Virus record (IMG/VR): IMGVR_UViG_3300035661_000004
Source: a virus
Taxonomy: Duplodnaviria; Caudoviricetes
Reading direction: 5' to 3' (one strand)
Length of the DNA stretch: 64,000 nt
The position numbers were made by a program, and so were the translations under genes. This document shows positions 1 to 64,000 of the stretch, one piece after another. Position 1 is the stretch's first letter. Every line of letters starts with the position of its first letter. The notes beneath the pieces are model-generated. The model had not been told where the DNA came from, searched no databases, and saw only the letters and a list, made by a program, of their open reading frames with translations.

Positions 1-1
1 T

Positions 2-1561
2 AACAACGTCGAGCTGTTTAAGTCGATGGCCAAGATGCGAGACATCATTACTGCCCAGCGTGACGCGGATGGTACAGACGCGAGCTTTAAGGGCAATGTA
101 TTCGTTGACCGAGCAGCCGCAGCGGGTAAAGAGCTCGAAAAGTACATGGGCTTAGGTAAGGATGCAAATAGCGCTCAAGCTCGAGGCTTCGACCAGTCAA
201 AGGCTGGCCAAGACAAACTCGCGGCTGCGTCATATAGCAATACGCTGTCAGGCGCCAACGGCGAGACGACCGAGCTAGGTAAGGCATTTGGCCGGCTGCG
301 AGACGCTGTTGACGGTGTAACAGCCGTGATGGGCAACCCGTTCACGTCAGCTGTCTCAGCGTTTGGCGCTGCGATGCTTGCTACCAGCTCAACCGTGCGC
401 GGCGCTGTGCAGAACGTAGCAGGTAAGATGTTAAAGTCGGCAACGTCCTTCTCTACAGGTGTAGGAGGCTTGCTTAAGAACGTCCTAGGCGGCGTGATGC
501 GCTGGGTCATGGCCTTCGGCCTTGACAAGGTCTTAGGTTTGGCTGGTGTCGGTGATAACAAGATTGATGAAACCCAGGATGACGCCAACTGGAACCAGAT
601 GACTGCGTGGGAGAAGATGCAGTCAGGTACGGGTCGTGGCATTGAGAAGGTTGGCTCGTTCTTCGGGCTTGAGAACATCACCAACTCTGCTCAAGCAGGC
701 CGTATCGACAAGGAGAGCGCTTGGCTAAAGAGCCAAGGCCGAGGCGCCACGCCGACATCAGTGCCGCAAGTCTCTGCACCGCCAGCCGCAGCCACACCGA
801 CTCAAAGCAGTGCGACAAATAAGACAAACGAAGCTCTGATGCTGAAGGCGCTCGCCGACAAGGGCATCACCGATCCTCGTCAGCAAGCGATGTTGATGGG
901 TCAGCTCTCGCACGAGTCGGGCGGCTTCAGCAAGCTGTTTGAAGGCGGCGCTGCCTCCTACTTTAGCAAGTATGAAGGGCGCACGGACCTGGGTAACACA
1001 ACGTCAGGTGACGGCTACAAGTTTCGCGGTCGTGGGTTCATACAGCTGACGGGTAAGTCGAACTATGAGCAGGCCTCAAAAGCGCTCGGAATTGACCTCG
1101 TGGGCAACCCAGACATGGCGTCTGATCCACAGATCGCCGCACAGATCGCCGCATGGTATGTGACGAAGGACCGCGAGGGTGGTTCATCAGCCGACCTCGC
1201 CGCCAATGGTGACTTCAACGGGTTGACTAAGTCGATCAACGGTGGCTTCAACGGCGTAGAGGATCGTTCAAACCGGACGATGCAGTACTTAGCCCAAGTA
1301 CAAGCAGGCAACATGCCGTTGGTCACGCCAGGTCAGGCTACCGTCACTACGCCTGTACCGGCTTCCGCGCCTGTAAGCGGCACGTCGTCGGCTCCAGTCA
1401 TGACCGGCTCGCGCCAGGTTTCAAGCAACAACCCGACGCTAGATGAGCTGCAAAAGCATACCTCCCTGCTTAGCTCGCTGGTCAACCTCCTCGGTAAGTC
1501 ACCTGGCTCACGCCGTGGCTACCAGATGGACCCACAAGCCGGAGCAAATGTAGCGCCTTAA
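2..1561 (+). CDS. 5'-truncated tape-measure-like/tail-associated protein with C-terminal GH19 (chitinase/endolysin-like) peptidoglycan hydrolase domain
   Basis: Frame is open from base 2 (NNVELFKS-M), so the gene starts before the window. The Ala/Gly-rich helical N-terminal part is followed by GH19 motifs QLSHESGGF, YEGRTDLGN, DGYKFRGRGFIQLTGKSNY and INGGFNG. Confidence 0.8.
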   Translation, partial: NNVELFKSMAKMRDIITAQRDADGTDASFKGNVFVDRAAAAGKELEKYMGLGKDANSAQARGFDQSKAGQDKLAAASYSNTLSGANGETTELGKAFGRLRDAVDGVTAVMGNPFTSAVSAFGAAMLATSSTVRGAVQNVAGKMLKSATSFSTGVGGLLKNVLGGVMRWVMAFGLDKVLGLAGVGDNKIDETQDDANWNQMTAWEKMQSGTGRGIEKVGSFFGLENITNSAQAGRIDKESAWLKSQGRGATPTSVPQVSAPPAAATPTQSSATNKTNEALMLKALADKGITDPRQQAMLMGQLSHESGGFSKLFEGGAASYFSKYEGRTDLGNTTSGDGYKFRGRGFIQLTGKSNYEQASKALGIDLVGNPDMASDPQIAAQIAAWYVTKDREGGSSADLAANGDFNGLTKSINGGFNGVEDRSNRTMQYLAQVQAGNMPLVTPGQATVTTPVPASAPVSGTSSAPVMTGSRQVSSNNPTLDELQKHTSLLSSLVNLLGKSPGSRRGYQMDPQAGANVAP

Positions 1562-1591
1562 GCGGCGCCTAAATAGCTCCATTGATCGTGG

Positions 1592-2197
1592 ATAAATAAG
1601 TATAGCCGTTGCTACAATGCTATCATCGATTCAGCTCGACATCGCATTTTAGATGGCTATGCTGAACGTCATCATGTGCTTCCCAAATCATTGGGCGGGA
1701 CTGATGACCAGAGTAATGTGGTTAGCTTAACAACACGTGAGCATTTTATCTGTCACGCCTTGCTTGTGAAGATGACCGAAGGGAAGGATAAGTACAAGAT
1801 GGTACTTGCCTTAGCCAAAATGAAATGCTTTAGCCCTGATCATGAGCGATATGTGAATGCACGGTTATTTGAGTTTGCTCGACAGCAGCATAGCATAATG
1901 CAACGAGATCCGGTGCTTGATGTTGAGCGTCGAAAGAACATTTCTGCTGGTTGGGCAGCAAGGACTAAGAAAAAGATTCTCTCGGCTGAGCATAAGCGTA
2001 AGATCGCTGAAGCTGGTCAAGGTCGGTTACATACCGATGAGTATAAGGCGCATATGTCTCATAGCAAATCCCAATACTGGGCCGATAAGAAGGCCTCAGG
2101 TGAGTTTTACTCAACACGTGTATGCCCTTGCGGTATAAGCGGTCGAGGCCCTAACATGTCTCGTTATCACTTTGCAAATTGCAAGGGAGCAAAATAA
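1592..2197 (+). CDS. Free-standing HNH homing endonuclease with NUMOD3-like C-terminus; start codon uncertain (ATA at 1592, or the ORF-track GTG at 1676 which lies inside the HNH motif)
   Basis: In-frame reading INKYSRCYNAIIDSARHRILDGYAERHHVLPKSLGG...LTTREHFICHALL is the typical phage HNH signature. LSAEHKRKI and HTDEYKAHMS are NUMOD3-like. Sequence is more AT-rich than its neighbours. Confidence 0.85.
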   Translation: MNKYSRCYNAIIDSARHRILDGYAERHHVLPKSLGGTDDQSNVVSLTTREHFICHALLVKMTEGKDKYKMVLALAKMKCFSPDHERYVNARLFEFARQQHSIMQRDPVLDVERRKNISAGWAARTKKKILSAEHKRKIAEAGQGRLHTDEYKAHMSHSKSQYWADKKASGEFYSTRVCPCGISGRGPNMSRYHFANCKGAK

Positions 2198-3873
2198 TGG
2201 CTGGTCAATTTGTAGACTTCTGGAGGATTGTCAAGCCCTCCGCACCGAAGACCAGCTACGTTGGTGACCCTGACGACTTCAAGCTCTACAGCAACTTCAG
2301 CTGGTATAGCAAGGTCATGAAGGGTGCGGGTAGCCGCTTCCAAAAGTACTCGCAGTACAAGAACATGGACGGCGACGTGTTCGTCTCTCGCGCGCTTGAT
2401 CAGATTGCGGCTGAGATGACGAGCGAGGACACAAAGACCAACCTCCCTTTCAAGATTACGTATCAGTCTGAGGCCAATGAGGAGGTGCCTGAGAACATCG
2501 TTGTGACCGTGCGCGCTGCCCTGCGGCACTGGTGTGACATGCAGAACCTGTATAAGCTAAGCTTTGACATCGCTCGCATGACGGTCAAGTTCGGCGACTG
2601 CTTCTTCCGCAAAACCTCTGACTTCAAACTGTGGGAGTATGTTGACCCGTCCGACGTGATCGGCATCCACTTGGACAAGGAAACGGGCAAGCCCCAGTTT
2701 TACCAAGTGCGTAAGGGCGACAGCTCTGACAAGAACTCCTTCGGTGACGCTGAGATCGTGCCTGCTGCAGGCATGGTCCACTTCTCGCTGTCTTCGGGCA
2801 TCGGCGACAATGGACCGTTCGGCGAGTCCGTCCTCTTTCCGGTCATCAAGGCGTTCCGCCACTTGAGCTTGCTGCAAGACTCGGTCATCATCTACCGAAT
2901 CGTGCGAGCCCCTGAACGTCGCGTCTTCTCGATTGACGTGGGCAACATGCCGCCCCAGCGCGCTAAGGCCTACCTCGAAGCGATCAAAAACGAGATCAAG
3001 CAGAAGCGCATGCCTAACGAGTCGGGCGGTCAAGAGAAGATCGACAGCGTCTACAACCCGATGTCCATGGTCGAAGATTACTTCTTCATGCAAACGGCCG
3101 ACGGCCGAGGCTCAAAGGTTGACACGCTCTCCGGCGGTGAGAACCTCGGCGAGATCAAGGACCTGAACTACTTCCAGAACATCTTCCTGCAAGGCCTGCG
3201 GATCCCATCGAGCTACATGCGCGGTTCGGATGACAACGGCTCGCAGGTGCAGGACGGTAAGGTCGGCGTCGCCTACATGGAGGAGCGCAACTTCTTCAAG
3301 TACGTGCAGCGGCTGCAGCGCAACCTATGCCCGTCCTACGACCGCGAGTTCAAGGCTTACCTCAAGTCAGCAGGCATCCGTGTCGACTCGAACCTGTTCA
3401 AGATTGAGCTCACCGACCCGCAAAACTTCGACGTGTACAAGCAGGCCGAAGTCGATGAGAAGTTGATGTCCAACTTCAACAATATCAAGGACGTTGAGTT
3501 CATCGCCGGGCGCGTTAAGCTGTCGCGCTACCTGGGTTGGTCAGAAGACGAGATCCAAATGAACGAAGAGATTCTCAAGAAGGAGCTTGGCCTGCCTGCC
3601 GATGACATCGACGAGCGCCTGACCATCATCCGCATGATGTACGACAAGAACTGGATCGAGCATCGCCCTGAGCCGAAGGTTGACGAGTCGTGGGACAACC
3701 ACGTAGCGGCCTCGAAGCAGCAGGTAGCCCCAGAGGAACAAGAGCCGGCTGAAGACGAAGCCGCGCCGGAGGAGGAAGCTGAAGAAGGCGGCGAAGAGGA
3801 AGCTCCGGATGACGAAGCAGAAGCAGGCGCTGACCTGCCATCCGTCGATGACATGAAGAAGACCTTAGGATGA
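2197..3873 (+). CDS. gp20: Portal vertex protein (T4 gp20-like)
   Basis: Motifs IYRIVRAPERRVFSIDVGNMP, YNPMSMVEDYFF, GSKVDTLSGGENLGEIKDLNYF; acidic C-terminal tail. ATG at 2197 overlaps the HNH stop (TAATG). Confidence 0.95.
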   Translation: MAGQFVDFWRIVKPSAPKTSYVGDPDDFKLYSNFSWYSKVMKGAGSRFQKYSQYKNMDGDVFVSRALDQIAAEMTSEDTKTNLPFKITYQSEANEEVPENIVVTVRAALRHWCDMQNLYKLSFDIARMTVKFGDCFFRKTSDFKLWEYVDPSDVIGIHLDKETGKPQFYQVRKGDSSDKNSFGDAEIVPAAGMVHFSLSSGIGDNGPFGESVLFPVIKAFRHLSLLQDSVIIYRIVRAPERRVFSIDVGNMPPQRAKAYLEAIKNEIKQKRMPNESGGQEKIDSVYNPMSMVEDYFFMQTADGRGSKVDTLSGGENLGEIKDLNYFQNIFLQGLRIPSSYMRGSDDNGSQVQDGKVGVAYMEERNFFKYVQRLQRNLCPSYDREFKAYLKSAGIRVDSNLFKIELTDPQNFDVYKQAEVDEKLMSNFNNIKDVEFIAGRVKLSRYLGWSEDEIQMNEEILKKELGLPADDIDERLTIIRMMYDKNWIEHRPEPKVDESWDNHVAASKQQVAPEEQEPAEDEAAPEEEAEEGGEEEAPDDEAEAGADLPSVDDMKKTLG

Positions 3874-4442
3874 AGCTATCTAACCTGCTCGAAGGAGCTG
3901 TCCCCCGGCAACAGCTCTTGAAGTTCCAGCAAGAGTTGGTTGATCAGCTTGATGATGACTTCAACGTGCAGGTTAGCAGCGACAAGATCCTAATTCGACA
4001 CCCTTCCCTGAAGCAGCCGATGAAGCTCGACATGAAGGACCCGGAGCATGTCAGATTTTACGCTCAGAAATGCAGCATTAACCATCCGCTGTTCATTCAC
4101 GGTGTAGTCGAGATCATCAATGAGCGAATGGCTATTCCTAAGATGAAGGCGTGGCTGCTCGCGCATGGCTTTAAGCAGCTCACAAATGATGAGAAAGCTG
4201 AGCTGTGCGCAAGGCATAACGTGACACTGTATTCAGCTGGCTCGAAGATGGAGAACTTCCATCATGAAGCACACGGCAGCGAGCCTCCGATCATCGTGAT
4301 GCTTGGTTATGACAGCTATAAGAACGTGCATATGAATTACATGCTGTTGCCATTTGATAAGATGCCTCAAAATAAGTTTCTCCAAGGCCATGACTTTGAG
4401 GGCTATGATGACATGGTCAAGAAGCTCGAGAAGATAGTATGA
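3870..4442 (+). CDS. Hypothetical protein with MKLSNLLE leader and LLKFQQELVD motif (putative head-packaged protein)
   Basis: 190-aa ORF coupled to the portal by an ATGA overlap; N-terminal motifs are shared with many ORFs in the window. Confidence 0.75.
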   Translation: MKLSNLLEGAVPRQQLLKFQQELVDQLDDDFNVQVSSDKILIRHPSLKQPMKLDMKDPEHVRFYAQKCSINHPLFIHGVVEIINERMAIPKMKAWLLAHGFKQLTNDEKAELCARHNVTLYSAGSKMENFHHEAHGSEPPIIVMLGYDSYKNVHMNYMLLPFDKMPQNKFLQGHDFEGYDDMVKKLEKIV

Positions 4443-4945
4443 AGCTGACTAACCTGCTTGAGCAAACCGTTACCTCGAAGGATATGCTCACTGTTCAACA
4501 AGCTGTTGTGGATGACTTGCATGATGACAGCTGGGAGATTAGCTTGTCAAAGGGTGCATTGACAATGAAAAAGGGCGACGTCAAAGTAACATTCAACTTT
4601 GAGAGCCGTACTATCACCTCAGCTCAGCCTAAGCTCGTCTACGAGGTTGACTTTGCTGACCATCCCGAAGCGGCCTTGCTATCAGTGGCTGCCCTACTTG
4701 ACCTGAAGCATGAGTTGGTTAAAAGCTTAAAAGGCTACAAATACAGCTTCATCATCAATGACGGCGACGGGACGATTTTGCTAATCGCTGAGAAGCGCAT
4801 CCACCCATCGACATTTGAAGTACGCTTTGAGTTTGAGTATGACGGTGAGTGGATAGCTAATCATGCTGATAAGTCAGGTGACCGAACAGCTAGTTTTACC
4901 TCACTTGAAGACACCATGGTGTGGGTCGAAGAGTGGGAAGGATGA
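4439..4945 (+). CDS. Hypothetical protein with MKLTNLLE leader and MLTVQQAVVD motif; paralog of the 3870 ORF
   Basis: 168-aa ORF with ATGA overlap; N-terminus aligns by eye with the preceding ORF. Confidence 0.75.
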   Translation: MKLTNLLEQTVTSKDMLTVQQAVVDDLHDDSWEISLSKGALTMKKGDVKVTFNFESRTITSAQPKLVYEVDFADHPEAALLSVAALLDLKHELVKSLKGYKYSFIINDGDGTILLIAEKRIHPSTFEVRFEFEYDGEWIANHADKSGDRTASFTSLEDTMVWVEEWEG

Positions 4946-4984
4946 AGCTCTTCACGGATTAGCCTTCACTAGCATTTTGCTCGG

Positions 4985-4990
4985 TAAATA
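4985..4990 (+). promoter_or_regulatory. Late promoter TAAATA upstream of the prohead protease
   Basis: Core of the T4 late consensus TATAAATA, in an intergenic position before a late gene. Confidence 0.75.
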
Positions 4991-5016
4991 GCACAGTTAC
5001 TCCCCAAGGGATCCCA

Positions 5017-5652
5017 ATGTCTGACAAGCTCGTTCTCATCGAAAGCATCCACCCGTCGAACGCACGGCTGATTGTCGAGGAGCATGACTCTACGAAGTCC
5101 TCCTACCTCAGCGGCATCTTCATGCAAGCTGACCTCGTCAACGGCAACGGTCGTGTGTACCCGCTGGAGGAGATCGCCGCTTCGGTGAACTCGATCAACC
5201 AGCGTATCGCTGAAGGCCAGACGGTCTACGGCGAGCTGAACCACCCCGACAACCTGACGATCGACCTCAACAACGTGTCGCACATCATCACCGAGATGAA
5301 GATGGACGGCGCAAACGCGATCGGCAAGGCACGCATCATCGAAGGTCACCCGAAGGGTCAGATCGTTAAGGCTATCTTGAACGCTGGCGGCAAGCTGGGC
5401 GTCTCCTCGCGCGGCTCGGGTAACGTGGTCGAAGGCCGCGTGTCAGGCTTCTCGCTAGTAACCGTTGACGTAGTTGCAACTCCGTCCGCACCGAATGCAT
5501 TCCCTGGCCATGTCATGGAAGCGCTGACAGAAAATAAGAAGATCATGACCCTCGCTGAAGCGATGGTCCACAGCAATGACGCCCAGAAGTACTTCGCGAA
5601 GGAGCTCGCCTTCTTCTTCGAAAAGCTCACTGGCCAACAGCTCAGGAAGTAA
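5017..5652 (+). CDS. gp21: Prohead core protease (T4 gp21-like)
   Basis: GIFMQADLVNGNGRVYP, GELNHP, LGVSSRGSGNV, TVDVVATPSAPNAF. Confidence 0.95.
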   Translation: MSDKLVLIESIHPSNARLIVEEHDSTKSSYLSGIFMQADLVNGNGRVYPLEEIAASVNSINQRIAEGQTVYGELNHPDNLTIDLNNVSHIITEMKMDGANAIGKARIIEGHPKGQIVKAILNAGGKLGVSSRGSGNVVEGRVSGFSLVTVDVVATPSAPNAFPGHVMEALTENKKIMTLAEAMVHSNDAQKYFAKELAFFFEKLTGQQLRK

Positions 5653-5654
5653 TC

Positions 5655-6161
5655 ATGGAACTCGAACTTTTGAAGTCCCTCGTCATCCTCACGGAGTCGA
5701 AGGCTAAACCTAAGGTAAAGAAGGAGCCTGAAATTGCTGCAGATGATGCAGCTGTAGCTCCTCCTGAAGGTGATACAAGCCTCGCGCCGAATAAGACAGC
5801 GTTCTTCTTCCGTCCGAAGTTTGACATCTACACAAACCTCGAACAAACCGAGAATCAAGACCTTCGTCGCGAGACGAAGCGCGTCTACGCAATCTTCGGT
5901 CGTGAGCATGAACGTGCTGCCGTCTACGGCGTCACCTCAGGCTCTGAGCGCGAGTTCAAGCGTGCCGCACGTGCCCTGGGCATCTCAACGGACGGCGAAG
6001 TTACCCTGGAGCGTGTCAAGCGTGCAGGCTTCACCCTCACTGGCCGTATCGGCATCAAGCGCTTGATGAAGCGCGGCGACTTCGTTGTGTCCCTTGTGGG
6101 CCCGAATGATGACGCAGCGCCGATCACTTTCTACACGGCAAAGCCGATTGAGGAGCAATAA
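5655..6161 (+). CDS. Hypothetical protein, possibly a prohead core component (ILTE cleavage-like site)
   Basis: 168-aa ORF with host-like codon bias between gp21 and gp22. Confidence 0.65.
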   Translation: MELELLKSLVILTESKAKPKVKKEPEIAADDAAVAPPEGDTSLAPNKTAFFFRPKFDIYTNLEQTENQDLRRETKRVYAIFGREHERAAVYGVTSGSEREFKRAARALGISTDGEVTLERVKRAGFTLTGRIGIKRLMKRGDFVVSLVGPNDDAAPITFYTAKPIEEQ

Positions 6162-6482
6162 ATGTTGGACGTAAAACGCACTGGATATGATAACCTCTGG
6201 CTCGTAGTTGGCCATGACTGGCAAGCGCGTATGCTCGCCCACGGTTTTGCCGGCGATGCATGGCAAGCTGAAGCAAAACGCCTGACGGACAACTTCGCCA
6301 AGCTGGACAAGAAGGACGTTGTTGAAGTTGCTAAGTGGGAGAACGAAGTCCTCCACGCTTGCGGCATGCATGGCAAGCCGCTGCCAGCCGTTAAGCAGCC
6401 TGAAAAAGTTGTCAAGGCTGTGGCAGTTGAAGAGGTTAAGGCTGAGCCTGTTAAGGCCGCTGAAGCTCCTAAAACTGAGTAA
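6162..6482 (+). CDS. Hypothetical protein
   Basis: 106-aa ORF, GAGG SD, abuts the previous stop codon. Confidence 0.7.
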   Translation: MLDVKRTGYDNLWLVVGHDWQARMLAHGFAGDAWQAEAKRLTDNFAKLDKKDVVEVAKWENEVLHACGMHGKPLPAVKQPEKVVKAVAVEEVKAEPVKAAEAPKTE

Positions 6483-6544
6483 CACTGAAGCGGCTTAGCG
6501 ACAAAAGCTCGCTAAACCAGCCCTTCCAAGAGGGCGCAATCAAG

Positions 6545-6582
6545 GGCCGAAGCATCATAACGGCGATGCTTCGGCCTTTTTT
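6545..6582 (+). terminator. Rho-independent terminator
   Basis: 12-bp stem GGCCGAAGCATC/GATGCTTCGGCC followed by T6. Confidence 0.85.
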
Positions 6583-6617
6583 ATCATCAAAAAGTAGCAT
6601 ATTTTTCAGAATGCTAG

Positions 6618-6623
6618 TAAATA
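6618..6623 (+). promoter_or_regulatory. Late promoter TAAATA for the scaffold/capsid operon
   Basis: Intergenic TAAATA just downstream of a terminator and upstream of gp22. Confidence 0.75.
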
Positions 6624-6674
6624 TCCTCTGTCAAAGATTGATTTGACAGCAACTCTAAACCGGAGACAACACGA

Positions 6675-7583
6675 ATGGATGAAATCCTCAAAAAGCTGCT
6701 TGAGTCAGACTTGCTGAGCGAAGAAACCAAGGCCACGTTGGCGGAGCAGTTCAAGACTGCCACCGACACTTTCCTGGCCGAGGAACGCGCCAAGCTCGAG
6801 ACTGAAGTCAACGCACGCCTGACGGAGGAGTTTGTCAAGGCCCGTGAAGAACTCGTTGAAAGCCTGAACATTAAGCTCGACGAAACCATCAAGGGCGAAT
6901 TTGACGAACTCAAGGGCGACATCGAACAGTTCCGTGACCTCGAAGTTGAGTTTGCCGAAAAGCTCGTTGAAGAGAAGGAACAGCTTGCTGTCCGCTTCGG
7001 CGAAGAGATGGAGATGCTTGTTGACAAGCTCGACCTCTTCCTCGAGTCCCGCGTTGACGCGGAGTTCGAAGAGCTCAAGGAAGACATCGCTGAGGTCAAG
7101 AAGCTCGAACTCGGTCGCAAGATCGTTGAAGCGTTCGGCGTTGAGTACAAGAAGATCTTCAAGGAAGACACTTCGAAGACTGAACGTGAACTCACTGAAG
7201 CACAAGACAAGCTTGCAGACGCTACCAAGCGCCTGGCTGACATCGAACGCCAACGCGTCGCTGAAGCCCGCCAAAGCAAGCTGGACGAGCTGCTCACTCC
7301 GCTGACGGGTTCCACCCGCGAGCAGATGAAGCTCATCCTCAACAATGTATCCACTGAGAAGCTGGACGAAGCGTACAAGGTTTACCTCGCACGCGTTCTG
7401 AAGGAATCGACTGTGGCTACCCCGGTGACTGCAAAGCCGGAAGCTGTTGTACAACTGACCGAAAGCAAGGTTGTCACCGGTAACGAAGGCGAAACTGAAC
7501 AAGTTCAGAAAGTCGATGCAATCACAGACCCAACCGCCGCAGCTTGGCTTTCGCGTCAGCGTAAGCTTGCTGGCATGGCATAA
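6675..7583 (+). CDS. gp22: Prohead core scaffold protein (T4 gp22-like)
   Basis: Glu/Lys-rich coiled coil directly upstream of the major capsid gene; several L-x-E sites (LLES, LTEE, LKES, LTES). Confidence 0.85.
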   Translation: MDEILKKLLESDLLSEETKATLAEQFKTATDTFLAEERAKLETEVNARLTEEFVKAREELVESLNIKLDETIKGEFDELKGDIEQFRDLEVEFAEKLVEEKEQLAVRFGEEMEMLVDKLDLFLESRVDAEFEELKEDIAEVKKLELGRKIVEAFGVEYKKIFKEDTSKTERELTEAQDKLADATKRLADIERQRVAEARQSKLDELLTPLTGSTREQMKLILNNVSTEKLDEAYKVYLARVLKESTVATPVTAKPEAVVQLTESKVVTGNEGETEQVQKVDAITDPTAAAWLSRQRKLAGMA

Positions 7584-7606
7584 CCCTACTCCCTGGAGAC
7601 ACTCAA

Positions 7607-8962
7607 ATGCAATTTCTGAAAGAAGCAAAGGTTTGGGGCGAAGCCAAGTCCGCTCTGCTCGAAAACCTTGACCCGACCAAGACGCGTATCGTCGACCTCG
7701 CGCTGGAAAACCAGCGCAAGTACCTCCTGGAAACTGCTGGCGCTGACGTCGTTTCGACCGGCAACGTCGCTAACTTCCAGAAGATCATGATGCCTATGAT
7801 CCGCCGGATCATCCCTGGCACCATCGGTACCGAAATCGTTGGCGTTCAACCGCTGACTGGCCCAACCGGTCTGATCTTCTCCATGCGCTACGTTTACAAG
7901 AACGCAGCAACCACGGCTGAAACCACGGCTGGCGACATCGCAGTTGATGACGAAGCTTTCGGCAATACGTCTGCTTCGGCACCGTACGCTGGCAAGATGC
8001 GTCGCTTCTACTCCGGTGGCGTGACTCCTGGTGCTTCGGGCGGCCTGTACAACGCTTCTGGCGTTGCAAACGGCGGCGCGTTCACACCGGCTGGCGCGTT
8101 CTCGCTGTCTAGCTCCCCACTGTCTGGCAACGCCGGCGATGTCATCGACATGGAAGCCTTCCCAGGCCGTTCCATGGGCATCCAAGTGCTGCGTCAGGCT
8201 GTTGAAGCCAAGACCCGCAAGCTGCAAGCTAAGTGGTCGATCGAAGCTATGCAGGACCTGTCCTCGCAGCACGGTCTCGACCTCGAAGCTGAGATCACGC
8301 AGGCTCTGTCTGCCGAAATCGTGCACGAAATCGATAACGAAATCGTTACCGACCTGATCCGTCTGGCTGGTACGACTGAGCTGTTCGATATGGCTGGTTC
8401 CTTCACGGGCACCCCGCACTACATCGGTGACCGCCACGCTGTTCTCGGCGTGCTGATCAACAAGGTGGCAAACGACATCGGCGCTAAGACACGTCGCGGC
8501 ATGGCGAACTTCGCTGTGGTCAACCCGCAAATCGTGTCGGTGCTGCAGTCCGCTGCAAAGTCCGTCTTCGCACCTGCCGTTTCTGGCTCGTTCGAAGGTC
8601 CGAACAACACCAAGCTGGTTGGTACACTGAACGGCGCGATCAAGGTTTACTCCTTCCTGTTCGATGCATCGTTCGGTACTGTGGCAGCTGCTTCGGCAGT
8701 CCCAGGTGGCGCAGGCGCTTCGTCGCAGATCGTTCTGATCGGCTACAAGGGCGGCAACGGCGAAACGGACGCAGGTTACTTCTACTGCCCGTACATCCCG
8801 CTGATGACCAGCAACACCGTTGTGGATCCACAGACCTACAACAACCAAATCGCGGTCATGACCCGCTACGGCAAGGCAACGTTCACTTCGAGCGCTTCCT
8901 CCCTGGCGAACTCGGCCGACTACTACGGCAAGATCGTCGTCAACAACCTCACGTTCCTGTAA
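7607..8962 (+). CDS. gp23: Major capsid protein (T4 gp23-like)
   Basis: VGVQPLTGPTGLIFSMRY, VEAKTRKLQAKWSIEAMQDL, GYFYCPYIPL, AVMTRYG; strong codon bias. Confidence 0.97.
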   Translation: MQFLKEAKVWGEAKSALLENLDPTKTRIVDLALENQRKYLLETAGADVVSTGNVANFQKIMMPMIRRIIPGTIGTEIVGVQPLTGPTGLIFSMRYVYKNAATTAETTAGDIAVDDEAFGNTSASAPYAGKMRRFYSGGVTPGASGGLYNASGVANGGAFTPAGAFSLSSSPLSGNAGDVIDMEAFPGRSMGIQVLRQAVEAKTRKLQAKWSIEAMQDLSSQHGLDLEAEITQALSAEIVHEIDNEIVTDLIRLAGTTELFDMAGSFTGTPHYIGDRHAVLGVLINKVANDIGAKTRRGMANFAVVNPQIVSVLQSAAKSVFAPAVSGSFEGPNNTKLVGTLNGAIKVYSFLFDASFGTVAAASAVPGGAGASSQIVLIGYKGGNGETDAGYFYCPYIPLMTSNTVVDPQTYNNQIAVMTRYGKATFTSSASSLANSADYYGKIVVNNLTFL

Positions 8963-9010
8963 TCCAGGAAGCCGTCGCAAGGCGGTGTTGTTTACGGCTC
9001 AAGCCAACTC

Positions 9011-9034
9011 AGGCCACCCGCGGGTGGCCTTTTT
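9011..9034 (+). terminator. Rho-independent terminator after the capsid gene
   Basis: AGGCCACCC-GC-GGGTGGCCT followed by a T run. Confidence 0.85.
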
Positions 9035-9118
9035 CTTGCTTGAAGTTTTCTACTCATGGAAAATGTAAGCTGCGAAAGGCTGTGTTTTAAGATCCGCCTC
9101 TCATAACGGATCTTCGTC

Positions 9119-9373
9119 ATGGCATTCAATAAGTTAGCAGCCTTCAAGAAGCCTAAGGCGTTAAAGTCAGCTGATGTTGAGTATGAAAGGAACAACATCT
9201 TCAAGATGGTTAGTCTCCTGACACCTAAGCCTCCTAAGCCGACATTTAAGCGTTGGGAAGATCCGCTTCACAAGCTTGCCATCACAGCTGCTCCTCCTTC
9301 TGCTTGGCAAGAAGCCGAGTATAAAGATCGGCAAGATCGGCAAGTTCGGGCGATTGAAGACGCGCTTAGCTAG
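9119..9373 (+). CDS. Hypothetical basic protein
   Basis: 84-aa ORF with no recognisable motif. Confidence 0.5.
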   Translation: MAFNKLAAFKKPKALKSADVEYERNNIFKMVSLLTPKPPKPTFKRWEDPLHKLAITAAPPSAWQEAEYKDRQDRQVRAIEDALS

Positions 9374-9408
9374 TTTACATGCATCGGCGGACTGAATAAA
9401 ATCCGTAC

Positions 9409-9792
9409 ATGGCGCACGCTAGCATCCCATTCTTCCTCAAGCTGCAAGCTGCGCTCATCGACAACATCGATGATTGCAAGACTAGGCTTAAACGGGAACA
9501 GGATGAGCCTTGCCTCATCTATCATGACCCGGCCCTCGGCCGCTTGTACTTTAGGCATATCGGAAAGTCCATCACTGTTAGCATAGGCCGAGACGGCAAC
9601 CGCGAACGTGTGACCAGGCTGCCCAGCCCGATCTCAGCAGCAATTGGGTCAGAGCTGTTTGAGGAGAACATGAGCTCGATCGGCATTGCGGTGACCCACA
9701 TTGTCTATCGTCGTGCCCGCGCTCGGGACACGTTGGATAACACCAATACCTATAGCGAACTGGTCTTCGATAAGTTCTATGCTGTCGTATAA
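9409..9792 (+). CDS. Hypothetical protein with FLKLQAALID motif (LxLQQ family)
   Basis: 127-aa ORF; N-terminal helix matches the family motif. Confidence 0.6.
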   Translation: MAHASIPFFLKLQAALIDNIDDCKTRLKREQDEPCLIYHDPALGRLYFRHIGKSITVSIGRDGNRERVTRLPSPISAAIGSELFEENMSSIGIAVTHIVYRRARARDTLDNTNTYSELVFDKFYAVV

Positions 9793-9958
9793 GCGTTTCC
9801 TGCTTGAGGTTCAACAGCTTCTGCTATCGAGCGATGAGGCCATTGGGGCTCTCAAGGTGCCTAGCACGACCGTGCACTCGGTGCGGATCATTTCTCCTAG
9901 CGACCGTAACTTCCTGAACGGCGACGAAGTCACCTTTGGCGGCTGGGACATCCCGTGA
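9779..9958 (+). CDS. Small hypothetical protein with RFLLEVQQ motif (LxLQQ family)
   Basis: ATG at 9779 gives MLSYKRFLLEVQQLLL; RFLLEVQQ is identical in the 40818 ORF. Confidence 0.55.
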   Translation: MLSYKRFLLEVQQLLLSSDEAIGALKVPSTTVHSVRIISPSDRNFLNGDEVTFGGWDIP

Positions 9959-9996
9959 CTTCAAAAGAGAGATGGGTAGCTGGCCATAAGCCCTGG

Positions 9997-10002
9997 TAAA
10001 TA
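9997..10002 (+). promoter_or_regulatory. Late promoter TAAATA 5 nt before ATG 10008
   Basis: TAAATA-GATGC-ATG. Confidence 0.7.
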
Positions 10003-10007
10003 GATGC

Positions 10008-10247
10008 ATGAGCATCTTTACCACCCTCCTCGAGAACGACGAGACCGCCAAGCTAGAGGCTTGGAAGGCTGGCGTTAAGAAGGCGCATCCTGACTATGCG
10101 TCCAAGATCCAGTTCAAGGGCCGTACTGAGCCTGGCAAAGACGGCAAGTCACGGAACCTCATCAATGCTGAGGTGCCAGGTCTCGACCGTTCTTTCGGCG
10201 TCTTCAACCTTGATGACCCCGATGACAACGAAGTCCTAGGCGACTGA
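10008..10247 (+). CDS. Small protein with MSIFTTLLE leader (putative internal head protein)
   Basis: 79-aa ORF with late promoter and LLE motif. Confidence 0.75.
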   Translation: MSIFTTLLENDETAKLEAWKAGVKKAHPDYASKIQFKGRTEPGKDGKSRNLINAEVPGLDRSFGVFNLDDPDDNEVLGD

Positions 10248-10785
10248 AAACCAAGTAGGCTGTTCGCGCTTGGTCCACTTGGCCAAGTGCTGCTTGCACT
10301 TGACATAGTACCTACGGTAGGCTTCGACAGCATTCGAGCCTCGTAGCTCCTCGGGCATCGCCTGAGCGGGTTCGGTGAACCCGATGTCATCAAGACCTTT
10401 AGGCGCCTTTGCAAGGAACTCACCTAGTTCTCTGACTGTTTTCCCTACGCCTGGTGTAAAACGGCACTGCCGCTCGATATCGAGCTCTATCATTAACTGA
10501 TAGAGCCTTGCTACGTCTAACCCAGACGGCGCACGGGTGGTTGACGTGCGTCGCAACATAGCATATACGATTTGCGATGGTAAGGCGCTGAGCATCTAAG
10601 TTAAAGACAGCATCCTCGCCTGCCAGCTTCAAGATCCGCTTTCCCTTGTGCTCGACGTAGCTGCCATTGAGCAGCCTGTGAGTGCTTAGCATCTGTGCTG
10701 ATTCAAGGACCATCTCGACCACATGCTTGTCAGCGTGTTGTTGGGCTGCTAACGCTGGGTCATCTGCTAGCATGAAGATGTTCAT
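10236..10785 (-). pseudogene. denV: Frameshifted pyrimidine-dimer DNA glycosylase / endonuclease V-like gene
   Basis: N-terminal half MNIFML...HADKHVVEMVLESAQMLST...ATHVNHPCAVWVR and C-terminal half LYQL...PAQAMPEE...VEAYRRYY...AKWTKREQPTWF are in different frames; break near 10500-10510. Confidence 0.8.
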
Positions 10786-10825
10786 GTCGCCATCATAACC
10801 GCTCGGCAACAGATAGTAAACACGC

Positions 10826-10853
10826 AAAGAAAAGGCCGCTCATCGAGCGGCCT
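10826..10853 (-). terminator. Rho-independent terminator (minus strand)
   Basis: AGGCCGCTC/GAGCGGCCT stem with an A-rich run on the + strand, downstream of the 11160 gene. Confidence 0.8.
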
Positions 10854-10872
10854 CGTCGCTAACCTGCTAGGA

Positions 10873-11160
10873 TTAGCTGATTGTCTTCAGGGCGCCGATG
10901 GCAGCCTTGATAGCAGCAGCGGTAGCTGCAACAGTGGTGGTGTTCGCTGGCGTGAGGTTGTCAACGATCACGGTCGGGAACGTGACGAGCTCGTCGCCTG
11001 AACCGGCTGTCGAATTGGTCGTCAGGTCATACTCGACGCCTTCGAGAGCGAAACCCTCGATGACGACTTGCAGGTTGGACAGGGCCAGGGCGCCTGCCGA
11101 GTTGATTGCAACGACGCGGCCGCGAACGGCGAAGTCGAACTGTTTCTTAGCAATTGCCAT
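10873..11160 (-). CDS. Small late structural protein, possibly capsid decoration
   Basis: 95 aa, Ala/Thr/Val-rich, strong codon bias; own TAAATA promoter (11195-11200, minus strand) and own terminator. Confidence 0.7.
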   Translation of the reverse strand: MAIAKKQFDFAVRGRVVAINSAGALALSNLQVVIEGFALEGVEYDLTTNSTAGSGDELVTFPTVIVDNLTPANTTTVAATAAAIKAAIGALKTIS

Positions 11161-11351
11161 GGTGAGGGGGTCTCCGCAAAAAGGTTAGCGGATGTATTTA
11201 CCTGGCCGGGCGGCTGGAAGCCAGCCCAGGAATGGCAATTGACACGGTGAACAATGTTCCAAAAAGATGTCAAGATGTCTAAAACCGTGATATATATCAT
11301 ACAATTGATGTTTCAAACATTGGTAAGAGGTTAAAGAGTGTAACTTGGTAG

Positions 11352-11380
11352 TTTACAAAGCTCGAGTATGGGATTAAATT
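11352..11380 (+). promoter_or_regulatory. Early (sigma70-type) promoter TTTACA-N17-TAAATT
   Basis: Matches the recurring GTTTACA-N17-TAnnAT/T pattern seen at several other intergenic sites. Confidence 0.7.
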
Positions 11381-11453
11381 CAAACCCGTGAACAGCAACG
11401 GCAACCGCCAAACAACGAGTTCACTTCCACCAACACCTCTGGAGTAGTACCAA

Positions 11454-11858
11454 ATGAACACCGCAACCACCCCCGTTTCCACAGCCGCAGCCGCACCTGC
11501 ACCCGCCCAGACCGCCTTCATCATGAAGGACGGGGACAAGTTCGCCTGCGTGGTGAACAACGAGCGGGTAGCGACCTCGAAGCATGCCGACTACGTCGAA
11601 TACCATCTCCGCCGCGGCGACGTCAAGGTGCTCACCGAGCTGTCGATTAACAACATCGCCTACGTCGATGACAACGGCGTGGTCACGAAGATCGTGGCGG
11701 CTGAACGCACCCCGCGCCGTCAGCAACAGCGCGCCCAGAAGGCAGCAACGGCCGCCGGCGCCCCGATCGCGGTTCCGCAGGTACAGTCGAAGATCCCGGT
11801 CGCCGTCAGCCGCGCCGCCAAGGCTGCCGTCAAGCTGTTGGCGCCCGCCACACATTGA
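11454..11858 (+). CDS. Early hypothetical protein
   Basis: 134 aa, GGAG SD, downstream of an early promoter, high-GC3 codon bias. Confidence 0.75.
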   Translation: MNTATTPVSTAAAAPAPAQTAFIMKDGDKFACVVNNERVATSKHADYVEYHLRRGDVKVLTELSINNIAYVDDNGVVTKIVAAERTPRRQQQRAQKAATAAGAPIAVPQVQSKIPVAVSRAAKAAVKLLAPATH

Positions 11859-11903
11859 ACGGCCAGCAACTTTTCTAACCTTCCCCTAAGCCCCCGGCTT
11901 TTT

Positions 11904-11929
11904 GTAAGCCACCCGATTGGGTGGCTTAC
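11904..11929. terminator. Hairpin/bidirectional terminator between convergent genes
   Basis: 11-bp stem GTAAGCCACCC-GATT-GGGTGGCTTAC. Confidence 0.7.
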
Positions 11930-12337
11930 TCATTTCCAGGCTGATTTCCAGGCTGAGAGCTTCTTACCAGTCAGCATCCTGGCCATTGCCTTGCGCTGCT
12001 TCTCATGCTCCGCAAAGACAAAGGGTAGCTGTCCTACAATCAGCGGTACCAGCTTCTCAAAGCTGATGATTGGTGAGTCAAAGATGCCAAACCAACCATC
12101 GCCGGCTCCGTACACGGCCCCTGCGCCCACGTAGATTTCAGCTGAGTCGCGCTCGCTTCTCGCTATCACAAGCTTTACGGTCTCTTCGTCATGCTTGACC
12201 GTCCCTGTATTGGTGATCAGCTCGCGCTTGATCGTGTGATGCTTGCGGGCCAGCTTGATATCGAGGTCAGCGTCAAACTCGACCAACGCTTGCTGGAGCT
12301 TCAGCGCACGTTGCACTGCGTTGTCGGGCGTGCTCAT
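11930..12337 (-). CDS. Hypothetical protein with ALKLQQALVE motif (LxLQQ family)
   Basis: GGAG SD before ATG 12337 (MSTPDNAVQRALKLQQ). Confidence 0.7.
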   Translation of the reverse strand: MSTPDNAVQRALKLQQALVEFDADLDIKLARKHHTIKRELITNTGTVKHDEETVKLVIARSERDSAEIYVGAGAVYGAGDGWFGIFDSPIISFEKLVPLIVGQLPFVFAEHEKQRKAMARMLTGKKLSAWKSAWK

Positions 12338-13517
12338 ATACGGTCTCCACGAGAACTTCAACCTTGCAGCGGGACAGCACCGTTTGCTTGACGCCCTTGT
12401 ACGTGTCGTGCTCGACGATCGTGCCGGTCACCTTGACGCTGTCCTCCTTGTGTAGGAGGTTACCTGCCGAGGTCTTCTTCCACTTGAAGGTCCGACCTTC
12501 GATGTCCCTCATGATCACCAAATAGTCATAGGTGTCATGGTAGTAATTGCTGGTGATCGGATGCACGAGCGTGACGGTCAGCTCCAGGTCTCGAGCGCGG
12601 TCACCGACAACGCCGTAGAACTCGTTGAGTGTCTTCGCCTTGCCAGGCAGCGAGCCATGAGCCTTGTGGTAGGTGTAGACGCTCGAGACGACGTAGTTCA
12701 GGTGGCGAGCTTCAACCTCGTTGGCGATCAGCATGATCGAGAGGTTCTTGAAGTAGTCCGAGTCGTAGCGCCGAGCCAGGATATAGGCGATGATCTTGTC
12801 TGCCAGCTCGTGGTCTTGGTCATCGATTGACTTGGCCTGGCCGTTAAACATCAGCTCCCACACATAATTGGTCGTGCCACGGGTATCTTCCGAGCAGAAC
12901 TCGTACTTGCCACGCTCACGCACCACCTGGCAAGCGTAGGAGACAGCGAGCGCCGCAAGCAGCGTCACCGGCTTGTAGTCATGCCGTTGGCTGTTGTGAT
13001 ATGTGGGCTCGCGCTTGGCCAGGTCATTCAGGTAGTCAGACAGGGCCTTCAGAGAGGACATCCACCACGCAACGGCCTTCTCGGGGCTCTTGGCGCTGAG
13101 GAAGTCATCCATGCAGCTCGAGCCGACCTGCTTGTAAGCACCGTCATCGTGCTGCAGCAGCCAGGTGAACTTGCGCTTGCGGTTCTGCCCGCAGTGCTCG
13201 CACAGGTAGGCTGAGCTCTTGCGGTAGCTGTCAGGCGCGTTCTCGCCGGGCACCCCGAAGATCAGGTTGTCCTGGCCTTCAACCGCTTCGATGCGGCCGA
13301 GGAAGCGCCAGCCATTGAGCTTGATCGGCTCGCCGAACACCTCGATGTCAATGACCTCGTCAACTTGGTTGTTGCGGTTTGAGCGGAGGTAGGTGTCGGA
13401 AACCGTGTGAGCCAGCGGCTGGCAGCCCAGCTTTGTCGCCTTCTTGTTGAGCTTCTCCAGCTCAAGCACCAGCAGCGGCACGCACTCGGGAATGATGGTT
13501 GCTTTCAGCAGGCTCAT
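12273..13517 (-). CDS. Conserved-type phage hypothetical protein with Zn-finger (CEHC...SSC) and probable C-terminal OB fold
   Basis: GAGG SD before ATG 13517 (MSLLKATII); CEHCGQNRKRK, QVGSSCMDDFL; C-terminal VTGTIVEHDTYKGVKQTVLSRCKV. Confidence 0.75.
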   Translation of the reverse strand: MSLLKATIIPECVPLLVLELEKLNKKATKLGCQPLAHTVSDTYLRSNRNNQVDEVIDIEVFGEPIKLNGWRFLGRIEAVEGQDNLIFGVPGENAPDSYRKSSAYLCEHCGQNRKRKFTWLLQHDDGAYKQVGSSCMDDFLSAKSPEKAVAWWMSSLKALSDYLNDLAKREPTYHNSQRHDYKPVTLLAALAVSYACQVVRERGKYEFCSEDTRGTTNYVWELMFNGQAKSIDDQDHELADKIIAYILARRYDSDYFKNLSIMLIANEVEARHLNYVVSSVYTYHKAHGSLPGKAKTLNEFYGVVGDRARDLELTVTLVHPITSNYYHDTYDYLVIMRDIEGRTFKWKKTSAGNLLHKEDSVKVTGTIVEHDTYKGVKQTVLSRCKVEVLVETVYEHARQRSATCAEAPASVGRV

Positions 13518-13662
13518 TTTGTCACCTCGACAAACAGCAGTTGCAGGCCGCATTCTTTTGCGATGCGGATGGCACGAGCGCGTTCCAGCGGAGCCTTGGA
13601 ATCCCACAGCACAGGCTCTCCGACTTCGTTGATGAATCCAACGCTTCGATCTTCAGCTCCAT
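13514..13662 (-). pseudogene. Frameshifted small gene (MELKIE... / VGFINEVGEPVLWDSK...EVTK)
   Basis: GAGGAG SD and ATG 13662 are out of frame with the protein-like downstream frame, whose TGA overlaps the next ATG. Confidence 0.55.
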
Positions 13663-13672
13663 GTTGCTCTCC

Positions 13673-13921
13673 TCAAGCATTTGTTGCAGCCAAGGCAGCC
13701 TGCTTCGTACCCAGCGGCCCAACCGCCTTGCCAAGCAGATGCTTCATAGTGGTTGTAGTAGCAAGGCGCTTTTCAGGCTCAACAGGCTCGATGATCACTT
13801 CGTCCTGCACGTCGGCTGCCCAAGCGGGAACCGGGTCGTGCTTGAACTAGCGAAACCGAACAGGCTTGGCGGAGGTGTCATTGCAATGACGATACGTGAT
13901 CGTTGCGCCAATGTCTGCCAT
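13673..13921 (-). pseudogene. Small early gene interrupted by an in-frame TAG (13847-13849)
   Basis: AAGGAG SD, ATG 13921, MADIGATITY...VRFR*FKHDPVPAWAADVQDE...ATNA*; first gene after the early promoter. Confidence 0.6.
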
Positions 13922-13958
13922 GATGCTCTCCTTAAGTATCTGTTGAACGATTGATTTG

Positions 13959-13987
13959 ATTATACACTTGATATAGCTCCTTGTAAA
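13959..13987 (-). promoter_or_regulatory. Early promoter TTTACA-N17-TATAAT (minus strand)
   Basis: Near-perfect sigma70 spacing; drives the 13921-11930 cassette. Confidence 0.85.
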
Positions 13988-14050
13988 TAGGCACGAGACA
14001 TCCTATGTGAGGAAAACTTCGGAAGAGGCATCTCCCTGGCTATCTCGTCA

Positions 14051-14056
14051 TAAATA
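14051..14056 (+). promoter_or_regulatory. Late promoter TAAATA for the tail sheath
   Basis: Intergenic, upstream of an AGGAG SD and gp18; a second TAAATA lies at 13984-13989. Confidence 0.75.
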
Positions 14057-14090
14057 CACAGTCTAAGAAATTGACAGGAGACACCCTACC

Positions 14091-15662
14091 ATGCCAACTC
14101 TCGTCTCACCAGGCGTTAGCGTTACCATCATCGACGAGTCGTTCTACGTCGCCGCTTCTGCGCCTTGCGTGCCGTTGTTCTTCGTCGCAACGCGCGAGGA
14201 CAAGAAGAAGGCCGACGGTACGACGGATGCACCTGGCGCCAAGGAATCCAGCGTCGTTCGAACCATCACATCCCTGAACCAGTCTGTGGACACCTACGGT
14301 GTTCCATACTTCCGTGCGGACAACACCGGCGCTCAGCTGCACGGTGACGCTCGCAATGAGTACGGCCTCTTTGCGCTCAACCAGTATCTGTCCGTTGGCA
14401 ACCGCGCTTATGTCGTGCGCGCCGACGTTGACCTGGCTGATGCACCGGTCGTAACTCTGACCCCAGGCTCCCCAACCTTCACCGGTGCGGGTAACGGTGC
14501 AATGACTTCGGTCGCTGTGAACCAGACAACTGGTCACGCTGAAACTTGGACCGTCACGGCTACCAGCTCGACGAACTTCTCGGTCTCTGGTTTTGTGTCA
14601 GGCGGTCAACCGACAGCCATTGTAGGTACGCCTTACAACAACGGCATCATCTCCTTCACGATCAATGCGGGTTCTACTCCGTTCTCGGCAGGCGATGTCT
14701 TCACGGTCGTAGTCACGTCTTCGACAGCCGCAAACCCGCTGGGCGCCAATGACGCTGCCAAGCGCGTTACGATTGTCACGGCTCTGGCCGCTGAGATCAA
14801 CACGAACTCTGACGTGCGTTCGGACTACTACGAGTACAACATCATCCTGTGCCCTGGCTACCCAGAGGTCATCGACGAGCTGTTGAACCTGAACCTGTCC
14901 ATCAACGAAGAGGCGTTCATCATCGCTGACACGCCGATGAACAAGAGCCCAGAGGATACGGCAACGTGGTCAATGACTTCGGCGCGCTTCCGCTCGCAGA
15001 ACGTTGCGTACTACTACCCGCACGTCTTGGCCTCCAACCTCGACGGCGTTGACGTGCTGGCTTCGGCTTCGGGCGCTGCGCTCAAGACCTTCGCCTACAC
15101 AGCGAACGTTGCTGAAGTTTGGTACCCACCTGCAGGCTTCCGCCGGGGCGTGCTGACTGGTATCTCGAATGTCGGTTACGTCACCGGCACGTTGGGTACG
15201 CCGACAACCTTCGTTCAGTCTCCGCTGAACCAAGGCCAACGCGACGTACTCTATGAGTATCAGAAGAACGTCAACATCATCCCGTACTTCCCGGGTCGTG
15301 GCTTCGTGGTCTTCGGTCAGAAGACCTCCTACAGCCTGACATCGGCGCTTGACCGGGTCAACGTCATGCTGCTGCTGCAAAAGCTGAAGCGCGAGATCCG
15401 CAAGGCCTCGATGGCTTACCTGTTTGAGCTGAATGACCGCATCACGCGCGACTCGATCAAGACGATGATCGATGACTACCTGAATGACATCATGGTCCGC
15501 CGTGGCCTGTATGATTACCTGGTAGTCTGCGATGACAGCAATAACACGCCGACTCGCATTGACCGTAACGAGCTGTGGGTTGACATCCTCGTCAAGCCGC
15601 CGAAGTCGGTCGAGTTCATCTACATCCCAATCCGGGTTGTTGCAACGGGTACTTCGATCTAA
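14091..15662 (+). CDS. gp18: Tail sheath protein (T4 gp18-like) with an inserted beta-rich domain
   Basis: MPTLVSPGVSVTIIDES, VWYPPAGFRRG, FGQKT, ALDRVNV, IDRNELWVDILVKPPKSVEFIYIP. Confidence 0.95.
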   Translation: MPTLVSPGVSVTIIDESFYVAASAPCVPLFFVATREDKKKADGTTDAPGAKESSVVRTITSLNQSVDTYGVPYFRADNTGAQLHGDARNEYGLFALNQYLSVGNRAYVVRADVDLADAPVVTLTPGSPTFTGAGNGAMTSVAVNQTTGHAETWTVTATSSTNFSVSGFVSGGQPTAIVGTPYNNGIISFTINAGSTPFSAGDVFTVVVTSSTAANPLGANDAAKRVTIVTALAAEINTNSDVRSDYYEYNIILCPGYPEVIDELLNLNLSINEEAFIIADTPMNKSPEDTATWSMTSARFRSQNVAYYYPHVLASNLDGVDVLASASGAALKTFAYTANVAEVWYPPAGFRRGVLTGISNVGYVTGTLGTPTTFVQSPLNQGQRDVLYEYQKNVNIIPYFPGRGFVVFGQKTSYSLTSALDRVNVMLLLQKLKREIRKASMAYLFELNDRITRDSIKTMIDDYLNDIMVRRGLYDYLVVCDDSNNTPTRIDRNELWVDILVKPPKSVEFIYIPIRVVATGTSI

Positions 15663-15680
15663 AGGCATAAACGCCTCTTC

Positions 15681-15705
15681 AAAAGCCGCCTTCGGGCGGC
15701 TTTTT
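15681..15705 (+). terminator. Rho-independent terminator (UUCG loop)
   Basis: AAAAGCCGCC-TTCG-GGCGGCTTTTT. Confidence 0.9.
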
Positions 15706-15787
15706 CATGCGTGACTCCTGGACCTGAGGTGCATTGCGCCTCATCAACTTGGTAATTTTGTAATAAGCAACTGGCATACTGTGCTGG

Positions 15788-15817
15788 TTTACATTTGAGT
15801 CTCTTTTGGTTTAAGAT
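15788..15817 (+). promoter_or_regulatory. Early promoter TTTACA-N18-TAAGAT
   Basis: GGTTTACA motif; precedes an early cassette. Confidence 0.6.
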
Positions 15818-15848
15818 TCTACATGTAGACTTTTGTAGGATCCCTTAA

Positions 15849-16202
15849 ATGGAACTAGCTCAACGACCTGGGACCAGGCTTGAGCGGATCAAGTATTACT
15901 GCGACATCCGCCGTAAGACCTTCATTCGCAATGCTTTGGTCGATGATGACCTCGAGGTCAGGCGCGCCCTGTCCGACGTGGTGCTCTCCCTACGCACGGA
16001 CAATGACACCGGGTTCCAGCAAGTGCTGGTCAAGACCATCCGCGGCTTTACGGTAGGCCATGGCAACGGCCTGTCGTCGTCGCTACCGGGCTTGCTCTTC
16101 GGCAAGGAGCACTCGCGCCGTAGGCGCGTTGACCCAACGAAGCTCTGGGACTTCACGCGCGAAGCATGGGGCCTCAAGGCTCCTGAGAAGCTGGCGGCCT
16201 GA
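15849..16202 (+). CDS. Early hypothetical protein
   Basis: 117-aa ORF with AGGA SD. Confidence 0.7.
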   Translation: MELAQRPGTRLERIKYYCDIRRKTFIRNALVDDDLEVRRALSDVVLSLRTDNDTGFQQVLVKTIRGFTVGHGNGLSSSLPGLLFGKEHSRRRRVDPTKLWDFTREAWGLKAPEKLAA

Positions 16203-16203
16203 C

Positions 16204-16337
16204 ATGGTGCCCATCATCTTCTTTGGCGGCCTTGCCTTCATCATCTCTACTTTGAGACGCAAACGCTGCTCATCACAGGAATCGCGTTTGTGATAGCTTT
16301 CTTGCTGGGCAGCATGCATACTCGCTCAAAGCAATGA
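16204..16337 (+). pseudogene. Frameshifted small membrane protein gene
   Basis: MVPIIFFGGLAFII continues as the hydrophobic LYFETQTLLITGIAFVIAFLLGSM only after a frame change near 16245. Confidence 0.5.
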
Positions 16338-16490
16338 CGTGAGTTCTTGCATGGAGCTCAGTTGCGGCGCCTTCATGGTTTTCATCTTGGGCGCTGGCCT
16401 CAAGGAAGTTGTGTCGTGGGTGAGGTTGATTTTTGCTTAACTGAGCCTTTAGATGGTGTATAATCCATCTCAACACAACAGGGATACTTT

Positions 16491-16973
16491 ATGGCCAGCG
16501 ATGACCGCCTCAAGCACCTAGCACAGACAGTTGCGAATGCCATAGCGAAGCAGTACAACGCCCGAGGCGCTCGCATTCCGGTCCCGGTCCCGATGACGTT
16601 CGAGCTTGAGTTCGAACATCCAAAGTATGCGGGCTTGGCTACAACTGTGACAATACTGGATGGTCATGGCCTCAGGATCATCACCGAGCAGCACATCGCT
16701 CTGAGCATGACCGTGTTCCGGGACAACGTGCAGGCCTTCTTGAATACGGTCGTGCCGCACGAAGTGGCCCACCTCGACCAAAACTGGAAGGACTTCTTCT
16801 CCCAGTCTCAGTCCCAGCCGCACGGCTACGTGTGGCAGGGCTCAATGCGCGCCATGGCACAGCTGCCTAAGGCGACAATCGATCTCGATTACTCCAAGGC
16901 GGAGAAGGCCTGTCGAGAGCACAAGGCCGCAAAGAAGAAAGCGGCAAAGAAACTTCAACCGAAGGAAGCATGA
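16491..16973 (+). CDS. SprT-like zinc metalloprotease
   Basis: TVVPHEVAHL (HExxH) and PHGYVWQ motifs. Confidence 0.8.
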   Translation: MASDDRLKHLAQTVANAIAKQYNARGARIPVPVPMTFELEFEHPKYAGLATTVTILDGHGLRIITEQHIALSMTVFRDNVQAFLNTVVPHEVAHLDQNWKDFFSQSQSQPHGYVWQGSMRAMAQLPKATIDLDYSKAEKACREHKAAKKKAAKKLQPKEA

Positions 16974-17923
16974 TGGCAACACCCCGGAAAGCTGCACCTG
17001 CAAAGGTCAACTACAGCCTGTTGAAGGCGGTCGAAGCTCAGTTTGGTGCTCGTAAGCGCGTTGACTGGACACCCGACGAGAAGGTCAAGGTCTGGAAGGC
17101 CTACCTGCTCGAGCTGAACGTTGACGGCAACAAGAAGGCCGCGTTGGAGCGTGCCTGCCAGCTGCTCGACGAGAAGCGCCGCCGCTCGCTGATCAATGTC
17201 TACCCGGTCATCGACATGCTGCAGCAGTTTGCCCAGGACAACATGGGCCTGTTCCGCAAGGAGAAGAAGCCCAAGGTTGCTGCCAAGAAGCGGCTCGCCA
17301 AGCCCAAGTTGACGGTCGTCAAGCCTCGCCTCAGGGGCGATGAGGATCCGCACGCTGAAGAGCCGGTCTTCAAGCCGGCGCCCGAGGGGGTCATGCCCCC
17401 TACGTTGCAGCGCCCGACCATGCTCGTTGTCCCCAAGGAACACATGGACAAGGTCATGGCTGAGCTGCTGGCCAAGCTCATCAAGGAAGCGGATGACCGG
17501 CAGCTGGCTACCGTGCAGTTGATCCTCGAGCAGCTGGACACGAAGCTTTCGACGCTGACGCGCACGTTCGAGGCCTGCCTGGACGCCGCTGTCAAGAGCA
17601 TCGAGGCCCGCATTGACACGTTTAAGCCGCCCAAAGGCCGCAAGCCTACGGTGCTGATCCTCGGCGGCCTGGACGCTCAGCGCGGGCAGCTGCAGCAACG
17701 CTTTCCCTGGCTGATCATCGAGAACAACAATGGCCAGAACTTGAAGGCGCTCGCCGACAAGGGCTACTATGACCTGATCATTCAGTGGACCACGTTCGCC
17801 AACCACTCGATGGAGAACATGCTCAAGGCCAAGTACGGCAATGACGGCTTCATCACGATGAAGCCTGGCCAAGGCCTGAGCACCCTCTTCGACATCATCT
17901 CGCAAAGGTTCCCCAAAGCATGA
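16970..17923 (+). CDS. Hypothetical protein with DUF2325-like C-terminal domain
   Basis: C-terminal VLILGG...DLIIQWTTFANHS...GQGLSTL pattern; ATGA-coupled. Confidence 0.55.
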   Translation: MMATPRKAAPAKVNYSLLKAVEAQFGARKRVDWTPDEKVKVWKAYLLELNVDGNKKAALERACQLLDEKRRRSLINVYPVIDMLQQFAQDNMGLFRKEKKPKVAAKKRLAKPKLTVVKPRLRGDEDPHAEEPVFKPAPEGVMPPTLQRPTMLVVPKEHMDKVMAELLAKLIKEADDRQLATVQLILEQLDTKLSTLTRTFEACLDAAVKSIEARIDTFKPPKGRKPTVLILGGLDAQRGQLQQRFPWLIIENNNGQNLKALADKGYYDLIIQWTTFANHSMENMLKAKYGNDGFITMKPGQGLSTLFDIISQRFPKA

Positions 17924-19008
17924 ACACGCACTACTCCTTCCCAAACATCGACCAGTTTCGCGGCGTCATCCGGACCGTCAAGGACCGTTGCACCTTCAGC
18001 AACATCGGCCTGCCGAAGCTCAGCTTCCACGGCACGATCAAGCTGCACGGCATGAACGTGTCCGTCATTGTCGGCGAAGACGCCAGCTTCTACTGCCAGT
18101 CCCGGTCTAACGTCCTGACACCGGGCGATGACAACGCTGGCTTTGCCGCCTACGTCCACGGCAACGATGACGTGCGTCAGTTCCTGCTGAGGTTCGCATC
18201 GCTGGCCAAGGCGTCCTTCTTCAGCCGTGACTACGAGACACCGTTCAAGTGCCTGGTCGGTATCTACGGCGAGTGGTGCGGCGGCAACATCCAGAAGGGC
18301 GTTGCGCTCAACCAGCTGCCGAAGCAGTTCGTCATCTTCGGCGTGCGGCTCATCAGTCTCGAGAGCGAGCGTTCGCTTTGGCTGATGCCCTGGGAGGTCG
18401 AGTCGATCTATGATTCAGCAGCTGCTGCGACCAACGGCAGCACGGTCAAGTGCATCGAGAAGTACCGTACCTGGCAGCTGACCATTGACATGGCCAATCC
18501 GGCTGCGGCTCAGAACGAGCTGGTTCGCCTGACCACCGAGGTGGAGGAGCTCTGCCCATTCGGCTCGGCGCACAACGTCTCGGGCGTCGGCGAAGGCATC
18601 GTCTGGACCTGCGTCGGCGGTCAGGACGTCGGCGGCCTGCGCATCTCCGACCTGGTCTTCAAGGTCAAGGGTGAGAAGCACTCGGACACGAAGGTCACCA
18701 CCGTGGCCGCCGTGGACATCGAGCGGCTCAACTCGATCAAGGAGCTTGCTCAAGCCGTGACCACGGAGCACCGTCTCGAGAAGGCCGTCGCTTTCTTGCA
18801 GGAGACGATGCACTGCGAGGACGTGTTCGATATTCGCAACATGGGCCCGTTCCTTAAGTGGGTGGGCACGGACATCGTCAAGGAAGAGACCGACACTATT
18901 GTCGGCAACGGCTTCGAGGTGAAGGAGGTGACCAAGGCGGTCAACAACATCGCCAAGGCCTGGTTCCTCGAGCAAGCCAACAACTCAGCCGGCCTCAAGG
19001 CCGCTTAA
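17920..19008 (+). CDS. rnl2: RNA ligase, Rnl2 family
   Basis: Motif I GTIKLHGMN, IYGEWCGGNIQKGV, FVIFGV, GEGIVW, FKVKGEKHS. Confidence 0.88.
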   Translation: MNTHYSFPNIDQFRGVIRTVKDRCTFSNIGLPKLSFHGTIKLHGMNVSVIVGEDASFYCQSRSNVLTPGDDNAGFAAYVHGNDDVRQFLLRFASLAKASFFSRDYETPFKCLVGIYGEWCGGNIQKGVALNQLPKQFVIFGVRLISLESERSLWLMPWEVESIYDSAAAATNGSTVKCIEKYRTWQLTIDMANPAAAQNELVRLTTEVEELCPFGSAHNVSGVGEGIVWTCVGGQDVGGLRISDLVFKVKGEKHSDTKVTTVAAVDIERLNSIKELAQAVTTEHRLEKAVAFLQETMHCEDVFDIRNMGPFLKWVGTDIVKEETDTIVGNGFEVKEVTKAVNNIAKAWFLEQANNSAGLKAA

Positions 19009-19023
19009 GCGACCTGCACCAAC

Positions 19024-19048
19024 AAGCCGACCTTAGGGTCGGCTTTTT
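19024..19048. terminator. Terminator between convergent genes
   Basis: AAGCCGACC-TTAG-GGTCGGCTTTTT. Confidence 0.85.
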
Positions 19049-19053
19049 CATGC

Positions 19054-20421
19054 TCAGCCCCACATGCTAAAGTTCATGTCGATCTTGAACGGCGTGATGC
19101 GGCCACCTTCAAGCACGAGGCGGATCGTCATCTTGCTAGGCCAGGCTCCGTGCTTGAGGAAGATGTCTGTGGCCTGGCCCTTGACCTTCTCCTTAGCCCA
19201 CGCAAGCTTGTAGCGGCTTTCGGCGCGCTTCTCGTCATCAGCCTCGTCCTCGTCCTTGACCCATGAAGGGAGCTCTTGGTCATGCTGACTCGAGACCTGC
19301 TTGACAAGCTCCTCGTACTCATCGTTCGCCGCCTTGATCTTTGGGTCACCGTAGCTAAGAGCAGTCTCGCACTTGTACTCGACGTAGGTGTCGCCCGTGC
19401 CGCGCTCCCTCTTCATCAGGTCGTCAAGGCTGATCCGGCTGTCTGTCAGGTTGTAGGTTTTCCCCATGAAGTTGAGCTTCTTTACGTAGCCCTCCCTGAT
19501 GACGTGCTCGAGCATGTCAGCCGTGTTATCAAAGCCTGCAGCGCGCTTGTTGCGTAGCGCATTAGCCTTGTACTTTAACTGGCCCACCAGCTTCTGGATG
19601 TAAGCGTTGTGGCTTGAGATCAGCACTGACGTGTGGGTGATCGACCTGGCAATGCCAAGCGTCTTAGGAACCGGCACCATATCCTTGCGCGCCTCAACTC
19701 GGTCAGCATGCTTCTGCTCGCGTTCTTTGTCAAACTTGATGATCAGCAGGTCGAGCTCAGGGAACTTGTCGTCCTTAGCCATCACCTTAGCCGCCGGGTT
19801 GGCCATAGCCCATTGATGTTGAGCGAAGAGCCGCAACAACTCTTCGACCTTCTTCACCTCTTGAAGCGTTCCCGCCTTTGGGCCGCTCTTGGTGATCCTC
19901 ACGAACTCAGACATGAAGGTCTTCTTCGTGCCAGGGAAGAACGGGGCGTCGGACTTGAAGCTACGGAAGAACTCAGACGTGCCTCGCCAAGCGAATGCTA
20001 GCGATTCCTTGTAGCCAGGTTTGCGAGCGCCTGTGCTGATCGCGTCCTGAAGGGTAATGATGAACACCTGCTTACCGTCGAGCATGTAAATGAGAGCGCC
20101 GACATCATCATGAGAGAACTCAGCAGCGGCGGCGTCAAACTTAAGCTTAGCCGGGTCAACGGCTGAGCCTCGGCCGATCTTGCTGTAGACAGTATTTGTC
20201 GTACGGTCAACGCCGTCCTTCCATTCTTCAGCCTTGCCCGCTGGAACGCCGGGCCGAGTCTTATACTCGCTCCTCTTGAAGCCGCGCCCGATCGTGGCTC
20301 CTGGCGACCTGGCGCGCCTGACCAAGGTAGTGGCAAGCTCCTTGTCAACCGCGTCTAAGTTGCCCAAGTGCTCGTCGAGTTGTTGTGGGGTGTCGTCTTG
20401 CAGCAATCCGAATAGCTTCAT
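19054..20421 (-). CDS. Large hypothetical late protein with MKLFGLLQD...LDE leader
   Basis: 455 aa, AGGAGAAGG SD, TAAATA at 20444-20449 (minus strand). Confidence 0.8.
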   Translation of the reverse strand: MKLFGLLQDDTPQQLDEHLGNLDAVDKELATTLVRRARSPGATIGRGFKRSEYKTRPGVPAGKAEEWKDGVDRTTNTVYSKIGRGSAVDPAKLKFDAAAAEFSHDDVGALIYMLDGKQVFIITLQDAISTGARKPGYKESLAFAWRGTSEFFRSFKSDAPFFPGTKKTFMSEFVRITKSGPKAGTLQEVKKVEELLRLFAQHQWAMANPAAKVMAKDDKFPELDLLIIKFDKEREQKHADRVEARKDMVPVPKTLGIARSITHTSVLISSHNAYIQKLVGQLKYKANALRNKRAAGFDNTADMLEHVIREGYVKKLNFMGKTYNLTDSRISLDDLMKRERGTGDTYVEYKCETALSYGDPKIKAANDEYEELVKQVSSQHDQELPSWVKDEDEADDEKRAESRYKLAWAKEKVKGQATDIFLKHGAWPSKMTIRLVLEGGRITPFKIDMNFSMWG

Positions 20422-20460
20422 GTAACCTTCTCCTGGTCGTGTCTATTTAGTTAGCCGTCA

Positions 20461-20466
20461 TAAATA
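20461..20466 (+). promoter_or_regulatory. Late promoter TAAATA for the neck operon (divergent partner at 20444-20449 on the minus strand)
   Basis: Two back-to-back TAAATA motifs in a 70-bp divergent intergenic gap. Confidence 0.75.
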
Positions 20467-20491
20467 GTTTATCTAGATAGGGGGAAAGGGC

Positions 20492-22270
20492 ATGACAGCC
20501 GTAAACTCACTGACGAACTACGTTGACGCTGAAGGCCGCGAGCTGCAAGTCCGGCTAACGCGCTTGAGCTCGACATCGGTCAAGATCTCATGGAACGTGC
20601 CTGAGAAGCCGTACGTCTACGCTGGCGCGATCGTGCTGGCATCGCTCACTGAGCTCAACCCGTCCAACTTTCCGACTGACAGCGTGCGTTACAGCGCATC
20701 AGCTGACTTCAACGTGCCTGCTGATCGTGTTGGCTCTGCCCACGTTGTCGGCGCTTACTATGACGACATGGTCTCGAATGAGGTTACGATCACAAACCTG
20801 CCCGAGAATGACCCGGTCTATGTCGCGGTCCACCTCGCAACGAATGTCTACACCTACTATGGCATCGGCGTTAGGTCATATCCAGACACGCAGCTTAGCT
20901 CAGCTTGGGCTCCGCACGTAGAGAACATCTACGGCCCGCCTGACAACCCTGAGCCTGGCCAGGTCTACTACGACCCGACCCAGCGGATGATGTTTGCGTG
21001 GAACGGCACCGCATGGCTGCCGTCTACCGCTCATACGGTCATCACCGGCGAGGTTGATCCAACAGCTCAGCTGCAGATCTACTCAGCTGAGTACTCTGGC
21101 TTGGGCGACGGTGGCATCCACTCATCAGCTGTAGGCACCACCGCGATCGAAGAGCAGGTGTGGACGATCATGGCCGTCTCACCGACTATCTTCACGGTGA
21201 CAGGCTCGACGCTGAGCATCAAGCCGTCGGCTATCGTAGGCGTTCCGTACAGCAACGGTTACATCAGCTTCCTGATTGAAGCAGGCCCAACTGCATACAT
21301 CCCAGGTGACACGTACACTGTCACCGTGAAGTCAGTGCCACTAACTAAGGGCTTGCCTACCGGCTACCCGAAGCAGGGTGACTTCTTCTATAACTCCCGT
21401 GATCGGCGCTTGAAGTGCTGGTCTGGCACTGCATGGGTCGAGTCGGAGGAGCCGAAGAAGGGCGTTCCGACTTACCAGCGCATCAACATCGGTGACAACG
21501 GTGAGCCAGGTCCTCGCGATACAATCAAGGACATCCTGAAGCGTCAGCTCGGTTACCCAAAGGTCTGTGTCGAGCTTGACGAAGAGCAGTTTGACATCGC
21601 GCTCAACAACGCACTGCAAGAGCTGCGCCGCCGCGTGGATTCGGCTTACTACAAGCAGTACTTCTTCTTGACGATCGTCCCAGGTCAGCAGCTGTACTAC
21701 CTGAACGACCCGACCAAAGGCCTAGATGGCATTGTAGACGTGCTGAAGATCCACCGCCTCAACATGCTTGGCTTGGTCAACTTTGGCCCCGACAACCTAT
21801 ATGCGCAGCAGTTCCTCAACCAGTTCTACTCGCCAGGCGTCGGCTATGACCTGGTCTCGATCCACCTAATCCACTCGCTGTCTGAGACCTACACCCAGCT
21901 GTTTGCGGGTGACATCGCATTCAACTGGCGCGAGGCGCGCCGCGAGCTGACCACCTACCGTACCTTCGGCCACATGGAGAAAGTGCTGGTAGAGTGCTCG
22001 ATGGAAAAGACCGAGCAGGAGCTGCTCATCGATCGGTGGACTCAGCAGTGGATTCAGCAGTGGGCCGAGTCTGAGCTCATGTTTATGCTGGCGCACATTC
22101 GCGGCAAGTTCTCGAGCCTTCCAGGCCCTGGTGGCGGTTTGTCCTTGAACGCTGACATGCTGATGTCTGAAGGCCAACGCTTGCAAGAGGACTGCGTCAA
22201 CCAGGTCAAGAACTACGAAGTCGGTCAGAATGGCCCCGATAACTTCCACATGCCTTTCGTGATCGGCTAA
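20492..22270 (+). CDS. gp13: Neck protein (T4 gp13-like) with long N-terminal extension
   Basis: C-terminal IKDILKRQLGYPKVCVELDEEQFDIALNNAL and AHIRGKFSSLPGPGGGLSLNADML. Confidence 0.88.
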   Translation: MTAVNSLTNYVDAEGRELQVRLTRLSSTSVKISWNVPEKPYVYAGAIVLASLTELNPSNFPTDSVRYSASADFNVPADRVGSAHVVGAYYDDMVSNEVTITNLPENDPVYVAVHLATNVYTYYGIGVRSYPDTQLSSAWAPHVENIYGPPDNPEPGQVYYDPTQRMMFAWNGTAWLPSTAHTVITGEVDPTAQLQIYSAEYSGLGDGGIHSSAVGTTAIEEQVWTIMAVSPTIFTVTGSTLSIKPSAIVGVPYSNGYISFLIEAGPTAYIPGDTYTVTVKSVPLTKGLPTGYPKQGDFFYNSRDRRLKCWSGTAWVESEEPKKGVPTYQRINIGDNGEPGPRDTIKDILKRQLGYPKVCVELDEEQFDIALNNALQELRRRVDSAYYKQYFFLTIVPGQQLYYLNDPTKGLDGIVDVLKIHRLNMLGLVNFGPDNLYAQQFLNQFYSPGVGYDLVSIHLIHSLSETYTQLFAGDIAFNWREARRELTTYRTFGHMEKVLVECSMEKTEQELLIDRWTQQWIQQWAESELMFMLAHIRGKFSSLPGPGGGLSLNADMLMSEGQRLQEDCVNQVKNYEVGQNGPDNFHMPFVIG

Positions 22271-22272
22271 GC

Positions 22273-22968
22273 ATGCATATCCGCCCCCTGCTTGAGCGCC
22301 CAGTCAACGTGCACGTCAACGGTCAGCTAACTGTCCTGGTCGACTTGATCAAGCGTGACTTTGGCTCCGAGCTCCGAGCAATTCCGTTCGACCAACGTTG
22401 TATGACAGCTCAAGTCGCGTACGTGTTAAGCGCCCGAACTCAAGTTCCGCTCACGGATTTGCTGAAGATCTTTGCTACCGCTTACAACAAGAAGCTTGAT
22501 CGTCAGGCGCGCTACAAGGTTGACGCTTACGGTGTTACGCCGCAACAGCTGTTCGACGCTTATGACGGGTTCAAGCTGGTAATCAAAGATAAGCCCTATA
22601 AGCTAAAGCTTAGCTTTGACCACTATACATCGGTTGAAGAGATCGTGAGCGCGGTTAAGGAAGGTCACCCTGTAATTGTCCCTTACAATTCATACGGGCG
22701 GTTTAGCAATGGTGCTAATCACCACTCTAATGAGGGGAAGTTTCATCAAAAATTCATTGATCGCCGTGGCGTTCGTGACCCGCACAGCAGCTATTATCAC
22801 GCGCTGCTTGCTGTAGGCGTTGACGAAGGCTCTAAAGAGGTAATCCTGCGAGACATTCGCTCGCTGTACCTGTTTAAAGGCTATGTCAAGGTGCCGTACA
22901 AGGCGATGCGTAACTACATCAAGATGGCGTTCACCTTTGACGCCGACTTAGAGCCGGTGCAGCCATGA
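22273..22968 (+). CDS. Papain-like (C39-like) peptidase with MHIRPLLE leader
   Basis: Putative catalytic Cys (QRCMTAQVAYVL), GHPVIV, YHALLAVGVD, VILRD. Confidence 0.6.
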   Translation: MHIRPLLERPVNVHVNGQLTVLVDLIKRDFGSELRAIPFDQRCMTAQVAYVLSARTQVPLTDLLKIFATAYNKKLDRQARYKVDAYGVTPQQLFDAYDGFKLVIKDKPYKLKLSFDHYTSVEEIVSAVKEGHPVIVPYNSYGRFSNGANHHSNEGKFHQKFIDRRGVRDPHSSYYHALLAVGVDEGSKEVILRDIRSLYLFKGYVKVPYKAMRNYIKMAFTFDADLEPVQP

Positions 22969-23324
22969 AGCTTCAACGCGTGCTAGAAGCTGTGCTGGTG
23001 CAAGTCGTGCCTAAGCCAAACTCGCCCTCCTACTTGCGTAAGCAGGCACTTGAAATGCAACAGCTGCTGGTCGATGATGACTGGGACACGAAAGTCCAGT
23101 TCACGACTACCAACACAAACATACCGTGCGTCATTATCTCGTGCACGAAAGAAGCGAGTGAGATGGACACGCCGCATGCTGATAAGGTGATCGGTTATTA
23201 CATCGCTGAGGGCTCTCATCATAATGTTAAAGGCCACGAGTATGTCAACTGGGAAGTCCACAGCCATGGCGGCTATATGACCATGTCAGACATTGTCGCT
23301 TGGCTGCATAGGACATACGCATGA
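22965..23324 (+). CDS. Hypothetical protein with MKLQRVLE leader and ALEMQQLLVD motif
   Basis: 119 aa, ATGA-coupled. Confidence 0.7.
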   Translation: MKLQRVLEAVLVQVVPKPNSPSYLRKQALEMQQLLVDDDWDTKVQFTTTNTNIPCVIISCTKEASEMDTPHADKVIGYYIAEGSHHNVKGHEYVNWEVHSHGGYMTMSDIVAWLHRTYA

Positions 23325-23348
23325 AGCTGCAAACATTGGAGACGACTA

Positions 23349-24959
23349 ATGGCTGATGAGATTACACCTACAGGCCCAGCACCGCTTGACTGCAGTCCGC
23401 CGAACCCAAAGTTCGCATACGACACGGCGCCTGCCGTATACAAGCCGCCTGAGGTCTGCATCGGCACGGTTGACTACTCGACATCAGAGTGCGCTGACAA
23501 CGAAGCCAACTACATCGCCAGCCTCCAGGCTGAAGCGCTGGAGATGGCCGCTGGCCCCGTCAATGTTTTCCCGATGCTTGGCGTTCACAGTCAAGGCTCA
23601 ACCGTTGACATGGTCACGTCGGCAGGCTATCCGCTGTCCTCGGGCGCGCCGTCAGGCTACAACGCGCTCGACACCTTCAACGTCAATGACGCTTCGTGGC
23701 GCTCTGTTCAGCAAGGTGCTGATGTCATTAGCGCGCCCGCATTCATCGGCTTCTCATTCGGCACGAAGAAGGCGTGGGACAAGCTGGGCGCGCCGCAAGA
23801 GCGGTACTTCACACCTGAGCCTGTTCGAAAGCAGGTAGGCTCGTTCAAGATCAGGCAGGGTGTGGTCGCCGAAAACCGTGCTACGAAAGCTCGAGTGGAA
23901 GCGAGCGATGACGGTCTCGAGTGGAAGCGTGTAGGAATCGTTTCCTTGCCTGACACTAGTGACCTAGTCACTGTAGGCGTGCCATCGAATGCAATGTACA
24001 ACCAGTGGCGCCTGGTGCCAATCTTCTTCAACGGTGTTTCGACCAACTCTCAGTGGGAGGTCATCGAGCTACACCTGCTTGAGGCTACAGCTACCAGCAT
24101 TGACAACATTCAGGACTTCTTCCTGATGGAGAACCGTGACAGGTCCTACAACCGTCAGTCTACTCTCCTCAAGTGTCAATATGACCTGCTTGACGTGCAG
24201 TCTGAGCTAGCAAAGTTCGGCATCAGCTTGCCACAGACCTACATCTTCACTTGCAGCTTCGCCGTCATGGTCCAGAAGCTAGGACGCCCGATCGTGGTCG
24301 GTGACGTGGTCGAGCTGCCCGGCGAGGTACAGTATGACGCCTTCTTGAAGCCTGTACGTAAGTGGCTCGAGGTGACAGACACAGCCTGGGCGACCGAAGG
24401 CTATGCATTCAACTGGAAACCGCAGCTGTTCAAATTCTATGCCCAGCCGATCATGCCATCGGTCGAGCATCGTGACCTGCTAGGCACACCAGGCAAGATC
24501 AACCAAGCGCAAGCCGATGACGACTTCTTGCTGGGCGCGCTGCAGAATGACCAAGCCTATAAGTCGACTGAAGCTATCATCCAGAAGAGCAAGGATGACG
24601 TGCCTCAAGTCGGCGGTGACCCGGCTAACATCATGTCAGGCAAGGCTATGGGCAAGCCGCCTGGCTCCTATGACGGGCGTGACCCGTATGTGCAAGACGC
24701 CTTACCTGCTGATGGTCAAGCGTTCACGTCGGGCGACGCCCTGCCGCCAGGCAACACGATCACAGCAGGCCATTTCCACCGTCAGACCTACACAAACCTC
24801 CCTGCTAGCCTGCGACCGCCTGATCGGCTGCTGAAGTGGAACGGCTCCCGCTGGAACGTGATCGAAGTCAACACGCGTGACAAGTACTCGTCGCACAAGC
24901 GGACCATCGACAAGGTGCTCGCTTCGCCGAACAAGGTTAACCTGGACAAGAAGCTATGA
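23349..24959 (+). CDS. gp14: Neck protein (T4 gp14-like) with inserted discoidin/F5-8-like domain
   Basis: FLMENRDRSY, YDLLDVQSELAKFGISL, LGRPIVVGDVVELP; insert RVEASDDGLEWK...YNQWRLVP. Confidence 0.8.
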   Translation: MADEITPTGPAPLDCSPPNPKFAYDTAPAVYKPPEVCIGTVDYSTSECADNEANYIASLQAEALEMAAGPVNVFPMLGVHSQGSTVDMVTSAGYPLSSGAPSGYNALDTFNVNDASWRSVQQGADVISAPAFIGFSFGTKKAWDKLGAPQERYFTPEPVRKQVGSFKIRQGVVAENRATKARVEASDDGLEWKRVGIVSLPDTSDLVTVGVPSNAMYNQWRLVPIFFNGVSTNSQWEVIELHLLEATATSIDNIQDFFLMENRDRSYNRQSTLLKCQYDLLDVQSELAKFGISLPQTYIFTCSFAVMVQKLGRPIVVGDVVELPGEVQYDAFLKPVRKWLEVTDTAWATEGYAFNWKPQLFKFYAQPIMPSVEHRDLLGTPGKINQAQADDDFLLGALQNDQAYKSTEAIIQKSKDDVPQVGGDPANIMSGKAMGKPPGSYDGRDPYVQDALPADGQAFTSGDALPPGNTITAGHFHRQTYTNLPASLRPPDRLLKWNGSRWNVIEVNTRDKYSSHKRTIDKVLASPNKVNLDKKL

Positions 24960-25771
24960 GGCTAACTGAAGGCATGATCAAGCTTCCATCCGTTACTGCT
25001 GAGATGCGGACTGTGATGCTTGAGTGGTACTTTGCCTATGTCGAGCGGGTCATCACGAAGCGGATGACCGGCTCTGACTTATCTGATGCTACACGGCTTA
25101 TTAGAGCGGTCGAGACTCGTCACGGCGTTAAGCTAACGCTTGCTGACATTGAGAACGGCCACCAACGGTTTCGCACTCGAAGCTTCGTCATTGATGAGAC
25201 CTTCTACGGCGTCCCCGTGGACATCACGGTAGCCATGCGGCTGATCTTTGATAAGGATGAGAAGCTCGGTCGCAGCGGGGGCATGTATGACGAGGATGAC
25301 GGCCCGTTCATCCGCTTGTCCCCGTTCAACTTACGGATGACAGGCCCGTCAATCGGCACGCTTGACTCGCTAAAAGCTTCGCTGTCCAAGGTCCCGATGC
25401 TCATCAAGATGCTTGAGCATGAGCTGACCCACCTAGTGCAGTACCAATCATTGCACTACAAGCATGGCAAGCAGACGCGCATGCACTCAGACTACGAAGC
25501 TGAGTCTGACGACTACAACCTGAGTGACATCGAGTTTGACCCGCTGATCAAGTCGGCGGTCGGGCGCTTGAAGCACCTGCAAGCAAAGTACAAGACCATC
25601 CCAGGTTACACCGAGCGCGCCCTAACCGACGCATACGTGCTCGCGGCTGACCCGCCAGAGTGGATGAACCCTGCTGATACCAGCAACTTCTTCGACACGC
25701 TCTATAACCGGGCGCCTATGAAGTGGAAGAAGGCCGTTAAGCTCTTCATGCACGAGCTTTCGGTTTCCTAA
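24956..25771 (+). CDS. Hypothetical HExxH metallopeptidase-like protein with MRLTE leader
   Basis: MLEHELTHLVQY motif; ATGA-coupled. Confidence 0.6.
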   Translation: MRLTEGMIKLPSVTAEMRTVMLEWYFAYVERVITKRMTGSDLSDATRLIRAVETRHGVKLTLADIENGHQRFRTRSFVIDETFYGVPVDITVAMRLIFDKDEKLGRSGGMYDEDDGPFIRLSPFNLRMTGPSIGTLDSLKASLSKVPMLIKMLEHELTHLVQYQSLHYKHGKQTRMHSDYEAESDDYNLSDIEFDPLIKSAVGRLKHLQAKYKTIPGYTERALTDAYVLAADPPEWMNPADTSNFFDTLYNRAPMKWKKAVKLFMHELSVS

Positions 25772-25774
25772 ATA
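25769..25774 (+). promoter_or_regulatory. Late promoter TAAATA for the ABM/AAA/VWA operon
   Basis: Overlaps the preceding stop codon; GGAGG SD follows. Confidence 0.7.
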
Positions 25775-25789
25775 GCTCCGGAGGCAATC

Positions 25790-26107
25790 ATGTCCTACAC
25801 ACTCACTACCGTTACGGTCAAGTCAACTTCAGCAGGCAAGTTCGTTAAGGACCTACCGCTGTCTAACAAGCTGCGCAAGCAAGCTTTGGCCTTGATCGAG
25901 CTCAAGAAAGTCGCGCCTGGTTTTATCTCTCGGGACCATGTGAGCGTGTCGGAGGATGGCCTGACTCTTACAACCGTTGAGGAATGGGAGACCAAGGAGG
26001 CATTTCGCGCCTTCAAGGCTGAACATCCTGAGCTCGAAGCCTACCGCGATGCGGCCCGCGAGTTCAATGCCAAGCAAGGCAACACCGTCACTATCACTAC
26101 AGCGTAA
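25790..26107 (+). CDS. Small dimeric alpha-beta barrel (ABM-like) protein
   Basis: APGFIS...TTVEEWETKEAFRAF pattern typical of ABM folds. Confidence 0.5.
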   Translation: MSYTLTTVTVKSTSAGKFVKDLPLSNKLRKQALALIELKKVAPGFISRDHVSVSEDGLTLTTVEEWETKEAFRAFKAEHPELEAYRDAAREFNAKQGNTVTITTA

Positions 26108-26113
26108 AGCCAC

Positions 26114-26317
26114 ATGAAGATCAGCAAATTTCTTGACATTGATGCGGTGCGTGAGCCCATCACCCAGCCTAAGGTCGTGCCTGTCGTTGAAGACGCTCCG
26201 GCACCCGACCCGGTCGAGTCCGTCATCTTCCCGGCGTCTGATCGCTTCAAGCACATGTTGAGTTTAATCGCTCGAGACAACAAAGAGTTGTATAATCGTA
26301 TTGTCGGGTTGGAGTAA
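26114..26317 (+). CDS. Small hypothetical protein
   Basis: 67-aa ORF filling the operon gap (MKISKFLD). Confidence 0.6.
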   Translation: MKISKFLDIDAVREPITQPKVVPVVEDAPAPDPVESVIFPASDRFKHMLSLIARDNKELYNRIVGLE

Positions 26318-26320
26318 ACA

Positions 26321-28996
26321 ATGGCGCAAGGTAAAAAGTTCTCTGTCTCGTCTGTCGTTCCTGAAAAGCGGCTAGACTACCTTGAGTCGGTGTTTGCTGA
26401 CATGAAGGCCAAGATGCACCAGACGGTCAAGGGCGGCTTGCTGCTTGCCGGCGACCCTGGTGTGGGTAAGACCTCATTCGTGCGCCAGCTGGCACAGCTC
26501 GCCGGCATCAAGCTTGTGCTGATTGAAACTCCGCACTTGGTTGAAGAGCACATCATCAACATCCCGTTCATCGTCTATCACCCTGAGTCGAACACGAGCA
26601 CCGAAGGCAAGATCGAGGCTCACAAGGCCAAGTTCGACGTTAAGCTGGCTGACTCCGACCTGTATAACCAGGTCATGCACTCCAAGATTGTGCCTGAGTC
26701 CCAGGTGCTTGCTTCGATCAAGCGCTCTCCGGCTATCAAGCACCTACACGAAGCGCTCGGCGGCACGGATGACACCTTCTCAGAAGAGGTGCAGGAGCTG
26801 CGTGAGCACTTCAACTGCATCTTGTTCCTGGACGAGTACTACCGCGAAACCTCGATGTCTATCCGCAATATCTTGCGGGGCATCCTGAACGGCAACCTTG
26901 GCTTGCATCAGCTGCCGAAGACCTGCTACGTGGTTTATGCGTCAAACATGAACGACGAGGGCGTGGAAGGAATCGCGCTCAACCAAGACTACAGCAAGCT
27001 TGAGTTTGACAATCCTGGCAAGGCGGAGTGGTTCTCTTGGTTCGTCAAGAAGTTCCAAGACAACCCGCGCGTTAAGCTGAACATGCAGCTCGTCGACAAG
27101 TTCTTTGACGCGCTTGATGACGCTGACCTCTCGCACGATGACGCCAACGCTGACGTTCGGACATCGCCACGCCGGTGGGAACAGCTGTTGCTGCTCATCA
27201 ACGCCAGCATGCCTGTCAAGAGCGAGAAGGACGCCAAGGTGCTGATGAGCCAGGTTCACACCAACTTCCGTAACTACACGACCGGCGCCAAGTCACAGCT
27301 TGCACAGAAGGTCGCTACGGCTGTCGCTGAGCTGATCAAAGACCAGTCAGGCATCGAAGTCGAGTCGAGCTGGTCGGTCGGCGGCGGCCAAAAGGGCCTG
27401 CACCCGGTTGAGCACTGGCGCGACGTGCTGAAGCACCAGCTCGAAGTCAAGATGAAGCTGGCTGAGCATCGCAGCTACGTGCCAGTCATCTCTGGCTTGC
27501 CTGGCATCGGCAAGACCTCGCACATCATCGACGTTGCTCTCGAGCTCGGCTTGGTGCCTGTCATGATTCCAACCGATACCCTTTCACCAGAAGACATCAT
27601 CGGCTTGCCGCTGTCGGACGAGAATGAAAAGGGCTCGCTGTCTGTCAAGTTCTCCGAGCCTGGCCTCTACAAAATCATCAAGAACAAGATCAAAGAAGGC
27701 GAAGGCTGGCTCAAGGAGCACCTGAAGGAGTATCACCTGGGCTCTCAAGAGCACGGCGCGGGCGCTAAGCGTTCTGAAGGCTCTGACCCGGACATCGACT
27801 GGAAAGAGTTCGAAGGCCGTGAGCACAAGTACCTGATCTTCTTCGATGAGCTGAACCGGACCTCTACCAAGGTCTTCAACGCGCTGCGTCGGATTCTCCT
27901 CGACAAGACGTTCGTGGGTGAGCCTGGTCATGAAGGCTCGCTCGAGCTGCCTAAAGGCTCGATCGTGGTCGCCGCTATCAACCCGAATGACCAAGGCACG
28001 ACTGAGCTAACCAAGCACATGCGCGACGTCCTGGACATCATCCCGGCTGGAGCTAGCTGGAACCAGACGGTCACCTTCCTCAAGACAAAGACTGAGCCGA
28101 AGCTTGCCAAGGTGCTGAAGAACCCAGAGATCGCCAAGGCTGTCTTCGAGATCACGTCGGCCTTCTACGACAAGTTCAAGGACGCTCGCAATGAGGGCAA
28201 GCATGACGGCGACAACACTGAGTTCCACTTGAACCTAGGCAGCAGCAACATCTACGTGTCGCCGCGCGAGTTCGAGGACATGTACTCGGGTGTTTGCCAC
28301 AACATGGACCCGAAAGTGTCCCGTTTCAAGCGCGAAGCGCATGATACCGACGACGCTGCAGCCGTTGACAAGATGGCGCACAAGCTGAAGCAGAAGGTCT
28401 ACGAGGCGTTTAAGCAGAAGCTCAGCTTCATCATCGAAGACAAGCACGGCATCCGCTCGCCTGACTTCTGGAATGACTTGGAGGAGTGGTTCATGACCGC
28501 CCCTGAGGCTGACCGTCTCGACCTCATTAGCAAGAAAGCGAAGGTCATGACCTTCGAGGACATCGCTGAGAAGACCTTCCGTGACACGGACTTCGTGCTG
28601 GCCAACAACATCGCCTTCACGAACTACATCCAGAACATCGATCCGGGCATCTTCAAGCAGGACTTGAACGAGTTCCTCTCGAATCGTGGCGCCCACGATC
28701 AGAAGTTCCTGATCGACGCGACCCACCTGATGCGCGAGCTGGCCGATGACAAGATCACGATCAAGCACATCGCGAACGGCCCGAAGGTTTCTCACTTCGA
28801 GTACTTCTTGCGAGAGCTCGTCCACGCTATCATGATCCACGGCTTGTCACGAGAGTTCATCCCACCGCTGAAGGAAGCTCTGCTGACCTTCCTCGGCAGC
28901 GATGCCATCAGCGATGATGAGTATGACGCCCTGGGCGACATCAATCAGCGCATGACGAAGTACATCAAGCAGCTGCTAAGCAAAGGCGTAAAGTAA
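26321..28996 (+). CDS. Tandem double AAA+ ATPase, MoxR/dynein-related
   Basis: Two Walker A motifs (GDPGVGKT, GLPGIGKT), two Walker B motifs (LFLDE, IFFDELNR), SPRRWE and SPREFE sensor-like motifs. Confidence 0.88.
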   Translation: MAQGKKFSVSSVVPEKRLDYLESVFADMKAKMHQTVKGGLLLAGDPGVGKTSFVRQLAQLAGIKLVLIETPHLVEEHIINIPFIVYHPESNTSTEGKIEAHKAKFDVKLADSDLYNQVMHSKIVPESQVLASIKRSPAIKHLHEALGGTDDTFSEEVQELREHFNCILFLDEYYRETSMSIRNILRGILNGNLGLHQLPKTCYVVYASNMNDEGVEGIALNQDYSKLEFDNPGKAEWFSWFVKKFQDNPRVKLNMQLVDKFFDALDDADLSHDDANADVRTSPRRWEQLLLLINASMPVKSEKDAKVLMSQVHTNFRNYTTGAKSQLAQKVATAVAELIKDQSGIEVESSWSVGGGQKGLHPVEHWRDVLKHQLEVKMKLAEHRSYVPVISGLPGIGKTSHIIDVALELGLVPVMIPTDTLSPEDIIGLPLSDENEKGSLSVKFSEPGLYKIIKNKIKEGEGWLKEHLKEYHLGSQEHGAGAKRSEGSDPDIDWKEFEGREHKYLIFFDELNRTSTKVFNALRRILLDKTFVGEPGHEGSLELPKGSIVVAAINPNDQGTTELTKHMRDVLDIIPAGASWNQTVTFLKTKTEPKLAKVLKNPEIAKAVFEITSAFYDKFKDARNEGKHDGDNTEFHLNLGSSNIYVSPREFEDMYSGVCHNMDPKVSRFKREAHDTDDAAAVDKMAHKLKQKVYEAFKQKLSFIIEDKHGIRSPDFWNDLEEWFMTAPEADRLDLISKKAKVMTFEDIAEKTFRDTDFVLANNIAFTNYIQNIDPGIFKQDLNEFLSNRGAHDQKFLIDATHLMRELADDKITIKHIANGPKVSHFEYFLRELVHAIMIHGLSREFIPPLKEALLTFLGSDAISDDEYDALGDINQRMTKYIKQLLSKGVK

Positions 28997-31008
28997 TGGC
29001 GCGGCGCAAGCTCAACGAGGCTGATGACGACATCGTCGTTCAGTCTCATAAGGTTGAAGTCCCGCTGCTCAAGACAACGTTCAATGATCCGCACATCAAG
29101 CAGATCATTGACCACGTCACCGGCGGCGACCCAGACAAGATTCAAGCGATCAAGGATGAGGTAGCTGAGCGCCTCAAGCAAATCGACTGTGTCGCTCAGA
29201 TTTCACCGGTGCTTTACGAAGCGGCGGCTGACAACATGATCGAGACGATCTTGTTTGACAAGTTCTGGGACCGCAAGGGCCCTCCGCCGAAAGAGAACAA
29301 GCCTCCTGAAGGCGAAGATGCAGCGCCAACGGAGGAAGAGCGGAAGAAGGGGGGCAAGAAGGACGTTGTCAGCGACAATCCCATCGAGGATAAGGACGTT
29401 GACATCGAGGAGATCATCCGTAGGTTGACCGTCTCGCCGCACTTTGTTAAGCGTGCGCCGCCGGTCAAGACGGCTCCAAAGTTCAGCCCGATCATCTTCA
29501 GCAAGTTGATTAGCAAGATCAAGGCTGAGTCCCGTTCGTTCTTCCCGTTGCGGAACATGATTGACTTCCACGTCATTCATCACCCCGAGATCAAGCTGGT
29601 CGGCGACGGCTTAAATGAGAAGAACGAGAAGCGCTTCGGCGGCATCGACACCGCTGCTGCTACCTCAGACGGCACGTTCATCTTCAACGTCAAGTTTTGC
29701 CAGAGCCTGATCGACTTCGCCCATCTGAAGCAGCTCAAGCCTAAGGATAACCGCTACGGCAAGAAGTACGTCTCCAACGGCGGCGAGATTCCTGACGAGT
29801 ATGAGTACATCGAGTTCCTGATTCGTCACGAGTTCATGCACTATACGTACTCGGACTTCCACTATCGGAAAGTGATTCCCGACGCGTCTAACATGCTGAT
29901 CAACTGGGTGGGCGACTTCCGCACCAACCACCGGCTCGTGCAGCAAGGTTTCACCCAGCTGCCGATGGGCTTGTTTAGCTCATATGTCAACTTCCACAAG
30001 CAAGGCTCGTACCAGGAGATGTACAACCTGGTCAAGAACGAGTTCGCTAAGCTGAAGGACAAGTGCAAGAAGGAGCTCGGCGACACGCTTGACCGGATGG
30101 GTGATGACCACTCTGAAGGGGGTAGCAACACCGACGGCACCGAGAAGGCCGCTGAACGCAAGCTGAAGCCCGAAGACGTTGACAAGTGGAACAAGAAGGT
30201 TAAGGATAAGCAGGCCGACGAGGATGACTCCCCGCCGCCTGACTACGAGAACAAGCCGCCTGAAGACCGCGCCGTGGGCAACTCAAAGGGCGAGAAGACT
30301 CCGATTGACTACACGCAAGCCAACCCACGTTACAAGTGGGACGCGCTGCTGAAGAAGATGATCGGCGAGACCACGTTCACGCTTGACCAGTCTTACCAAA
30401 AGGTCAGCCATCGAGCCATTGGCACGATGCAGCAGGTCATCAAGACAAACCGCGGCGCTATCAAGCCTGGTGATGTTAAGAACCCGAACAAGAAGAAGAT
30501 CAAGCTGGCTGTCATCATCGACTCGTCAGGCTCGATGTCCTATGTCATTCACACCGTCATGGCTAACTTGGACAAGCTGCTTGTCCAACGGCAAGGCCTG
30601 ACAGGCGTTCAGGACGACTTCTACCTCTTCATCTTCAGCGGCGACTACGACATCTATGAGTGCTCGCCTGGTAAGCATGGCCACGCCAACAACATCACCG
30701 ACATTGACAGCGGTAAGCCTGGCCCTCTAGGTAAGTCAAAGCTGCAACATGTGCTGTCGAATCACAAGTCCGGCGGTACAGTTTTCAGCTCAAGCCTCGC
30801 CAGCCAGATCAAAAAGCTGGCTTCTAGAGGGTATAATTGCCTTGTAGTCTCAGACGGTGATTTGCTGTGGGGTGAGAACCTAACCCACTTCCGCGACTTG
30901 TACAACTCGTACCGCAAGCATGTCTGGCTCCTCTTGGACAGCAAAGAGACCTTCTCGAAGTTTTGCACTACGATGAAGGAAATTTCCAACAACGCATCGC
31001 ACATGTGA
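28996..31008 (+). CDS. VWA-domain protein with N-terminal metallopeptidase-like (DUF2201-type) domain
   Basis: TAAATSDGTFIFN, LIRHEFMH (HExxH), C-terminal MIDAS VIIDSSGSMS...GGT...VVSDG; TAATG-coupled to the AAA gene. Confidence 0.85.
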   Translation: MARRKLNEADDDIVVQSHKVEVPLLKTTFNDPHIKQIIDHVTGGDPDKIQAIKDEVAERLKQIDCVAQISPVLYEAAADNMIETILFDKFWDRKGPPPKENKPPEGEDAAPTEEERKKGGKKDVVSDNPIEDKDVDIEEIIRRLTVSPHFVKRAPPVKTAPKFSPIIFSKLISKIKAESRSFFPLRNMIDFHVIHHPEIKLVGDGLNEKNEKRFGGIDTAAATSDGTFIFNVKFCQSLIDFAHLKQLKPKDNRYGKKYVSNGGEIPDEYEYIEFLIRHEFMHYTYSDFHYRKVIPDASNMLINWVGDFRTNHRLVQQGFTQLPMGLFSSYVNFHKQGSYQEMYNLVKNEFAKLKDKCKKELGDTLDRMGDDHSEGGSNTDGTEKAAERKLKPEDVDKWNKKVKDKQADEDDSPPPDYENKPPEDRAVGNSKGEKTPIDYTQANPRYKWDALLKKMIGETTFTLDQSYQKVSHRAIGTMQQVIKTNRGAIKPGDVKNPNKKKIKLAVIIDSSGSMSYVIHTVMANLDKLLVQRQGLTGVQDDFYLFIFSGDYDIYECSPGKHGHANNITDIDSGKPGPLGKSKLQHVLSNHKSGGTVFSSSLASQIKKLASRGYNCLVVSDGDLLWGENLTHFRDLYNSYRKHVWLLLDSKETFSKFCTTMKEISNNASHM

Positions 31009-31015
31009 GGACAGT

Positions 31016-31499
31016 ATGTCATTCAAAAAAGTTCCTGACCGAAGAGCCTGTTCCCCACTTTGACGGGTGGCAACAGCTTTATGACCATTCGTTGTCGTCG
31101 CTGAGCGACAACGCTGAGTTCACAGAGTACCTTGCAGCCGTTGAGCCGAAGCAATTCTTTCATGACCTGTGTGACTTCTTGGCCTCACATGCGCATGACC
31201 AAGCGTTCGTGACAGACGCCGTCGAGCTCGTGCACGAGCTCGACTCCGACTTCAAGCGCGTCAACCCGAAGCACGTCGCGGACTTGGGGCATGACAAGCT
31301 GACCGGGTTTGAAGGTTTCATCCGAAACATCGCCCGTGCACTCAAGGATCATGACGCGTCTGCTCAAAAGGTTGCGGCCTTGAAGGGAGCGATCATGTTT
31401 GTCTTGGGTCACCTCCCCGACCATAAGTACGGCCATGGCCGGCGCGCTCAACCACGCTGTCATTACGTACATGAAGCGAGACTTGGGCCTGACCACTGA
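31016..31499 (+). pseudogene. His-rich protein with MSFKKFLTE leader, broken by a +1 A in an A6 run (31025-31030)
   Basis: GAGG SD and ATG 31016 give MSFKKVPD...stop; removing one A gives MSFKKFLTEEP... in the long frame ending at 31499. Confidence 0.75.
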
Positions 31500-31563
31500 C
31501 CGTGGCGGGTTCAATGTCTGGGATTCACATTGACGTTTAATTTAACCGTTGAGCTATGCGGCC

Positions 31564-31569
31564 TAAATA
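31564..31569 (+). promoter_or_regulatory. Late promoter TAAATA 5 nt before the gp15 ATG
   Basis: TAAATAGCCGCATG, identical to the context at the terminase gene. Confidence 0.75.
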
Positions 31570-31574
31570 GCCGC

Positions 31575-32447
31575 ATGCTCAATAGCTACTACTACAATCA
31601 GCAGCTCAAGAAGGCGACCATCGTCTTCGCCAATATCTTCGCCAACATGCGTGTCCGCACAGGACAAAATGCGTGCGGCGAGATTGACGAGCTGGTAGTG
31701 CCGATCCGTTACGGCTCGTCGGATCGGGTAGCCGCGGCTATTGCGACGCGCAACACGCAAAACGCCTTGCACACTCTCCCGATCATGTCCTGCTACCTGA
31801 CCGGCATCGAGATGGCGCCTGAGCGTAAGCACGGTCACGGCACTCATGACCGTAAGTCATATCTCGAGCAGGGTGGCGTCTTTCCGCAGGATGTCAAGTT
31901 CATCAAGCGGACCATGCCGACGCCGTACAACCTGACCTACGAGCTGTCGATTTACGCCTCCAACACCGACCAGGCTTATCAGATCATCGAGCAGATTCTG
32001 ATCATCTTTGACTATGAGATGCAGGTTCAGTTCAATGACTCGCCGTTTGACTGGGCAAAGATCACGCGGGTCATCCTGGACTCCATCGGCAACGAGGAGA
32101 ACTACCCAGCAGGCACCGATCGTCGCATCATCGTCTGGAACCTCAGCTTCACCTTTGAGACTTGGATTAGCCCGCCAGCTGAAGTCAAGCAGGGCCTGAT
32201 CAACACGATTACGCTCAACTTTGCAAACATGGACAGCGAAGGTGGGACCAAGATCCTCGAAGTAGGTGAGGACGGCGAGCTAGCCCCGTTTGACCCCAAC
32301 CAACTCATCGGACAGGTGATCGTGCGTTCGGACATCGTTGACGGCGACATAGAATATCCTGATGACGTTCCGCACGCATCCCTAACTGAACACTACGACC
32401 CGAGCACCGATCCTGAGTGCCATGTCCAGCCACCTGCTAAGCCATGA
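31575..32447 (+). CDS. gp15: Tail sheath stabiliser / tail completion protein (T4 gp15-like)
   Basis: YYYNQQLKKATIVFANIF, VPIRYG, PTPYNLTYELSIY, QIIEQILIIF. Confidence 0.88.
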   Translation: MLNSYYYNQQLKKATIVFANIFANMRVRTGQNACGEIDELVVPIRYGSSDRVAAAIATRNTQNALHTLPIMSCYLTGIEMAPERKHGHGTHDRKSYLEQGGVFPQDVKFIKRTMPTPYNLTYELSIYASNTDQAYQIIEQILIIFDYEMQVQFNDSPFDWAKITRVILDSIGNEENYPAGTDRRIIVWNLSFTFETWISPPAEVKQGLINTITLNFANMDSEGGTKILEVGEDGELAPFDPNQLIGQVIVRSDIVDGDIEYPDDVPHASLTEHYDPSTDPECHVQPPAKP

Positions 32448-33166
32448 AGATCCGTGACCTGCTTGAAAAGCACATTGTGCGGGATGACCTGATCGTCTTC
32501 CTCGACGCGTTCGAGCACGAGCACAGTCATGGTGAGTTTCATTGCTTGCTGAAGGCTCTCGTTGAAGCCTTCAAGCTGAAGCATGTTCACATTTCCGAGA
32601 AAGATCTGTATGAGTTCTTTGCTCACAATGATTGGGACGGCTCAGGTGCTGACATCCACCCGAACGAAGTGGTTGAGGTGCTGAAGGATAAGTTCAACAT
32701 TGAATTTACCTATGACTTTGTCAATGGCATGGCTGAAGCTAAAACAGCTTTAGCAAAGGAGCTGCCCCTGATCGTGTCAATTCGTTGGTCTGACTCCTAT
32801 TACCTTGCTGCAAAAATCTTGCGTGACGGTAAGAGGAATGACAGCGATCATTGGTACTGGGCTCACTATCGCGAGCTAGGTGCTACGCAAGACATGGTTG
32901 AGAAGGTGAAGAACGGCATCATCCCGTTCCCAAACCAAGACATGCTTGATAATTCCGAGTATGAACCTACTACGCATGCTATCTTGTGTGTCGGCTATGA
33001 GGCGGGCGACGACTGTTTCATCGTGCGCGACTTCAACCCAGGTGATCCTGACTACAATGGCTTCTTCAAGATTGAGAGCCGTTTATTCTTTGATCCTCAG
33101 CTGCGGTCAGACAAGCGCATTGCGGTTGTAGAGGCTGTTATCTCGATTGACGTGGAACAACTGTGA
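32444..33166 (+). CDS. Papain-like (C39-like) peptidase with MKIRDLLE leader; paralog of the 22273 ORF
   Basis: HCLLKAL, ELPLIVSI, THAILCVGYE, FIVRD. Confidence 0.65.
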   Translation: MKIRDLLEKHIVRDDLIVFLDAFEHEHSHGEFHCLLKALVEAFKLKHVHISEKDLYEFFAHNDWDGSGADIHPNEVVEVLKDKFNIEFTYDFVNGMAEAKTALAKELPLIVSIRWSDSYYLAAKILRDGKRNDSDHWYWAHYRELGATQDMVEKVKNGIIPFPNQDMLDNSEYEPTTHAILCVGYEAGDDCFIVRDFNPGDPDYNGFFKIESRLFFDPQLRSDKRIAVVEAVISIDVEQL

Positions 33167-33380
33167 AGCTTGCTGAGGTGTTCGATTTTGAGATTCCGGC
33201 CTTCGGCATAGCTTGTTGAAGCTTCAACAGCTTGTCTTGGATGACCTGGATGATAGCGACAAGCTCGAGACAAAGCTTGTCACTGAAGACAAGGAGCTGA
33301 AGCTTCAAATCAAGTTTAAGCGAGACTACAAGCCTGACGAAGGCGAGAAGAAGTGGGCGAAGGCAAATTGTGATGCCTAG
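33163..33380 (+). pseudogene. Frameshifted LxLQQ-family gene (MKLAEVF... / LLKLQQLVLDDLDD...)
   Basis: GTGA-coupled GTG start; the family motif appears only after a frame change near 33205-33215. Confidence 0.6.
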
Positions 33381-33384
33381 TTGG

Positions 33385-33390
33385 TAAATA
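33385..33390 (+). promoter_or_regulatory. Late promoter TAAATA for the tail tube
   Basis: Intergenic, upstream of gp19. Confidence 0.75.
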
Positions 33391-33422
33391 TAGGGTAACA
33401 ACCCTTAAGGGAACCTAAACAA

Positions 33423-34016
33423 ATGGGAACGCTCTCACAAGTTGGTATCGCGGGCATCGGCACCGGTATCCTGCATCCAAAGCACAAGAACCGCTGGCGC
33501 GCTATCTTCTCAGGCCTGGGAGGCTCACTGGGCGCTCAAGCTGGCGTGCCTAATGACCTGTCAATGCAGGTTGTGACTTGGACTCGTCCAAGCCTCTCTT
33601 TCGAAGACATCCAGCTCGACCGCTATAACTCGCGCGCATACATCGCGGGTAAGCACAGCTTCGACTACTGCCAGATGACCGTCGAAGATGACGTCACAAA
33701 CAAGGCGGCAAACGCTGTACAGACGCAGCTGGAACGTCAGCAACGCTTGATCGGCGCTTCGGGCCCATGGCTGAACACCGAGGCAACCGCCTTCGGCTAC
33801 AAGTTCGGCATGATGCTTGAGATGCTAGATGGTAACGAAGCGGTCACCGAAACCTGGAAGTATGAAGGCTGCTTCTTGCAAGCCGTGGACTGGACGGATC
33901 TCGATGTCTCGACAGGTGAAAAGGTCATGATCAACCTGACCGTTCGTTTCGACCACGCTCGTCAAGTGCTGCTGCCTTCCGTCACCGGCTCGGCTATCGG
34001 CGGTCTGGTTCAGTAA
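33423..34016 (+). CDS. gp19: Tail tube protein (T4 gp19-like)
   Basis: HPKHKNRWRAIF, TRPSLSFEDI, YIAGKHSF, WKYEGCF, INLTVRFD. Confidence 0.85.
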   Translation: MGTLSQVGIAGIGTGILHPKHKNRWRAIFSGLGGSLGAQAGVPNDLSMQVVTWTRPSLSFEDIQLDRYNSRAYIAGKHSFDYCQMTVEDDVTNKAANAVQTQLERQQRLIGASGPWLNTEATAFGYKFGMMLEMLDGNEAVTETWKYEGCFLQAVDWTDLDVSTGEKVMINLTVRFDHARQVLLPSVTGSAIGGLVQ

Positions 34017-34022
34017 TAAGCC

Positions 34023-34317
34023 ATGGCTTATTCGACAGCTAATGTCGTCAAGCTGAAGATCAGGTATTTGGCTGACAATCAACCAGCAAAGCTGGTTGAA
34101 ATTGACTTCTCTGAAAGCCAATGCAGACGTTTCCGGCGGCGTGCAAGATTGGATCAAGCATGGCAGCTTTGACCATGTAAGCGCCAGAGATGAATTCATC
34201 GATGTTTACGTGACCAACAGCGATCTGAGTGGCTTGACTCTTCAGCAACTTGTAAACCAGCTAGCTGGTGCTGTATGCTTCTGGCGCCCGACCACCTACT
34301 GGTCGTACTACGATTAA
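34023..34317 (+). pseudogene. Frameshifted hypothetical gene downstream of the tail tube
   Basis: MAYSTANVVKLKIRYL...EIDFS joins LKANADVSGG...WSYYD* only with a frame change at the CTCT run near 34105-34110. Confidence 0.55.
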
Positions 34318-34347
34318 GCTCATCCACCACGTATGGGAGTGAGTAAC

Positions 34348-34381
34348 GAGGCCCCCGGCGCTGTGAAGCGCCGGGGGCCTC
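34348..34381. terminator. 15-bp perfect hairpin between convergent units
   Basis: GAGGCCCCCGGCGCT-GTGA-AGCGCCGGGGGCCTC. Confidence 0.75.
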
Positions 34382-34465
34382 AGTCTTTCGCAGGCCTAAA
34401 GTACTCTTGCAACCCACGCCTGACTCATACCATGCAGGGTAGCCTGAGCCTTCCCAGTGTTCTTG

Positions 34466-34585
34466 TCACCACTTTCGATGGTTGCTCTGAGCATGATCAT
34501 CCATCATCGAAGCGATGACGAACAGCGTGGGTACTCCTAAGCCTAGGCCTACGGCCCATACCCAGTACTTCAGCAGCTTGGTCAT
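34466..34585 (-). CDS. Small membrane protein (39 aa), possibly truncated by a TGA nonsense codon
   Basis: ATGA-coupled to the PEP-CTERM gene; MTKLLKYWVWAVGLGLGVPTLFVIAS; the frame continues QEHWEGSGYPAWYESGVGCK after the stop. Confidence 0.55.
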   Translation of the reverse strand: MTKLLKYWVWAVGLGLGVPTLFVIASMMDDHAQSNHRKW

Positions 34586-35076
34586 TGACGGCGACGGACG
34601 AAGGCGATTGCGCCGAGACCAGCAACCAGCAGCAAGTAGGCGCTCGGCTCGGGAACCGGCGTTGCAACGACGTTGCCGCCGTAGCTGGCATTCAAGCCGT
34701 GAGCTACGCCGTTGACATTCAGCAAGTAGTTACCTGCGGCCAACGTTGTGCTGCCGGCGAGCACTTGCGTGCTGATCGTGTAGCCTGGCCCTGTGCCGGT
34801 GACCGAGTTCAAGACCAGGTCAATGCCGTTGAGCGTTGCTGAGAAGTCCGTGATGTCGCCGAACTTGAAGCCGACGAAGTCGATCGCGACGTTTGTGACA
34901 GACGAGCCGACGATCGAGTTTGAAGCGAGGGTGAAGGTGTAGCTGTCGTGGAACTCGCCGGCCACGGTGTGGCTGAACGAAGAGCTCGGGTTCAACGTGC
35001 CCAGAGGGACGGGTGCTGCAGCAGCTGAGGCTGCAGCGAAGGCCGCGAGGGCCAGGGCTGTGAGGATATGTTTCAT
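34582..35076 (-). CDS. FxDxF-family PEP-CTERM protein (exosortase substrate)
   Basis: Signal peptide MKHILTALALAAFAAASAAA; FHDSYTFTL (FxDxF-type); YGGNVVATPVPEPSAYLLLVAGLGAIAFVRRRQ (PEP, TM helix, basic tail). Confidence 0.92.
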   Translation of the reverse strand: MKHILTALALAAFAAASAAAAPVPLGTLNPSSSFSHTVAGEFHDSYTFTLASNSIVGSSVTNVAIDFVGFKFGDITDFSATLNGIDLVLNSVTGTGPGYTISTQVLAGSTTLAAGNYLLNVNGVAHGLNASYGGNVVATPVPEPSAYLLLVAGLGAIAFVRRRQ

Positions 35077-35100
35077 GTACTGCTCCAAAAGGTACGGCCT

Positions 35101-35129
35101 ATTATACTATAAATGGAAGCTGATGTACA
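35101..35129 (-). promoter_or_regulatory. Sigma70-type promoter TGTACA-N17-TATAAT for the PEP-CTERM gene
   Basis: Exact 17-nt spacing, about 25 nt upstream of the ATG, with a GGAG SD. Confidence 0.75.
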
Positions 35130-35156
35130 CAGCTAACATGGCTAAATACACCACTT

Positions 35157-35972
35157 ATGATCCTCAATGAGCTTCACGGCTACAAGCAGTACCTGGACAA
35201 AGACTTCTACGAGTTGATGGACCAGCTCAAGCAGCATGCGTACATCAATGACACCGGCGCGTTTAGCGTAGTCGTCATTCCTAAAGCGGGCGACGCTGTG
35301 TACAAGGTCTGGACCAATGACCCTGGCTATGAAGCCTTCTACCGTGTCGCTAGCTCGATGCAGAGCAACGTCTTCGTTCCTAAGTTTGGCCGCATTCATC
35401 GTCTGCCGATCTTCTTCAAACGGCCAGACACCGTTGACGGCTTCCTTAAGATCGTCAAGATGGAACGCTTGACGCCGATGCCTAAGCGCTCCCCCGCCGC
35501 TCACGACTTCACAGGGGCCTTGACGGTATTTCTCAAGACGTTTGTTGCTACGAAGGTCTCGATCTCAGGCTTCACACCCGAACATGCGCATCGTGACGTA
35601 GAGATCTTCACTCATCGGATGAAGGACCCGTCACCTGAAGCAATAGCTGCCGCCAAGGTGCTTGACCACTTGCTAGCCTCATCTGCTGACCTGTTCAAGG
35701 TAGCCCAAGCTCTTCGGCAAGTGCTCTTCAACAATGAGGTTGACATCGACCTTGACCTCCATGCAAGCAACCTAATGCTGCGTGGGTCACAGCCGGTCAT
35801 CATTGACCCGTTCTGCATGTCCGATGACTATGAGGGCTATCAGAAGGGTAAGGGCATGCTCTATATGAGCCACCTCGACACCAACATTGACGCAATCAAT
35901 GACGCCGTGCAGCGCGGCAAATTTGCGTCAACTGCTATCAAGAGCGGGTCACGCCCCTCACTCAAGGACTAA
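35157..35972 (+). CDS. Ser/Thr protein kinase-like protein with MILNE leader
   Basis: TGAFSVV (Gly loop), VYKV, VFVPK, KMERL, DLHASNLM (catalytic loop), VIIDP; TAAATA at 35143-35148. Confidence 0.8.
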   Translation: MILNELHGYKQYLDKDFYELMDQLKQHAYINDTGAFSVVVIPKAGDAVYKVWTNDPGYEAFYRVASSMQSNVFVPKFGRIHRLPIFFKRPDTVDGFLKIVKMERLTPMPKRSPAAHDFTGALTVFLKTFVATKVSISGFTPEHAHRDVEIFTHRMKDPSPEAIAAAKVLDHLLASSADLFKVAQALRQVLFNNEVDIDLDLHASNLMLRGSQPVIIDPFCMSDDYEGYQKGKGMLYMSHLDTNIDAINDAVQRGKFASTAIKSGSRPSLKD

Positions 35973-35973
35973 C

Positions 35974-36429
35974 ATGTCATTCTACCTGCTGCTCGAGCTG
36001 CTCGAACCCAACAACAAAGCTGTGGAGGAGTCACGCCCCTTCATCGACAAGATCTGCAAGCTCCTCTTCAGGCAGGAGGGCGCGTACTCGTCAGGCAAGC
36101 ACTACGGCATCATCAACGCCGAGTCAACGCTGGAGGACAAGAACGGCAACATGCTGAAGCTGTCCTTTGACAACAGCAACTCTCAGTTTGAGTATGAGCT
36201 CAACTCCTTGACGCCGCTCGGTATCGAGAAGGACAGTGACGTAGTCAAGGAGCTGCTGCGCATGTATGACGAGCACAGCGTCTCTTCGAAGGCGAAGCTG
36301 AAGTTTGTCAGCAAGGGTAACGCATCGGTGCTGCGCGGTGTTAACTTCGGCAAGGTCGTAAATGAGAAGATCCTGCGCATGGTTCAGGACATGCTTGTGA
36401 TGCTTAGCCATGACTTCAAGCGCAAGTAA
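35974..36429 (+). CDS. Hypothetical protein with MSFYLLLELLE leader
   Basis: AAGGA SD, ATG 35974. Confidence 0.7.
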   Translation: MSFYLLLELLEPNNKAVEESRPFIDKICKLLFRQEGAYSSGKHYGIINAESTLEDKNGNMLKLSFDNSNSQFEYELNSLTPLGIEKDSDVVKELLRMYDEHSVSSKAKLKFVSKGNASVLRGVNFGKVVNEKILRMVQDMLVMLSHDFKRK

Positions 36430-36430
36430 C

Positions 36431-36942
36431 ATGCAGCTGTTAGAGCAGCAGCTTGTTGAAGCGCTTGATAAGCGGGCAATGCTGACCGCTCAAACTAAGC
36501 TTGACATGCTAGACCCAGCATTCAACGTTGCAATCACAAAGCACGGCTTAACAGTCACGTGCCAAGATGCATGCCAGCCGATCAAGTTTAGCGTCGCCTA
36601 GCTCAGCGATCCTAAGCTAGACGTTGCAGGCAAGCTTGCTGAACACGCTTACAGCAGAGCAGTTAACGCAACGGGGCGCGCCCGTAAGAAGCGTCGGGCT
36701 ATGTGGTACCTCGAGCGCGAAGATGGCCGGGGTACACAATCTACGGCACAGTCACCGCTGAGGGTGAGCCAGCATGCGCGATCATTGGCAGGCATGGCAG
36801 GCATAGAACCGTCCCTGACACCTCGGTCTTTGTCAAAGCCCTCATCTACTCCCCGACGCTGGTCAGCAAAGCTCTTGCTGACTTTGACAAGCTTGAGCTC
36901 AAGCTTGAAACGGATGACAAGCTAATCTATAAGACAGGCTGA
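36431..36942 (+). pseudogene. Doubly broken hypothetical gene (TAG at 36599-36601; frameshift near the G4 run 36729-36732)
   Basis: MQLLEQQLVE...FSVA*LSDPKLDV...LEREDG, then GYTIYGTV...LIYKTG* in the shifted frame. Confidence 0.6.
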
Positions 36943-36947
36943 GCCAG

Positions 36948-36976
36948 TTTACACGGGATTGAGCCCGTGATACTAT
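36948..36976 (+). promoter_or_regulatory. Early promoter TTTACA-N17-TACTAT
   Basis: Recurring early consensus. Confidence 0.75.
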
Positions 36977-36984
36977 TCTGATTC

Positions 36985-37213
36985 ATGACTACTGAGATAC
37001 TTAGCGACCGCATGCTGCTGCTTGATGTTCAAGCTCAGCTCATCACGCTAATGCCTGACTCGTACACCTTCAAGCTTGGCAAAAGCGAAAACGGCTCGCT
37101 CGAGCTCATCGTCTTGCATGAAGGCGAGCTGGCGCGGCCGAATTGACAACAACCCGTCTTCGGCTGACGAAAGCATCTTCATCCTGGTTGACGAGCTGAT
37201 CATCAACGGCTAA
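36985..37213 (+). pseudogene. Frameshifted small gene with LLLDVQAQLI motif
   Basis: MTTEILSDRMLLLDVQAQL...HEGEL continues as GRIDNNPSSADESIFILVDELIING* only after a frame change near 37130-37140. Confidence 0.5.
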
Positions 37214-37245
37214 TTCGTGTAGGGCCGTCGGCGTGTAAATAGCCG

Positions 37246-38499
37246 ATGTCCTCACTTCTTGAACAGGCCCTCGGGGCGGTCGGCGTCACGCCTGACACCA
37301 ACGGCGCTATCGGCGCCGCTCTCGGCCTAACCAAGGCCATCACAGACTTCGGCTCGGCTAACAATGGCCTGCCCTCCTTGGGCATCGGCGGCGCTCTCCG
37401 TGACATCATCGAGAGCAACATCCCGCCGATCTTTCGGACCAACCCAAGCCCAGGCGGCGTCAAGTTTACACCGAAACAAGGCGAGTGGACCGCGCTGCAC
37501 TATGCGGATGACCTAGTAGCCCACCATCCTAAGTTCAAGTTCATCTTCAAGGTCAAGTTCGTTGGCTTTGAGGGCATGGGCAACAGCGACTTCTTCTACT
37601 ACGTGCACCGGTGCGACAAGCCGAACATCACCTTCGAGCATGTCGATGTCAACTACTACAACTTCCGCTCTCGTGTCCTGACCAAGACCGTCTTCCAGCC
37701 TATCAGCATGACCCTGCTGGACGAGGTAGGCAACTCAGTCAATGACTTCTTCGTCAAGTACATGCTGAGCATGTCCGGCCAGGCGGGCGGCAAGTCAGGC
37801 ATCAACAGCGGCTTCGGTGATGCGTCAAGCACCAAGCCTTACAAGCGAGGCTACTCAGGCGGCAAGGCGATCATCATCAACCAGATCTTCGCCAACGGCC
37901 TCTACACCAACGAGTTCAAGTTCATCAACCCTCGGATCGAGAGCTTCTCTTTCGACGAGCTGAACATGGAAGACAATGCAGGCTCGCTGCTGACGTTGCA
38001 GTTCTCCTATGATTCCTTGGCGATGAACACTTACGCCGTCGGCCCTGAAGGCTCGAACGGTGAAGGCCTCTACACCTGGGGCAACACCGACATCCTCAAG
38101 GGTGGCGGCACGTCAGGGTTCCCTAACGCAGGCGCTACGTCCTTCGGCGAAGGCGTCAGGCAAGTCGCACAGTCAGCGAGCGGCGGCAGCATGATCGGCG
38201 GCTTGGGCTTGAGCCGGTTCTCAGACACGGTAAGTCAAGTCGTAGCGGCAGGCGTTACGCAGCTGCAACAGCTGCCTAAGGCCTTGCAAGGCGTCCTACC
38301 TGATGCAACCGGCCTCACCGCTTCGTTTAAGAACGTGGTAGGCTCAGCTGACTCGACCATCAGCCGCGACATCAGCGATACGCTGACCTCTATCAAGACC
38401 GGCGCCAATTTCAACACTTCTGCGGTCTCCTCGCTCACTAGCAAGGTTTCAGGCTTCACATCCTTGTTCTCGCCGATTAAGACCACGAGGTCTGGTTAA
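37246..38499 (+). CDS. Baseplate tail-tube initiator-like protein (gp54/gp19 fold)
   Basis: HPKFKFIFKV, CDKPNITFEHVDVNYYNFRSRV, QPISMTLLD, LTLQFSYD resemble the tube fold; TAAATA 4 nt upstream. Confidence 0.65.
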   Translation: MSSLLEQALGAVGVTPDTNGAIGAALGLTKAITDFGSANNGLPSLGIGGALRDIIESNIPPIFRTNPSPGGVKFTPKQGEWTALHYADDLVAHHPKFKFIFKVKFVGFEGMGNSDFFYYVHRCDKPNITFEHVDVNYYNFRSRVLTKTVFQPISMTLLDEVGNSVNDFFVKYMLSMSGQAGGKSGINSGFGDASSTKPYKRGYSGGKAIIINQIFANGLYTNEFKFINPRIESFSFDELNMEDNAGSLLTLQFSYDSLAMNTYAVGPEGSNGEGLYTWGNTDILKGGGTSGFPNAGATSFGEGVRQVAQSASGGSMIGGLGLSRFSDTVSQVVAAGVTQLQQLPKALQGVLPDATGLTASFKNVVGSADSTISRDISDTLTSIKTGANFNTSAVSSLTSKVSGFTSLFSPIKTTRSG

Positions 38500-38958
38500 G
38501 CTCTCGGCGTTTAGCCCAGTAGGCTTTACGAGCTTCGCTCATCTTACGCCTGGTTTCTTCAGGGTCGCTAAATTCACAAGCCTTAGGTTTTGGTTTCGCC
38601 TTAGCTTGCCTAGCTAGTAATCCAGCCTTCTGCCAATCAGCTAATTGCTTTGATTGAGCTTCTGATGGATTTTTCATTAAAGCTGAACGATGAGCTCTTT
38701 TCTGCTCTCTTTTTGCTTGTAATTCTTCTTCGCTAAGCGGTGTTCTGCGCTTATTAGGAAATCGATTTATAGCAGATAGTCTCATATTTGCCAAATGCTC
38801 AGCTGTAAATGGCCGTTTACGACCTTTATTGGCTAGGCTAATTTTAGCAATTGATTCAGCTGTATGAATTTGCTGTCTATTGCGAACACACCATTCTTCC
38901 TTGAGGCGCTGGTAAGTTCGACTGCACATCTTGATGCACGTTCGTACTTGTTCATCAT
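38477..38958 (-). pseudogene. Degenerate HNH homing endonuclease (nuclease domain deleted, NUMOD3 repeats retained)
   Basis: MMNKYER start is joined out of frame to CSRTYQRLKEE...HTAESIAKIS...FTAEHLANMR...PEETRRKMSEARK; AT-rich. Confidence 0.75.
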
Positions 38959-38968
38959 AAATATCCGT

Positions 38969-39385
38969 ATGGCACGTGGATTATATACCCCGAAGCATCC
39001 TGAGAAGTACATGGGTGACCCGCGGAAGATCAGGTTCCTGTCGAGCTGGGAGCTCAAGTTCATGCAGGTCTGTGACATGAACCCAAACATCATCTCTTGG
39101 GGGTCTGAGGAGTTTCGTGTCAAGTACTTCAACCCGATTAAGGGGAAAGTTTGCGACTACATCCCTGACTTCATCATCAAGTACAAGGACAGGCAAGGTA
39201 ACCTCATTACAGAGGTGATCGAGATCAAGCCGATGAAGCAGTCCAAGATGACCAAGAAGTCATCGCTGTATGACCAGATAGCGATCGCTGTCAACATGGC
39301 CAAGTGGGCCGCCGCTAAGGCTGTGTGCGAGAGCCATGGCATCCGTTTCCGCGTCGCGACAGAGCAGGAATTGTTCCGAAAGTGA
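38969..39385 (+). CDS. gp4: Head completion nuclease (T4 gp4-like, TnsA-type)
   Basis: YTPKHPEKYMGD, FLSSWELKFM, WGSEE, YIPDF, IEIKP, VNMAKWAAA; TAAATA 5 nt upstream. Confidence 0.92.
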   Translation: MARGLYTPKHPEKYMGDPRKIRFLSSWELKFMQVCDMNPNIISWGSEEFRVKYFNPIKGKVCDYIPDFIIKYKDRQGNLITEVIEIKPMKQSKMTKKSSLYDQIAIAVNMAKWAAAKAVCESHGIRFRVATEQELFRK

Positions 39386-39617
39386 CATAAATAGCTTCAT
39401 GAAGCAACAATCGCATGCCCATCTCAGCAAGCGTGTCATCAGGCTTCGCCTTTGCTCCTTGTATACAAGGAGCAAAGGCGAATTTGAGCTTGCTGCTTTC
39501 ATTTGGTCCGCTCAAACAAAACGACTACAGGTTTCAGTTAAATAGCCAATCATTTTCCCGGTCAAGGATTATCACTTCAGGTGATGACTTTCGGCAGGCT
39601 TTAGCAGACACCCACGC

Positions 39618-40154
39618 ATGAGCACCGCACCTTCTACAATCTCCCACCCGATTGAGGACTTCCTCGACATTGAGCCTGGCTCGACCATGCAGGCTATTCA
39701 TGAGGCGCCCGAGCAAACAAGCGCGCTCATCGACCCAACATCGGGTGAGGTTGTAGAGCGGCCTACGACAGAGCTTGCAAAGATTGACTTCGAGCGCGAA
39801 GAGCGGATCGAGGACCTACAGGTTGACGCCCAGCTCGGCGAGGTGCACACAGCTGCAATGCAGGCCTTCTACCAGCAGTCAGCGCTCGCCCAGCAGGTTG
39901 ACCCAAAGTTCTCAGCGCGCAACTCTGAAGTCGCAGCACAGTTCCTCAACATCGCTTTGAGCACGGTCAGCGCTCGAGTAGACGCCAAGCACAAGCGGAT
40001 CAAGGCGAGGCTGGAGAAGCAGAAGCTCACCGACGGCGCTCCTAACAGCGTGCAGAACAACATCATCGTTGCGGACCGTAATTCGCTCATGCAGACCCTG
40101 TTTGCTGAGCAGCTCAAGACCGTAGCAAAAGCGGTTGGCGAGGACGAAGCGTGA
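39618..40154 (+). CDS. Probable terminase small subunit (gp16-like)
   Basis: Helical body with a C-terminal NSVQNNIIVADRNSLMQ motif similar to T4-like gp16 C-termini; TAAATA at 39539. Confidence 0.55.
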   Translation: MSTAPSTISHPIEDFLDIEPGSTMQAIHEAPEQTSALIDPTSGEVVERPTTELAKIDFEREERIEDLQVDAQLGEVHTAAMQAFYQQSALAQQVDPKFSARNSEVAAQFLNIALSTVSARVDAKHKRIKARLEKQKLTDGAPNSVQNNIIVADRNSLMQTLFAEQLKTVAKAVGEDEA

Positions 40155-40831
40155 GGCTGAGCAGTTTGCTAGAATCGGCTAGTCGGCGTGACGCGCTCGA
40201 GCTTCAGCAAACCATCATTGACGCTTGCGACTTTGAAGTGAATGCTAAGCTTATCCTCCGCCCTACCAGCGATGTAGGCATCCTGCGCTTAACGTTTCCT
40301 GCTTGGCAGCACAGCAATGACAATTTCGCCGACGTGGACTTCAAGCGCGAAGGCGCTGATGACATCTCTGTGGGCATTGAAGGGCTTGGCAGGAGCCACT
40401 TGTTCATCCGCGGCGACACTGGGACAAGCTTCAAATCCTTAAGCGATCCTGACATCGGTGAAGTTATCAAGCGGGAGTGCTGCCGGCGTGTAGGCATTAG
40501 CGAGAAGGTTGCTTTGGGAGAGCGAGCAAAGTGGTATGCGGAGAAGGCAAAGTATAAGGGCATCAACAATATGCCTGACAGCGATGACTTCACTCCGTTT
40601 CACTATGCGCCAAGGCTGACAGGCGAGCAAGAGGTCATGATAGGCGATGCGGCTCTTAAGGGCAAGGAGGTTGTTTGCATGGCTATTCGCAAGCCTGACA
40701 AGGACGTTCTTGGCGGCAGTGACGCGCTAAACAAGTTCAATGACGAGGTGCTCCGAAAGGCTCCTAGGCCAAAGCAGCTCGCCATGGCGACTACTACCGA
40801 CTTAAAGTGGTTCCTCTATGCGCCTCAGTGA
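40151..40831 (+). CDS. Hypothetical protein with MRLSSLLE leader and ALELQQTIID motif
   Basis: 226 aa, GTGA-coupled. Confidence 0.75.
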   Translation: MRLSSLLESASRRDALELQQTIIDACDFEVNAKLILRPTSDVGILRLTFPAWQHSNDNFADVDFKREGADDISVGIEGLGRSHLFIRGDTGTSFKSLSDPDIGEVIKRECCRRVGISEKVALGERAKWYAEKAKYKGINNMPDSDDFTPFHYAPRLTGEQEVMIGDAALKGKEVVCMAIRKPDKDVLGGSDALNKFNDEVLRKAPRPKQLAMATTTDLKWFLYAPQ

Positions 40832-41174
40832 AGTGCTCAATGATCATCGGCGCTTCTTGCTCGAGGTGCAGCAAGCGTACCTTGACAAGCACCCGAAGCA
40901 CGAGACAAGGCTCACCCAGCATCACGGATGCCCTACGCTCTTGGTGTGGGCAGGCGACATGCCTAGCACCCCAGGCGTGGCTACAAGCATGTTCTTCTAT
41001 GATGACCAGCTAAGCTCATTGACTCGCCGTGACGCGCCTAAGCTCAGGTTTGAGGTTAGCAGCCGTGACGGTCTTAGCAGGCTTTCTCGTGAGTTCTTCT
41101 TTGACACCACGCTCGACGACTGTCAAGCTGTGCGTCGATGCTTTGAGCAGCGCGCTGATCGAAAGCCTGGGTAA
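40818..41174 (+). CDS. Hypothetical protein with MRLSEVL leader and FLLEVQQAYLD motif
   Basis: 118 aa, overlaps the previous stop. Confidence 0.7.
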   Translation: MRLSEVLNDHRRFLLEVQQAYLDKHPKHETRLTQHHGCPTLLVWAGDMPSTPGVATSMFFYDDQLSSLTRRDAPKLRFEVSSRDGLSRLSREFFFDTTLDDCQAVRRCFEQRADRKPG

Positions 41175-41191
41175 CATTGTAGGAGCTGAGC

Positions 41192-41388
41192 ATACCAGCG
41201 GCAAGAATCTCGAAGCGGTGCTGCGAAGGTACATTGAGACAGACGAGGCTTCGGTGCATGAAATGTGCGAAGTCGTGTACAAGAAGTCAGATGACATCGA
41301 GGCTGACGCCGAAGAGCACGGTTGGACGATTTGCGCTGAAACTCCTGTCTCGGGTAAAATTGCTGTCTTCTTCGTCAAAGAACGATAG
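41192..41388 (+). pseudogene. Small acidic ORF whose start codon appears lost (AGGAG-N6-AT|ACC)
   Basis: Protein-like frame TSGKNLEAVLRRYIETDE...FFVKER* with an SD at 41181-41185 but no ATG; inserting one G restores it. Confidence 0.4.
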
Positions 41389-41392
41389 CTGG

Positions 41393-41421
41393 TTTACACG
41401 GTCAGACCGTAAGTATACAAT
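41393..41421 (+). promoter_or_regulatory. Early promoter TTTACA-N17-TACAAT
   Basis: Recurring early consensus. Confidence 0.85.
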
Positions 41422-41457
41422 CATACTATTCACGGTACGGATACTTAGGAGCGCAAC

Positions 41458-42612
41458 ATGGCCGAACTCAAGACCTTCATCGCTGAAAACGCCCACACAG
41501 GCTTTGACATCATCGCGAAGCTGGACACGGTCCATGACCTGATCGATGTCAGGAAGTTCGAGCGCTACTACGAAGCTCCCATCAAGGCCTTCGAGGACGG
41601 CGCCAAGGCCGACGCTGTGTACAACACGGTTCATGTCGAAGCCAAGGACGCCGTCAACCGCATCTTCGACACGGCTTGGGAAAAGGTCGACTACGCCGCT
41701 CCGTGGTTTGGCTATCAACAGCCGAACCAGAAGGTGCTCAATGACGCCGACATCTACCCCGAGCACCACATCAACGGCACGAACTACAAGAAAGCAATCA
41801 GGACCCTCGACGCGATGGAAAAGGTCCTGAATGATGCCGAAAGCAAAGCCGCAATTGCGCAGCTCCGCCGGCTCGGTGATGCCTATAGCTACTGCATGGA
41901 CGCCTTCAAGGCCACCCAAAGCAAGGTCATCAAGGGGCGCCGCCCAAACTTGAATGCGGCGAATGAGTTCGCTTCGCGCATGGGTTCGGCTCACGCTGTG
42001 GCCACGGTGCGCACCAACCTGCTGAAGAGCATCACGCCGCCGCTCGATGACTTCGAGAAGCAAGTGCAGGCTTGGTTCGAGCGCGTGCTGGCTGGCCTTG
42101 ACGCTGCGTGCAAGGGCCAAACCGAGGTCAAGCCTTTCAAAAACCCCATCGACTCAATGGTCTTCAACAAGACGTACGACTTCAAGGCCAAGGGCTGGGA
42201 CGACAAGCGCGTGTACACCGAGCTGAAGCGTACTGCCAACGCAGATGCTTTTCCGAAGCACGAGGCTGCTATTCAGCGCAAGATAATCGAGGAGAAGTTC
42301 TTGCACAAGAACGCCCTCAAGCTGTCTGCCCTGTTGGACGCCAAGGGCAACCTGACCAGCATCGACGTGCTGCCCAGCTCGCCGGTCAAGCTGCACAACG
42401 GCGCCGGCACGCTGACCTCCGAGATGGTGGTCAAGTTTGCTGACGGCTCGAGCTTTACGGTGCGCAACAAGGTCATCATCAACCGCACCTCGCTGGGCAA
42501 TACCTTCTATCAGTTCCCGACCACCTTCCATGACGTGGTCAAGGCCGACGGCACCAAGCTCGATGCACCTTCCGAAGAGAAGATGCTGAAGGTCTTCGGC
42601 GGCAAGGCATGA
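41458..42612 (+). CDS. Early hypothetical phage protein
   Basis: 384 aa, AGGAG SD, strong codon bias. Confidence 0.8.
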   Translation: MAELKTFIAENAHTGFDIIAKLDTVHDLIDVRKFERYYEAPIKAFEDGAKADAVYNTVHVEAKDAVNRIFDTAWEKVDYAAPWFGYQQPNQKVLNDADIYPEHHINGTNYKKAIRTLDAMEKVLNDAESKAAIAQLRRLGDAYSYCMDAFKATQSKVIKGRRPNLNAANEFASRMGSAHAVATVRTNLLKSITPPLDDFEKQVQAWFERVLAGLDAACKGQTEVKPFKNPIDSMVFNKTYDFKAKGWDDKRVYTELKRTANADAFPKHEAAIQRKIIEEKFLHKNALKLSALLDAKGNLTSIDVLPSSPVKLHNGAGTLTSEMVVKFADGSSFTVRNKVIINRTSLGNTFYQFPTTFHDVVKADGTKLDAPSEEKMLKVFGGKA

Positions 42613-43127
42613 GCGAACGGGCCGAGGCCCTCAAGCTGCAGCAGCGGCTTGTAGAGGTTTTTGCTCTCGGCCCGCTCCAAGCTACCATAGTTCACCTGGG
42701 CATCCTGCGAGTCAAGCTCCAGGTGCCTGGCTGTCACCGTGTCCTCGCTGTGCATCGCTCGGCGCATGAGGAAGAATCGCCGTTCCAAATTGGCATGGAC
42801 GTAGGGGATGGGTTAGAATTCATCGACTACTCGGTCTCCTTTGAAGGCTTACTCTCGGACATCGTCTTCAACTTCATGACAGACGCGTATGACTATAGTT
42901 TGTTCGAGCATGTCATGCACAATGTATATGAAGGCGCTAAGCCTGTAGACTGGAGCGATGAGCGCAGCATGCGGCTGCTCGGGCATTACTTGCTTAGCAA
43001 CAAGCTAGAGCTGCTTTGCATAGGCAACATGCAGCTCCCAGGGTTGGACTTTCTTGGACGGATTGACATTGCTAATGTTCCCATGTTCCTCTATGGCGTT
43101 GATGAGCTGCCGTCATGGTTACTATAA
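42609..43127 (+). CDS. Hypothetical protein with ALKLQQRLVE motif
   Basis: 172 aa, ATGA-coupled. Confidence 0.7.
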   Translation: MSERAEALKLQQRLVEVFALGPLQATIVHLGILRVKLQVPGCHRVLAVHRSAHEEESPFQIGMDVGDGLEFIDYSVSFEGLLSDIVFNFMTDAYDYSLFEHVMHNVYEGAKPVDWSDERSMRLLGHYLLSNKLELLCIGNMQLPGLDFLGRIDIANVPMFLYGVDELPSWLL

Positions 43128-43148
43128 GTAAGTCTAGAGGAACATTCC

Positions 43149-43829
43149 ATGCCTATCCTAGACGTACTCCAACATCTCGCTGACGGCGAACCCGTCGTTG
43201 ACTTGACTCAGTTTGACGCGCCTGCTTTGCCTGAACCAGAACCGTTCGCAGCTGTCTACGGTTTTTGCCCACAGTGCGGCTCTCCGGGTGTTGCGCGCGA
43301 GAAGCGGCCGAACGGTAATGACATCTGTGACAATCAACATAAGTACCCGTCAGCTTCGGCGATCCTGCCGCCTACCGCTGTTGACCCAGAGCCTTTGCCT
43401 ACAGTTGAGCCAGAGCTGCCGCCTACTCCTGCTGGCGCTGAGTTGGCGTCGACCGCTCGTGACTTCATCTCGATCCTCTTCAGCGCTCGGGACCGTGCGC
43501 ATCAGCTGCACCTACGGACCAAGTCCTTCTCAAAGCATGTTGCCCTCGGCGACCTGTACCAAGGGCTGATCGACAAGGCTGACGAGATCGCTGAAGTTGT
43601 GCAAGGCGTTCACGGAATCATGGGCCCTGTCATGGGTGACGTGCAGAGCATGACCTCGCACGCTGACACTGTAGACGAGGAGATCAGGCTGTTCATGGAC
43701 GCGCTCACCGCTGTGTGTGCAGCAGGCCACCACGCATTTAGCCCTGCTGAAACTTTCATTCACAACCTGGTAGACGAGGTTCAAGCCCTCGTGTACAGGA
43801 CGAAATACAAGCTTGAAAACCTAGCCTAA
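43149..43829 (+). CDS. Zn-ribbon plus ferritin-like (DUF5856-type) protein
   Basis: CPQCGSPG...ICDNQH; Pro-rich linker; HQLHLRTKSFSKHVALGDLY...DEIAE...YKLENL. Confidence 0.7.
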   Translation: MPILDVLQHLADGEPVVDLTQFDAPALPEPEPFAAVYGFCPQCGSPGVAREKRPNGNDICDNQHKYPSASAILPPTAVDPEPLPTVEPELPPTPAGAELASTARDFISILFSARDRAHQLHLRTKSFSKHVALGDLYQGLIDKADEIAEVVQGVHGIMGPVMGDVQSMTSHADTVDEEIRLFMDALTAVCAAGHHAFSPAETFIHNLVDEVQALVYRTKYKLENLA

Positions 43830-43833
43830 AAAC

Positions 43834-44676
43834 ATGAAGCATCTCATAGCTATAGCTCTCCTCGCCGTCTCAGGCTTCGCCGCAGCCCAAGGCTCAACAA
43901 CGCCGCAAACCAGCGCCGGCGTGTACTGTTCAGCCGAAAATGAAACATGCGTGTTACCGTTTGCAGGTACGTATGACGTGTCATATGGCATCGAGGGTAT
44001 GTTCACTGTCAAGCAGGGCCTGTCAGGGTCGATCGCTTGCTCCAATGACTACTTCATGGACCCGGCTCACGGAGCCGCTAAGGCTTGCTACTATAAGCAA
44101 GCCGGAGCTGTAACCCCGCCGAGCACGCCAGCATCAGGTTCCGCCGTAGCGCCCCTGCCGAAGTGCTGGCCGAAGCCGATCGGTACGGGCACTAGGCTCC
44201 GAACTAACTCGTCTGATACGGGCGTTTGGGCTTGGTGGTATTGCTCCAACAAGGTCATGTACGAGCCTCAGTTTGTCGTGGTCTCGAAGCTGACCTACTC
44301 AAACTCGACCTTCTTCAATGACATGGCAGCCGTGCTTGCGTCAACCTCGCCGGTGACCGCGCTCAACGCGCTGTGGACCGCGAAGGTCAAGGATAACCCT
44401 GACAACATCCCAGCTGAGCTCTACAGGTTGGTAGGCGTTGACATGTTCACCGGCTACACCGTGCCGCTCAACGGCACCGCCGCGACACGCCCGACATACT
44501 CATCTACGCCCCTCAATGGCAAGTTGGACCCGAAGGTGACCGGTTCGGTCAAGGTCGGAGCAGCTTGCTATTGCAACCTGTGGCGCTCCATTGATACCGG
44601 TCGTCAGTACTGTGCGATCAATGAATCGCCTAGCTACCAGTACTCAGTGTCCGTTTGTGAGCCGAAGCTGCAATGA
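43834..44676 (+). CDS. Secreted Cys-rich protein with a putative lectin-like N-terminal module
   Basis: Sec signal MKHLIAIALLAVSGFAAA; CSAENETC...VSYG...IACSNDYFMDPAHGAAKAC module; many paired Cys. Confidence 0.65.
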   Translation: MKHLIAIALLAVSGFAAAQGSTTPQTSAGVYCSAENETCVLPFAGTYDVSYGIEGMFTVKQGLSGSIACSNDYFMDPAHGAAKACYYKQAGAVTPPSTPASGSAVAPLPKCWPKPIGTGTRLRTNSSDTGVWAWWYCSNKVMYEPQFVVVSKLTYSNSTFFNDMAAVLASTSPVTALNALWTAKVKDNPDNIPAELYRLVGVDMFTGYTVPLNGTAATRPTYSSTPLNGKLDPKVTGSVKVGAACYCNLWRSIDTGRQYCAINESPSYQYSVSVCEPKLQ

Positions 44677-45467
44677 AGGCTTGGCTCCTCTCGCTCGCGC
44701 TGTTAGTAGGAGCCGTACAAGCGGCTCCCCAGCAGCCACCTCGGCCGCTAAGCGAATGCAAGGACCAGCTACCCTACGGCGCTCCTAAGGGCCGTAAGCA
44801 GCGCACATTAGGTCAGTGCCGCAAGGCTTATGCGGTCGAGTATGACCCGCAGGCTAAGGTACCGGTGTGGGTCTCCTACGTGCTGGTGCCTACAAACAGC
44901 GTAGGCTGTGGCAAGCGGACCAATGCCTTCGCTGTTGACCAAAGCCTCAAGAAGGCTGACCGTGCATCGCTCGCTGACTACAACAAGAGCGGCTATGACA
45001 CAGGCCACATGGCTAACAACAGCGACATGCGTTGGGACGTTGAGGCAGAGCGCGAGTCGTTCTACTTAACCAACATGGCACCTCAGCTGCCGTCATTCAA
45101 CCGCGGCGTGTGGAAAGCCCTTGAAAGCACGACACGTAGCTGGTCAGTCTCACGCCTGCACCCGCTGCTTATCTACGTGGGTCCAGTCTATGGCGTGCAA
45201 GACAGCACGATCGGCAAGAACCGTGTCGTGGTGCCGCACGCCTTCTACAAGGTCATTGTGGACATCATGACCGGCGAGGCGCAGGTCTTCCTGTTCAAGC
45301 ACGAAGATGGCAAGCATGCCGGCATTGAAACCTTCAAGTCGAGCTTGCCAGAGGTCCAGCGCCAGACAAGCGTCACCTTCCCGATGCCAGCTAACGTGAG
45401 CTACCCACAGCTGTGGGCGACCCCGACATCCGCTGCCGCCCTCAAGGCGACATCGTGCCCGCAATAG
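44673..45467 (+). CDS. Secreted DNA/RNA non-specific endonuclease (NucA/EndA family)
   Basis: Signal MKAWLLSLALLVGAVQA; YDTGHMA, SFYLTNMAPQ, FNRGVWKALE, VPHAFYKV. Confidence 0.92.
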   Translation: MKAWLLSLALLVGAVQAAPQQPPRPLSECKDQLPYGAPKGRKQRTLGQCRKAYAVEYDPQAKVPVWVSYVLVPTNSVGCGKRTNAFAVDQSLKKADRASLADYNKSGYDTGHMANNSDMRWDVEAERESFYLTNMAPQLPSFNRGVWKALESTTRSWSVSRLHPLLIYVGPVYGVQDSTIGKNRVVVPHAFYKVIVDIMTGEAQVFLFKHEDGKHAGIETFKSSLPEVQRQTSVTFPMPANVSYPQLWATPTSAAALKATSCPQ

Positions 45468-45470
45468 GTG

Positions 45471-45499
45471 TTTACACGAGCTGACTCTTGGGTTACAAT
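45471..45499 (+). promoter_or_regulatory. Early promoter TTTACA-N17-TACAAT
   Basis: Recurring early consensus. Confidence 0.85.
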
Positions 45500-45535
45500 C
45501 TAACTAACCGTTAGTTAGAAACTTAGGAGTCAGTC

Positions 45536-45931
45536 ATGGCGCTCGAGCTGTACCCCACAGGCACCCAGGTGGTCTTCTTCTCCAAAGGTCATCCCAGAGA
45601 CCGGTGCGTCTGCAAGGTCGTCGAGTCCGCATGCGTCGAGAAGGGCAAGAACAAGTACTACAAGTACACCCTTGATCATGACGGCACGCCGTTCAAGACT
45701 GAGGACGGCGAGAACGGTGTCCGTGTCGAGAAAGTCACGGCGACCCCTGGCACCGTGCTCTACAAGAGCCCGTCAAAGGTGATGATTATCACCAAGAACT
45801 CAGGCCCTGCATTCACCCTTAGCCCGTCTACCTTCACCGATGATGAGCTTGACGCGCTGGTGCAGGATAAGCCGATCAACGTCATCCACACCGAGTTCCT
45901 GCCACGCTTCGTCACGTTTGAGGCCCTGTGA
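45536..45931 (+). CDS. Early hypothetical protein
   Basis: 131 aa, AGGAG SD. Confidence 0.75.
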   Translation: MALELYPTGTQVVFFSKGHPRDRCVCKVVESACVEKGKNKYYKYTLDHDGTPFKTEDGENGVRVEKVTATPGTVLYKSPSKVMIITKNSGPAFTLSPSTFTDDELDALVQDKPINVIHTEFLPRFVTFEAL

Positions 45932-46150
45932 GCGAGGCTCTGTGTTTCGCTCGAGTTTACAACCGGCGGACAGACTTGGGGTGTGCGCTGTATGGCGTGC
46001 TTACTCTTACATATGGGGCACAAACACAGAGCCTTCGATGGAATTCGTAACCCTGATGAAGGCCATGAAAAGTGGGTGAAGCGCGGGTTTGAGCAAGTAG
46101 TGCTTGACGCTGCTATGTGCTCAGACTCAACCCTCAACAGTTACATTTTG

Positions 46151-46175
46151 AAAGGACCTGCGGGTCCTTTTTTTT
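46151..46175 (+). terminator. Rho-independent terminator
   Basis: AAAGGACC-TGCG-GGTCCTTTTTTTT. Confidence 0.85.
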
Positions 46176-46184
46176 CATGCGTGC

Positions 46185-46190
46185 TAAATA
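46185..46190 (+). promoter_or_regulatory. Late promoter TAAATA 5 nt before the terminase ATG
   Basis: TAAATAGCCGCATG directly after a terminator. Confidence 0.8.
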
Positions 46191-46195
46191 GCCGC

Positions 46196-47806
46196 ATGAA
46201 AAGCGAGTTCATCAAGAAGCCCAACCAGGTAGAAAACTACACCCACCAGCAGGTCATGGAGCTGGCTCGTTGCATGAATGATCCGATCTACTTCATGCGC
46301 ACGTACATGAAGGTGCAGCACCCGGTCCGAGGTTCGATTCCGTTCTTGATGTACGACTATCAAGAGAAGGCCGTCAGGTCCTTCATGAACCACAAGGACA
46401 GCATCGTTATGCTGGGTCGGCAGATGGGCAAGACCACGGTTATTGCCGCTTTCCTCCTCTGGTTTGCCTGCTTCTATCGTGACCCATCGGTAGCCGCCGG
46501 CGAAGATTCCTCCAACTACATCCTGGTGGCGTCCAAGGACAATGACGCTGCTATGGACGTGCTGAACCGGATCCGGTTCTCCTATGAAGAGCTCCCGATG
46601 TGGCTCAAGCCAGGCTGCATCTACTTCAACCGCCACGAGATCGCTCTCGACAATGGCTCAACCATCAAGTCATCGGCTACCACCGAAGGCACGGGTCGCG
46701 GTCGCTCGATCTCGCTCCTGATGATTGACGAGCTGGCTTTTGTCAACCGGCAAATCCAGCAAGCGATGTGGACTTCGCTTGCGCCAACCCTGTCAACAGG
46801 TGGCCGATGCATCATCTCCTCAACGCCTAACGGCGACTCGGACATGTTTGCTCAGTTGTGGCGGCAAGGCATGGCTGAAGAGACGACGGTCGTTAATGAC
46901 GAAGAGGAGATCGACATCAACTTCCATCCGGTCTTTGCGCCGTGGTATGACCACCCGGACCGGGGCGCCGGCGATGAAACCTCTAAGGAGGGCATCCTCT
47001 ACAAGAAGCGAATGATCGCCAAGGTCGGCGAGCTGATGTTCCGCCAAGAGTACGCGTGCGAGTTCCTATCCAATGACCCGCTGCTGATTAGCTCACTAAT
47101 AGCTAACAGCTGGAAGTCCCAAGACCCGTTGTTCAAGGACAACGGCTTCAACTTCTATGAACGCATCGACCCTCGCAAGGAGTACTTGGTTGGCTGTGAC
47201 GTGGCAGAGGGCCTGGGTCAGGACTCGTCCGTCGTCGAGGTCTTTGACACTAGACTTGTGCAGGTAGCCGAGTTCCGCTCTAACAAGGTAAGTGAAGCGG
47301 AGCTGTTCGACAAGATCAAGTGGATCATCAACTACCTGACCAGCAACAAGGCTAAGCTGATGTGGTCTTACGAGAACAACTCATGCGGCAAGGTCATCTC
47401 GACCCTCTACTACAAGGATGAGAAGTTCCCAGGCGAAGGCGAGCTGATCAGCGTTGGTGAGAAGCTCGGCATGAACACCAACGCCTCCACTAAGAAGGAG
47501 GCCTCCAAAGACCTGAAGCGCCTGCTTGAGTCAGGCTCGATGACTGTCCGCTCCAAGGACCTGATCAACGAGTTCAAGAACTACGCTCAAAGCCGAACCG
47601 ACGGCATCTACGCTGCCAAACCGGGCGCGACCGATGACTGCGTCTCAGCTTGCTTGATCATCACGCGCTTGTTCAAGTACGTAACCGCTTACGACGATGA
47701 CGCCTTCGATCGGCTGTACCGCAGCCGTCAAGGCACGGGCGAGGAGCTGGGCATGGGCGAGTATGCAGGCAGGGACATGGAGCCGATGCCGATGGCGATC
47801 CTCTAA
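46196..47806 (+). CDS. gp17: Terminase large subunit (T4 gp17-like)
   Basis: DPIYFMRTY, MYDYQEK, GRQMGKTT (Walker A), GRGRSISLLMIDELAF (Walker B), ISSTPNG, FRQEYACEF, GCDVAEGLGQDSS, DDCVSA. Confidence 0.96.
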   Translation: MKSEFIKKPNQVENYTHQQVMELARCMNDPIYFMRTYMKVQHPVRGSIPFLMYDYQEKAVRSFMNHKDSIVMLGRQMGKTTVIAAFLLWFACFYRDPSVAAGEDSSNYILVASKDNDAAMDVLNRIRFSYEELPMWLKPGCIYFNRHEIALDNGSTIKSSATTEGTGRGRSISLLMIDELAFVNRQIQQAMWTSLAPTLSTGGRCIISSTPNGDSDMFAQLWRQGMAEETTVVNDEEEIDINFHPVFAPWYDHPDRGAGDETSKEGILYKKRMIAKVGELMFRQEYACEFLSNDPLLISSLIANSWKSQDPLFKDNGFNFYERIDPRKEYLVGCDVAEGLGQDSSVVEVFDTRLVQVAEFRSNKVSEAELFDKIKWIINYLTSNKAKLMWSYENNSCGKVISTLYYKDEKFPGEGELISVGEKLGMNTNASTKKEASKDLKRLLESGSMTVRSKDLINEFKNYAQSRTDGIYAAKPGATDDCVSACLIITRLFKYVTAYDDDAFDRLYRSRQGTGEELGMGEYAGRDMEPMPMAIL

Positions 47807-47895
47807 AGTTGCTTGGCCAAAATGGCCTCTGAGCGGGCATTTGAGTATATAATGATTCTTGGTACCCGCCCAATCAACTAGATTGGCTGCCTTAA

Positions 47896-48261
47896 TTGGA
47901 CAAGCTCATGAGCGTTGAACTTATCAAGCCCGATTCGGGTGATCGCCGTACCCAAAAGGTTAGCAAAGACCAGAATCAGTCTCAGTCGCATAAAGGGCGC
48001 TATCAACGACTTAAGTTGCTTGGGCTGTGCGTGATGTGCGAGACGACTCCCGTTGAAGGCAGGTCATACTGTATCGCCTGTTCTAGCAAGCAGGTCATCG
48101 CATCGGCAAAGCACGGTGCTCGCAAGATGCTGGCTAAGCATGGGATCAAGGATGCGGCTATCGCCCGTTCGGCTATTGCTCAGCTGCACTTCATTCGGCC
48201 TGACATTCAAGCCGTGCTCGAGCAGCTCGTTGCCTTTTTGGCTGACATTGAAGCACGGTAA
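47896..48261 (+). CDS. Hypothetical Zn-finger protein
   Basis: CVMC-x8-YCIAC motif. Confidence 0.6.
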   Translation: MDKLMSVELIKPDSGDRRTQKVSKDQNQSQSHKGRYQRLKLLGLCVMCETTPVEGRSYCIACSSKQVIASAKHGARKMLAKHGIKDAAIARSAIAQLHFIRPDIQAVLEQLVAFLADIEAR

Positions 48262-48319
48262 ATATCCCGCTCTTTCCAAAATGCATGGGCAAACGGAAGG
48301 ATCATATAATCAACTCGGC

Positions 48320-48327
48320 TATAAATA
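48320..48327 (+). promoter_or_regulatory. Full T4-type late promoter TATAAATA upstream of gp32
   Basis: Exact T4 late consensus; a second TAAATA lies at 48259-48264. Confidence 0.7.
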
Positions 48328-48383
48328 TAGCGTTCAGCATAACTGATATTGCTGATCTTTTTATAAGGTAACAGGTAAACATC

Positions 48384-49280
48384 ATGGCTCTCTCATTCGA
48401 CCAACTCAAGGCTGCATTCGGCAAGCGCACCACTGGCGGTGGTTCCAACGAAAACACCGGCTTCTGGGACAAGTTCTACCCATTCTACAAGATGGGCTTC
48501 GGTGAAACGGCTCTCTTCCGTTTCCTCCCTGACGCAAATGAAGAAAACCCGCTGGGCTTCATCGTCGAAAACAAGTACCACGAGTTCACGATCAACGGCA
48601 AGAAGAAGCGCATCGCTTGCCTGAAGATGCATGACGGCCACGAGGCTCACTGCCCGGCGTGCGCCGCTTCGGCGAAGTACTACAACGAGCTCGGCGACGA
48701 GAAGATGGGCAAGCTCTTCTGGCGCAAGATCGACTACATCGGCGCCGGCCTGGTGATGCATTCCCCGTTCGAGTACCCGATCAAGCCCGAAGACAACCCG
48801 GTCCGCCTGGTCTCCCTAGGCCCGAAGCTCTTCAAGCGTGTCGAGACCTCGATCGCAAGCGGCGACTTCGATGTCGCTCCGTATGACCTCCTGGAAGGCT
48901 TCGACTTCAAGATCATGAAGACGAAGCAGGGCGAGTACGCCGACTACTCCTCTTCGGAGTTCGTGCGGAAGGCTTCGGCGATCCCAGAGAACATCCTCTC
49001 CCGTCTGGAGCTGGTGGACCTTAACAAGTTCCGCTTCGCTCGTGTGGAAGCTGATGTCATGCAGGCCCAAATCGAGGCCTTCCTGACCGGCAAGTCCTAC
49101 GAGGACTCGCGCGAAGGCGACACCACCGGCTCGCCGAACGTGGACTCTCCGAAGGAAACCCCAGTGCTGTCGGCCGCAACTCCGGCCGCTGACGGCGCTC
49201 CTCCGGCTGAAGGCGGCTCTGCTTCCGATCGCGCCCGCGCCCTGCTGGCTCGCATCAACAAGGACCGCGCAGCTAAGTAA
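48384..49280 (+). CDS. gp32: Single-stranded DNA-binding protein (T4 gp32-like)
   Basis: FRFLPD, Zn-site CLKMHDGHEAHCPAC, GFDFKIMKT, YADYSSSEF; acidic tail. Confidence 0.88.
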   Translation: MALSFDQLKAAFGKRTTGGGSNENTGFWDKFYPFYKMGFGETALFRFLPDANEENPLGFIVENKYHEFTINGKKKRIACLKMHDGHEAHCPACAASAKYYNELGDEKMGKLFWRKIDYIGAGLVMHSPFEYPIKPEDNPVRLVSLGPKLFKRVETSIASGDFDVAPYDLLEGFDFKIMKTKQGEYADYSSSEFVRKASAIPENILSRLELVDLNKFRFARVEADVMQAQIEAFLTGKSYEDSREGDTTGSPNVDSPKETPVLSAATPAADGAPPAEGGSASDRARALLARINKDRAAK

Positions 49281-49290
49281 GCTCGCAATG

Positions 49291-49312
49291 AGGGAGGCTT
49301 CGGCCTCCCTTT
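49291..49312 (+). terminator. Rho-independent terminator (UUCG loop)
   Basis: AGGGAGGC-TTCG-GCCTCCCTTT. Confidence 0.8.
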
Positions 49313-49477
49313 CTCTTCTCTGGAAGCATAGCATATGAACACCCTCTCAGGAGCCTGCAATGGGCTCTCGGCTAGCCAACCTTCGGCACAGTTAACCTTT
49401 ACGCTGACGCACAGCCCGTATGGCGTGCACAGCAGCGGCCTCGCTCTCGCGGTGGCCTTCGTCAACAACCTCGCCCA

Positions 49478-50548
49478 ATGACACTGAAATTCCTCAAGGA
49501 CTTTCGCAAGAACGCCTCGAAGCTCGAGAACGTTAACCTGGACGCCAAGCCGCCGGCGTTCTGGTACAGCACCGGCAACTATGCGTTGAACCGGATTATC
49601 TCGGGAAGCTATCGCTTCGGCTTCCCGCAAGGCCGCGTGACCGCGCTGGCTGGCCCGTCTGACTCGGGCAAGTCCTTCCTGCTGACCAACGGCATGAAGC
49701 AGGCTCAGGCCGAAGGTGCATACGTGCTCGCCATCGACACCGAGAATGCGCTCGACTACAACTACCTTAAGCGCGTCGGCGTCAACGTGAGCCCGGATCA
49801 CTTCCAGCCTGTGCAGGTCGTGACGGTGAACGACGTGGTCGATGTTTTGTCCGACTTCGTAGGTCTATACCTCAAGGACTACGGGAAGTACAATCCAGAG
49901 GCGCCCAAAGTCTTTGTGGGCATCGACTCGTTGTCTATGCTTTTGACGGAAGCGGAGAACGAGAACTTCTCCAAGGGCGACCAGAAGGGCGACCAAGGTC
50001 AGCAAGCCAAGCAGATCAAGCACTTCCTGAAGACCATGGTCTCCCGGATGAAGATGACCAACATGACGCTGGTCACAACCGCGCACGTCTACTCAGCCGA
50101 CCCGCTGAAGGGCGAAGGCATGTACTCTGTGACGCCGTCCCTGCGCTACGCTTGCAGCCAGATCCCAATCATCACCAAGCTCAAGCTGCGTGACGAGGAC
50201 GCCAAGGGCAACAAGACGACGATCGGCATTCGCCTCAAGGCTGAGACCTTCAAGTCGCGCTTCTCGCTCATCGGCTCAAAGGTCGAGCTCGAAGTGCCGT
50301 ACGATGTGGGCCTGGACCCGACCAGCGGCTTGCTGGAGCGTCTCCGCGAAGACGAGGTCATCACCAAGTCAGCGGCCTGGAACACCCTGGACTATGAAGG
50401 CGTCAGCCGCAAGTTCATGGACAAAGAGCTGACGGCTGAGATCGTCGAGCTCTGCCTCAACCACCCGAAGCTCAAAGCCGTTGACGAGCGCTTCAGCTCG
50501 CTCGATCTTGACGTTGAAGACACACCCGAAGAAGGACTCGCAACATGA
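49478..50548 (+). CDS. uvsX: RecA-like recombinase (UvsX)
   Basis: STGNYALNRIISG, ALAGPSDSGKS (Walker A), IDTENA, GIDSL, FKSRF. Confidence 0.93.
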   Translation: MTLKFLKDFRKNASKLENVNLDAKPPAFWYSTGNYALNRIISGSYRFGFPQGRVTALAGPSDSGKSFLLTNGMKQAQAEGAYVLAIDTENALDYNYLKRVGVNVSPDHFQPVQVVTVNDVVDVLSDFVGLYLKDYGKYNPEAPKVFVGIDSLSMLLTEAENENFSKGDQKGDQGQQAKQIKHFLKTMVSRMKMTNMTLVTTAHVYSADPLKGEGMYSVTPSLRYACSQIPIITKLKLRDEDAKGNKTTIGIRLKAETFKSRFSLIGSKVELEVPYDVGLDPTSGLLERLREDEVITKSAAWNTLDYEGVSRKFMDKELTAEIVELCLNHPKLKAVDERFSSLDLDVEDTPEEGLAT

Positions 50549-50745
50549 AGACCATCGAATACAAGCCAGATGACGTGATCATCGCACGAGTGGGCGTCAT
50601 GCCCAGCGCCACGCCTTACCAAGTCAGGTCCACCCTGCAAGGCGTCCGTAGGGCCATCAAGAAGTCCTTCTACAGCAACCAGGTGCTCGTGCTGGCTGAG
50701 ATCGGCGGCCTGGGCGTGGACATCACCTTCGCGAGGAAAGTATGA
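50545..50745 (+). CDS. Small hypothetical protein
   Basis: 66 aa, ATGA-coupled on both sides. Confidence 0.65.
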   Translation: MKTIEYKPDDVIIARVGVMPSATPYQVRSTLQGVRRAIKKSFYSNQVLVLAEIGGLGVDITFARKV

Positions 50746-51074
50746 GCATCAACCTGCAACCTCTTAACGAGCAAGTCTGGGTCCAGCCGTTGGCCCATGA
50801 CAGCAACGAGCTCTACTCCGACGCCAAGGTGGGCCAGCAAGGCGTGCTGACTGTGATCGAGAATCAGAAGGCTCCGTCGCGCGGCATCGTGTTGGCTGTT
50901 GGGCCAGGCAAGCGTGACCAGGTCAACGGCCTGCCGATTCAAATGCCTGCGATCAAGGAAGGTGACATCATCCGCTGGACAGCTGGCTCGGCGATGCCGC
51001 TGGCCTTTGGCAAGCAGAAGATGTGGGTAGTCGCCGGCTCGGCGCTCCTCGGCATCGAGCGAGTCCCGACCTAA
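50742..51074 (+). CDS. groES: GroES-like co-chaperonin
   Basis: LQPLNEQVWVQP, RGIVLAVGPGK, IKEGDII. Confidence 0.85.
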   Translation: MSINLQPLNEQVWVQPLAHDSNELYSDAKVGQQGVLTVIENQKAPSRGIVLAVGPGKRDQVNGLPIQMPAIKEGDIIRWTAGSAMPLAFGKQKMWVVAGSALLGIERVPT

Positions 51075-51536
51075 ATGTCCTTCACGGGTAGCCTGAAGAA
51101 CCAACCGCTCTCAAAGATTGCTGAGCGGATGGCGACATACGAGATGGTGATTCAATCATCAGCTCCTGTTTTCGAGATGTCGGGCCGCAGGCTCGAGGAT
51201 CTCTGCAAGGCTCACCCACAGGACCTCTCGATGTACAACCTCCTGCTGCAAGAGTGCAAGACCATCGAGCAGTATGTCGAAGCCAAAGCGGAAGAGCAAG
51301 AAGGCCTGCTCTACCGCAAGTACATCGAGTCAGGGGCTCGCGCTCTCGGCGCCACGGAGCTCAAACAGTATGTGAAGAGCGACCCGTTGGCGATTGAGAT
51401 CAAGACCATCCTGATCGAAGTCAACCATGTCAAGCGCAGCCTCGAAGCAATCGTGTCGGCGCTTGAGTCAATGGGCTGGACCCTCAGCAACATCACGAAG
51501 CTGCGAGTCGCCCAAGCGGACCACGTCATCCTATGA
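51075..51536 (+). CDS. uvsY: Recombination mediator UvsY
   Basis: RALGATELKQYVKSD, ALESMGWTLSNITKLRVA; sits in the uvsX-uvsW block. Confidence 0.85.
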   Translation: MSFTGSLKNQPLSKIAERMATYEMVIQSSAPVFEMSGRRLEDLCKAHPQDLSMYNLLLQECKTIEQYVEAKAEEQEGLLYRKYIESGARALGATELKQYVKSDPLAIEIKTILIEVNHVKRSLEAIVSALESMGWTLSNITKLRVAQADHVIL

Positions 51537-51805
51537 GCCACTTCTACATCCAACCTTCCTCGATCGTCGTCATCCACGTGGAGTACGGCCTCGAGCGCTC
51601 GCAAGCGGTTGTTGACCTGCAGACGCACATCACCACGGTCTTCAACGCGAAGGCTGTCGTCGTGCCGTCGTCAATCACCGGCCTTGAGATTCAAGTGCTG
51701 TCGCCTGACGGCTTGAACGTCTTCTCTGCGGCCGGTTTGAGCAACGCTCCAGTTGGGTCCGGGACCACAGCAACCCCAGGCACCGTCTTGGGCAGCAGGC
51801 CATGA
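51533..51805 (+). CDS. Small hypothetical protein
   Basis: 90 aa, ATGA-coupled. Confidence 0.6.
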   Translation: MSHFYIQPSSIVVIHVEYGLERSQAVVDLQTHITTVFNAKAVVVPSSITGLEIQVLSPDGLNVFSAAGLSNAPVGSGTTATPGTVLGSRP

Positions 51806-51990
51806 CTGACCAGCCTCAGGTCAATGACGCTGAGGCGGTGGTCGACAAGATCCTCGAGGACATTAGCGACTCGGTCTACATGGGCTCGATGATGCTGGCT
51901 CTCTCAAAGCCGCAACGTGACCGTATGCGTAGGCGCTGGATCAAGATCATTGAAGGCGCTCAAGTTGAGCGCGACTGGGCTAACTACTAG
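51802..51990 (+). CDS. Small hypothetical protein
   Basis: 62 aa, ATGA-coupled. Confidence 0.6.
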   Translation: MTDQPQVNDAEAVVDKILEDISDSVYMGSMMLALSKPQRDRMRRRWIKIIEGAQVERDWANY

Positions 51991-53429
51991 CCTAAGCAGC
52001 GTTTCAGCTCTGCTGCGATGGTTTTGGCATAGTAGCCGGCATCACCATCAAGAACCTTGTTGCCTTTCTTGTGCTCGAACTCGTAGATGATGTTTGCATC
52101 GGCTTGATCGGGCGTTTGAAAGTTGATGATGAACTTGTCTCCGTTCGGACCTGGAATCTTGATACTCCACGGCGTCGCCGTGCACTTACTCAGCTGATCA
52201 GCTGGCAGAAGTTCGCATAGCTCTTCGTATGACCTGAGCACATAGATAATTTCGCCTAAGCCATGTGACGCCAGGCGAGTCTTATTCTTGGCACCGCTCT
52301 CGTAAACTTCAACGTCAGCGCCGCTCTCATAGTTGGGGTTGGCCCTGATGACCAGCAACCACTTGAATAGGTTGTTGGGGCCAGTCACAATCAAGCCCTC
52401 CTTCGACCGCGGAATCGTGATTTTGACATCAGTGTGCTCAGCGATCTCCTGCTGCCACTTGAGCAAAGCTTGCAGCTCTGGATCTTCGGCTTCATACAGC
52501 TCGCGTTCGGCGTCAAATTTCTGCACGTATTTCGGGTTTAGGCCCTTCTTCTTCATGAAGTTGGTCATACCGATGTTAAAAGCATGCAGCGCGTCAGGCA
52601 CCGACTTGACCTTGTCGTAGTAGGTCTTGAGGATGTTGGCGCCAATCTTGACCTGGTTCTCGATGTTGCCTTTTAGCTTGCTTGGGTCGATGCCCCAAAC
52701 ACCCGGCCGGATCTGTGTCAGGCCTACAGCCGGGTCATGCTTCAAGCCTGACACCACGTTAGGCTTGAACGAACTCTCGATGCCGATAACCGAGAGGATG
52801 TCTTCCGCCTTCGGAAAGGTCGGCTTCTCATGCTTGACGGCGAGGCGAGCGACCTTCAGGGCGAAGTCATCGGTGACCTTGTACTTGTCGACAACGATCG
52901 AAGCCAGCTCCTTAGCACGAGCCTCCTTCTTGTTGTCCTCTTGAGCCATGTGCTGCTTCATGGTCAAGCGCTTGGTCTCTGAGTCGTTCTCGGCCTTCTG
53001 TGCGGCGGAGACCGGCTCATGGGCGGGAGCCTTAAGCGTGCTGCCGGTCAGCGAAGCAGCGGCCAGGACACCGGCAGCCACGGCATGCTTGAAGCCTTCT
53101 TCGAGCTTCCCATCTTGCAGGTTACCGAAGGTCGGGAGCATTCGGCTAACATGGCGGTGAAAGCCAGCATGATCAGTCCAAGCCGAGAAACCGTTGACAG
53201 ACTTACCGTTCGCGGTCATGTCGCAAATATCGACCGTAGCTGAAAACGGCTCGTAAGCAGCAATGCTAAAGAGGATAGTTTGGGTCTCGCCTCTAAACTT
53301 GACATCGACACGGATATGCTGATCATCTACAACCTTGTAATGCAACCGCGGCTCGATCTCGATGAGCTCCTGCTGCAGACGCAACACGTCTTTTCTCGCT
53401 TCTAGGAGCTCGCTAAATAGAGGCAGCAT
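51987..53429 (-). CDS. Three-module late protein: LxLQQ module, SLT lytic transglycosylase, LxLQQ module
   Basis: SLT motifs SVIGIESSF, AVGLTQI, GANILKTY, ALHAFNIG; modules begin after ELLE, KLEE and ELYE; TAAATA at 53456-53461 (minus strand). Confidence 0.85.
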   Translation of the reverse strand: MLPLFSELLEARKDVLRLQQELIEIEPRLHYKVVDDQHIRVDVKFRGETQTILFSIAAYEPFSATVDICDMTANGKSVNGFSAWTDHAGFHRHVSRMLPTFGNLQDGKLEEGFKHAVAAGVLAAASLTGSTLKAPAHEPVSAAQKAENDSETKRLTMKQHMAQEDNKKEARAKELASIVVDKYKVTDDFALKVARLAVKHEKPTFPKAEDILSVIGIESSFKPNVVSGLKHDPAVGLTQIRPGVWGIDPSKLKGNIENQVKIGANILKTYYDKVKSVPDALHAFNIGMTNFMKKKGLNPKYVQKFDAERELYEAEDPELQALLKWQQEIAEHTDVKITIPRSKEGLIVTGPNNLFKWLLVIRANPNYESGADVEVYESGAKNKTRLASHGLGEIIYVLRSYEELCELLPADQLSKCTATPWSIKIPGPNGDKFIINFQTPDQADANIIYEFEHKKGNKVLDGDAGYYAKTIAAELKRCLG

Positions 53430-53458
53430 ATTCCGTTCAAAAATGACTGGTGTGCTAT

Positions 53459-54166
53459 TTATGAGATACTATGTAAGTAAGAAAAGGTCTCATGATCTCT
53501 TACTCGTCTTCGAGACCATTTTAGCATTAGGGCGGCTTCTGAAACGTTTGCGTATTCAATGCCATTGACTGAGCAACGCTTAGCCATCGGGTTTGGTTTC
53601 GTTCGATCAATGCAGGCTGCTACCCTCTTCATTCGTTCCCTCCGTTCCTCAGCTGTCATCTTAGAGCATCGGGTAACAGCTGCTATTGAAACCTTACGCT
53701 TGCGTTCTTCTGTGTGCTGTTGTCCTGTTAAGCTGATCGCGATTTTGTTACCCCATGTACATTTACGGCCCTTAAACATGCTACTAAGAAGAGCCTTAGT
53801 TTCCACTGACAGCTTCTTCCCTAAATTAAGCTGTCGTAGGCGTTCAATACCTTCAGGTGTCATCCGATGACCACGACTGCCTTCACCACCAATCGACCGA
53901 TTATAAAGAATTCCTGTTCCGATGTCTTTCCTACCATGCTTAGCAATATAAGCCATCTCTAGAGCGAATGCTGTATCGCGATCAAGCTGTTCATGCAGCT
54001 TTCGTACTTGAACTTTTTCTTTTCCTTCTTTACGGATCTTATTTGCGATGTAGCTTGTAGCTCTAGGGTGAAAATGATCATCAGGCCTATTGTTCTTACC
54101 TTTTCCGAAGTACAGCGGTGTTCCGTCCAAAAGCTCGATCACGTAGACAAAATAAATAGCATCCAT
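53459..54166 (-). CDS. Free-standing GIY-YIG-like (Seg-type) homing endonuclease with NUMOD3 repeats
   Basis: YFVYVI...LYFGKG...R, LEMAYIAKHGR, ILYNRSIGGEG; LSVETKALLS and HTEERKRKVS repeats; AT-rich. Confidence 0.88.
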   Translation of the reverse strand: MDAIYFVYVIELLDGTPLYFGKGKNNRPDDHFHPRATSYIANKIRKEGKEKVQVRKLHEQLDRDTAFALEMAYIAKHGRKDIGTGILYNRSIGGEGSRGHRMTPEGIERLRQLNLGKKLSVETKALLSSMFKGRKCTWGNKIAISLTGQQHTEERKRKVSIAAVTRCSKMTAEERRERMKRVAACIDRTKPNPMAKRCSVNGIEYANVSEAALMLKWSRRRVRDHETFSYLHSIS

Positions 54167-54195
54167 ACCAACTATATAGTTAGAATGTAGGCACG

Positions 54196-55638
54196 ATGTC
54201 TAAAAAATGTACCATTGTCATTGATGATGAAGTAAATTGCCGAATCGGTGGTTTGCATCCCGGACATCTTGAAGTTCTTTGGAACAAATTCGGCTTTTAT
54301 GTCGAAGGCTACCGTTATATGCCTCAATTTCAGCTGGGCAGGTGGAGTGGCAAGGTCCATTTTATGGACCAGCAAGGCAAGACCTACACAAAGCTGCTTG
54401 TCGAGATCCTCCCTTACCTTGTGGTTTGGGAGTATGACATCGACTTCGATGATCGGCGCTTGCCGGTCAAAGCCATCACCGAGGTGGCGACCGAGGACAT
54501 GTTCCAGACCGAGTTCAAGTTCAGGCCGTACCAGCTCAACGTCATCAACAAGCTGTTGCAAGAAGGCTCGGGCTTCGGCATCTGTGCTACGGGCTCAGGG
54601 AAGACTTCAATGTGCGCCGCGATGGCGTACCTGCTTGCCAAGCAGGGGTTTCAGGTCATCATCATCGTACCGTCAGGCGACCTGATCACCCAAACAGTGA
54701 CTGAGTTTGAGGAGAGGCTGGTCAACATCAAGGGTGACCTGACCATCGGCTCCTACTCAGGCAGCGAGAAGAACATCGACCACCCGATCGTTGTTGCTAC
54801 CTGGCAGTCCCTGCAGAACGCCCCGCACTACATGGCCTACTTCCAAGCGGTCATCGTAGACGAGGCTCACGGCGCTAAGGCCGATGTTATCAAGAAGCTG
54901 ATCAACGAGCACGGCAAGCACATCGCCTACCGCTACGGCGTCACCGGCACCTTCCCGAAGCCTGAGACAGACCAGTACTCGCTGCGGACCTCCATCGGGC
55001 CGATCCATGTCACGGTTGATGCGGCTTGGCTGATCAGCCAGGGCTACCTGTCAAGCATCAACATCACCGACATCGAGATTCAGGACCTGGTAGAGGAGGA
55101 GTTCCCTGACTATCAGTCAGAGCGAGCTTACCTTTCAAAGAACACCGACCGTCTTGAGCTGATCGCCAAGCTGATCATGCAGAAGCGCGACGAGGTCGGC
55201 AACACGCTGGTGCTTGTCAACAGCATTGTGCAGGGGCAGGCGCTCGAGGAGCTGATTCCAGGCGCTGTCTTCCTCTTTGGTGAGTCTGAAAATGACTTGC
55301 GGAAGCAGAACTACCAAGAGTACGCCGAGCGGGACAACATCATCCTGATCGCCTCCGTCGGCATCGCATCGACCGGCATCTCGATCGACCGCATCTTCTG
55401 CCAATGGCTTATCGACACCGGCAAGTCATTCGTTAAGTGCATCCAGTCTGTAGGTCGTGGCCTGCGAAAGAAGGGTGACAAGAAACATATCGAAGTCTAT
55501 GACGTGCACTCGAAGCTGAAGTTCAGTAAAAAGCACTTCAAGAAGCGGAAAGAGTACTACCAGGAGGCTGGATACCCCATCTCCAAGCCTGTCAAAGTCA
55601 AGTACACCGAAGCGTCCAAGCCAGGGCTGCTTAGCTAA
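54196..55638 (+). CDS. uvsW: SF2 DNA helicase UvsW
   Basis: FRPYQ, CATGSGKT, VATWQS, VIVDEAHG, GVTGT, STGISI, QSVGRGLR. Confidence 0.95.
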   Translation: MSKKCTIVIDDEVNCRIGGLHPGHLEVLWNKFGFYVEGYRYMPQFQLGRWSGKVHFMDQQGKTYTKLLVEILPYLVVWEYDIDFDDRRLPVKAITEVATEDMFQTEFKFRPYQLNVINKLLQEGSGFGICATGSGKTSMCAAMAYLLAKQGFQVIIIVPSGDLITQTVTEFEERLVNIKGDLTIGSYSGSEKNIDHPIVVATWQSLQNAPHYMAYFQAVIVDEAHGAKADVIKKLINEHGKHIAYRYGVTGTFPKPETDQYSLRTSIGPIHVTVDAAWLISQGYLSSINITDIEIQDLVEEEFPDYQSERAYLSKNTDRLELIAKLIMQKRDEVGNTLVLVNSIVQGQALEELIPGAVFLFGESENDLRKQNYQEYAERDNIILIASVGIASTGISIDRIFCQWLIDTGKSFVKCIQSVGRGLRKKGDKKHIEVYDVHSKLKFSKKHFKKRKEYYQEAGYPISKPVKVKYTEASKPGLLS

Positions 55639-55653
55639 CCAAGGAAACCCACC

Positions 55654-56010
55654 ATGTCCCTCAATCTCGACCTCCACCAACTGAAGCAAGCAGTCGCCAT
55701 CCTCGGCGGCGACTATGAGACCCAGCTCACTATCAAGCAGTTTGCCGACGGCTCCGTCCACGCCTGGGTCGCTGAGTACCCAGATGAAGGCTCTGTCCTG
55801 CTCGTGCCCGCGCCTGAGGCCATCAAGCAGATCGAGCAAGAGACGCCGTTCACCGTCATGATCAACACGCTCGCAGATCCGCTGGCTTTGGTTGGCACCT
55901 TTGCGAAGGCTGAGCCAGGCGCTGAGCGTCAGGTCTACAGCCTCGACGTCGGCCTGACGCAAGGAGAGGTAGACGCGATCTGGGCAGCGGCCATCAAGCG
56001 CCTGGTCTGA
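55654..56010 (+). CDS. Hypothetical protein
   Basis: 118 aa, AAGGA SD. Confidence 0.7.
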   Translation: MSLNLDLHQLKQAVAILGGDYETQLTIKQFADGSVHAWVAEYPDEGSVLLVPAPEAIKQIEQETPFTVMINTLADPLALVGTFAKAEPGAERQVYSLDVGLTQGEVDAIWAAAIKRLV

Positions 56011-56012
56011 CC

Positions 56013-56450
56013 ATGCAGCTCTACACAATGGTCTTCGCCTTTGACCCTAACGGACGGGTGGCTCTGATCAAGAAGAATCGTCCTGACTACCTCGCAGGTA
56101 AGTGGAACGGGATCGGCGGCAAGGTAGAACCAGGCGAAGCCATTGAGGACGCTGCCGTGCGCGAGGTGCACGAGGAATCGGGGCTCGATTTGCTGACCTC
56201 TGAGCTCACCAGGTGCGGTGTTTTCACGGTGCAGGACAAGTATGAGATTCATATCTTCAGAGCTGTCATCCCGGTGGATCAGCTTTACTCGGCTTACACG
56301 GTCACGGACGAAGAGGTGCGGACCTTCCATCCTAGCGAGGTGCACGTCATTACGATGGATCAGCATTCGCTGATGTTCTACCAAGCCGCCGTCATTAGCG
56401 TTAACCACCACGCAAACCACCGCATGAATTTTCAATTCGTTTCGTTCTAG
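56013..56450 (+). CDS. NUDIX hydrolase (MutT-like)
   Basis: Nudix box GGKVEPGEAIEDAAVREVHEESGL. Confidence 0.92.
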   Translation: MQLYTMVFAFDPNGRVALIKKNRPDYLAGKWNGIGGKVEPGEAIEDAAVREVHEESGLDLLTSELTRCGVFTVQDKYEIHIFRAVIPVDQLYSAYTVTDEEVRTFHPSEVHVITMDQHSLMFYQAAVISVNHHANHRMNFQFVSF

Positions 56451-56470
56451 CGGTATAATCCAAGGACTAC

Positions 56471-56977
56471 ATGCAAATTCTTCCTGACTACGGCTTTGCG
56501 TTCGCCATCGATGACGTAACAACACCCGTTATTCCTAAGTACGCTTGGTTCTACGACGTGCAGGTAAATGACTTTCTTCTCAGGCCGATTCACATGCTTG
56601 AGGAGACAACCGGCCCGACGGTGACCGCTCGGATCAACGGCACGGTCATCTCAGTGCCTGCGAGCTGGTACATACTGATCGTTGATGACGACACGCGCAC
56701 CGTAGACACGGTGCCGATCACTCAATGCGCCTCTTCGGCCTTCAAGGCTTACTTGATGCACCCAAGGCTGAACCGCTACGAAGCTGTAGCTGTCGAGCTG
56801 ATGGACTTGGACTACAACGGCGTTGTTGTTCACCTGGCCATCCCGCGCTTGACCATGATCTGTCATCCGGTTGGGCAGACCATGTCGAGCAAGGACTTGC
56901 CGATGAACGTCCTGCTCGGCCCGCAAGACCTGGGCAAGCACATGGTCAACATGAGCGCGCAGGAGCTGCTGATTTGA
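56471..56977 (+). CDS. Hypothetical protein
   Basis: 168 aa, AAGGA SD, possible TTCAAT-N17-TATAAT promoter upstream. Confidence 0.7.
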   Translation: MQILPDYGFAFAIDDVTTPVIPKYAWFYDVQVNDFLLRPIHMLEETTGPTVTARINGTVISVPASWYILIVDDDTRTVDTVPITQCASSAFKAYLMHPRLNRYEAVAVELMDLDYNGVVVHLAIPRLTMICHPVGQTMSSKDLPMNVLLGPQDLGKHMVNMSAQELLI

Positions 56978-56988
56978 AGCCGCTGACG

Positions 56989-57579
56989 ATGAGTCATCGT
57001 GTGGCTTGCCAAAGCCTTGTGAGCCTTGTCGGCACAGCAATGCTAATTGAAGTACCCAGCGAGCTTAAGTCGAGCGTCACAGCCGCGGCTGAATCGTTGC
57101 ATAAGTGGAAGCTTGTCAGCCGGCGTAAGGAGGATCGTGACATTCCTCAGTATGAGGATGCATACCTCGAGACGGTCGCTGAAGTCAACGTCTGGCGTTA
57201 CTTGGTAGCTCATCGGTTCAACGCCCATTGGATGGGCTTTGGCAGCACTAACACCGGCGCATATGACATCATCGTAGCTACGTATGATGAGCCGATGAAG
57301 CTTGACGTTAAGTTGTCTAAGCGGTCGGTTTATGCTGGCACCACGTCTATCATGAACAGCGAGCATGCGGCGATCTTTGGCTCGTATGATTCGTTGAGCA
57401 ATCCCACCCCACCTACGGATCCAAACGTGATCCACGTGCGCGTAGTACTTGATGAATGCAGCGGTGCGAGCGCATTAACCCTCTCTCAAGTGTTTTATGC
57501 TCGACAGCAATCTTGGATTGACTCAAAGCGCGACACTATCTCAAAATTCATCAGCTTGAAAGATATTATTCCGCTATGA
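56989..57579 (+). CDS. Putative PD-(D/E)xK nuclease-like protein (start uncertain, 56989 or 57040)
   Basis: AEVNVWRYL...GAYDII...KLDVKLS pattern. Confidence 0.45.
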   Translation: MSHRVACQSLVSLVGTAMLIEVPSELKSSVTAAAESLHKWKLVSRRKEDRDIPQYEDAYLETVAEVNVWRYLVAHRFNAHWMGFGSTNTGAYDIIVATYDEPMKLDVKLSKRSVYAGTTSIMNSEHAAIFGSYDSLSNPTPPTDPNVIHVRVVLDECSGASALTLSQVFYARQQSWIDSKRDTISKFISLKDIIPL

Positions 57580-58154
57580 GCAACATCCTCAATTTCTTGG
57601 CCAACAAGGCTGACGCGCCCGGAGGCACGTATGTCGGCGCCAACGTCGAAGACTTCAACGCCGAGCACTGTGCACTGTTCAAGAGCCTGTCATGCATTGC
57701 AGGTTCAAGGGTAGCTAGCGAGAAGCTGCACATCACGGTTGTCTACAGCAAGGGCACGGTTGTCGAGCCCGACCTGCTCAAGCCTGCGTTCGACTCTTAC
57801 AAGCTGCCGCTCAAGGCCAAGATCATCGGAGCTGCAGCCTTTGACGCCGTGCCTCGCGAAGACGGCACCCGAGCCGATGACGTGAGCACGTTGGTGCTGA
57901 AGCTTGAATGTTCTGAGCTCATGCAGCTGCACGCTGCTTGCAAGGATCTGGGTTGCACCCACACTTACCCCGAGCTCAGCCCGCATGTCTCGCTCTGCTA
58001 CGACGTGCCGAAGGCTGAGTGCCATTCGGCGGTCGATGACCTCAACAGCAAGATTGCAAGTCTGAGCGAGCCGTTGTACGTCAACATCACCAAGCTCTTT
58101 ACCGAGCCGATCAAGACGGACTGGGTGAAGGCAAACTTCAAGAAGGCAGCATGA
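57576..58154 (+). CDS. acb1: 2H phosphodiesterase, anti-CBASS Acb1 / T4 57B-like
   Basis: Two HxT/S motifs: KLHITVVYSK and SPHVSLCY; LVLKLEC spacing fits the family. Confidence 0.8.
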   Translation: MSNILNFLANKADAPGGTYVGANVEDFNAEHCALFKSLSCIAGSRVASEKLHITVVYSKGTVVEPDLLKPAFDSYKLPLKAKIIGAAAFDAVPREDGTRADDVSTLVLKLECSELMQLHAACKDLGCTHTYPELSPHVSLCYDVPKAECHSAVDDLNSKIASLSEPLYVNITKLFTEPIKTDWVKANFKKAA

Positions 58155-58633
58155 ACTACTTTGAGTATTTTCGCTCCGCTACCAAGCCGTTCTTCATCGC
58201 CTGCACCCCGGCTCCTAGCACCGACGGTCCTGTCACCAACCTTACCATCACGGTTTGCAAAGGTGAGCCATTAGAGCTGACCTTTGATGAACTGTGGGGC
58301 GAGTTTGAAGTCGTGCCCGAACGAGTCGCTGACTCGGTGACCACGGCCATCAGGGCCGTCAACGTGCTGCGCAACAGCATCGCCGCGCGGTCCCGGCGAG
58401 TCTTCGGCAACCTACTGTTCACGGCTGACGCTGAGTTCATTGAACTGCTGAAGACACAGCACGGCTCGCAAGATATAACCTATGTGCATGCGCCAGAGCT
58501 ACCGGTCGGTGAGCTGCGCATGGCGCTTTTTTCATCAAAGAACAGTGCCATAGAGGGTGGTATCGCCTGGCATGACGGCCAGCTGTACGCTCACGAAGGC
58601 TACTTGAATTACTTCGCTCGTATGGTGCTCTGA
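58151..58633 (+). CDS. Hypothetical protein
   Basis: 160 aa, ATGA-coupled. Confidence 0.65.
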   Translation: MNYFEYFRSATKPFFIACTPAPSTDGPVTNLTITVCKGEPLELTFDELWGEFEVVPERVADSVTTAIRAVNVLRNSIAARSRRVFGNLLFTADAEFIELLKTQHGSQDITYVHAPELPVGELRMALFSSKNSAIEGGIAWHDGQLYAHEGYLNYFARMVL

Positions 58634-59184
58634 TGACTGACGCCATCCGTGCTGAGTTTGAAGAGATCGTGCAACGCCTACAGGCTAACGGCATGATCCC
58701 TAAGCCTACCTCGCCTAAGGACGAGTCAGTGCGTGACAGGGTGCTGACTCGCTTCAGGCTAGGCTCGAAGACCAAGGCGCCAGTTGGTGCAGGTAACTAT
58801 ACACCTGGCGTCAAGGTACTTATCATTGGTGAGCAGACCAGCCACCCAGAGGTCAACAAGTACCATGCGCCGTTCTGTTCGATCAAGGCTTGCTCAGGTT
58901 GGCTCAACGCTCAGCTCTGCGACGCTAAGATTGACGAGAAGGATCTCTTCTGGGTCAACGCTCTTGACAATGACGGCACGCCTGTTGACCTAGGTGCGAT
59001 GTACAGCTATCTCAAGCCGCAGTTCGTGTTTGCCCTAGGCAAGGTCGCTGAGCGTCAGCTTGAGAAGCACAAGGTCCCTTACACAGCCTTCGCTCACCCG
59101 CAATACTGGAAGCGATTTAAGAGCAAAGAGCCTTACCCCTTCATTCAGGTACTGCAAATTGCAACTAAAGGCATGCCGCAATAG
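58633..59184 (+). CDS. Uracil-DNA-glycosylase-superfamily (family 4-like) protein
   Basis: VLIIGEQ, APF...SGWLNAQL, LFWVNA, VFALGKVA, FAHPQY. Confidence 0.7.
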   Translation: MTDAIRAEFEEIVQRLQANGMIPKPTSPKDESVRDRVLTRFRLGSKTKAPVGAGNYTPGVKVLIIGEQTSHPEVNKYHAPFCSIKACSGWLNAQLCDAKIDEKDLFWVNALDNDGTPVDLGAMYSYLKPQFVFALGKVAERQLEKHKVPYTAFAHPQYWKRFKSKEPYPFIQVLQIATKGMPQ

Positions 59185-59221
59185 TTCACCTGCGGGCAAA
59201 GCTGTGTTACAATCCGAGACC

Positions 59222-59374
59222 ATGTTTACCCTCCGCAACACCCTTCTGACGGTTGTCGTGCTCTACGGAGCGTCCGCTGTTGCTTGCCTCAGGTTGTGGC
59301 TCGCAGATGACATTGTCCTCTTGATGCTTGCGGCTGTACCCTTCCTCTACTACATGATCGTTAAGGTGCGCTGA
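59222..59374 (+). CDS. Small two-TM membrane protein
   Basis: MFTLRNTLLTVVVLYGASAVA...VLLMLAAVPFLYYMIVKVR; possible promoter TTCACC-N17-TACAAT upstream. Confidence 0.55.
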   Translation: MFTLRNTLLTVVVLYGASAVACLRLWLADDIVLLMLAAVPFLYYMIVKVR

Positions 59375-59375
59375 C

Positions 59376-60524
59376 ATGGCAATTTGGACCCTCGATGACT
59401 TTAAGGGCAAGAAGGTCGGCATCGACCTCCTGCAACGACGCCTGACCGATGACGAGCACTCGCACGGCAACTCGTGGGCTCAGCTCCGATCCAACCAGAT
59501 GGTCAACCTCGGCGTTGACTGCGAGACCATCCATGAAGGCAGCAAGCCTGAAGCCGAGTACACGGCTTGGGATCAGTATGACGTCATCCTGCTCTACCAG
59601 GACATGGCGATGCAGAACTTCGTCGACAGCAACATCGTCAACGTCTACGACATCGGCTTGGACAAGTCCGCGTGGTACTTCCAGCGGATTATGTGGGACA
59701 AGCACAAGCACATCAAGATCGTGTCGCTTGATTGGCCGATGCTCGACTACGGTAAGCGTGGCCGTTACAAGTCTACACGCCCGGTCTGCTCCGACGCCTG
59801 GCGCGCCACCGACTGGGAGAAGTACCAGGAGAAGTGCGACCAGATCCTGGCCGACGAGTACGTGCTTGACCCAGGCTTCACCTACGCCAAGGGCAAGGTT
59901 AGGCACCTGGTCATGGGCGACTCGCACGCTCACTCGGCCTACAAGGCAGGCTCAATGGTGCTGCGCAAGGACGGGCGCACGCTCGCCGGCGTCATCAAGA
60001 AGGGACTTCTCAATGAGATCACCGGCGCAGGCTTTGACCTGGCTGACATCGACACGCTGACCTGCTACTACGGCAGCATCGACATTCGTCACCACCTTTG
60101 CCGTGACCCTGACCCCAAAGCCGCATGCGCCAAGCTGCTGGCCGACTACGAGCAGGCCCTCCTCCTGGCCGGGCGGCCGATTGAGCTGGTGACTCCGCTG
60201 CCCATCGAGGACGAGTCCCGCGTGGTTCCGAAGATGGGCTGGTACAAGGGCACGCCGTTCTTCGGCACCCGCCTCGAGCGTAAAGCGGTGCTGGACCAGT
60301 TCATCGCTGGGCTACATGACATCGCCGCTCGCAACAGCTGGACGGTGTTCAGCTGGCCTGAGAGCTGGTACGCCATGGACCCAGTGGACTTCATGAAGTT
60401 CATGGAGCGCCCACGTTCGGTCCACCTTGGCTGGTGCAACTACCGTTGGGACTTGAAGGGCAACAGGCCCAACCCCGTCCACCAGAAGGTAGTCCCCGTC
60501 GTTTCAAACCTCTTGGAGTTCTGA
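59376..60524 (+). CDS. T4-like phage protein with SGNH-like GDSH motif; candidate DNA-modification enzyme
   Basis: HSHGNSWA, LVMGDSHAHSAY, RKDGRTLAG, YYGSIDIRHHLCR, PLPIEDESR, YKGTPFFG, MERPRSVHL; family recalled from memory, function not established. Confidence 0.6.
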   Translation: MAIWTLDDFKGKKVGIDLLQRRLTDDEHSHGNSWAQLRSNQMVNLGVDCETIHEGSKPEAEYTAWDQYDVILLYQDMAMQNFVDSNIVNVYDIGLDKSAWYFQRIMWDKHKHIKIVSLDWPMLDYGKRGRYKSTRPVCSDAWRATDWEKYQEKCDQILADEYVLDPGFTYAKGKVRHLVMGDSHAHSAYKAGSMVLRKDGRTLAGVIKKGLLNEITGAGFDLADIDTLTCYYGSIDIRHHLCRDPDPKAACAKLLADYEQALLLAGRPIELVTPLPIEDESRVVPKMGWYKGTPFFGTRLERKAVLDQFIAGLHDIAARNSWTVFSWPESWYAMDPVDFMKFMERPRSVHLGWCNYRWDLKGNRPNPVHQKVVPVVSNLLEF

Positions 60525-60525
60525 C

Positions 60526-60753
60526 ATGGCTGAACAACGTGTGGTCATCGTCTTCCTGCCTCGCAAGGGGCAGCCGTGAGAATCACCTTTTCGCGCTGCC
60601 TTCATGGGCTTTGGCACCATCATCGAGCTCGAGGACGGCACCGTCACCTCGGTTGACATGCACAGCATGAAGTTCGAAACCTTCAACCCAGTGCTCAACC
60701 CGACTCCTGCCATGATTGCGCGCGCTGCGAAACGGCCGCCCTATCCCTTCTAA
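60526..60753 (+). pseudogene. Small gene interrupted by an in-frame TGA (60577-60579)
   Basis: GGAG SD; MAEQRVVIVFLPRKGQP*ESPFRAAFMGFGTIIELEDG...PYPF* in a single frame that exactly fills the operon gap. Confidence 0.65.
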
Positions 60754-60754
60754 C

Positions 60755-61204
60755 ATGAAATCGCTGACCAACGTTATCAAGCTGGCTTACAAGAAAGCTG
60801 CAGCTCGTAAGTGGGACCGCATCTACTGGGCGATTGACATCCACGAGACCATCCTCGTGCCGTCATATGACAGCAAGGTCCTGGGCGTTCACTACCCGCT
60901 GGTGATTGAAAGCTTGAAGCTGATCCTCAGCTTCCCTGAGTCACGGATCATCCTTTGGTCCTCCCTCAGCCCAGAAGACATGCAGCGGCACAAGGACCAC
61001 ATCTTCAAGGACATCTTCTCTCCCAAGGAGCAGGACTGCGTCTACCTCAACTGCAATCCCGAGTGCGGTGAGACCGAGTACGCAAGCTTTAACCAGAAGT
61101 TCTACTTCAACGTCCTGCTAGATGACAAGGCTGGCTTTGACGCCGAGACCGACTGGAAGACGGTCATTGACACCCTCACCGCCTACCGCCGGCCGCTACC
61201 CTAA
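60755..61204 (+). CDS. HAD-superfamily phosphatase-like protein
   Basis: WAIDIHETIL (DxD variant), ILWSS, LLDDKAGF. Confidence 0.7.
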   Translation: MKSLTNVIKLAYKKAAARKWDRIYWAIDIHETILVPSYDSKVLGVHYPLVIESLKLILSFPESRIILWSSLSPEDMQRHKDHIFKDIFSPKEQDCVYLNCNPECGETEYASFNQKFYFNVLLDDKAGFDAETDWKTVIDTLTAYRRPLP

Positions 61205-61211
61205 ATAGCCA

Positions 61212-61442
61212 ATGACTGACTGCATTTGCAAAGGCAAAGGCAACTGGCGCGCTATTGTCGCCGAAGTTGAACCGCTGCTCGACACCAAGTTCATCGACGA
61301 TGACGGCTACATCTGGGTCCTCTACGGCTTGGTGCACGGCAAGGATGACTATTACTACGGCATGCGCCGCCTTGACGGCAAGACGACGCTGCTGTCTTGC
61401 GTTGGCAACCTGCAAGCACACGGATTTGAGCCGCACCCATGA
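61212..61442 (+). CDS. Small hypothetical protein
   Basis: 76 aa, TAAATA 4 nt upstream. Confidence 0.65.
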   Translation: MTDCICKGKGNWRAIVAEVEPLLDTKFIDDDGYIWVLYGLVHGKDDYYYGMRRLDGKTTLLSCVGNLQAHGFEPHP

Positions 61443-62566
61443 CAGTCCTCAACTACCTTGACCGCTCCCGCTGGGACCAGTTCTGCTACTTCCTCAAGCA
61501 GATGAACGTCCGAGGTCTTGCGGCTCACTACAACAAGACCTACAGCTACACCACGGCCCTCTCGCCGGACGTTATGTACTTCCAGCCGCTGGTCTTAGCG
61601 CCGTCTGACCGCCGGATGCTGGCGCGCGACATCATCGGCGTTCCGTCAAGCCAGCTCTCACCCGAGGACAAGGTCTGCAACGCGTCGTTGTCTTACTGGT
61701 ATGGCCCGACCTACATCCTGACCTACTTGACCGGGATCACCGACACAGCCAAGGCGCACATAGACTTTGACCGTGTCTACGATGACCAGGACTACGTCGA
61801 GTCCCTGCGAGCCAACATCGCCTTTGCCCGCAAGCACAAGCATCCCATCTGGACTACGACTGAGCTACACACGTCGATCCAGACAGAAGGCCGCAACTAC
61901 TGCAAGCAGAAGTACAACGACCCGGCCCGCAAGGCTGACTCGTTGGACATCGTCGAGTGGATGGCTCACCTCAAGCGTAACGGCTGGGTGAAGAAGGTCA
62001 TCGAGGCGAAGACCCTCGAAGACGCTTACAAGGCTTACTGCGAGCCTCGAGGTGTAGGCCCGTACTTCGGCGGCAACGCTGTCATGATGGCCGCCAACCT
62101 CAAGGAAGCCGCATACTCGCACGAAGAAAGCTTCTGCGCAGCTGGCGGCGGCGCGATCGCCACGCTTGACTGGCTGTTTGAGCCGATGAAGAGCGCCGGC
62201 GTCAAGCTGAATCCCAATAAGCTCATTAACCTCCTCGTTGAGCATCAAGACACTCTGATGCCTGATGTCAAGGTGCCGGTTGAGTTCCAAAACTTGGACG
62301 GCTGGGACGGCAAGATTCTCAAGAAGGACCAAACCTTCTATACGGCCAACAGCTTAGAGGTAGGTTTGTGCCAGTGCAGCGTCTACAACAAGTTCCTCAA
62401 GGAGCCTGAGGCGATGAAGCGGCGCAAGGACGTGACCTACGACCTGACGCCGTTTAAGCTGCGGGAGCAGGGTGTTGCGGCCGATGACATCCCAACGGGT
62501 GACTACGGCAAGACCGTGGACATGAAGCCGGAACCGCCGTTCAGGCTCGACCTGCTCGAGTTCTGA
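61439..62566 (+). CDS. HhH-fold alpha-glutamyl/putrescinyl thymine pyrophosphorylase (aGPT-Pplase)-like protein; candidate DNA base-modification transferase
   Basis: KTLEDAYKAYCEPRGVGPYFG (HhH-like), CAAGGGAIATLDWLF (GPGA-like), LEVGLCQCSVYNK (IExxLCExxKY-like). Confidence 0.6.
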   Translation: MTVLNYLDRSRWDQFCYFLKQMNVRGLAAHYNKTYSYTTALSPDVMYFQPLVLAPSDRRMLARDIIGVPSSQLSPEDKVCNASLSYWYGPTYILTYLTGITDTAKAHIDFDRVYDDQDYVESLRANIAFARKHKHPIWTTTELHTSIQTEGRNYCKQKYNDPARKADSLDIVEWMAHLKRNGWVKKVIEAKTLEDAYKAYCEPRGVGPYFGGNAVMMAANLKEAAYSHEESFCAAGGGAIATLDWLFEPMKSAGVKLNPNKLINLLVEHQDTLMPDVKVPVEFQNLDGWDGKILKKDQTFYTANSLEVGLCQCSVYNKFLKEPEAMKRRKDVTYDLTPFKLREQGVAADDIPTGDYGKTVDMKPEPPFRLDLLEF

Positions 62567-64000
62567 TCACTCGTCTTGGTCGCTGAAGATGGCAGTTAGC
62601 TCTGACATGAGCTTATTGAGAGCTTGCTCCCAAGTATCAAACACAGCTTCGTCCTCGCCGTCGGTGAGCGCGCCGCCGTCAACAAACATCAGGATGCGTT
62701 CTTCGTTAGGCACCCGGCGGATGATGTACGAGCATTCGGTGTCATAGTCACCGCCGCTGGCTTTCAAGGTGACCCTCAACCTGTCCCTGTTGCCTGAGTA
62801 CGGCACGTGCGATGCGCCGAATGTCCAATTGTAGTGCTGGCATCTAAGGCATGCATGCAGTACGCCGCCACTCATCTTGACGTCGTCAAACTCACGGCCT
62901 CTAGGCGTCTCAAAGCCGATGAACTTCTGCTGAAGCGAAAGCATCACGCGCTTGCTGTATTCAACCTCTTCAAAGATCTTCTCAACAGGGCCGTCGGCGA
63001 TAGTCCGTTGGATCACGTTGTCGTCGAGGTGGACTGTCTTAGAGTAAGCGATGGCCTCTCTTGTTTGCTCAACGTCACGCACTCGGACTCGCTCAACGCT
63101 GAAGCGGTCAAGCGTGCTCACATAGATTGTTAGCGGATGCTTAGTCGTTGCGATGAGCCGTCGATCATCAAGAGTAAGCTCGTACTCCTGCGTGTAGTTA
63201 ACGTGGTTCCGCTTAAAGCCTGCCGCTGTGATGATCTTCAAGAACGCAGTACGTTCCGCATAAGCAACATGTAGCTTGACCCAGTGAGGTAGAGCGGCAT
63301 CATCACCCAAGAGGTTCGCGACCCAGTGAGGTAGAGCGGCATCATCACCCAAGAGGTTCGCGATGCTTACGTCGTAGAGCTTGTCGCCGAGGTGATCATA
63401 GACGACGACCTCCTTGCCGCCATCTTCAATCTTGACATTGTGCTTAGGCAGCGCGTCAACGATAGCCTGCTGGATCAAGAGAGCCCGTGACCGCAACGTG
63501 CTGGCTTCATTGAGCTTACTTGTACACGCCTGGCGTAGCTCAGCAGGTACGACCAGCTTCTTGCTTTCCAAGCCCTCAACGGCTCGCTTCAGGATCTCCT
63601 TCAGCTGTGCCTTGTGCGGGAAGCTTGATGACATCATTAGCTTGAAGGCGTCGCCGTAGGTCATGACCTGCTTCGCGCTCACGCTTGAGCCGAAGAGGAT
63701 GGTGCAGATCTTGTCAGGGTCGCTGGTGATCAGGCTCTTGCCCGTGGTCTTGAAGGACTTCGTGATCCCGCGTTTTCCTGCCTTGTCCTGTGTTGACCTA
63801 TAGAGCCCACGGCTTAGATCGAATGCAAGCCTACTCCTTGCCGTCTCTTGGCCGTCTGCCGCCCTGGCCGTCACCTTGTACTCCGCATACTTCGCGATTG
63901 CAAACAGCAGCTCATTGCGGTGAGAGCCCTTCAAGCCTAGCTTCAGGTCGTTCGGGGCGTTGTAGTAGGCCCACTTCGCTAGCTTGAGGTTCGTTGTAGG
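62567..64000 (-). CDS. 5'-truncated multi-module late protein: nucleotidyltransferase-like N-terminal module followed by an LxLQQ module
   Basis: Frame is open to the window end; AKWAYYNAP...LKGSHRNELLFAIAK pattern recalled from phage NTase-like proteins; KLNE-AST...ALLIQQAIVD starts the second module. Confidence 0.65.
   Translation of the reverse strand, partial: PTTNLKLAKWAYYNAPNDLKLGLKGSHRNELLFAIAKYAEYKVTARAADGQETARSRLAFDLSRGLYRSTQDKAGKRGITKSFKTTGKSLITSDPDKICTILFGSSVSAKQVMTYGDAFKLMMSSSFPHKAQLKEILKRAVEGLESKKLVVPAELRQACTSKLNEASTLRSRALLIQQAIVDALPKHNVKIEDGGKEVVVYDHLGDKLYDVSIANLLGDDAALPHWVANLLGDDAALPHWVKLHVAYAERTAFLKIITAAGFKRNHVNYTQEYELTLDDRRLIATTKHPLTIYVSTLDRFSVERVRVRDVEQTREAIAYSKTVHLDDNVIQRTIADGPVEKIFEEVEYSKRVMLSLQQKFIGFETPRGREFDDVKMSGGVLHACLRCQHYNWTFGASHVPYSGNRDRLRVTLKASGGDYDTECSYIIRRVPNEERILMFVDGGALTDGEDEAVFDTWEQALNKLMSELTAIFSDQDE
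63279..63362. repeat. Perfect 42-bp tandem duplication (in-frame, 14 aa)
   Basis: ACCCAGTGAGGTAGAGCGGCATCATCACCCAAGAGGTTCGCG x2, encoding ANLLGDDAALPHWV twice. Confidence 0.97.

What the first reader, a model, noticed from the sequence alone, without database searches (positions are those of the whole stretch)
3870..63484. Dispersed paralogous module family defined by an L-x-[LVW]-Q-Q-x-[LI]-[VI]-[DE] helix (about 14 copies)
Seen in sequence: LLKFQQELVD (3870), MLTVQQAVVD (4439), FLKLQAALID (9409), FLLEVQQLLL (9779), ALKLQQALVE (12337-), ALEMQQLLVD (22965), LLKLQQLVLD (33163, frameshifted), LLLDVQAQLI (36985, frameshifted), ALELQQTIID (40151), FLLEVQQAYLD (40818), ALKLQQRLVE (42609), VLRLQQELIE and LLKWQQEIAE (twice in 53429-) and ALLIQQAIVD (63.5 kb-). 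The motif always lies 5-25 residues after a start or an L-x-E site and is followed by otherwise divergent sequence of alternating beta-type pattern. I do not recognise it as a named family. Inference: a gene-duplication-driven family with a shared docking or targeting helix and hypervariable bodies, for example injected anti-defence or host-takeover proteins. Several copies are decaying, consistent with birth-and-death evolution.
Basis: partly seen in the sequence, partly recalled or inferred. Interest (0 to 1): 0.75.

Follow-up and report, generated by a model that had tools for sequence, protein, structure and literature searches.

The report
Leader-tagged QQ-domain family, jumbo phage
An uncultured giant phage with T4-type head genes has scattered about twenty copies of an undescribed small protein domain among its late genes, most of them behind a short tag resembling the one phage T4 uses to load proteins into its head, so they are probably head-packaged cargo, but nothing has been tested at the bench.

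Summary
All 14 quoted strings are in the window. A profile search finds about 20 modules in 18 ORFs on the 113-kb contig, 10-12 of them in the window. Shuffled DNA gives about 0.04 helix matches against 18 observed. T4, XacN1 and RsoM2USA have 0-1 against 12 here.

The shared unit is not only a helix. It is a domain of about 95 residues, predicted as helix, four strands, helix. It has no Pfam, PHROG or fold match. A separable leader, MKLxxLLE, usually precedes it.

The leader ends in L-x-E, the T4 gp21 cleavage motif. This phage has a gp21-type protease, an MCP with LLE|T at the gp23-like position, and a scaffold with 16 such sites.

The same leader sits on unrelated enzymes. QQ modules are also fused to a lytic transglycosylase and to a Pol-beta-like nucleotidyltransferase, each module preceded by L-x-E.

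The genes are late: they follow TAAATA motifs or overlap structural genes.

Best reading (about 0.5): head-packaged, protease-trimmed cargo like the T4 internal proteins. Packaging and cleavage are untested.

The scan reached the same reading on a neighbouring window, and found analogous leader families in at least 36 other genomes.

The parts
3870..4442 (+). QQ-domain gene, 190 aa, leader MKLSNLLE. It overlaps the portal stop codon (ATGA). It is the first of two genes between portal and prohead protease, the position of T4 genes 67/68.
   Evidence: HMM E 1e-16. Its only close homolog is 46% identical. No Pfam or PHROG family.
4439..4945 (+). QQ-domain gene, 168 aa, leader MKLTNLLE. It has an ortholog directly after the portal gene in the closest relative, L017.
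   Evidence: HMM E 1.5e-20; L017 4238-4780.
11930..12337 (-). QQ-domain gene without the leader. The start is uncertain (12361, 12337 or the GTG used by P0013).
   Evidence: HMM E 1.6e-5 rising to 3.7e-7 on iteration; E 5.9e-7 with the A2 HMM.
22965..23324 (+). QQ-domain gene, 119 aa, leader MKLQRVLE with an 11-residue insert before the helix. It overlaps the stop of the upstream late gene and sits between the head-tail adaptor and a virion structural gene.
   Evidence: HMM E 3.6e-18; neighbours identified.
33198..33380 (+). Truncated copy: QQ helix plus about 50 residues, with no leader and no ATG (only TTG at 33213). It lies between a leader-only gene and the tail tube gene. Probable relic.
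   Evidence: HMM E 3.7e-5; frame inspection.
36410..36601 (+). Short degenerate copy, 63 aa, with QT in place of QQ.
   Evidence: HMM E 0.004, falling to 3e-10 on iteration; E 0.03 with the A2 HMM.
36985..37146 (+). Short degenerate copy, 53 aa (LLLDVQAQLI).
   Evidence: hhalign probability 89%; A2 HMM E 0.006.
40151..40831 (+). QQ-domain gene, 226 aa, GTG start, leader (M)RLSSLLE. It overlaps the stop of the small-terminase-like gene.
   Evidence: HMM E 4e-19; context.
40818..41174 (+). QQ-domain gene, 118 aa, leader MRLSEVLND (Asp in place of Glu).
   Evidence: HMM E 8e-5, falling to 2e-13 on iteration.
42609..43127 (+). Possible member. Only the helix ALKLQQRLVE matches.
   Evidence: hhalign probability 74% over 17 columns; HMM E about 0.01.
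9409..9792 (+). Weak candidate (FLKLQAALID).
   Evidence: hhalign probability 39%; HMM E 0.05-0.4.
51987..53429 (-). 480-aa fusion. QQ module 1 is at 53145-53429, the SLT lytic transglycosylase domain at 52536-52799, and QQ module 2 at 52227-52511, preceded by LYE. A TAAATA motif lies at 53461.
   Evidence: Pfam SLT E 3.7e-8; HMM domains; ortholog P0016 starts MKLSNLLE; promoter-like motif.
62567..64000 (-). C-terminal 477 residues of a 596-aa protein that starts at window position 64357, outside the window. It is a Pol-beta-like nucleotidyltransferase domain followed by a QQ module at 63242-63526 (preceded by LNE) and a weak further module near 62927-62962. A perfect 42-bp tandem duplication lies at 63278-63363.
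   Evidence: Full ORF; HMM; AF2 pLDDT 92 and Foldseek match to Pol lambda at E 2e-5; stand-alone homologs lack the modules; tandem repeat.
19054..20421 (-). 455-aa protein with the leader MKLFGLLQDD but no QQ domain. A TAAATA motif lies at 20449.
   Evidence: No Pfam or PHROG family.
32444..33166 (+). 240-aa protein with the leader MKIRDLLE but no QQ domain. It overlaps the stop of the tail sheath stabilizer gene.
26114..26317 (+). 67-aa ORF with the leader MKISKFLD, no QQ domain.
5017..5652 (+). T4 gp21-type prohead protease, with LIE|S at residues 7-9 as in T4 gp21. Proposed to cut the leaders.
   Evidence: phrog_207 E 3.3e-60; LxE sites.
6675..7583 (+). gp22-like scaffolding protein with 16 [LI]xE sites. 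Its N-terminus, MDEILKKLLES, resembles the leader.
   Evidence: conserved N-terminus in relatives.
7607..8962 (+). Major capsid protein with LLE|T at residues 40-43, the expected propeptide cut.
   Evidence: phrog_138 E 8.7e-87.
2179..3873 (+). Portal protein (gp20-like).
   Evidence: phrog_213 E 3.1e-87.

Best explanation
The window comes from an uncultured jumbo phage of the XacN1/RsoM2USA/Rak2-like group, which builds its head with T4-type portal, gp21-type protease, gp22-type scaffold and gp23-type capsid proteins.

It carries a lineage-specific, expanded family of about 20 copies of a new domain of about 95 residues. I call it the 'QQ domain': an N-terminal helix R..aLKhQQxLvDxL, then four strands with a conserved aromatic residue, then a C-terminal helix.

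Most copies are preceded by a separable 8-residue leader, M-K-L-x-x-L-L-E.

Proposed mechanism (inferred, not shown):
1. The leader works like the T4 capsid-targeting sequence. Late in infection it takes the protein into the scaffolding core of the assembling prohead.
2. The gp21-type protease cuts after the Glu of L-x-E.
3. In multi-module or enzyme-fused precursors it also cuts at the L-x-E that precedes each internal module.
4. The mature QQ proteins and the fused enzymes (a lytic transglycosylase and a Pol-beta-like nucleotidyltransferase) stay in the head and leave with the DNA at the next infection.
5. The divergent bodies would then bind different host targets, anti-defence being the T4 IPI* precedent.

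Duplication, divergence, truncation and loss generate the scatter of copies.
For: Shown:
- The family is real and specific.
- It is rare: 44 hits among 1.84e9 representative proteins, two of them spurious repeat proteins. Only 2 other IMG/VR contigs carry it. It is absent from RsoM2USA and XacN1.
- The leader regex has 15 six-frame hits, and all 14 listed lie at ORF N-termini; shuffles give 0.28. Leu and Glu codons vary synonymously between copies, so the conservation is at the protein level.
- The leader is portable. It sits on a CTP_transf_like enzyme whose Pfam match starts at residue 16. Of that enzyme's 77 homologs, 45 start with the strict leader and 75 have [LIF]xE before the HxGH core, with a variable linker of 10-20 residues.
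- The protease system fits. There is a gp21-type protease with LIE at residues 7-9 as in T4, an MCP with LLE|T (T4 gp23 has LTE|A), and a scaffold with 16 [LI]xE sites, the same number as T4 gp22.
- The cargo leader resembles the scaffold N-terminus in both phages. In T4, gp22 starts MLKEQLIAEA and IPII/III start MKTYQEFIAEA. Here the scaffold starts MDEILKKLLES and the leader is MKLxxLLE. T4 Alt starts MELITELFDE.
- 11 of 12 internal modules have [LI]xE 7-32 residues upstream of QQ, against 17% of background windows.
- Expression is late. TAAATA is enriched 4.8-fold over permutations of the same composition. It precedes the protease, scaffold, sheath and tube genes, three QQ genes (at -19532, -12821 and 53461), one further possible member (80510), and three genes that carry only a leader or leader-like start (20449, 37236, 64838). 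The other family genes overlap the stop codons of structural genes.
- A lytic transglycosylase with no signal peptide lies between two modules.
- The leader of the nucleotidyltransferase fusion is modelled below pLDDT 50 while the domain reaches 92.

Precedent:
- The T4 capsid-targeting sequence is a propeptide of 10-19 residues, sufficient for packaging, cut at L/I-x-E, on hypervariable cargo (PMC9026906, PMC3012670).
- A 20-member head paralog family exists in the giant phage SPN3US (PMC5694885).
Against: - There are no virion proteome, N-terminal mapping or cleavage data for this phage or for any carrier of the family.
- The mature proteins are near-neutral or acidic (pI 4.7-7.9 for most), unlike the basic T4 IPII and IPIII.
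- There is no sequence similarity to T4 IPs, gp67 or gp68.
- The L-x-E enrichment before internal modules is partly circular, because the HMM contains the LLE columns, and orthologs are not independent.
- In distant relatives the leader-bearing CTP_transf_like gene heads the baseplate operon, and leader-like small genes follow a gp25-like gene. The leader could therefore mark something other than head targeting.
- The enzymes found in XacN1 virions (chitinase, lipase; PMC5852040) show no such leader.
- Several copies lack the leader (12337, 42609, 65550).
- The AF2 model of the domain is only moderately confident (pLDDT 64).
Confidence: 0.5

Rival explanations
1. The QQ proteins are late cytoplasmic, non-packaged proteins, for example assembly factors or regulators. 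MKLxxLLE plus the QQ helix is simply the conserved N-terminal helix of the fold, or a shared interaction helix for some non-capsid partner. L-x-E is then not a cleavage site.
For: - AF2 models residues 4-24 as one continuous helix that includes the leader.
- The leader-bearing CTP_transf_like gene heads the baseplate operon in distant phages, and leader-like small genes follow gp25-like genes.
- XacN1 virion enzymes lack the leader.
- The mature proteins are not basic.
Against: - The same leader occurs on proteins of unrelated folds, with linkers of variable length (11-residue insert in 22965).
- The leader is disordered in the confident nucleotidyltransferase model.
- The match to the gp21 cleavage motif, and to the scaffold N-terminus, would be coincidence.
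- The lytic transglycosylase fusion has no other evident route to the cell wall.
Confidence: 0.25
2. The family, at least the two genes between portal and protease, encodes prohead core or scaffold accessory proteins like T4 gp67 and gp68. They would help build the very large capsid and then be degraded and expelled. They would be assembly parts, not delivered effectors.
For: - The position is identical to T4 genes 67/68.
- They are late and translationally coupled to the portal gene.
- L-x-E sites are present.
- T4 gp67 and gp68 also lack homologs outside close relatives.
Against: - The closest relatives lack one or both genes at this site. L017 has one, and L033/L034 go from portal straight to protease. 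That is unlikely for essential core parts.
- Most copies are scattered elsewhere.
- Apart from the leader there are few internal [LI]xE sites, unlike the scaffold with 16.
- Fusion to enzymes fits cargo better.
Confidence: 0.15
3. There is no family. The motif is a generic amphipathic helix that recurs by chance in a leucine- and glutamine-rich proteome.
For: - Pairwise phmmer scores between members are weak (E 3e-4 at best).
- Two to three of the listed sites are not supported.
Against: - Profile searches converge with E down to 1e-28 and pick up non-seed members.
- Shuffled and reversed controls give about 0.
- Unrelated phages have 0-1 hits against 12 here.
- Foreign homologs share the whole domain.
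Confidence: 0.02

Closest known systems
Phage T4 internal proteins IPI, IPII, IPIII and Alt, with their capsid-targeting sequence (CTS) removed by the gp21 prohead protease
   Same: - A short N-terminal leader beginning M-K and ending in [LI]-x-E, on otherwise divergent small proteins and on an enzyme.
- A gp21-type protease, a gp22-type scaffold and gp23-type MCP cleavage sites are present.
- The leader resembles the scaffold's own N-terminus.
- Cargo genes are hypervariable between relatives, lie in plastic regions among late genes, and are dispensable-looking.
- T4 IPI* is described as sheets flanked by N- and C-terminal helices (PMC3012670), the same order of elements as the QQ model.
   Different: - No sequence similarity.
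- The leader consensus is MKLxxLLE (8 residues) rather than MKTYQEFIAE (10).
- About 20 copies of one domain, rather than three unrelated proteins.
- Multi-module and enzyme-fused forms with internal L-x-E.
- The mature proteins are not basic.
- Packaging and cleavage are unproven here.
Head paralog families of giant phages SPN3US and phiKZ (families A and B; inner-body or ejection proteins processed by gp245/gp175)
   Same: - Large lineage-specific expansions of head-internal proteins in jumbo phages: 20 members in SPN3US family B, with numbers varying between relatives.
- Paralogs share identical N-terminal propeptides that contain protease motifs (PMC5694885).
   Different: - A different phage lineage. 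There is no homology: Pfam found no PF12699.
- The cleavage motif there is A/S/G-x-E, not L-x-E.
- Those families are shown by mass spectrometry to be in the head. This one is not.
T4 prohead core proteins gp67 and gp68
   Same: Same genomic slot between the portal and prohead protease genes. Small, late, with [LI]xE near the N-terminus.
   Different: - No sequence similarity.
- The slot is empty or differently filled in close relatives.
- The same domain is dispersed over the genome and fused to enzymes.

Membership tests
T4-type CTS-tagged internal head proteins (functional class) | N-terminal propeptide of about 7-19 residues ending in the protease motif [LI]-x-E | tested here: met
   MKLxxLLE is present on most members and on unrelated proteins. 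T4 leaders were read from the T4 record.
T4-type CTS-tagged internal head proteins (functional class) | The phage encodes a gp21-family prohead protease and its usual substrates with matching sites | tested here: met
   phrog_207 E 3.3e-60. LIE at residues 7-9 of the protease, LLE|T in the MCP, and 16 sites in the scaffold.
T4-type CTS-tagged internal head proteins (functional class) | The leader is portable: the same leader on unrelated cargo | tested here: met
   It sits on a CTP_transf_like enzyme and on 157-aa, 240-aa and 455-aa proteins without the QQ domain. 45 of 77 enzyme homologs carry it.
T4-type CTS-tagged internal head proteins (functional class) | The protein is physically present in the capsid and the leader is removed | not testable with these tools
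   No isolate and no proteome. The virion proteome of the cultured relative XacN1 gives no help, because the family is absent there and its virion enzymes lack the leader.
T4-type CTS-tagged internal head proteins (functional class) | Expressed when proheads assemble (late) | tested here: met
   TAAATA late-type motif upstream, or overlap with late structural genes. This is inferred from sequence, not from RNA.
T4 IPI / IPII / IPIII, gp67, gp68 (sequence families) | Detectable sequence homology | tested here: not met
   The family HMMs score at most 2.6 bits on the T4 proteins. No PHROG family.
T4 IPI* fold (PDB 2JUB) | Shared three-dimensional fold | tested here: inconclusive
   The model has pLDDT 64 and the order helix, four strands, helix. 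2jub does not appear among Foldseek or VIA matches. The best Z is 5.5, to generic alpha/beta sandwiches.
phiKZ/SPN3US head paralog families (PF12699 and family B) | Sequence homology and the A/S/G-x-E motif | tested here: not met
   No Pfam hit. The motif here is L-x-E.
SLT lytic transglycosylase (PF01464), for the 480-aa fusion only | Pfam match above the gathering score | tested here: met
   33.4 bits against a cut-off of 21.3, residues 211-298.

The most novel reading that the evidence does not exclude
The QQ domain is more than one further cargo protein. It would be a modular cargo unit of a capsid 'polyprotein' system. Units are strung together, or fused to enzymes (lytic transglycosylase, Pol-beta-like nucleotidyltransferase), through L-x-E linkers. 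[quoted passage not shown]
Probability: 0.2. Interest if true: 0.7.

Novelty: new variant of a known kind. Interest (0 to 1): 0.5.

Why it matters
If the reading is right, this phage lineage shows how a T4-type capsid-loading tag, together with one fast-evolving small domain, can be expanded into a large repertoire of delivered proteins. Such proteins are natural candidates for new anti-defence or host-takeover factors, and the tag is a natural one for loading foreign proteins into large capsids.

The leader is also conserved on an enzyme family in many uncultured phages. It could therefore be used to predict virion cargo from sequence alone.

The general idea is not new. The T4 CTS and the head paralog families of giant phages are known, and the scan has met analogous leader families in many genomes. 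What is new is the domain family and its modular, enzyme-fused forms.

Tried and rejected
- Complex prediction of the scaffold protein with the leader plus QQ N-terminal module returned 'no answer' (score 0.00). It is not evidence either way.
- Fold searches with the QQ-domain model gave nothing above generic alpha/beta sandwiches, best Z 5.5. Libraries tried: Foldseek PDB, BFVD, VIA wide and VIA second look. The ESM Atlas search for the 190-aa member gave TM at most 0.46.
- The family HMM and DNA patterns found no members in RsoM2USA or XacN1.
- The two loose leader matches in XacN1 lie inside the topoisomerase and clamp-loader genes, so they are chance hits.
- XacN1 virion enzymes show no L-x-E leader.
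- No homology to T4 IPs, gp67, gp68 or gp22.
- The search for related loci with the alignment failed for lack of a conserved stretch.
- P0021 and P0022 from the big search are repeat or TPR proteins, not members.
- Contigs carrying the foreign members P0043 and P0010 were too short to give context.
- The idea that 32444-33166 and the 33198 fragment are one frameshifted gene was rejected. Three stop codons lie just upstream in the fragment's frame.
- Site 9779 (FLLEVQQLLL) is not supported as a member.

Full report
**What the window is**

The 64-kb window is part of a 113-kb viral contig, estimated at 31% of a complete genome. PHROG searches identify these genes:
- a T4-type portal (2179-3873, E 3e-87);
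- a gp21-type prohead protease (5017-5652, E 3e-60);
- a major capsid protein (7607-8962, E 9e-87);
- tail sheath, tail tube, sheath stabilizer and head-tail adaptor;
- large terminase, gp32-like SSB, UvsX and a helicase.

The capsid protein's best annotated relatives are Ralstonia phage RsoM2USA (56%), Xanthomonas phages XacN1 and Xoo-sp13, and Stenotrophomonas phages. All have genomes of 310-385 kb. The window therefore comes from an uncultured jumbo phage with T4-type morphogenesis genes.

Every quoted string is present. Pairwise similarity between members is weak, but the N-termini align well. A profile built from eight seeds recovered non-seed copies at E 1e-6 to 1e-4 in the first round. 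It converged on about 20 modules in 18 ORFs over the contig. A second profile that included foreign homologs gave the same list.

Controls:
- The helix regex hits 18 times in six frames, against 0 in the reversed sequence and 0.04 on average in 50 codon-block shuffles.
- A DNA pattern for L-x-x-QQ-x-L-[IV]-[DE] hits 12 times in this 113-kb record, against 1, 0 and 0 in RsoM2USA, XacN1 and T4.

Status of the listed sites:
- Solid: 3870, 4439, 12337(-), 22965, 33198, 40151, 40818, both modules of 51987-53429(-), and 63.5 kb(-).
- Probable: 36985.
- Possible: 42609, helix only.
- Weak: 9409.
- Unsupported: 9779.

**What the unit is**

Alignment with foreign homologs shows more than a helix. The parts, in order, are:
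- a leader, M-K-L-x-x-L-L-E;
- a linker of 3 to about 15 residues;
- a conserved Arg and the helix aLKhQQxLvDxL, with QQ invariant;
- a 'd-x-d-V-k-h' strand and further strands ending in a conserved Tyr or Trp;
- a C-terminal helix.

The whole is about 95 residues. AlphaFold2 with 35 sequences gives H4-24, E28-35, E38-44, E61-68, E76-81, H86-93 at a moderate pLDDT of 64.

There is no Pfam or PHROG family and no fold match beyond generic alpha/beta sandwiches.

The family is rare. It has 44 hits at E<1e-3 among 1.84 billion representative proteins, two of them spurious. Two other IMG/VR contigs carry it. It is absent from RsoM2USA and XacN1.

Homologs from other uncultured phages often carry two or three modules.

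**The leader is a separate, portable element**

The regex M[KR][LI]xx[LIVFM][LFMI][EDQN] has 15 six-frame hits on the contig, and all 14 listed lie at the N-terminus of an ORF. Shuffles give 0.28. Between copies the Leu and Glu codons differ synonymously, so the conservation is at the protein level.

Several bearers have no QQ domain:
- a cytidylyltransferase-like enzyme whose Pfam match starts only at residue 16;
- a 157-aa protein;
- 19054-20421(-), 455 aa;
- 32444-33166, 240 aa;
- 26114-26317, 67 aa.

Among the 77 database homologs of the cytidylyltransferase-like enzyme, which reach down to 33% identity, 45 begin with the strict leader. In addition, 75 have [LIF]xE before the HxGH core, at a variable distance of 10-20 residues.

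The 596-aa nucleotidyltransferase fusion and its 54 stand-alone homologs begin M-x-F-K-x-F-L-x-E. This is close to T4 IPI (MKTFKEF...) and IPII/III (MKTYQEFIAE). In a model with pLDDT 92, residues 1-15 fall below 50.

**Fit to the T4 capsid-targeting system**

In T4, propeptides of 10-19 residues target the internal proteins to the scaffolding core. The first 10 residues of IPIII suffice for packaging. gp21 cuts after Glu of [LI]-x-E, and the cargo is hypervariable between relatives (PMC9026906, PMC3012670).

Read from the T4 record:
- IPII and IPIII start MKTYQEFIAE|A;
- Alt starts MELITELFDE;
- gp22 starts MLKEQLIAEA;
- gp21 has LIE at residues 7-9;
- gp23 has LTE|A at residues 63-66.

In this phage:
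- the protease has LIE|S at residues 7-9;
- the capsid protein has LLE|T at residues 40-43;
- the gp22-like scaffold (6675-7583) has 16 [LI]xE sites, the same number as T4 gp22, and starts MDEILKKLLES.

So in both phages the cargo leader resembles the scaffold's own N-terminus and ends in the protease motif.

Internal modules are also preceded by L-x-E (LKE|S, LLE|A, LTE|S, LYE|A, LNE|A). This holds for 11 of 12, against 17% of background windows. The HMM includes those columns and orthologs are not independent, so the figure is only suggestive.

**Timing and context**

TAAATA occurs 46 times, against a mean of 9.6 for the other permutations of the same composition. It sits just upstream of the protease, scaffold, sheath, adaptor and tube genes, often only 5-10 nt before the ATG. 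The same motif precedes three QQ genes (contig positions -19532 and -12821, and 53461), one further possible member (80510), and three genes with only a leader or a leader-like start (20449, 37236 and 64838).

The other in-window family genes overlap the stop codon of a structural or packaging gene:
- portal to 3870, then 3870 to 4439;
- 22273 to 22965;
- small-terminase-like gene to 40151.

The genes are therefore late, as prohead cargo must be. This rests on sequence only.

**Fusions**

- 51987-53429(-) is module, SLT lytic transglycosylase, module. It has no signal peptide. Its ortholog starts MKLSNLLE. A wall-degrading enzyme that travels in the virion is a familiar arrangement, but an endolysin role cannot be excluded.
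- The 596-aa protein (window 62567 to 64357) is a Pol-beta/Pol-lambda-like nucleotidyltransferase fold with QQ modules appended. Its stand-alone homologs lack them.

**Birth and death**

I examined 80 loci around related portal genes, 881 kb in total.
- Only the closest relative (L017, portal 87% identical) has a QQ gene after the portal. It has one, the 4439 type.
- Relatives at 79% identity (L033, L034) go from portal directly to protease, yet contigs from the same samples carry QQ genes elsewhere.
- In the window, 33198-33380 lacks a leader and a start codon. The stretch 36410-37146 holds two or three truncated, degenerate copies.

This supports turnover by duplication, decay and loss.

**What speaks against the cargo reading**

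- Nothing shows packaging or cleavage.
- The mature proteins are not basic.
- Some copies lack the leader.
- In distant phages the leader-bearing enzyme heads the baseplate operon. Small genes with MKLx[DE]LxE starts follow a gp25-like gene there. The leader may therefore mark a wider class of late proteins.
- The XacN1 virion proteome (PMC5852040) gives no support, because XacN1 lacks both the family and the leader.

**Verdict**

I put the head-cargo reading at about 0.5. The rivals are a non-packaged late protein family at about 0.25 and a gp67/68-like core role at about 0.15.

An earlier follow-up of this scan on a neighbouring window reached the same reading. Analogous leader families were noted in at least 36 other genomes.

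The finding is a new domain family and a new variant of a known kind of system, not a new kind.

Noticed in passing
whole contig; for example window 4985, 6618, 14051, 20461, 33385, 37236, 53461(-): TAAATA occurs 46 times, against about 9.6 for other permutations of the same composition. It lies upstream of structural genes. In many cases the ATG follows within 5-10 nt (for example TAAATAGCCGATG at 37236), which suggests leaderless or very short-leader late mRNAs.
   Followed up: partly
window 63278-63363 (-): Perfect 42-bp tandem duplication (2.0 copies, 100% identity) inside the nucleotidyltransferase-QQ fusion gene. It repeats a 14-residue segment (ANLLGDDAALPHWV), so it is a recent in-frame duplication.
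   Followed up: partly
window 62567-64000 (-) and L016:570-1409: A protein family of about 275 residues with a Pol-beta/Pol-lambda-like nucleotidyltransferase fold (AF2 pLDDT 92; Foldseek E 2e-5). It has no Pfam or PHROG name. It has 54 stand-alone homologs, and all begin with a T4-CTS-like MxFKxFLxE.
   Followed up: partly
L003:14167-14859 (contig, upstream of the window); L098 10001-10711; L100 5533-6147: A cytidylyltransferase-like (GGRFQPFHxGH) enzyme carries the MKLxxLLE leader in 45 of 77 homologs. In distant phages it is the first gene of the baseplate operon, divergent from gp46/47-like genes.
   Followed up: partly
L098 16972-20293: In a distant relative, five consecutive small genes after the gp25-like gene start with (M/L/V)[KR]Lx[DE]LxE-type leaders (LKLIDLTE, MKLIELIE, MKLDELKD, VRLNEILN, MKLTDLTE). 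This is another leader-tagged array, without the QQ domain.
   Followed up: no
window 4894, 10527, 10593: Three single-base differences between the window and the genome copy laid in the Python box: T/C, C/A and C/T.
   Followed up: no
window 26-1561 (+): 511-aa protein with an endolysin/chitinase-like domain (phrog_181, E 5e-49) just upstream of the portal region. XacN1 packs a chitinase-like enzyme in its virions (PMC5852040).
   Followed up: no
window 53459-54166 (-), 28996-31008 (+), 1676-2197 (+): Homing-endonuclease-like genes (phrog_314 for 53459-54166; HNH phrog_1314 for 28996-31008) lie interspersed among core genes. 1676-2197 was not searched against any family.
   Followed up: no
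window 37246-38499 (+): 417-aa protein with a tail-tube-like domain (phrog_4542, residues 92-259). Its N-terminus, MSSLLEQ, is leader-like and sits directly behind a TAAATA motif.
   Followed up: no
L011 2135-3010 (RsoM2USA_405): The only strict leader match in RsoM2USA is a 291-aa hypothetical protein with MKLEDLFE at residues 5-12 of the annotated ORF. It lies a few genes downstream of the head genes.
   Followed up: no
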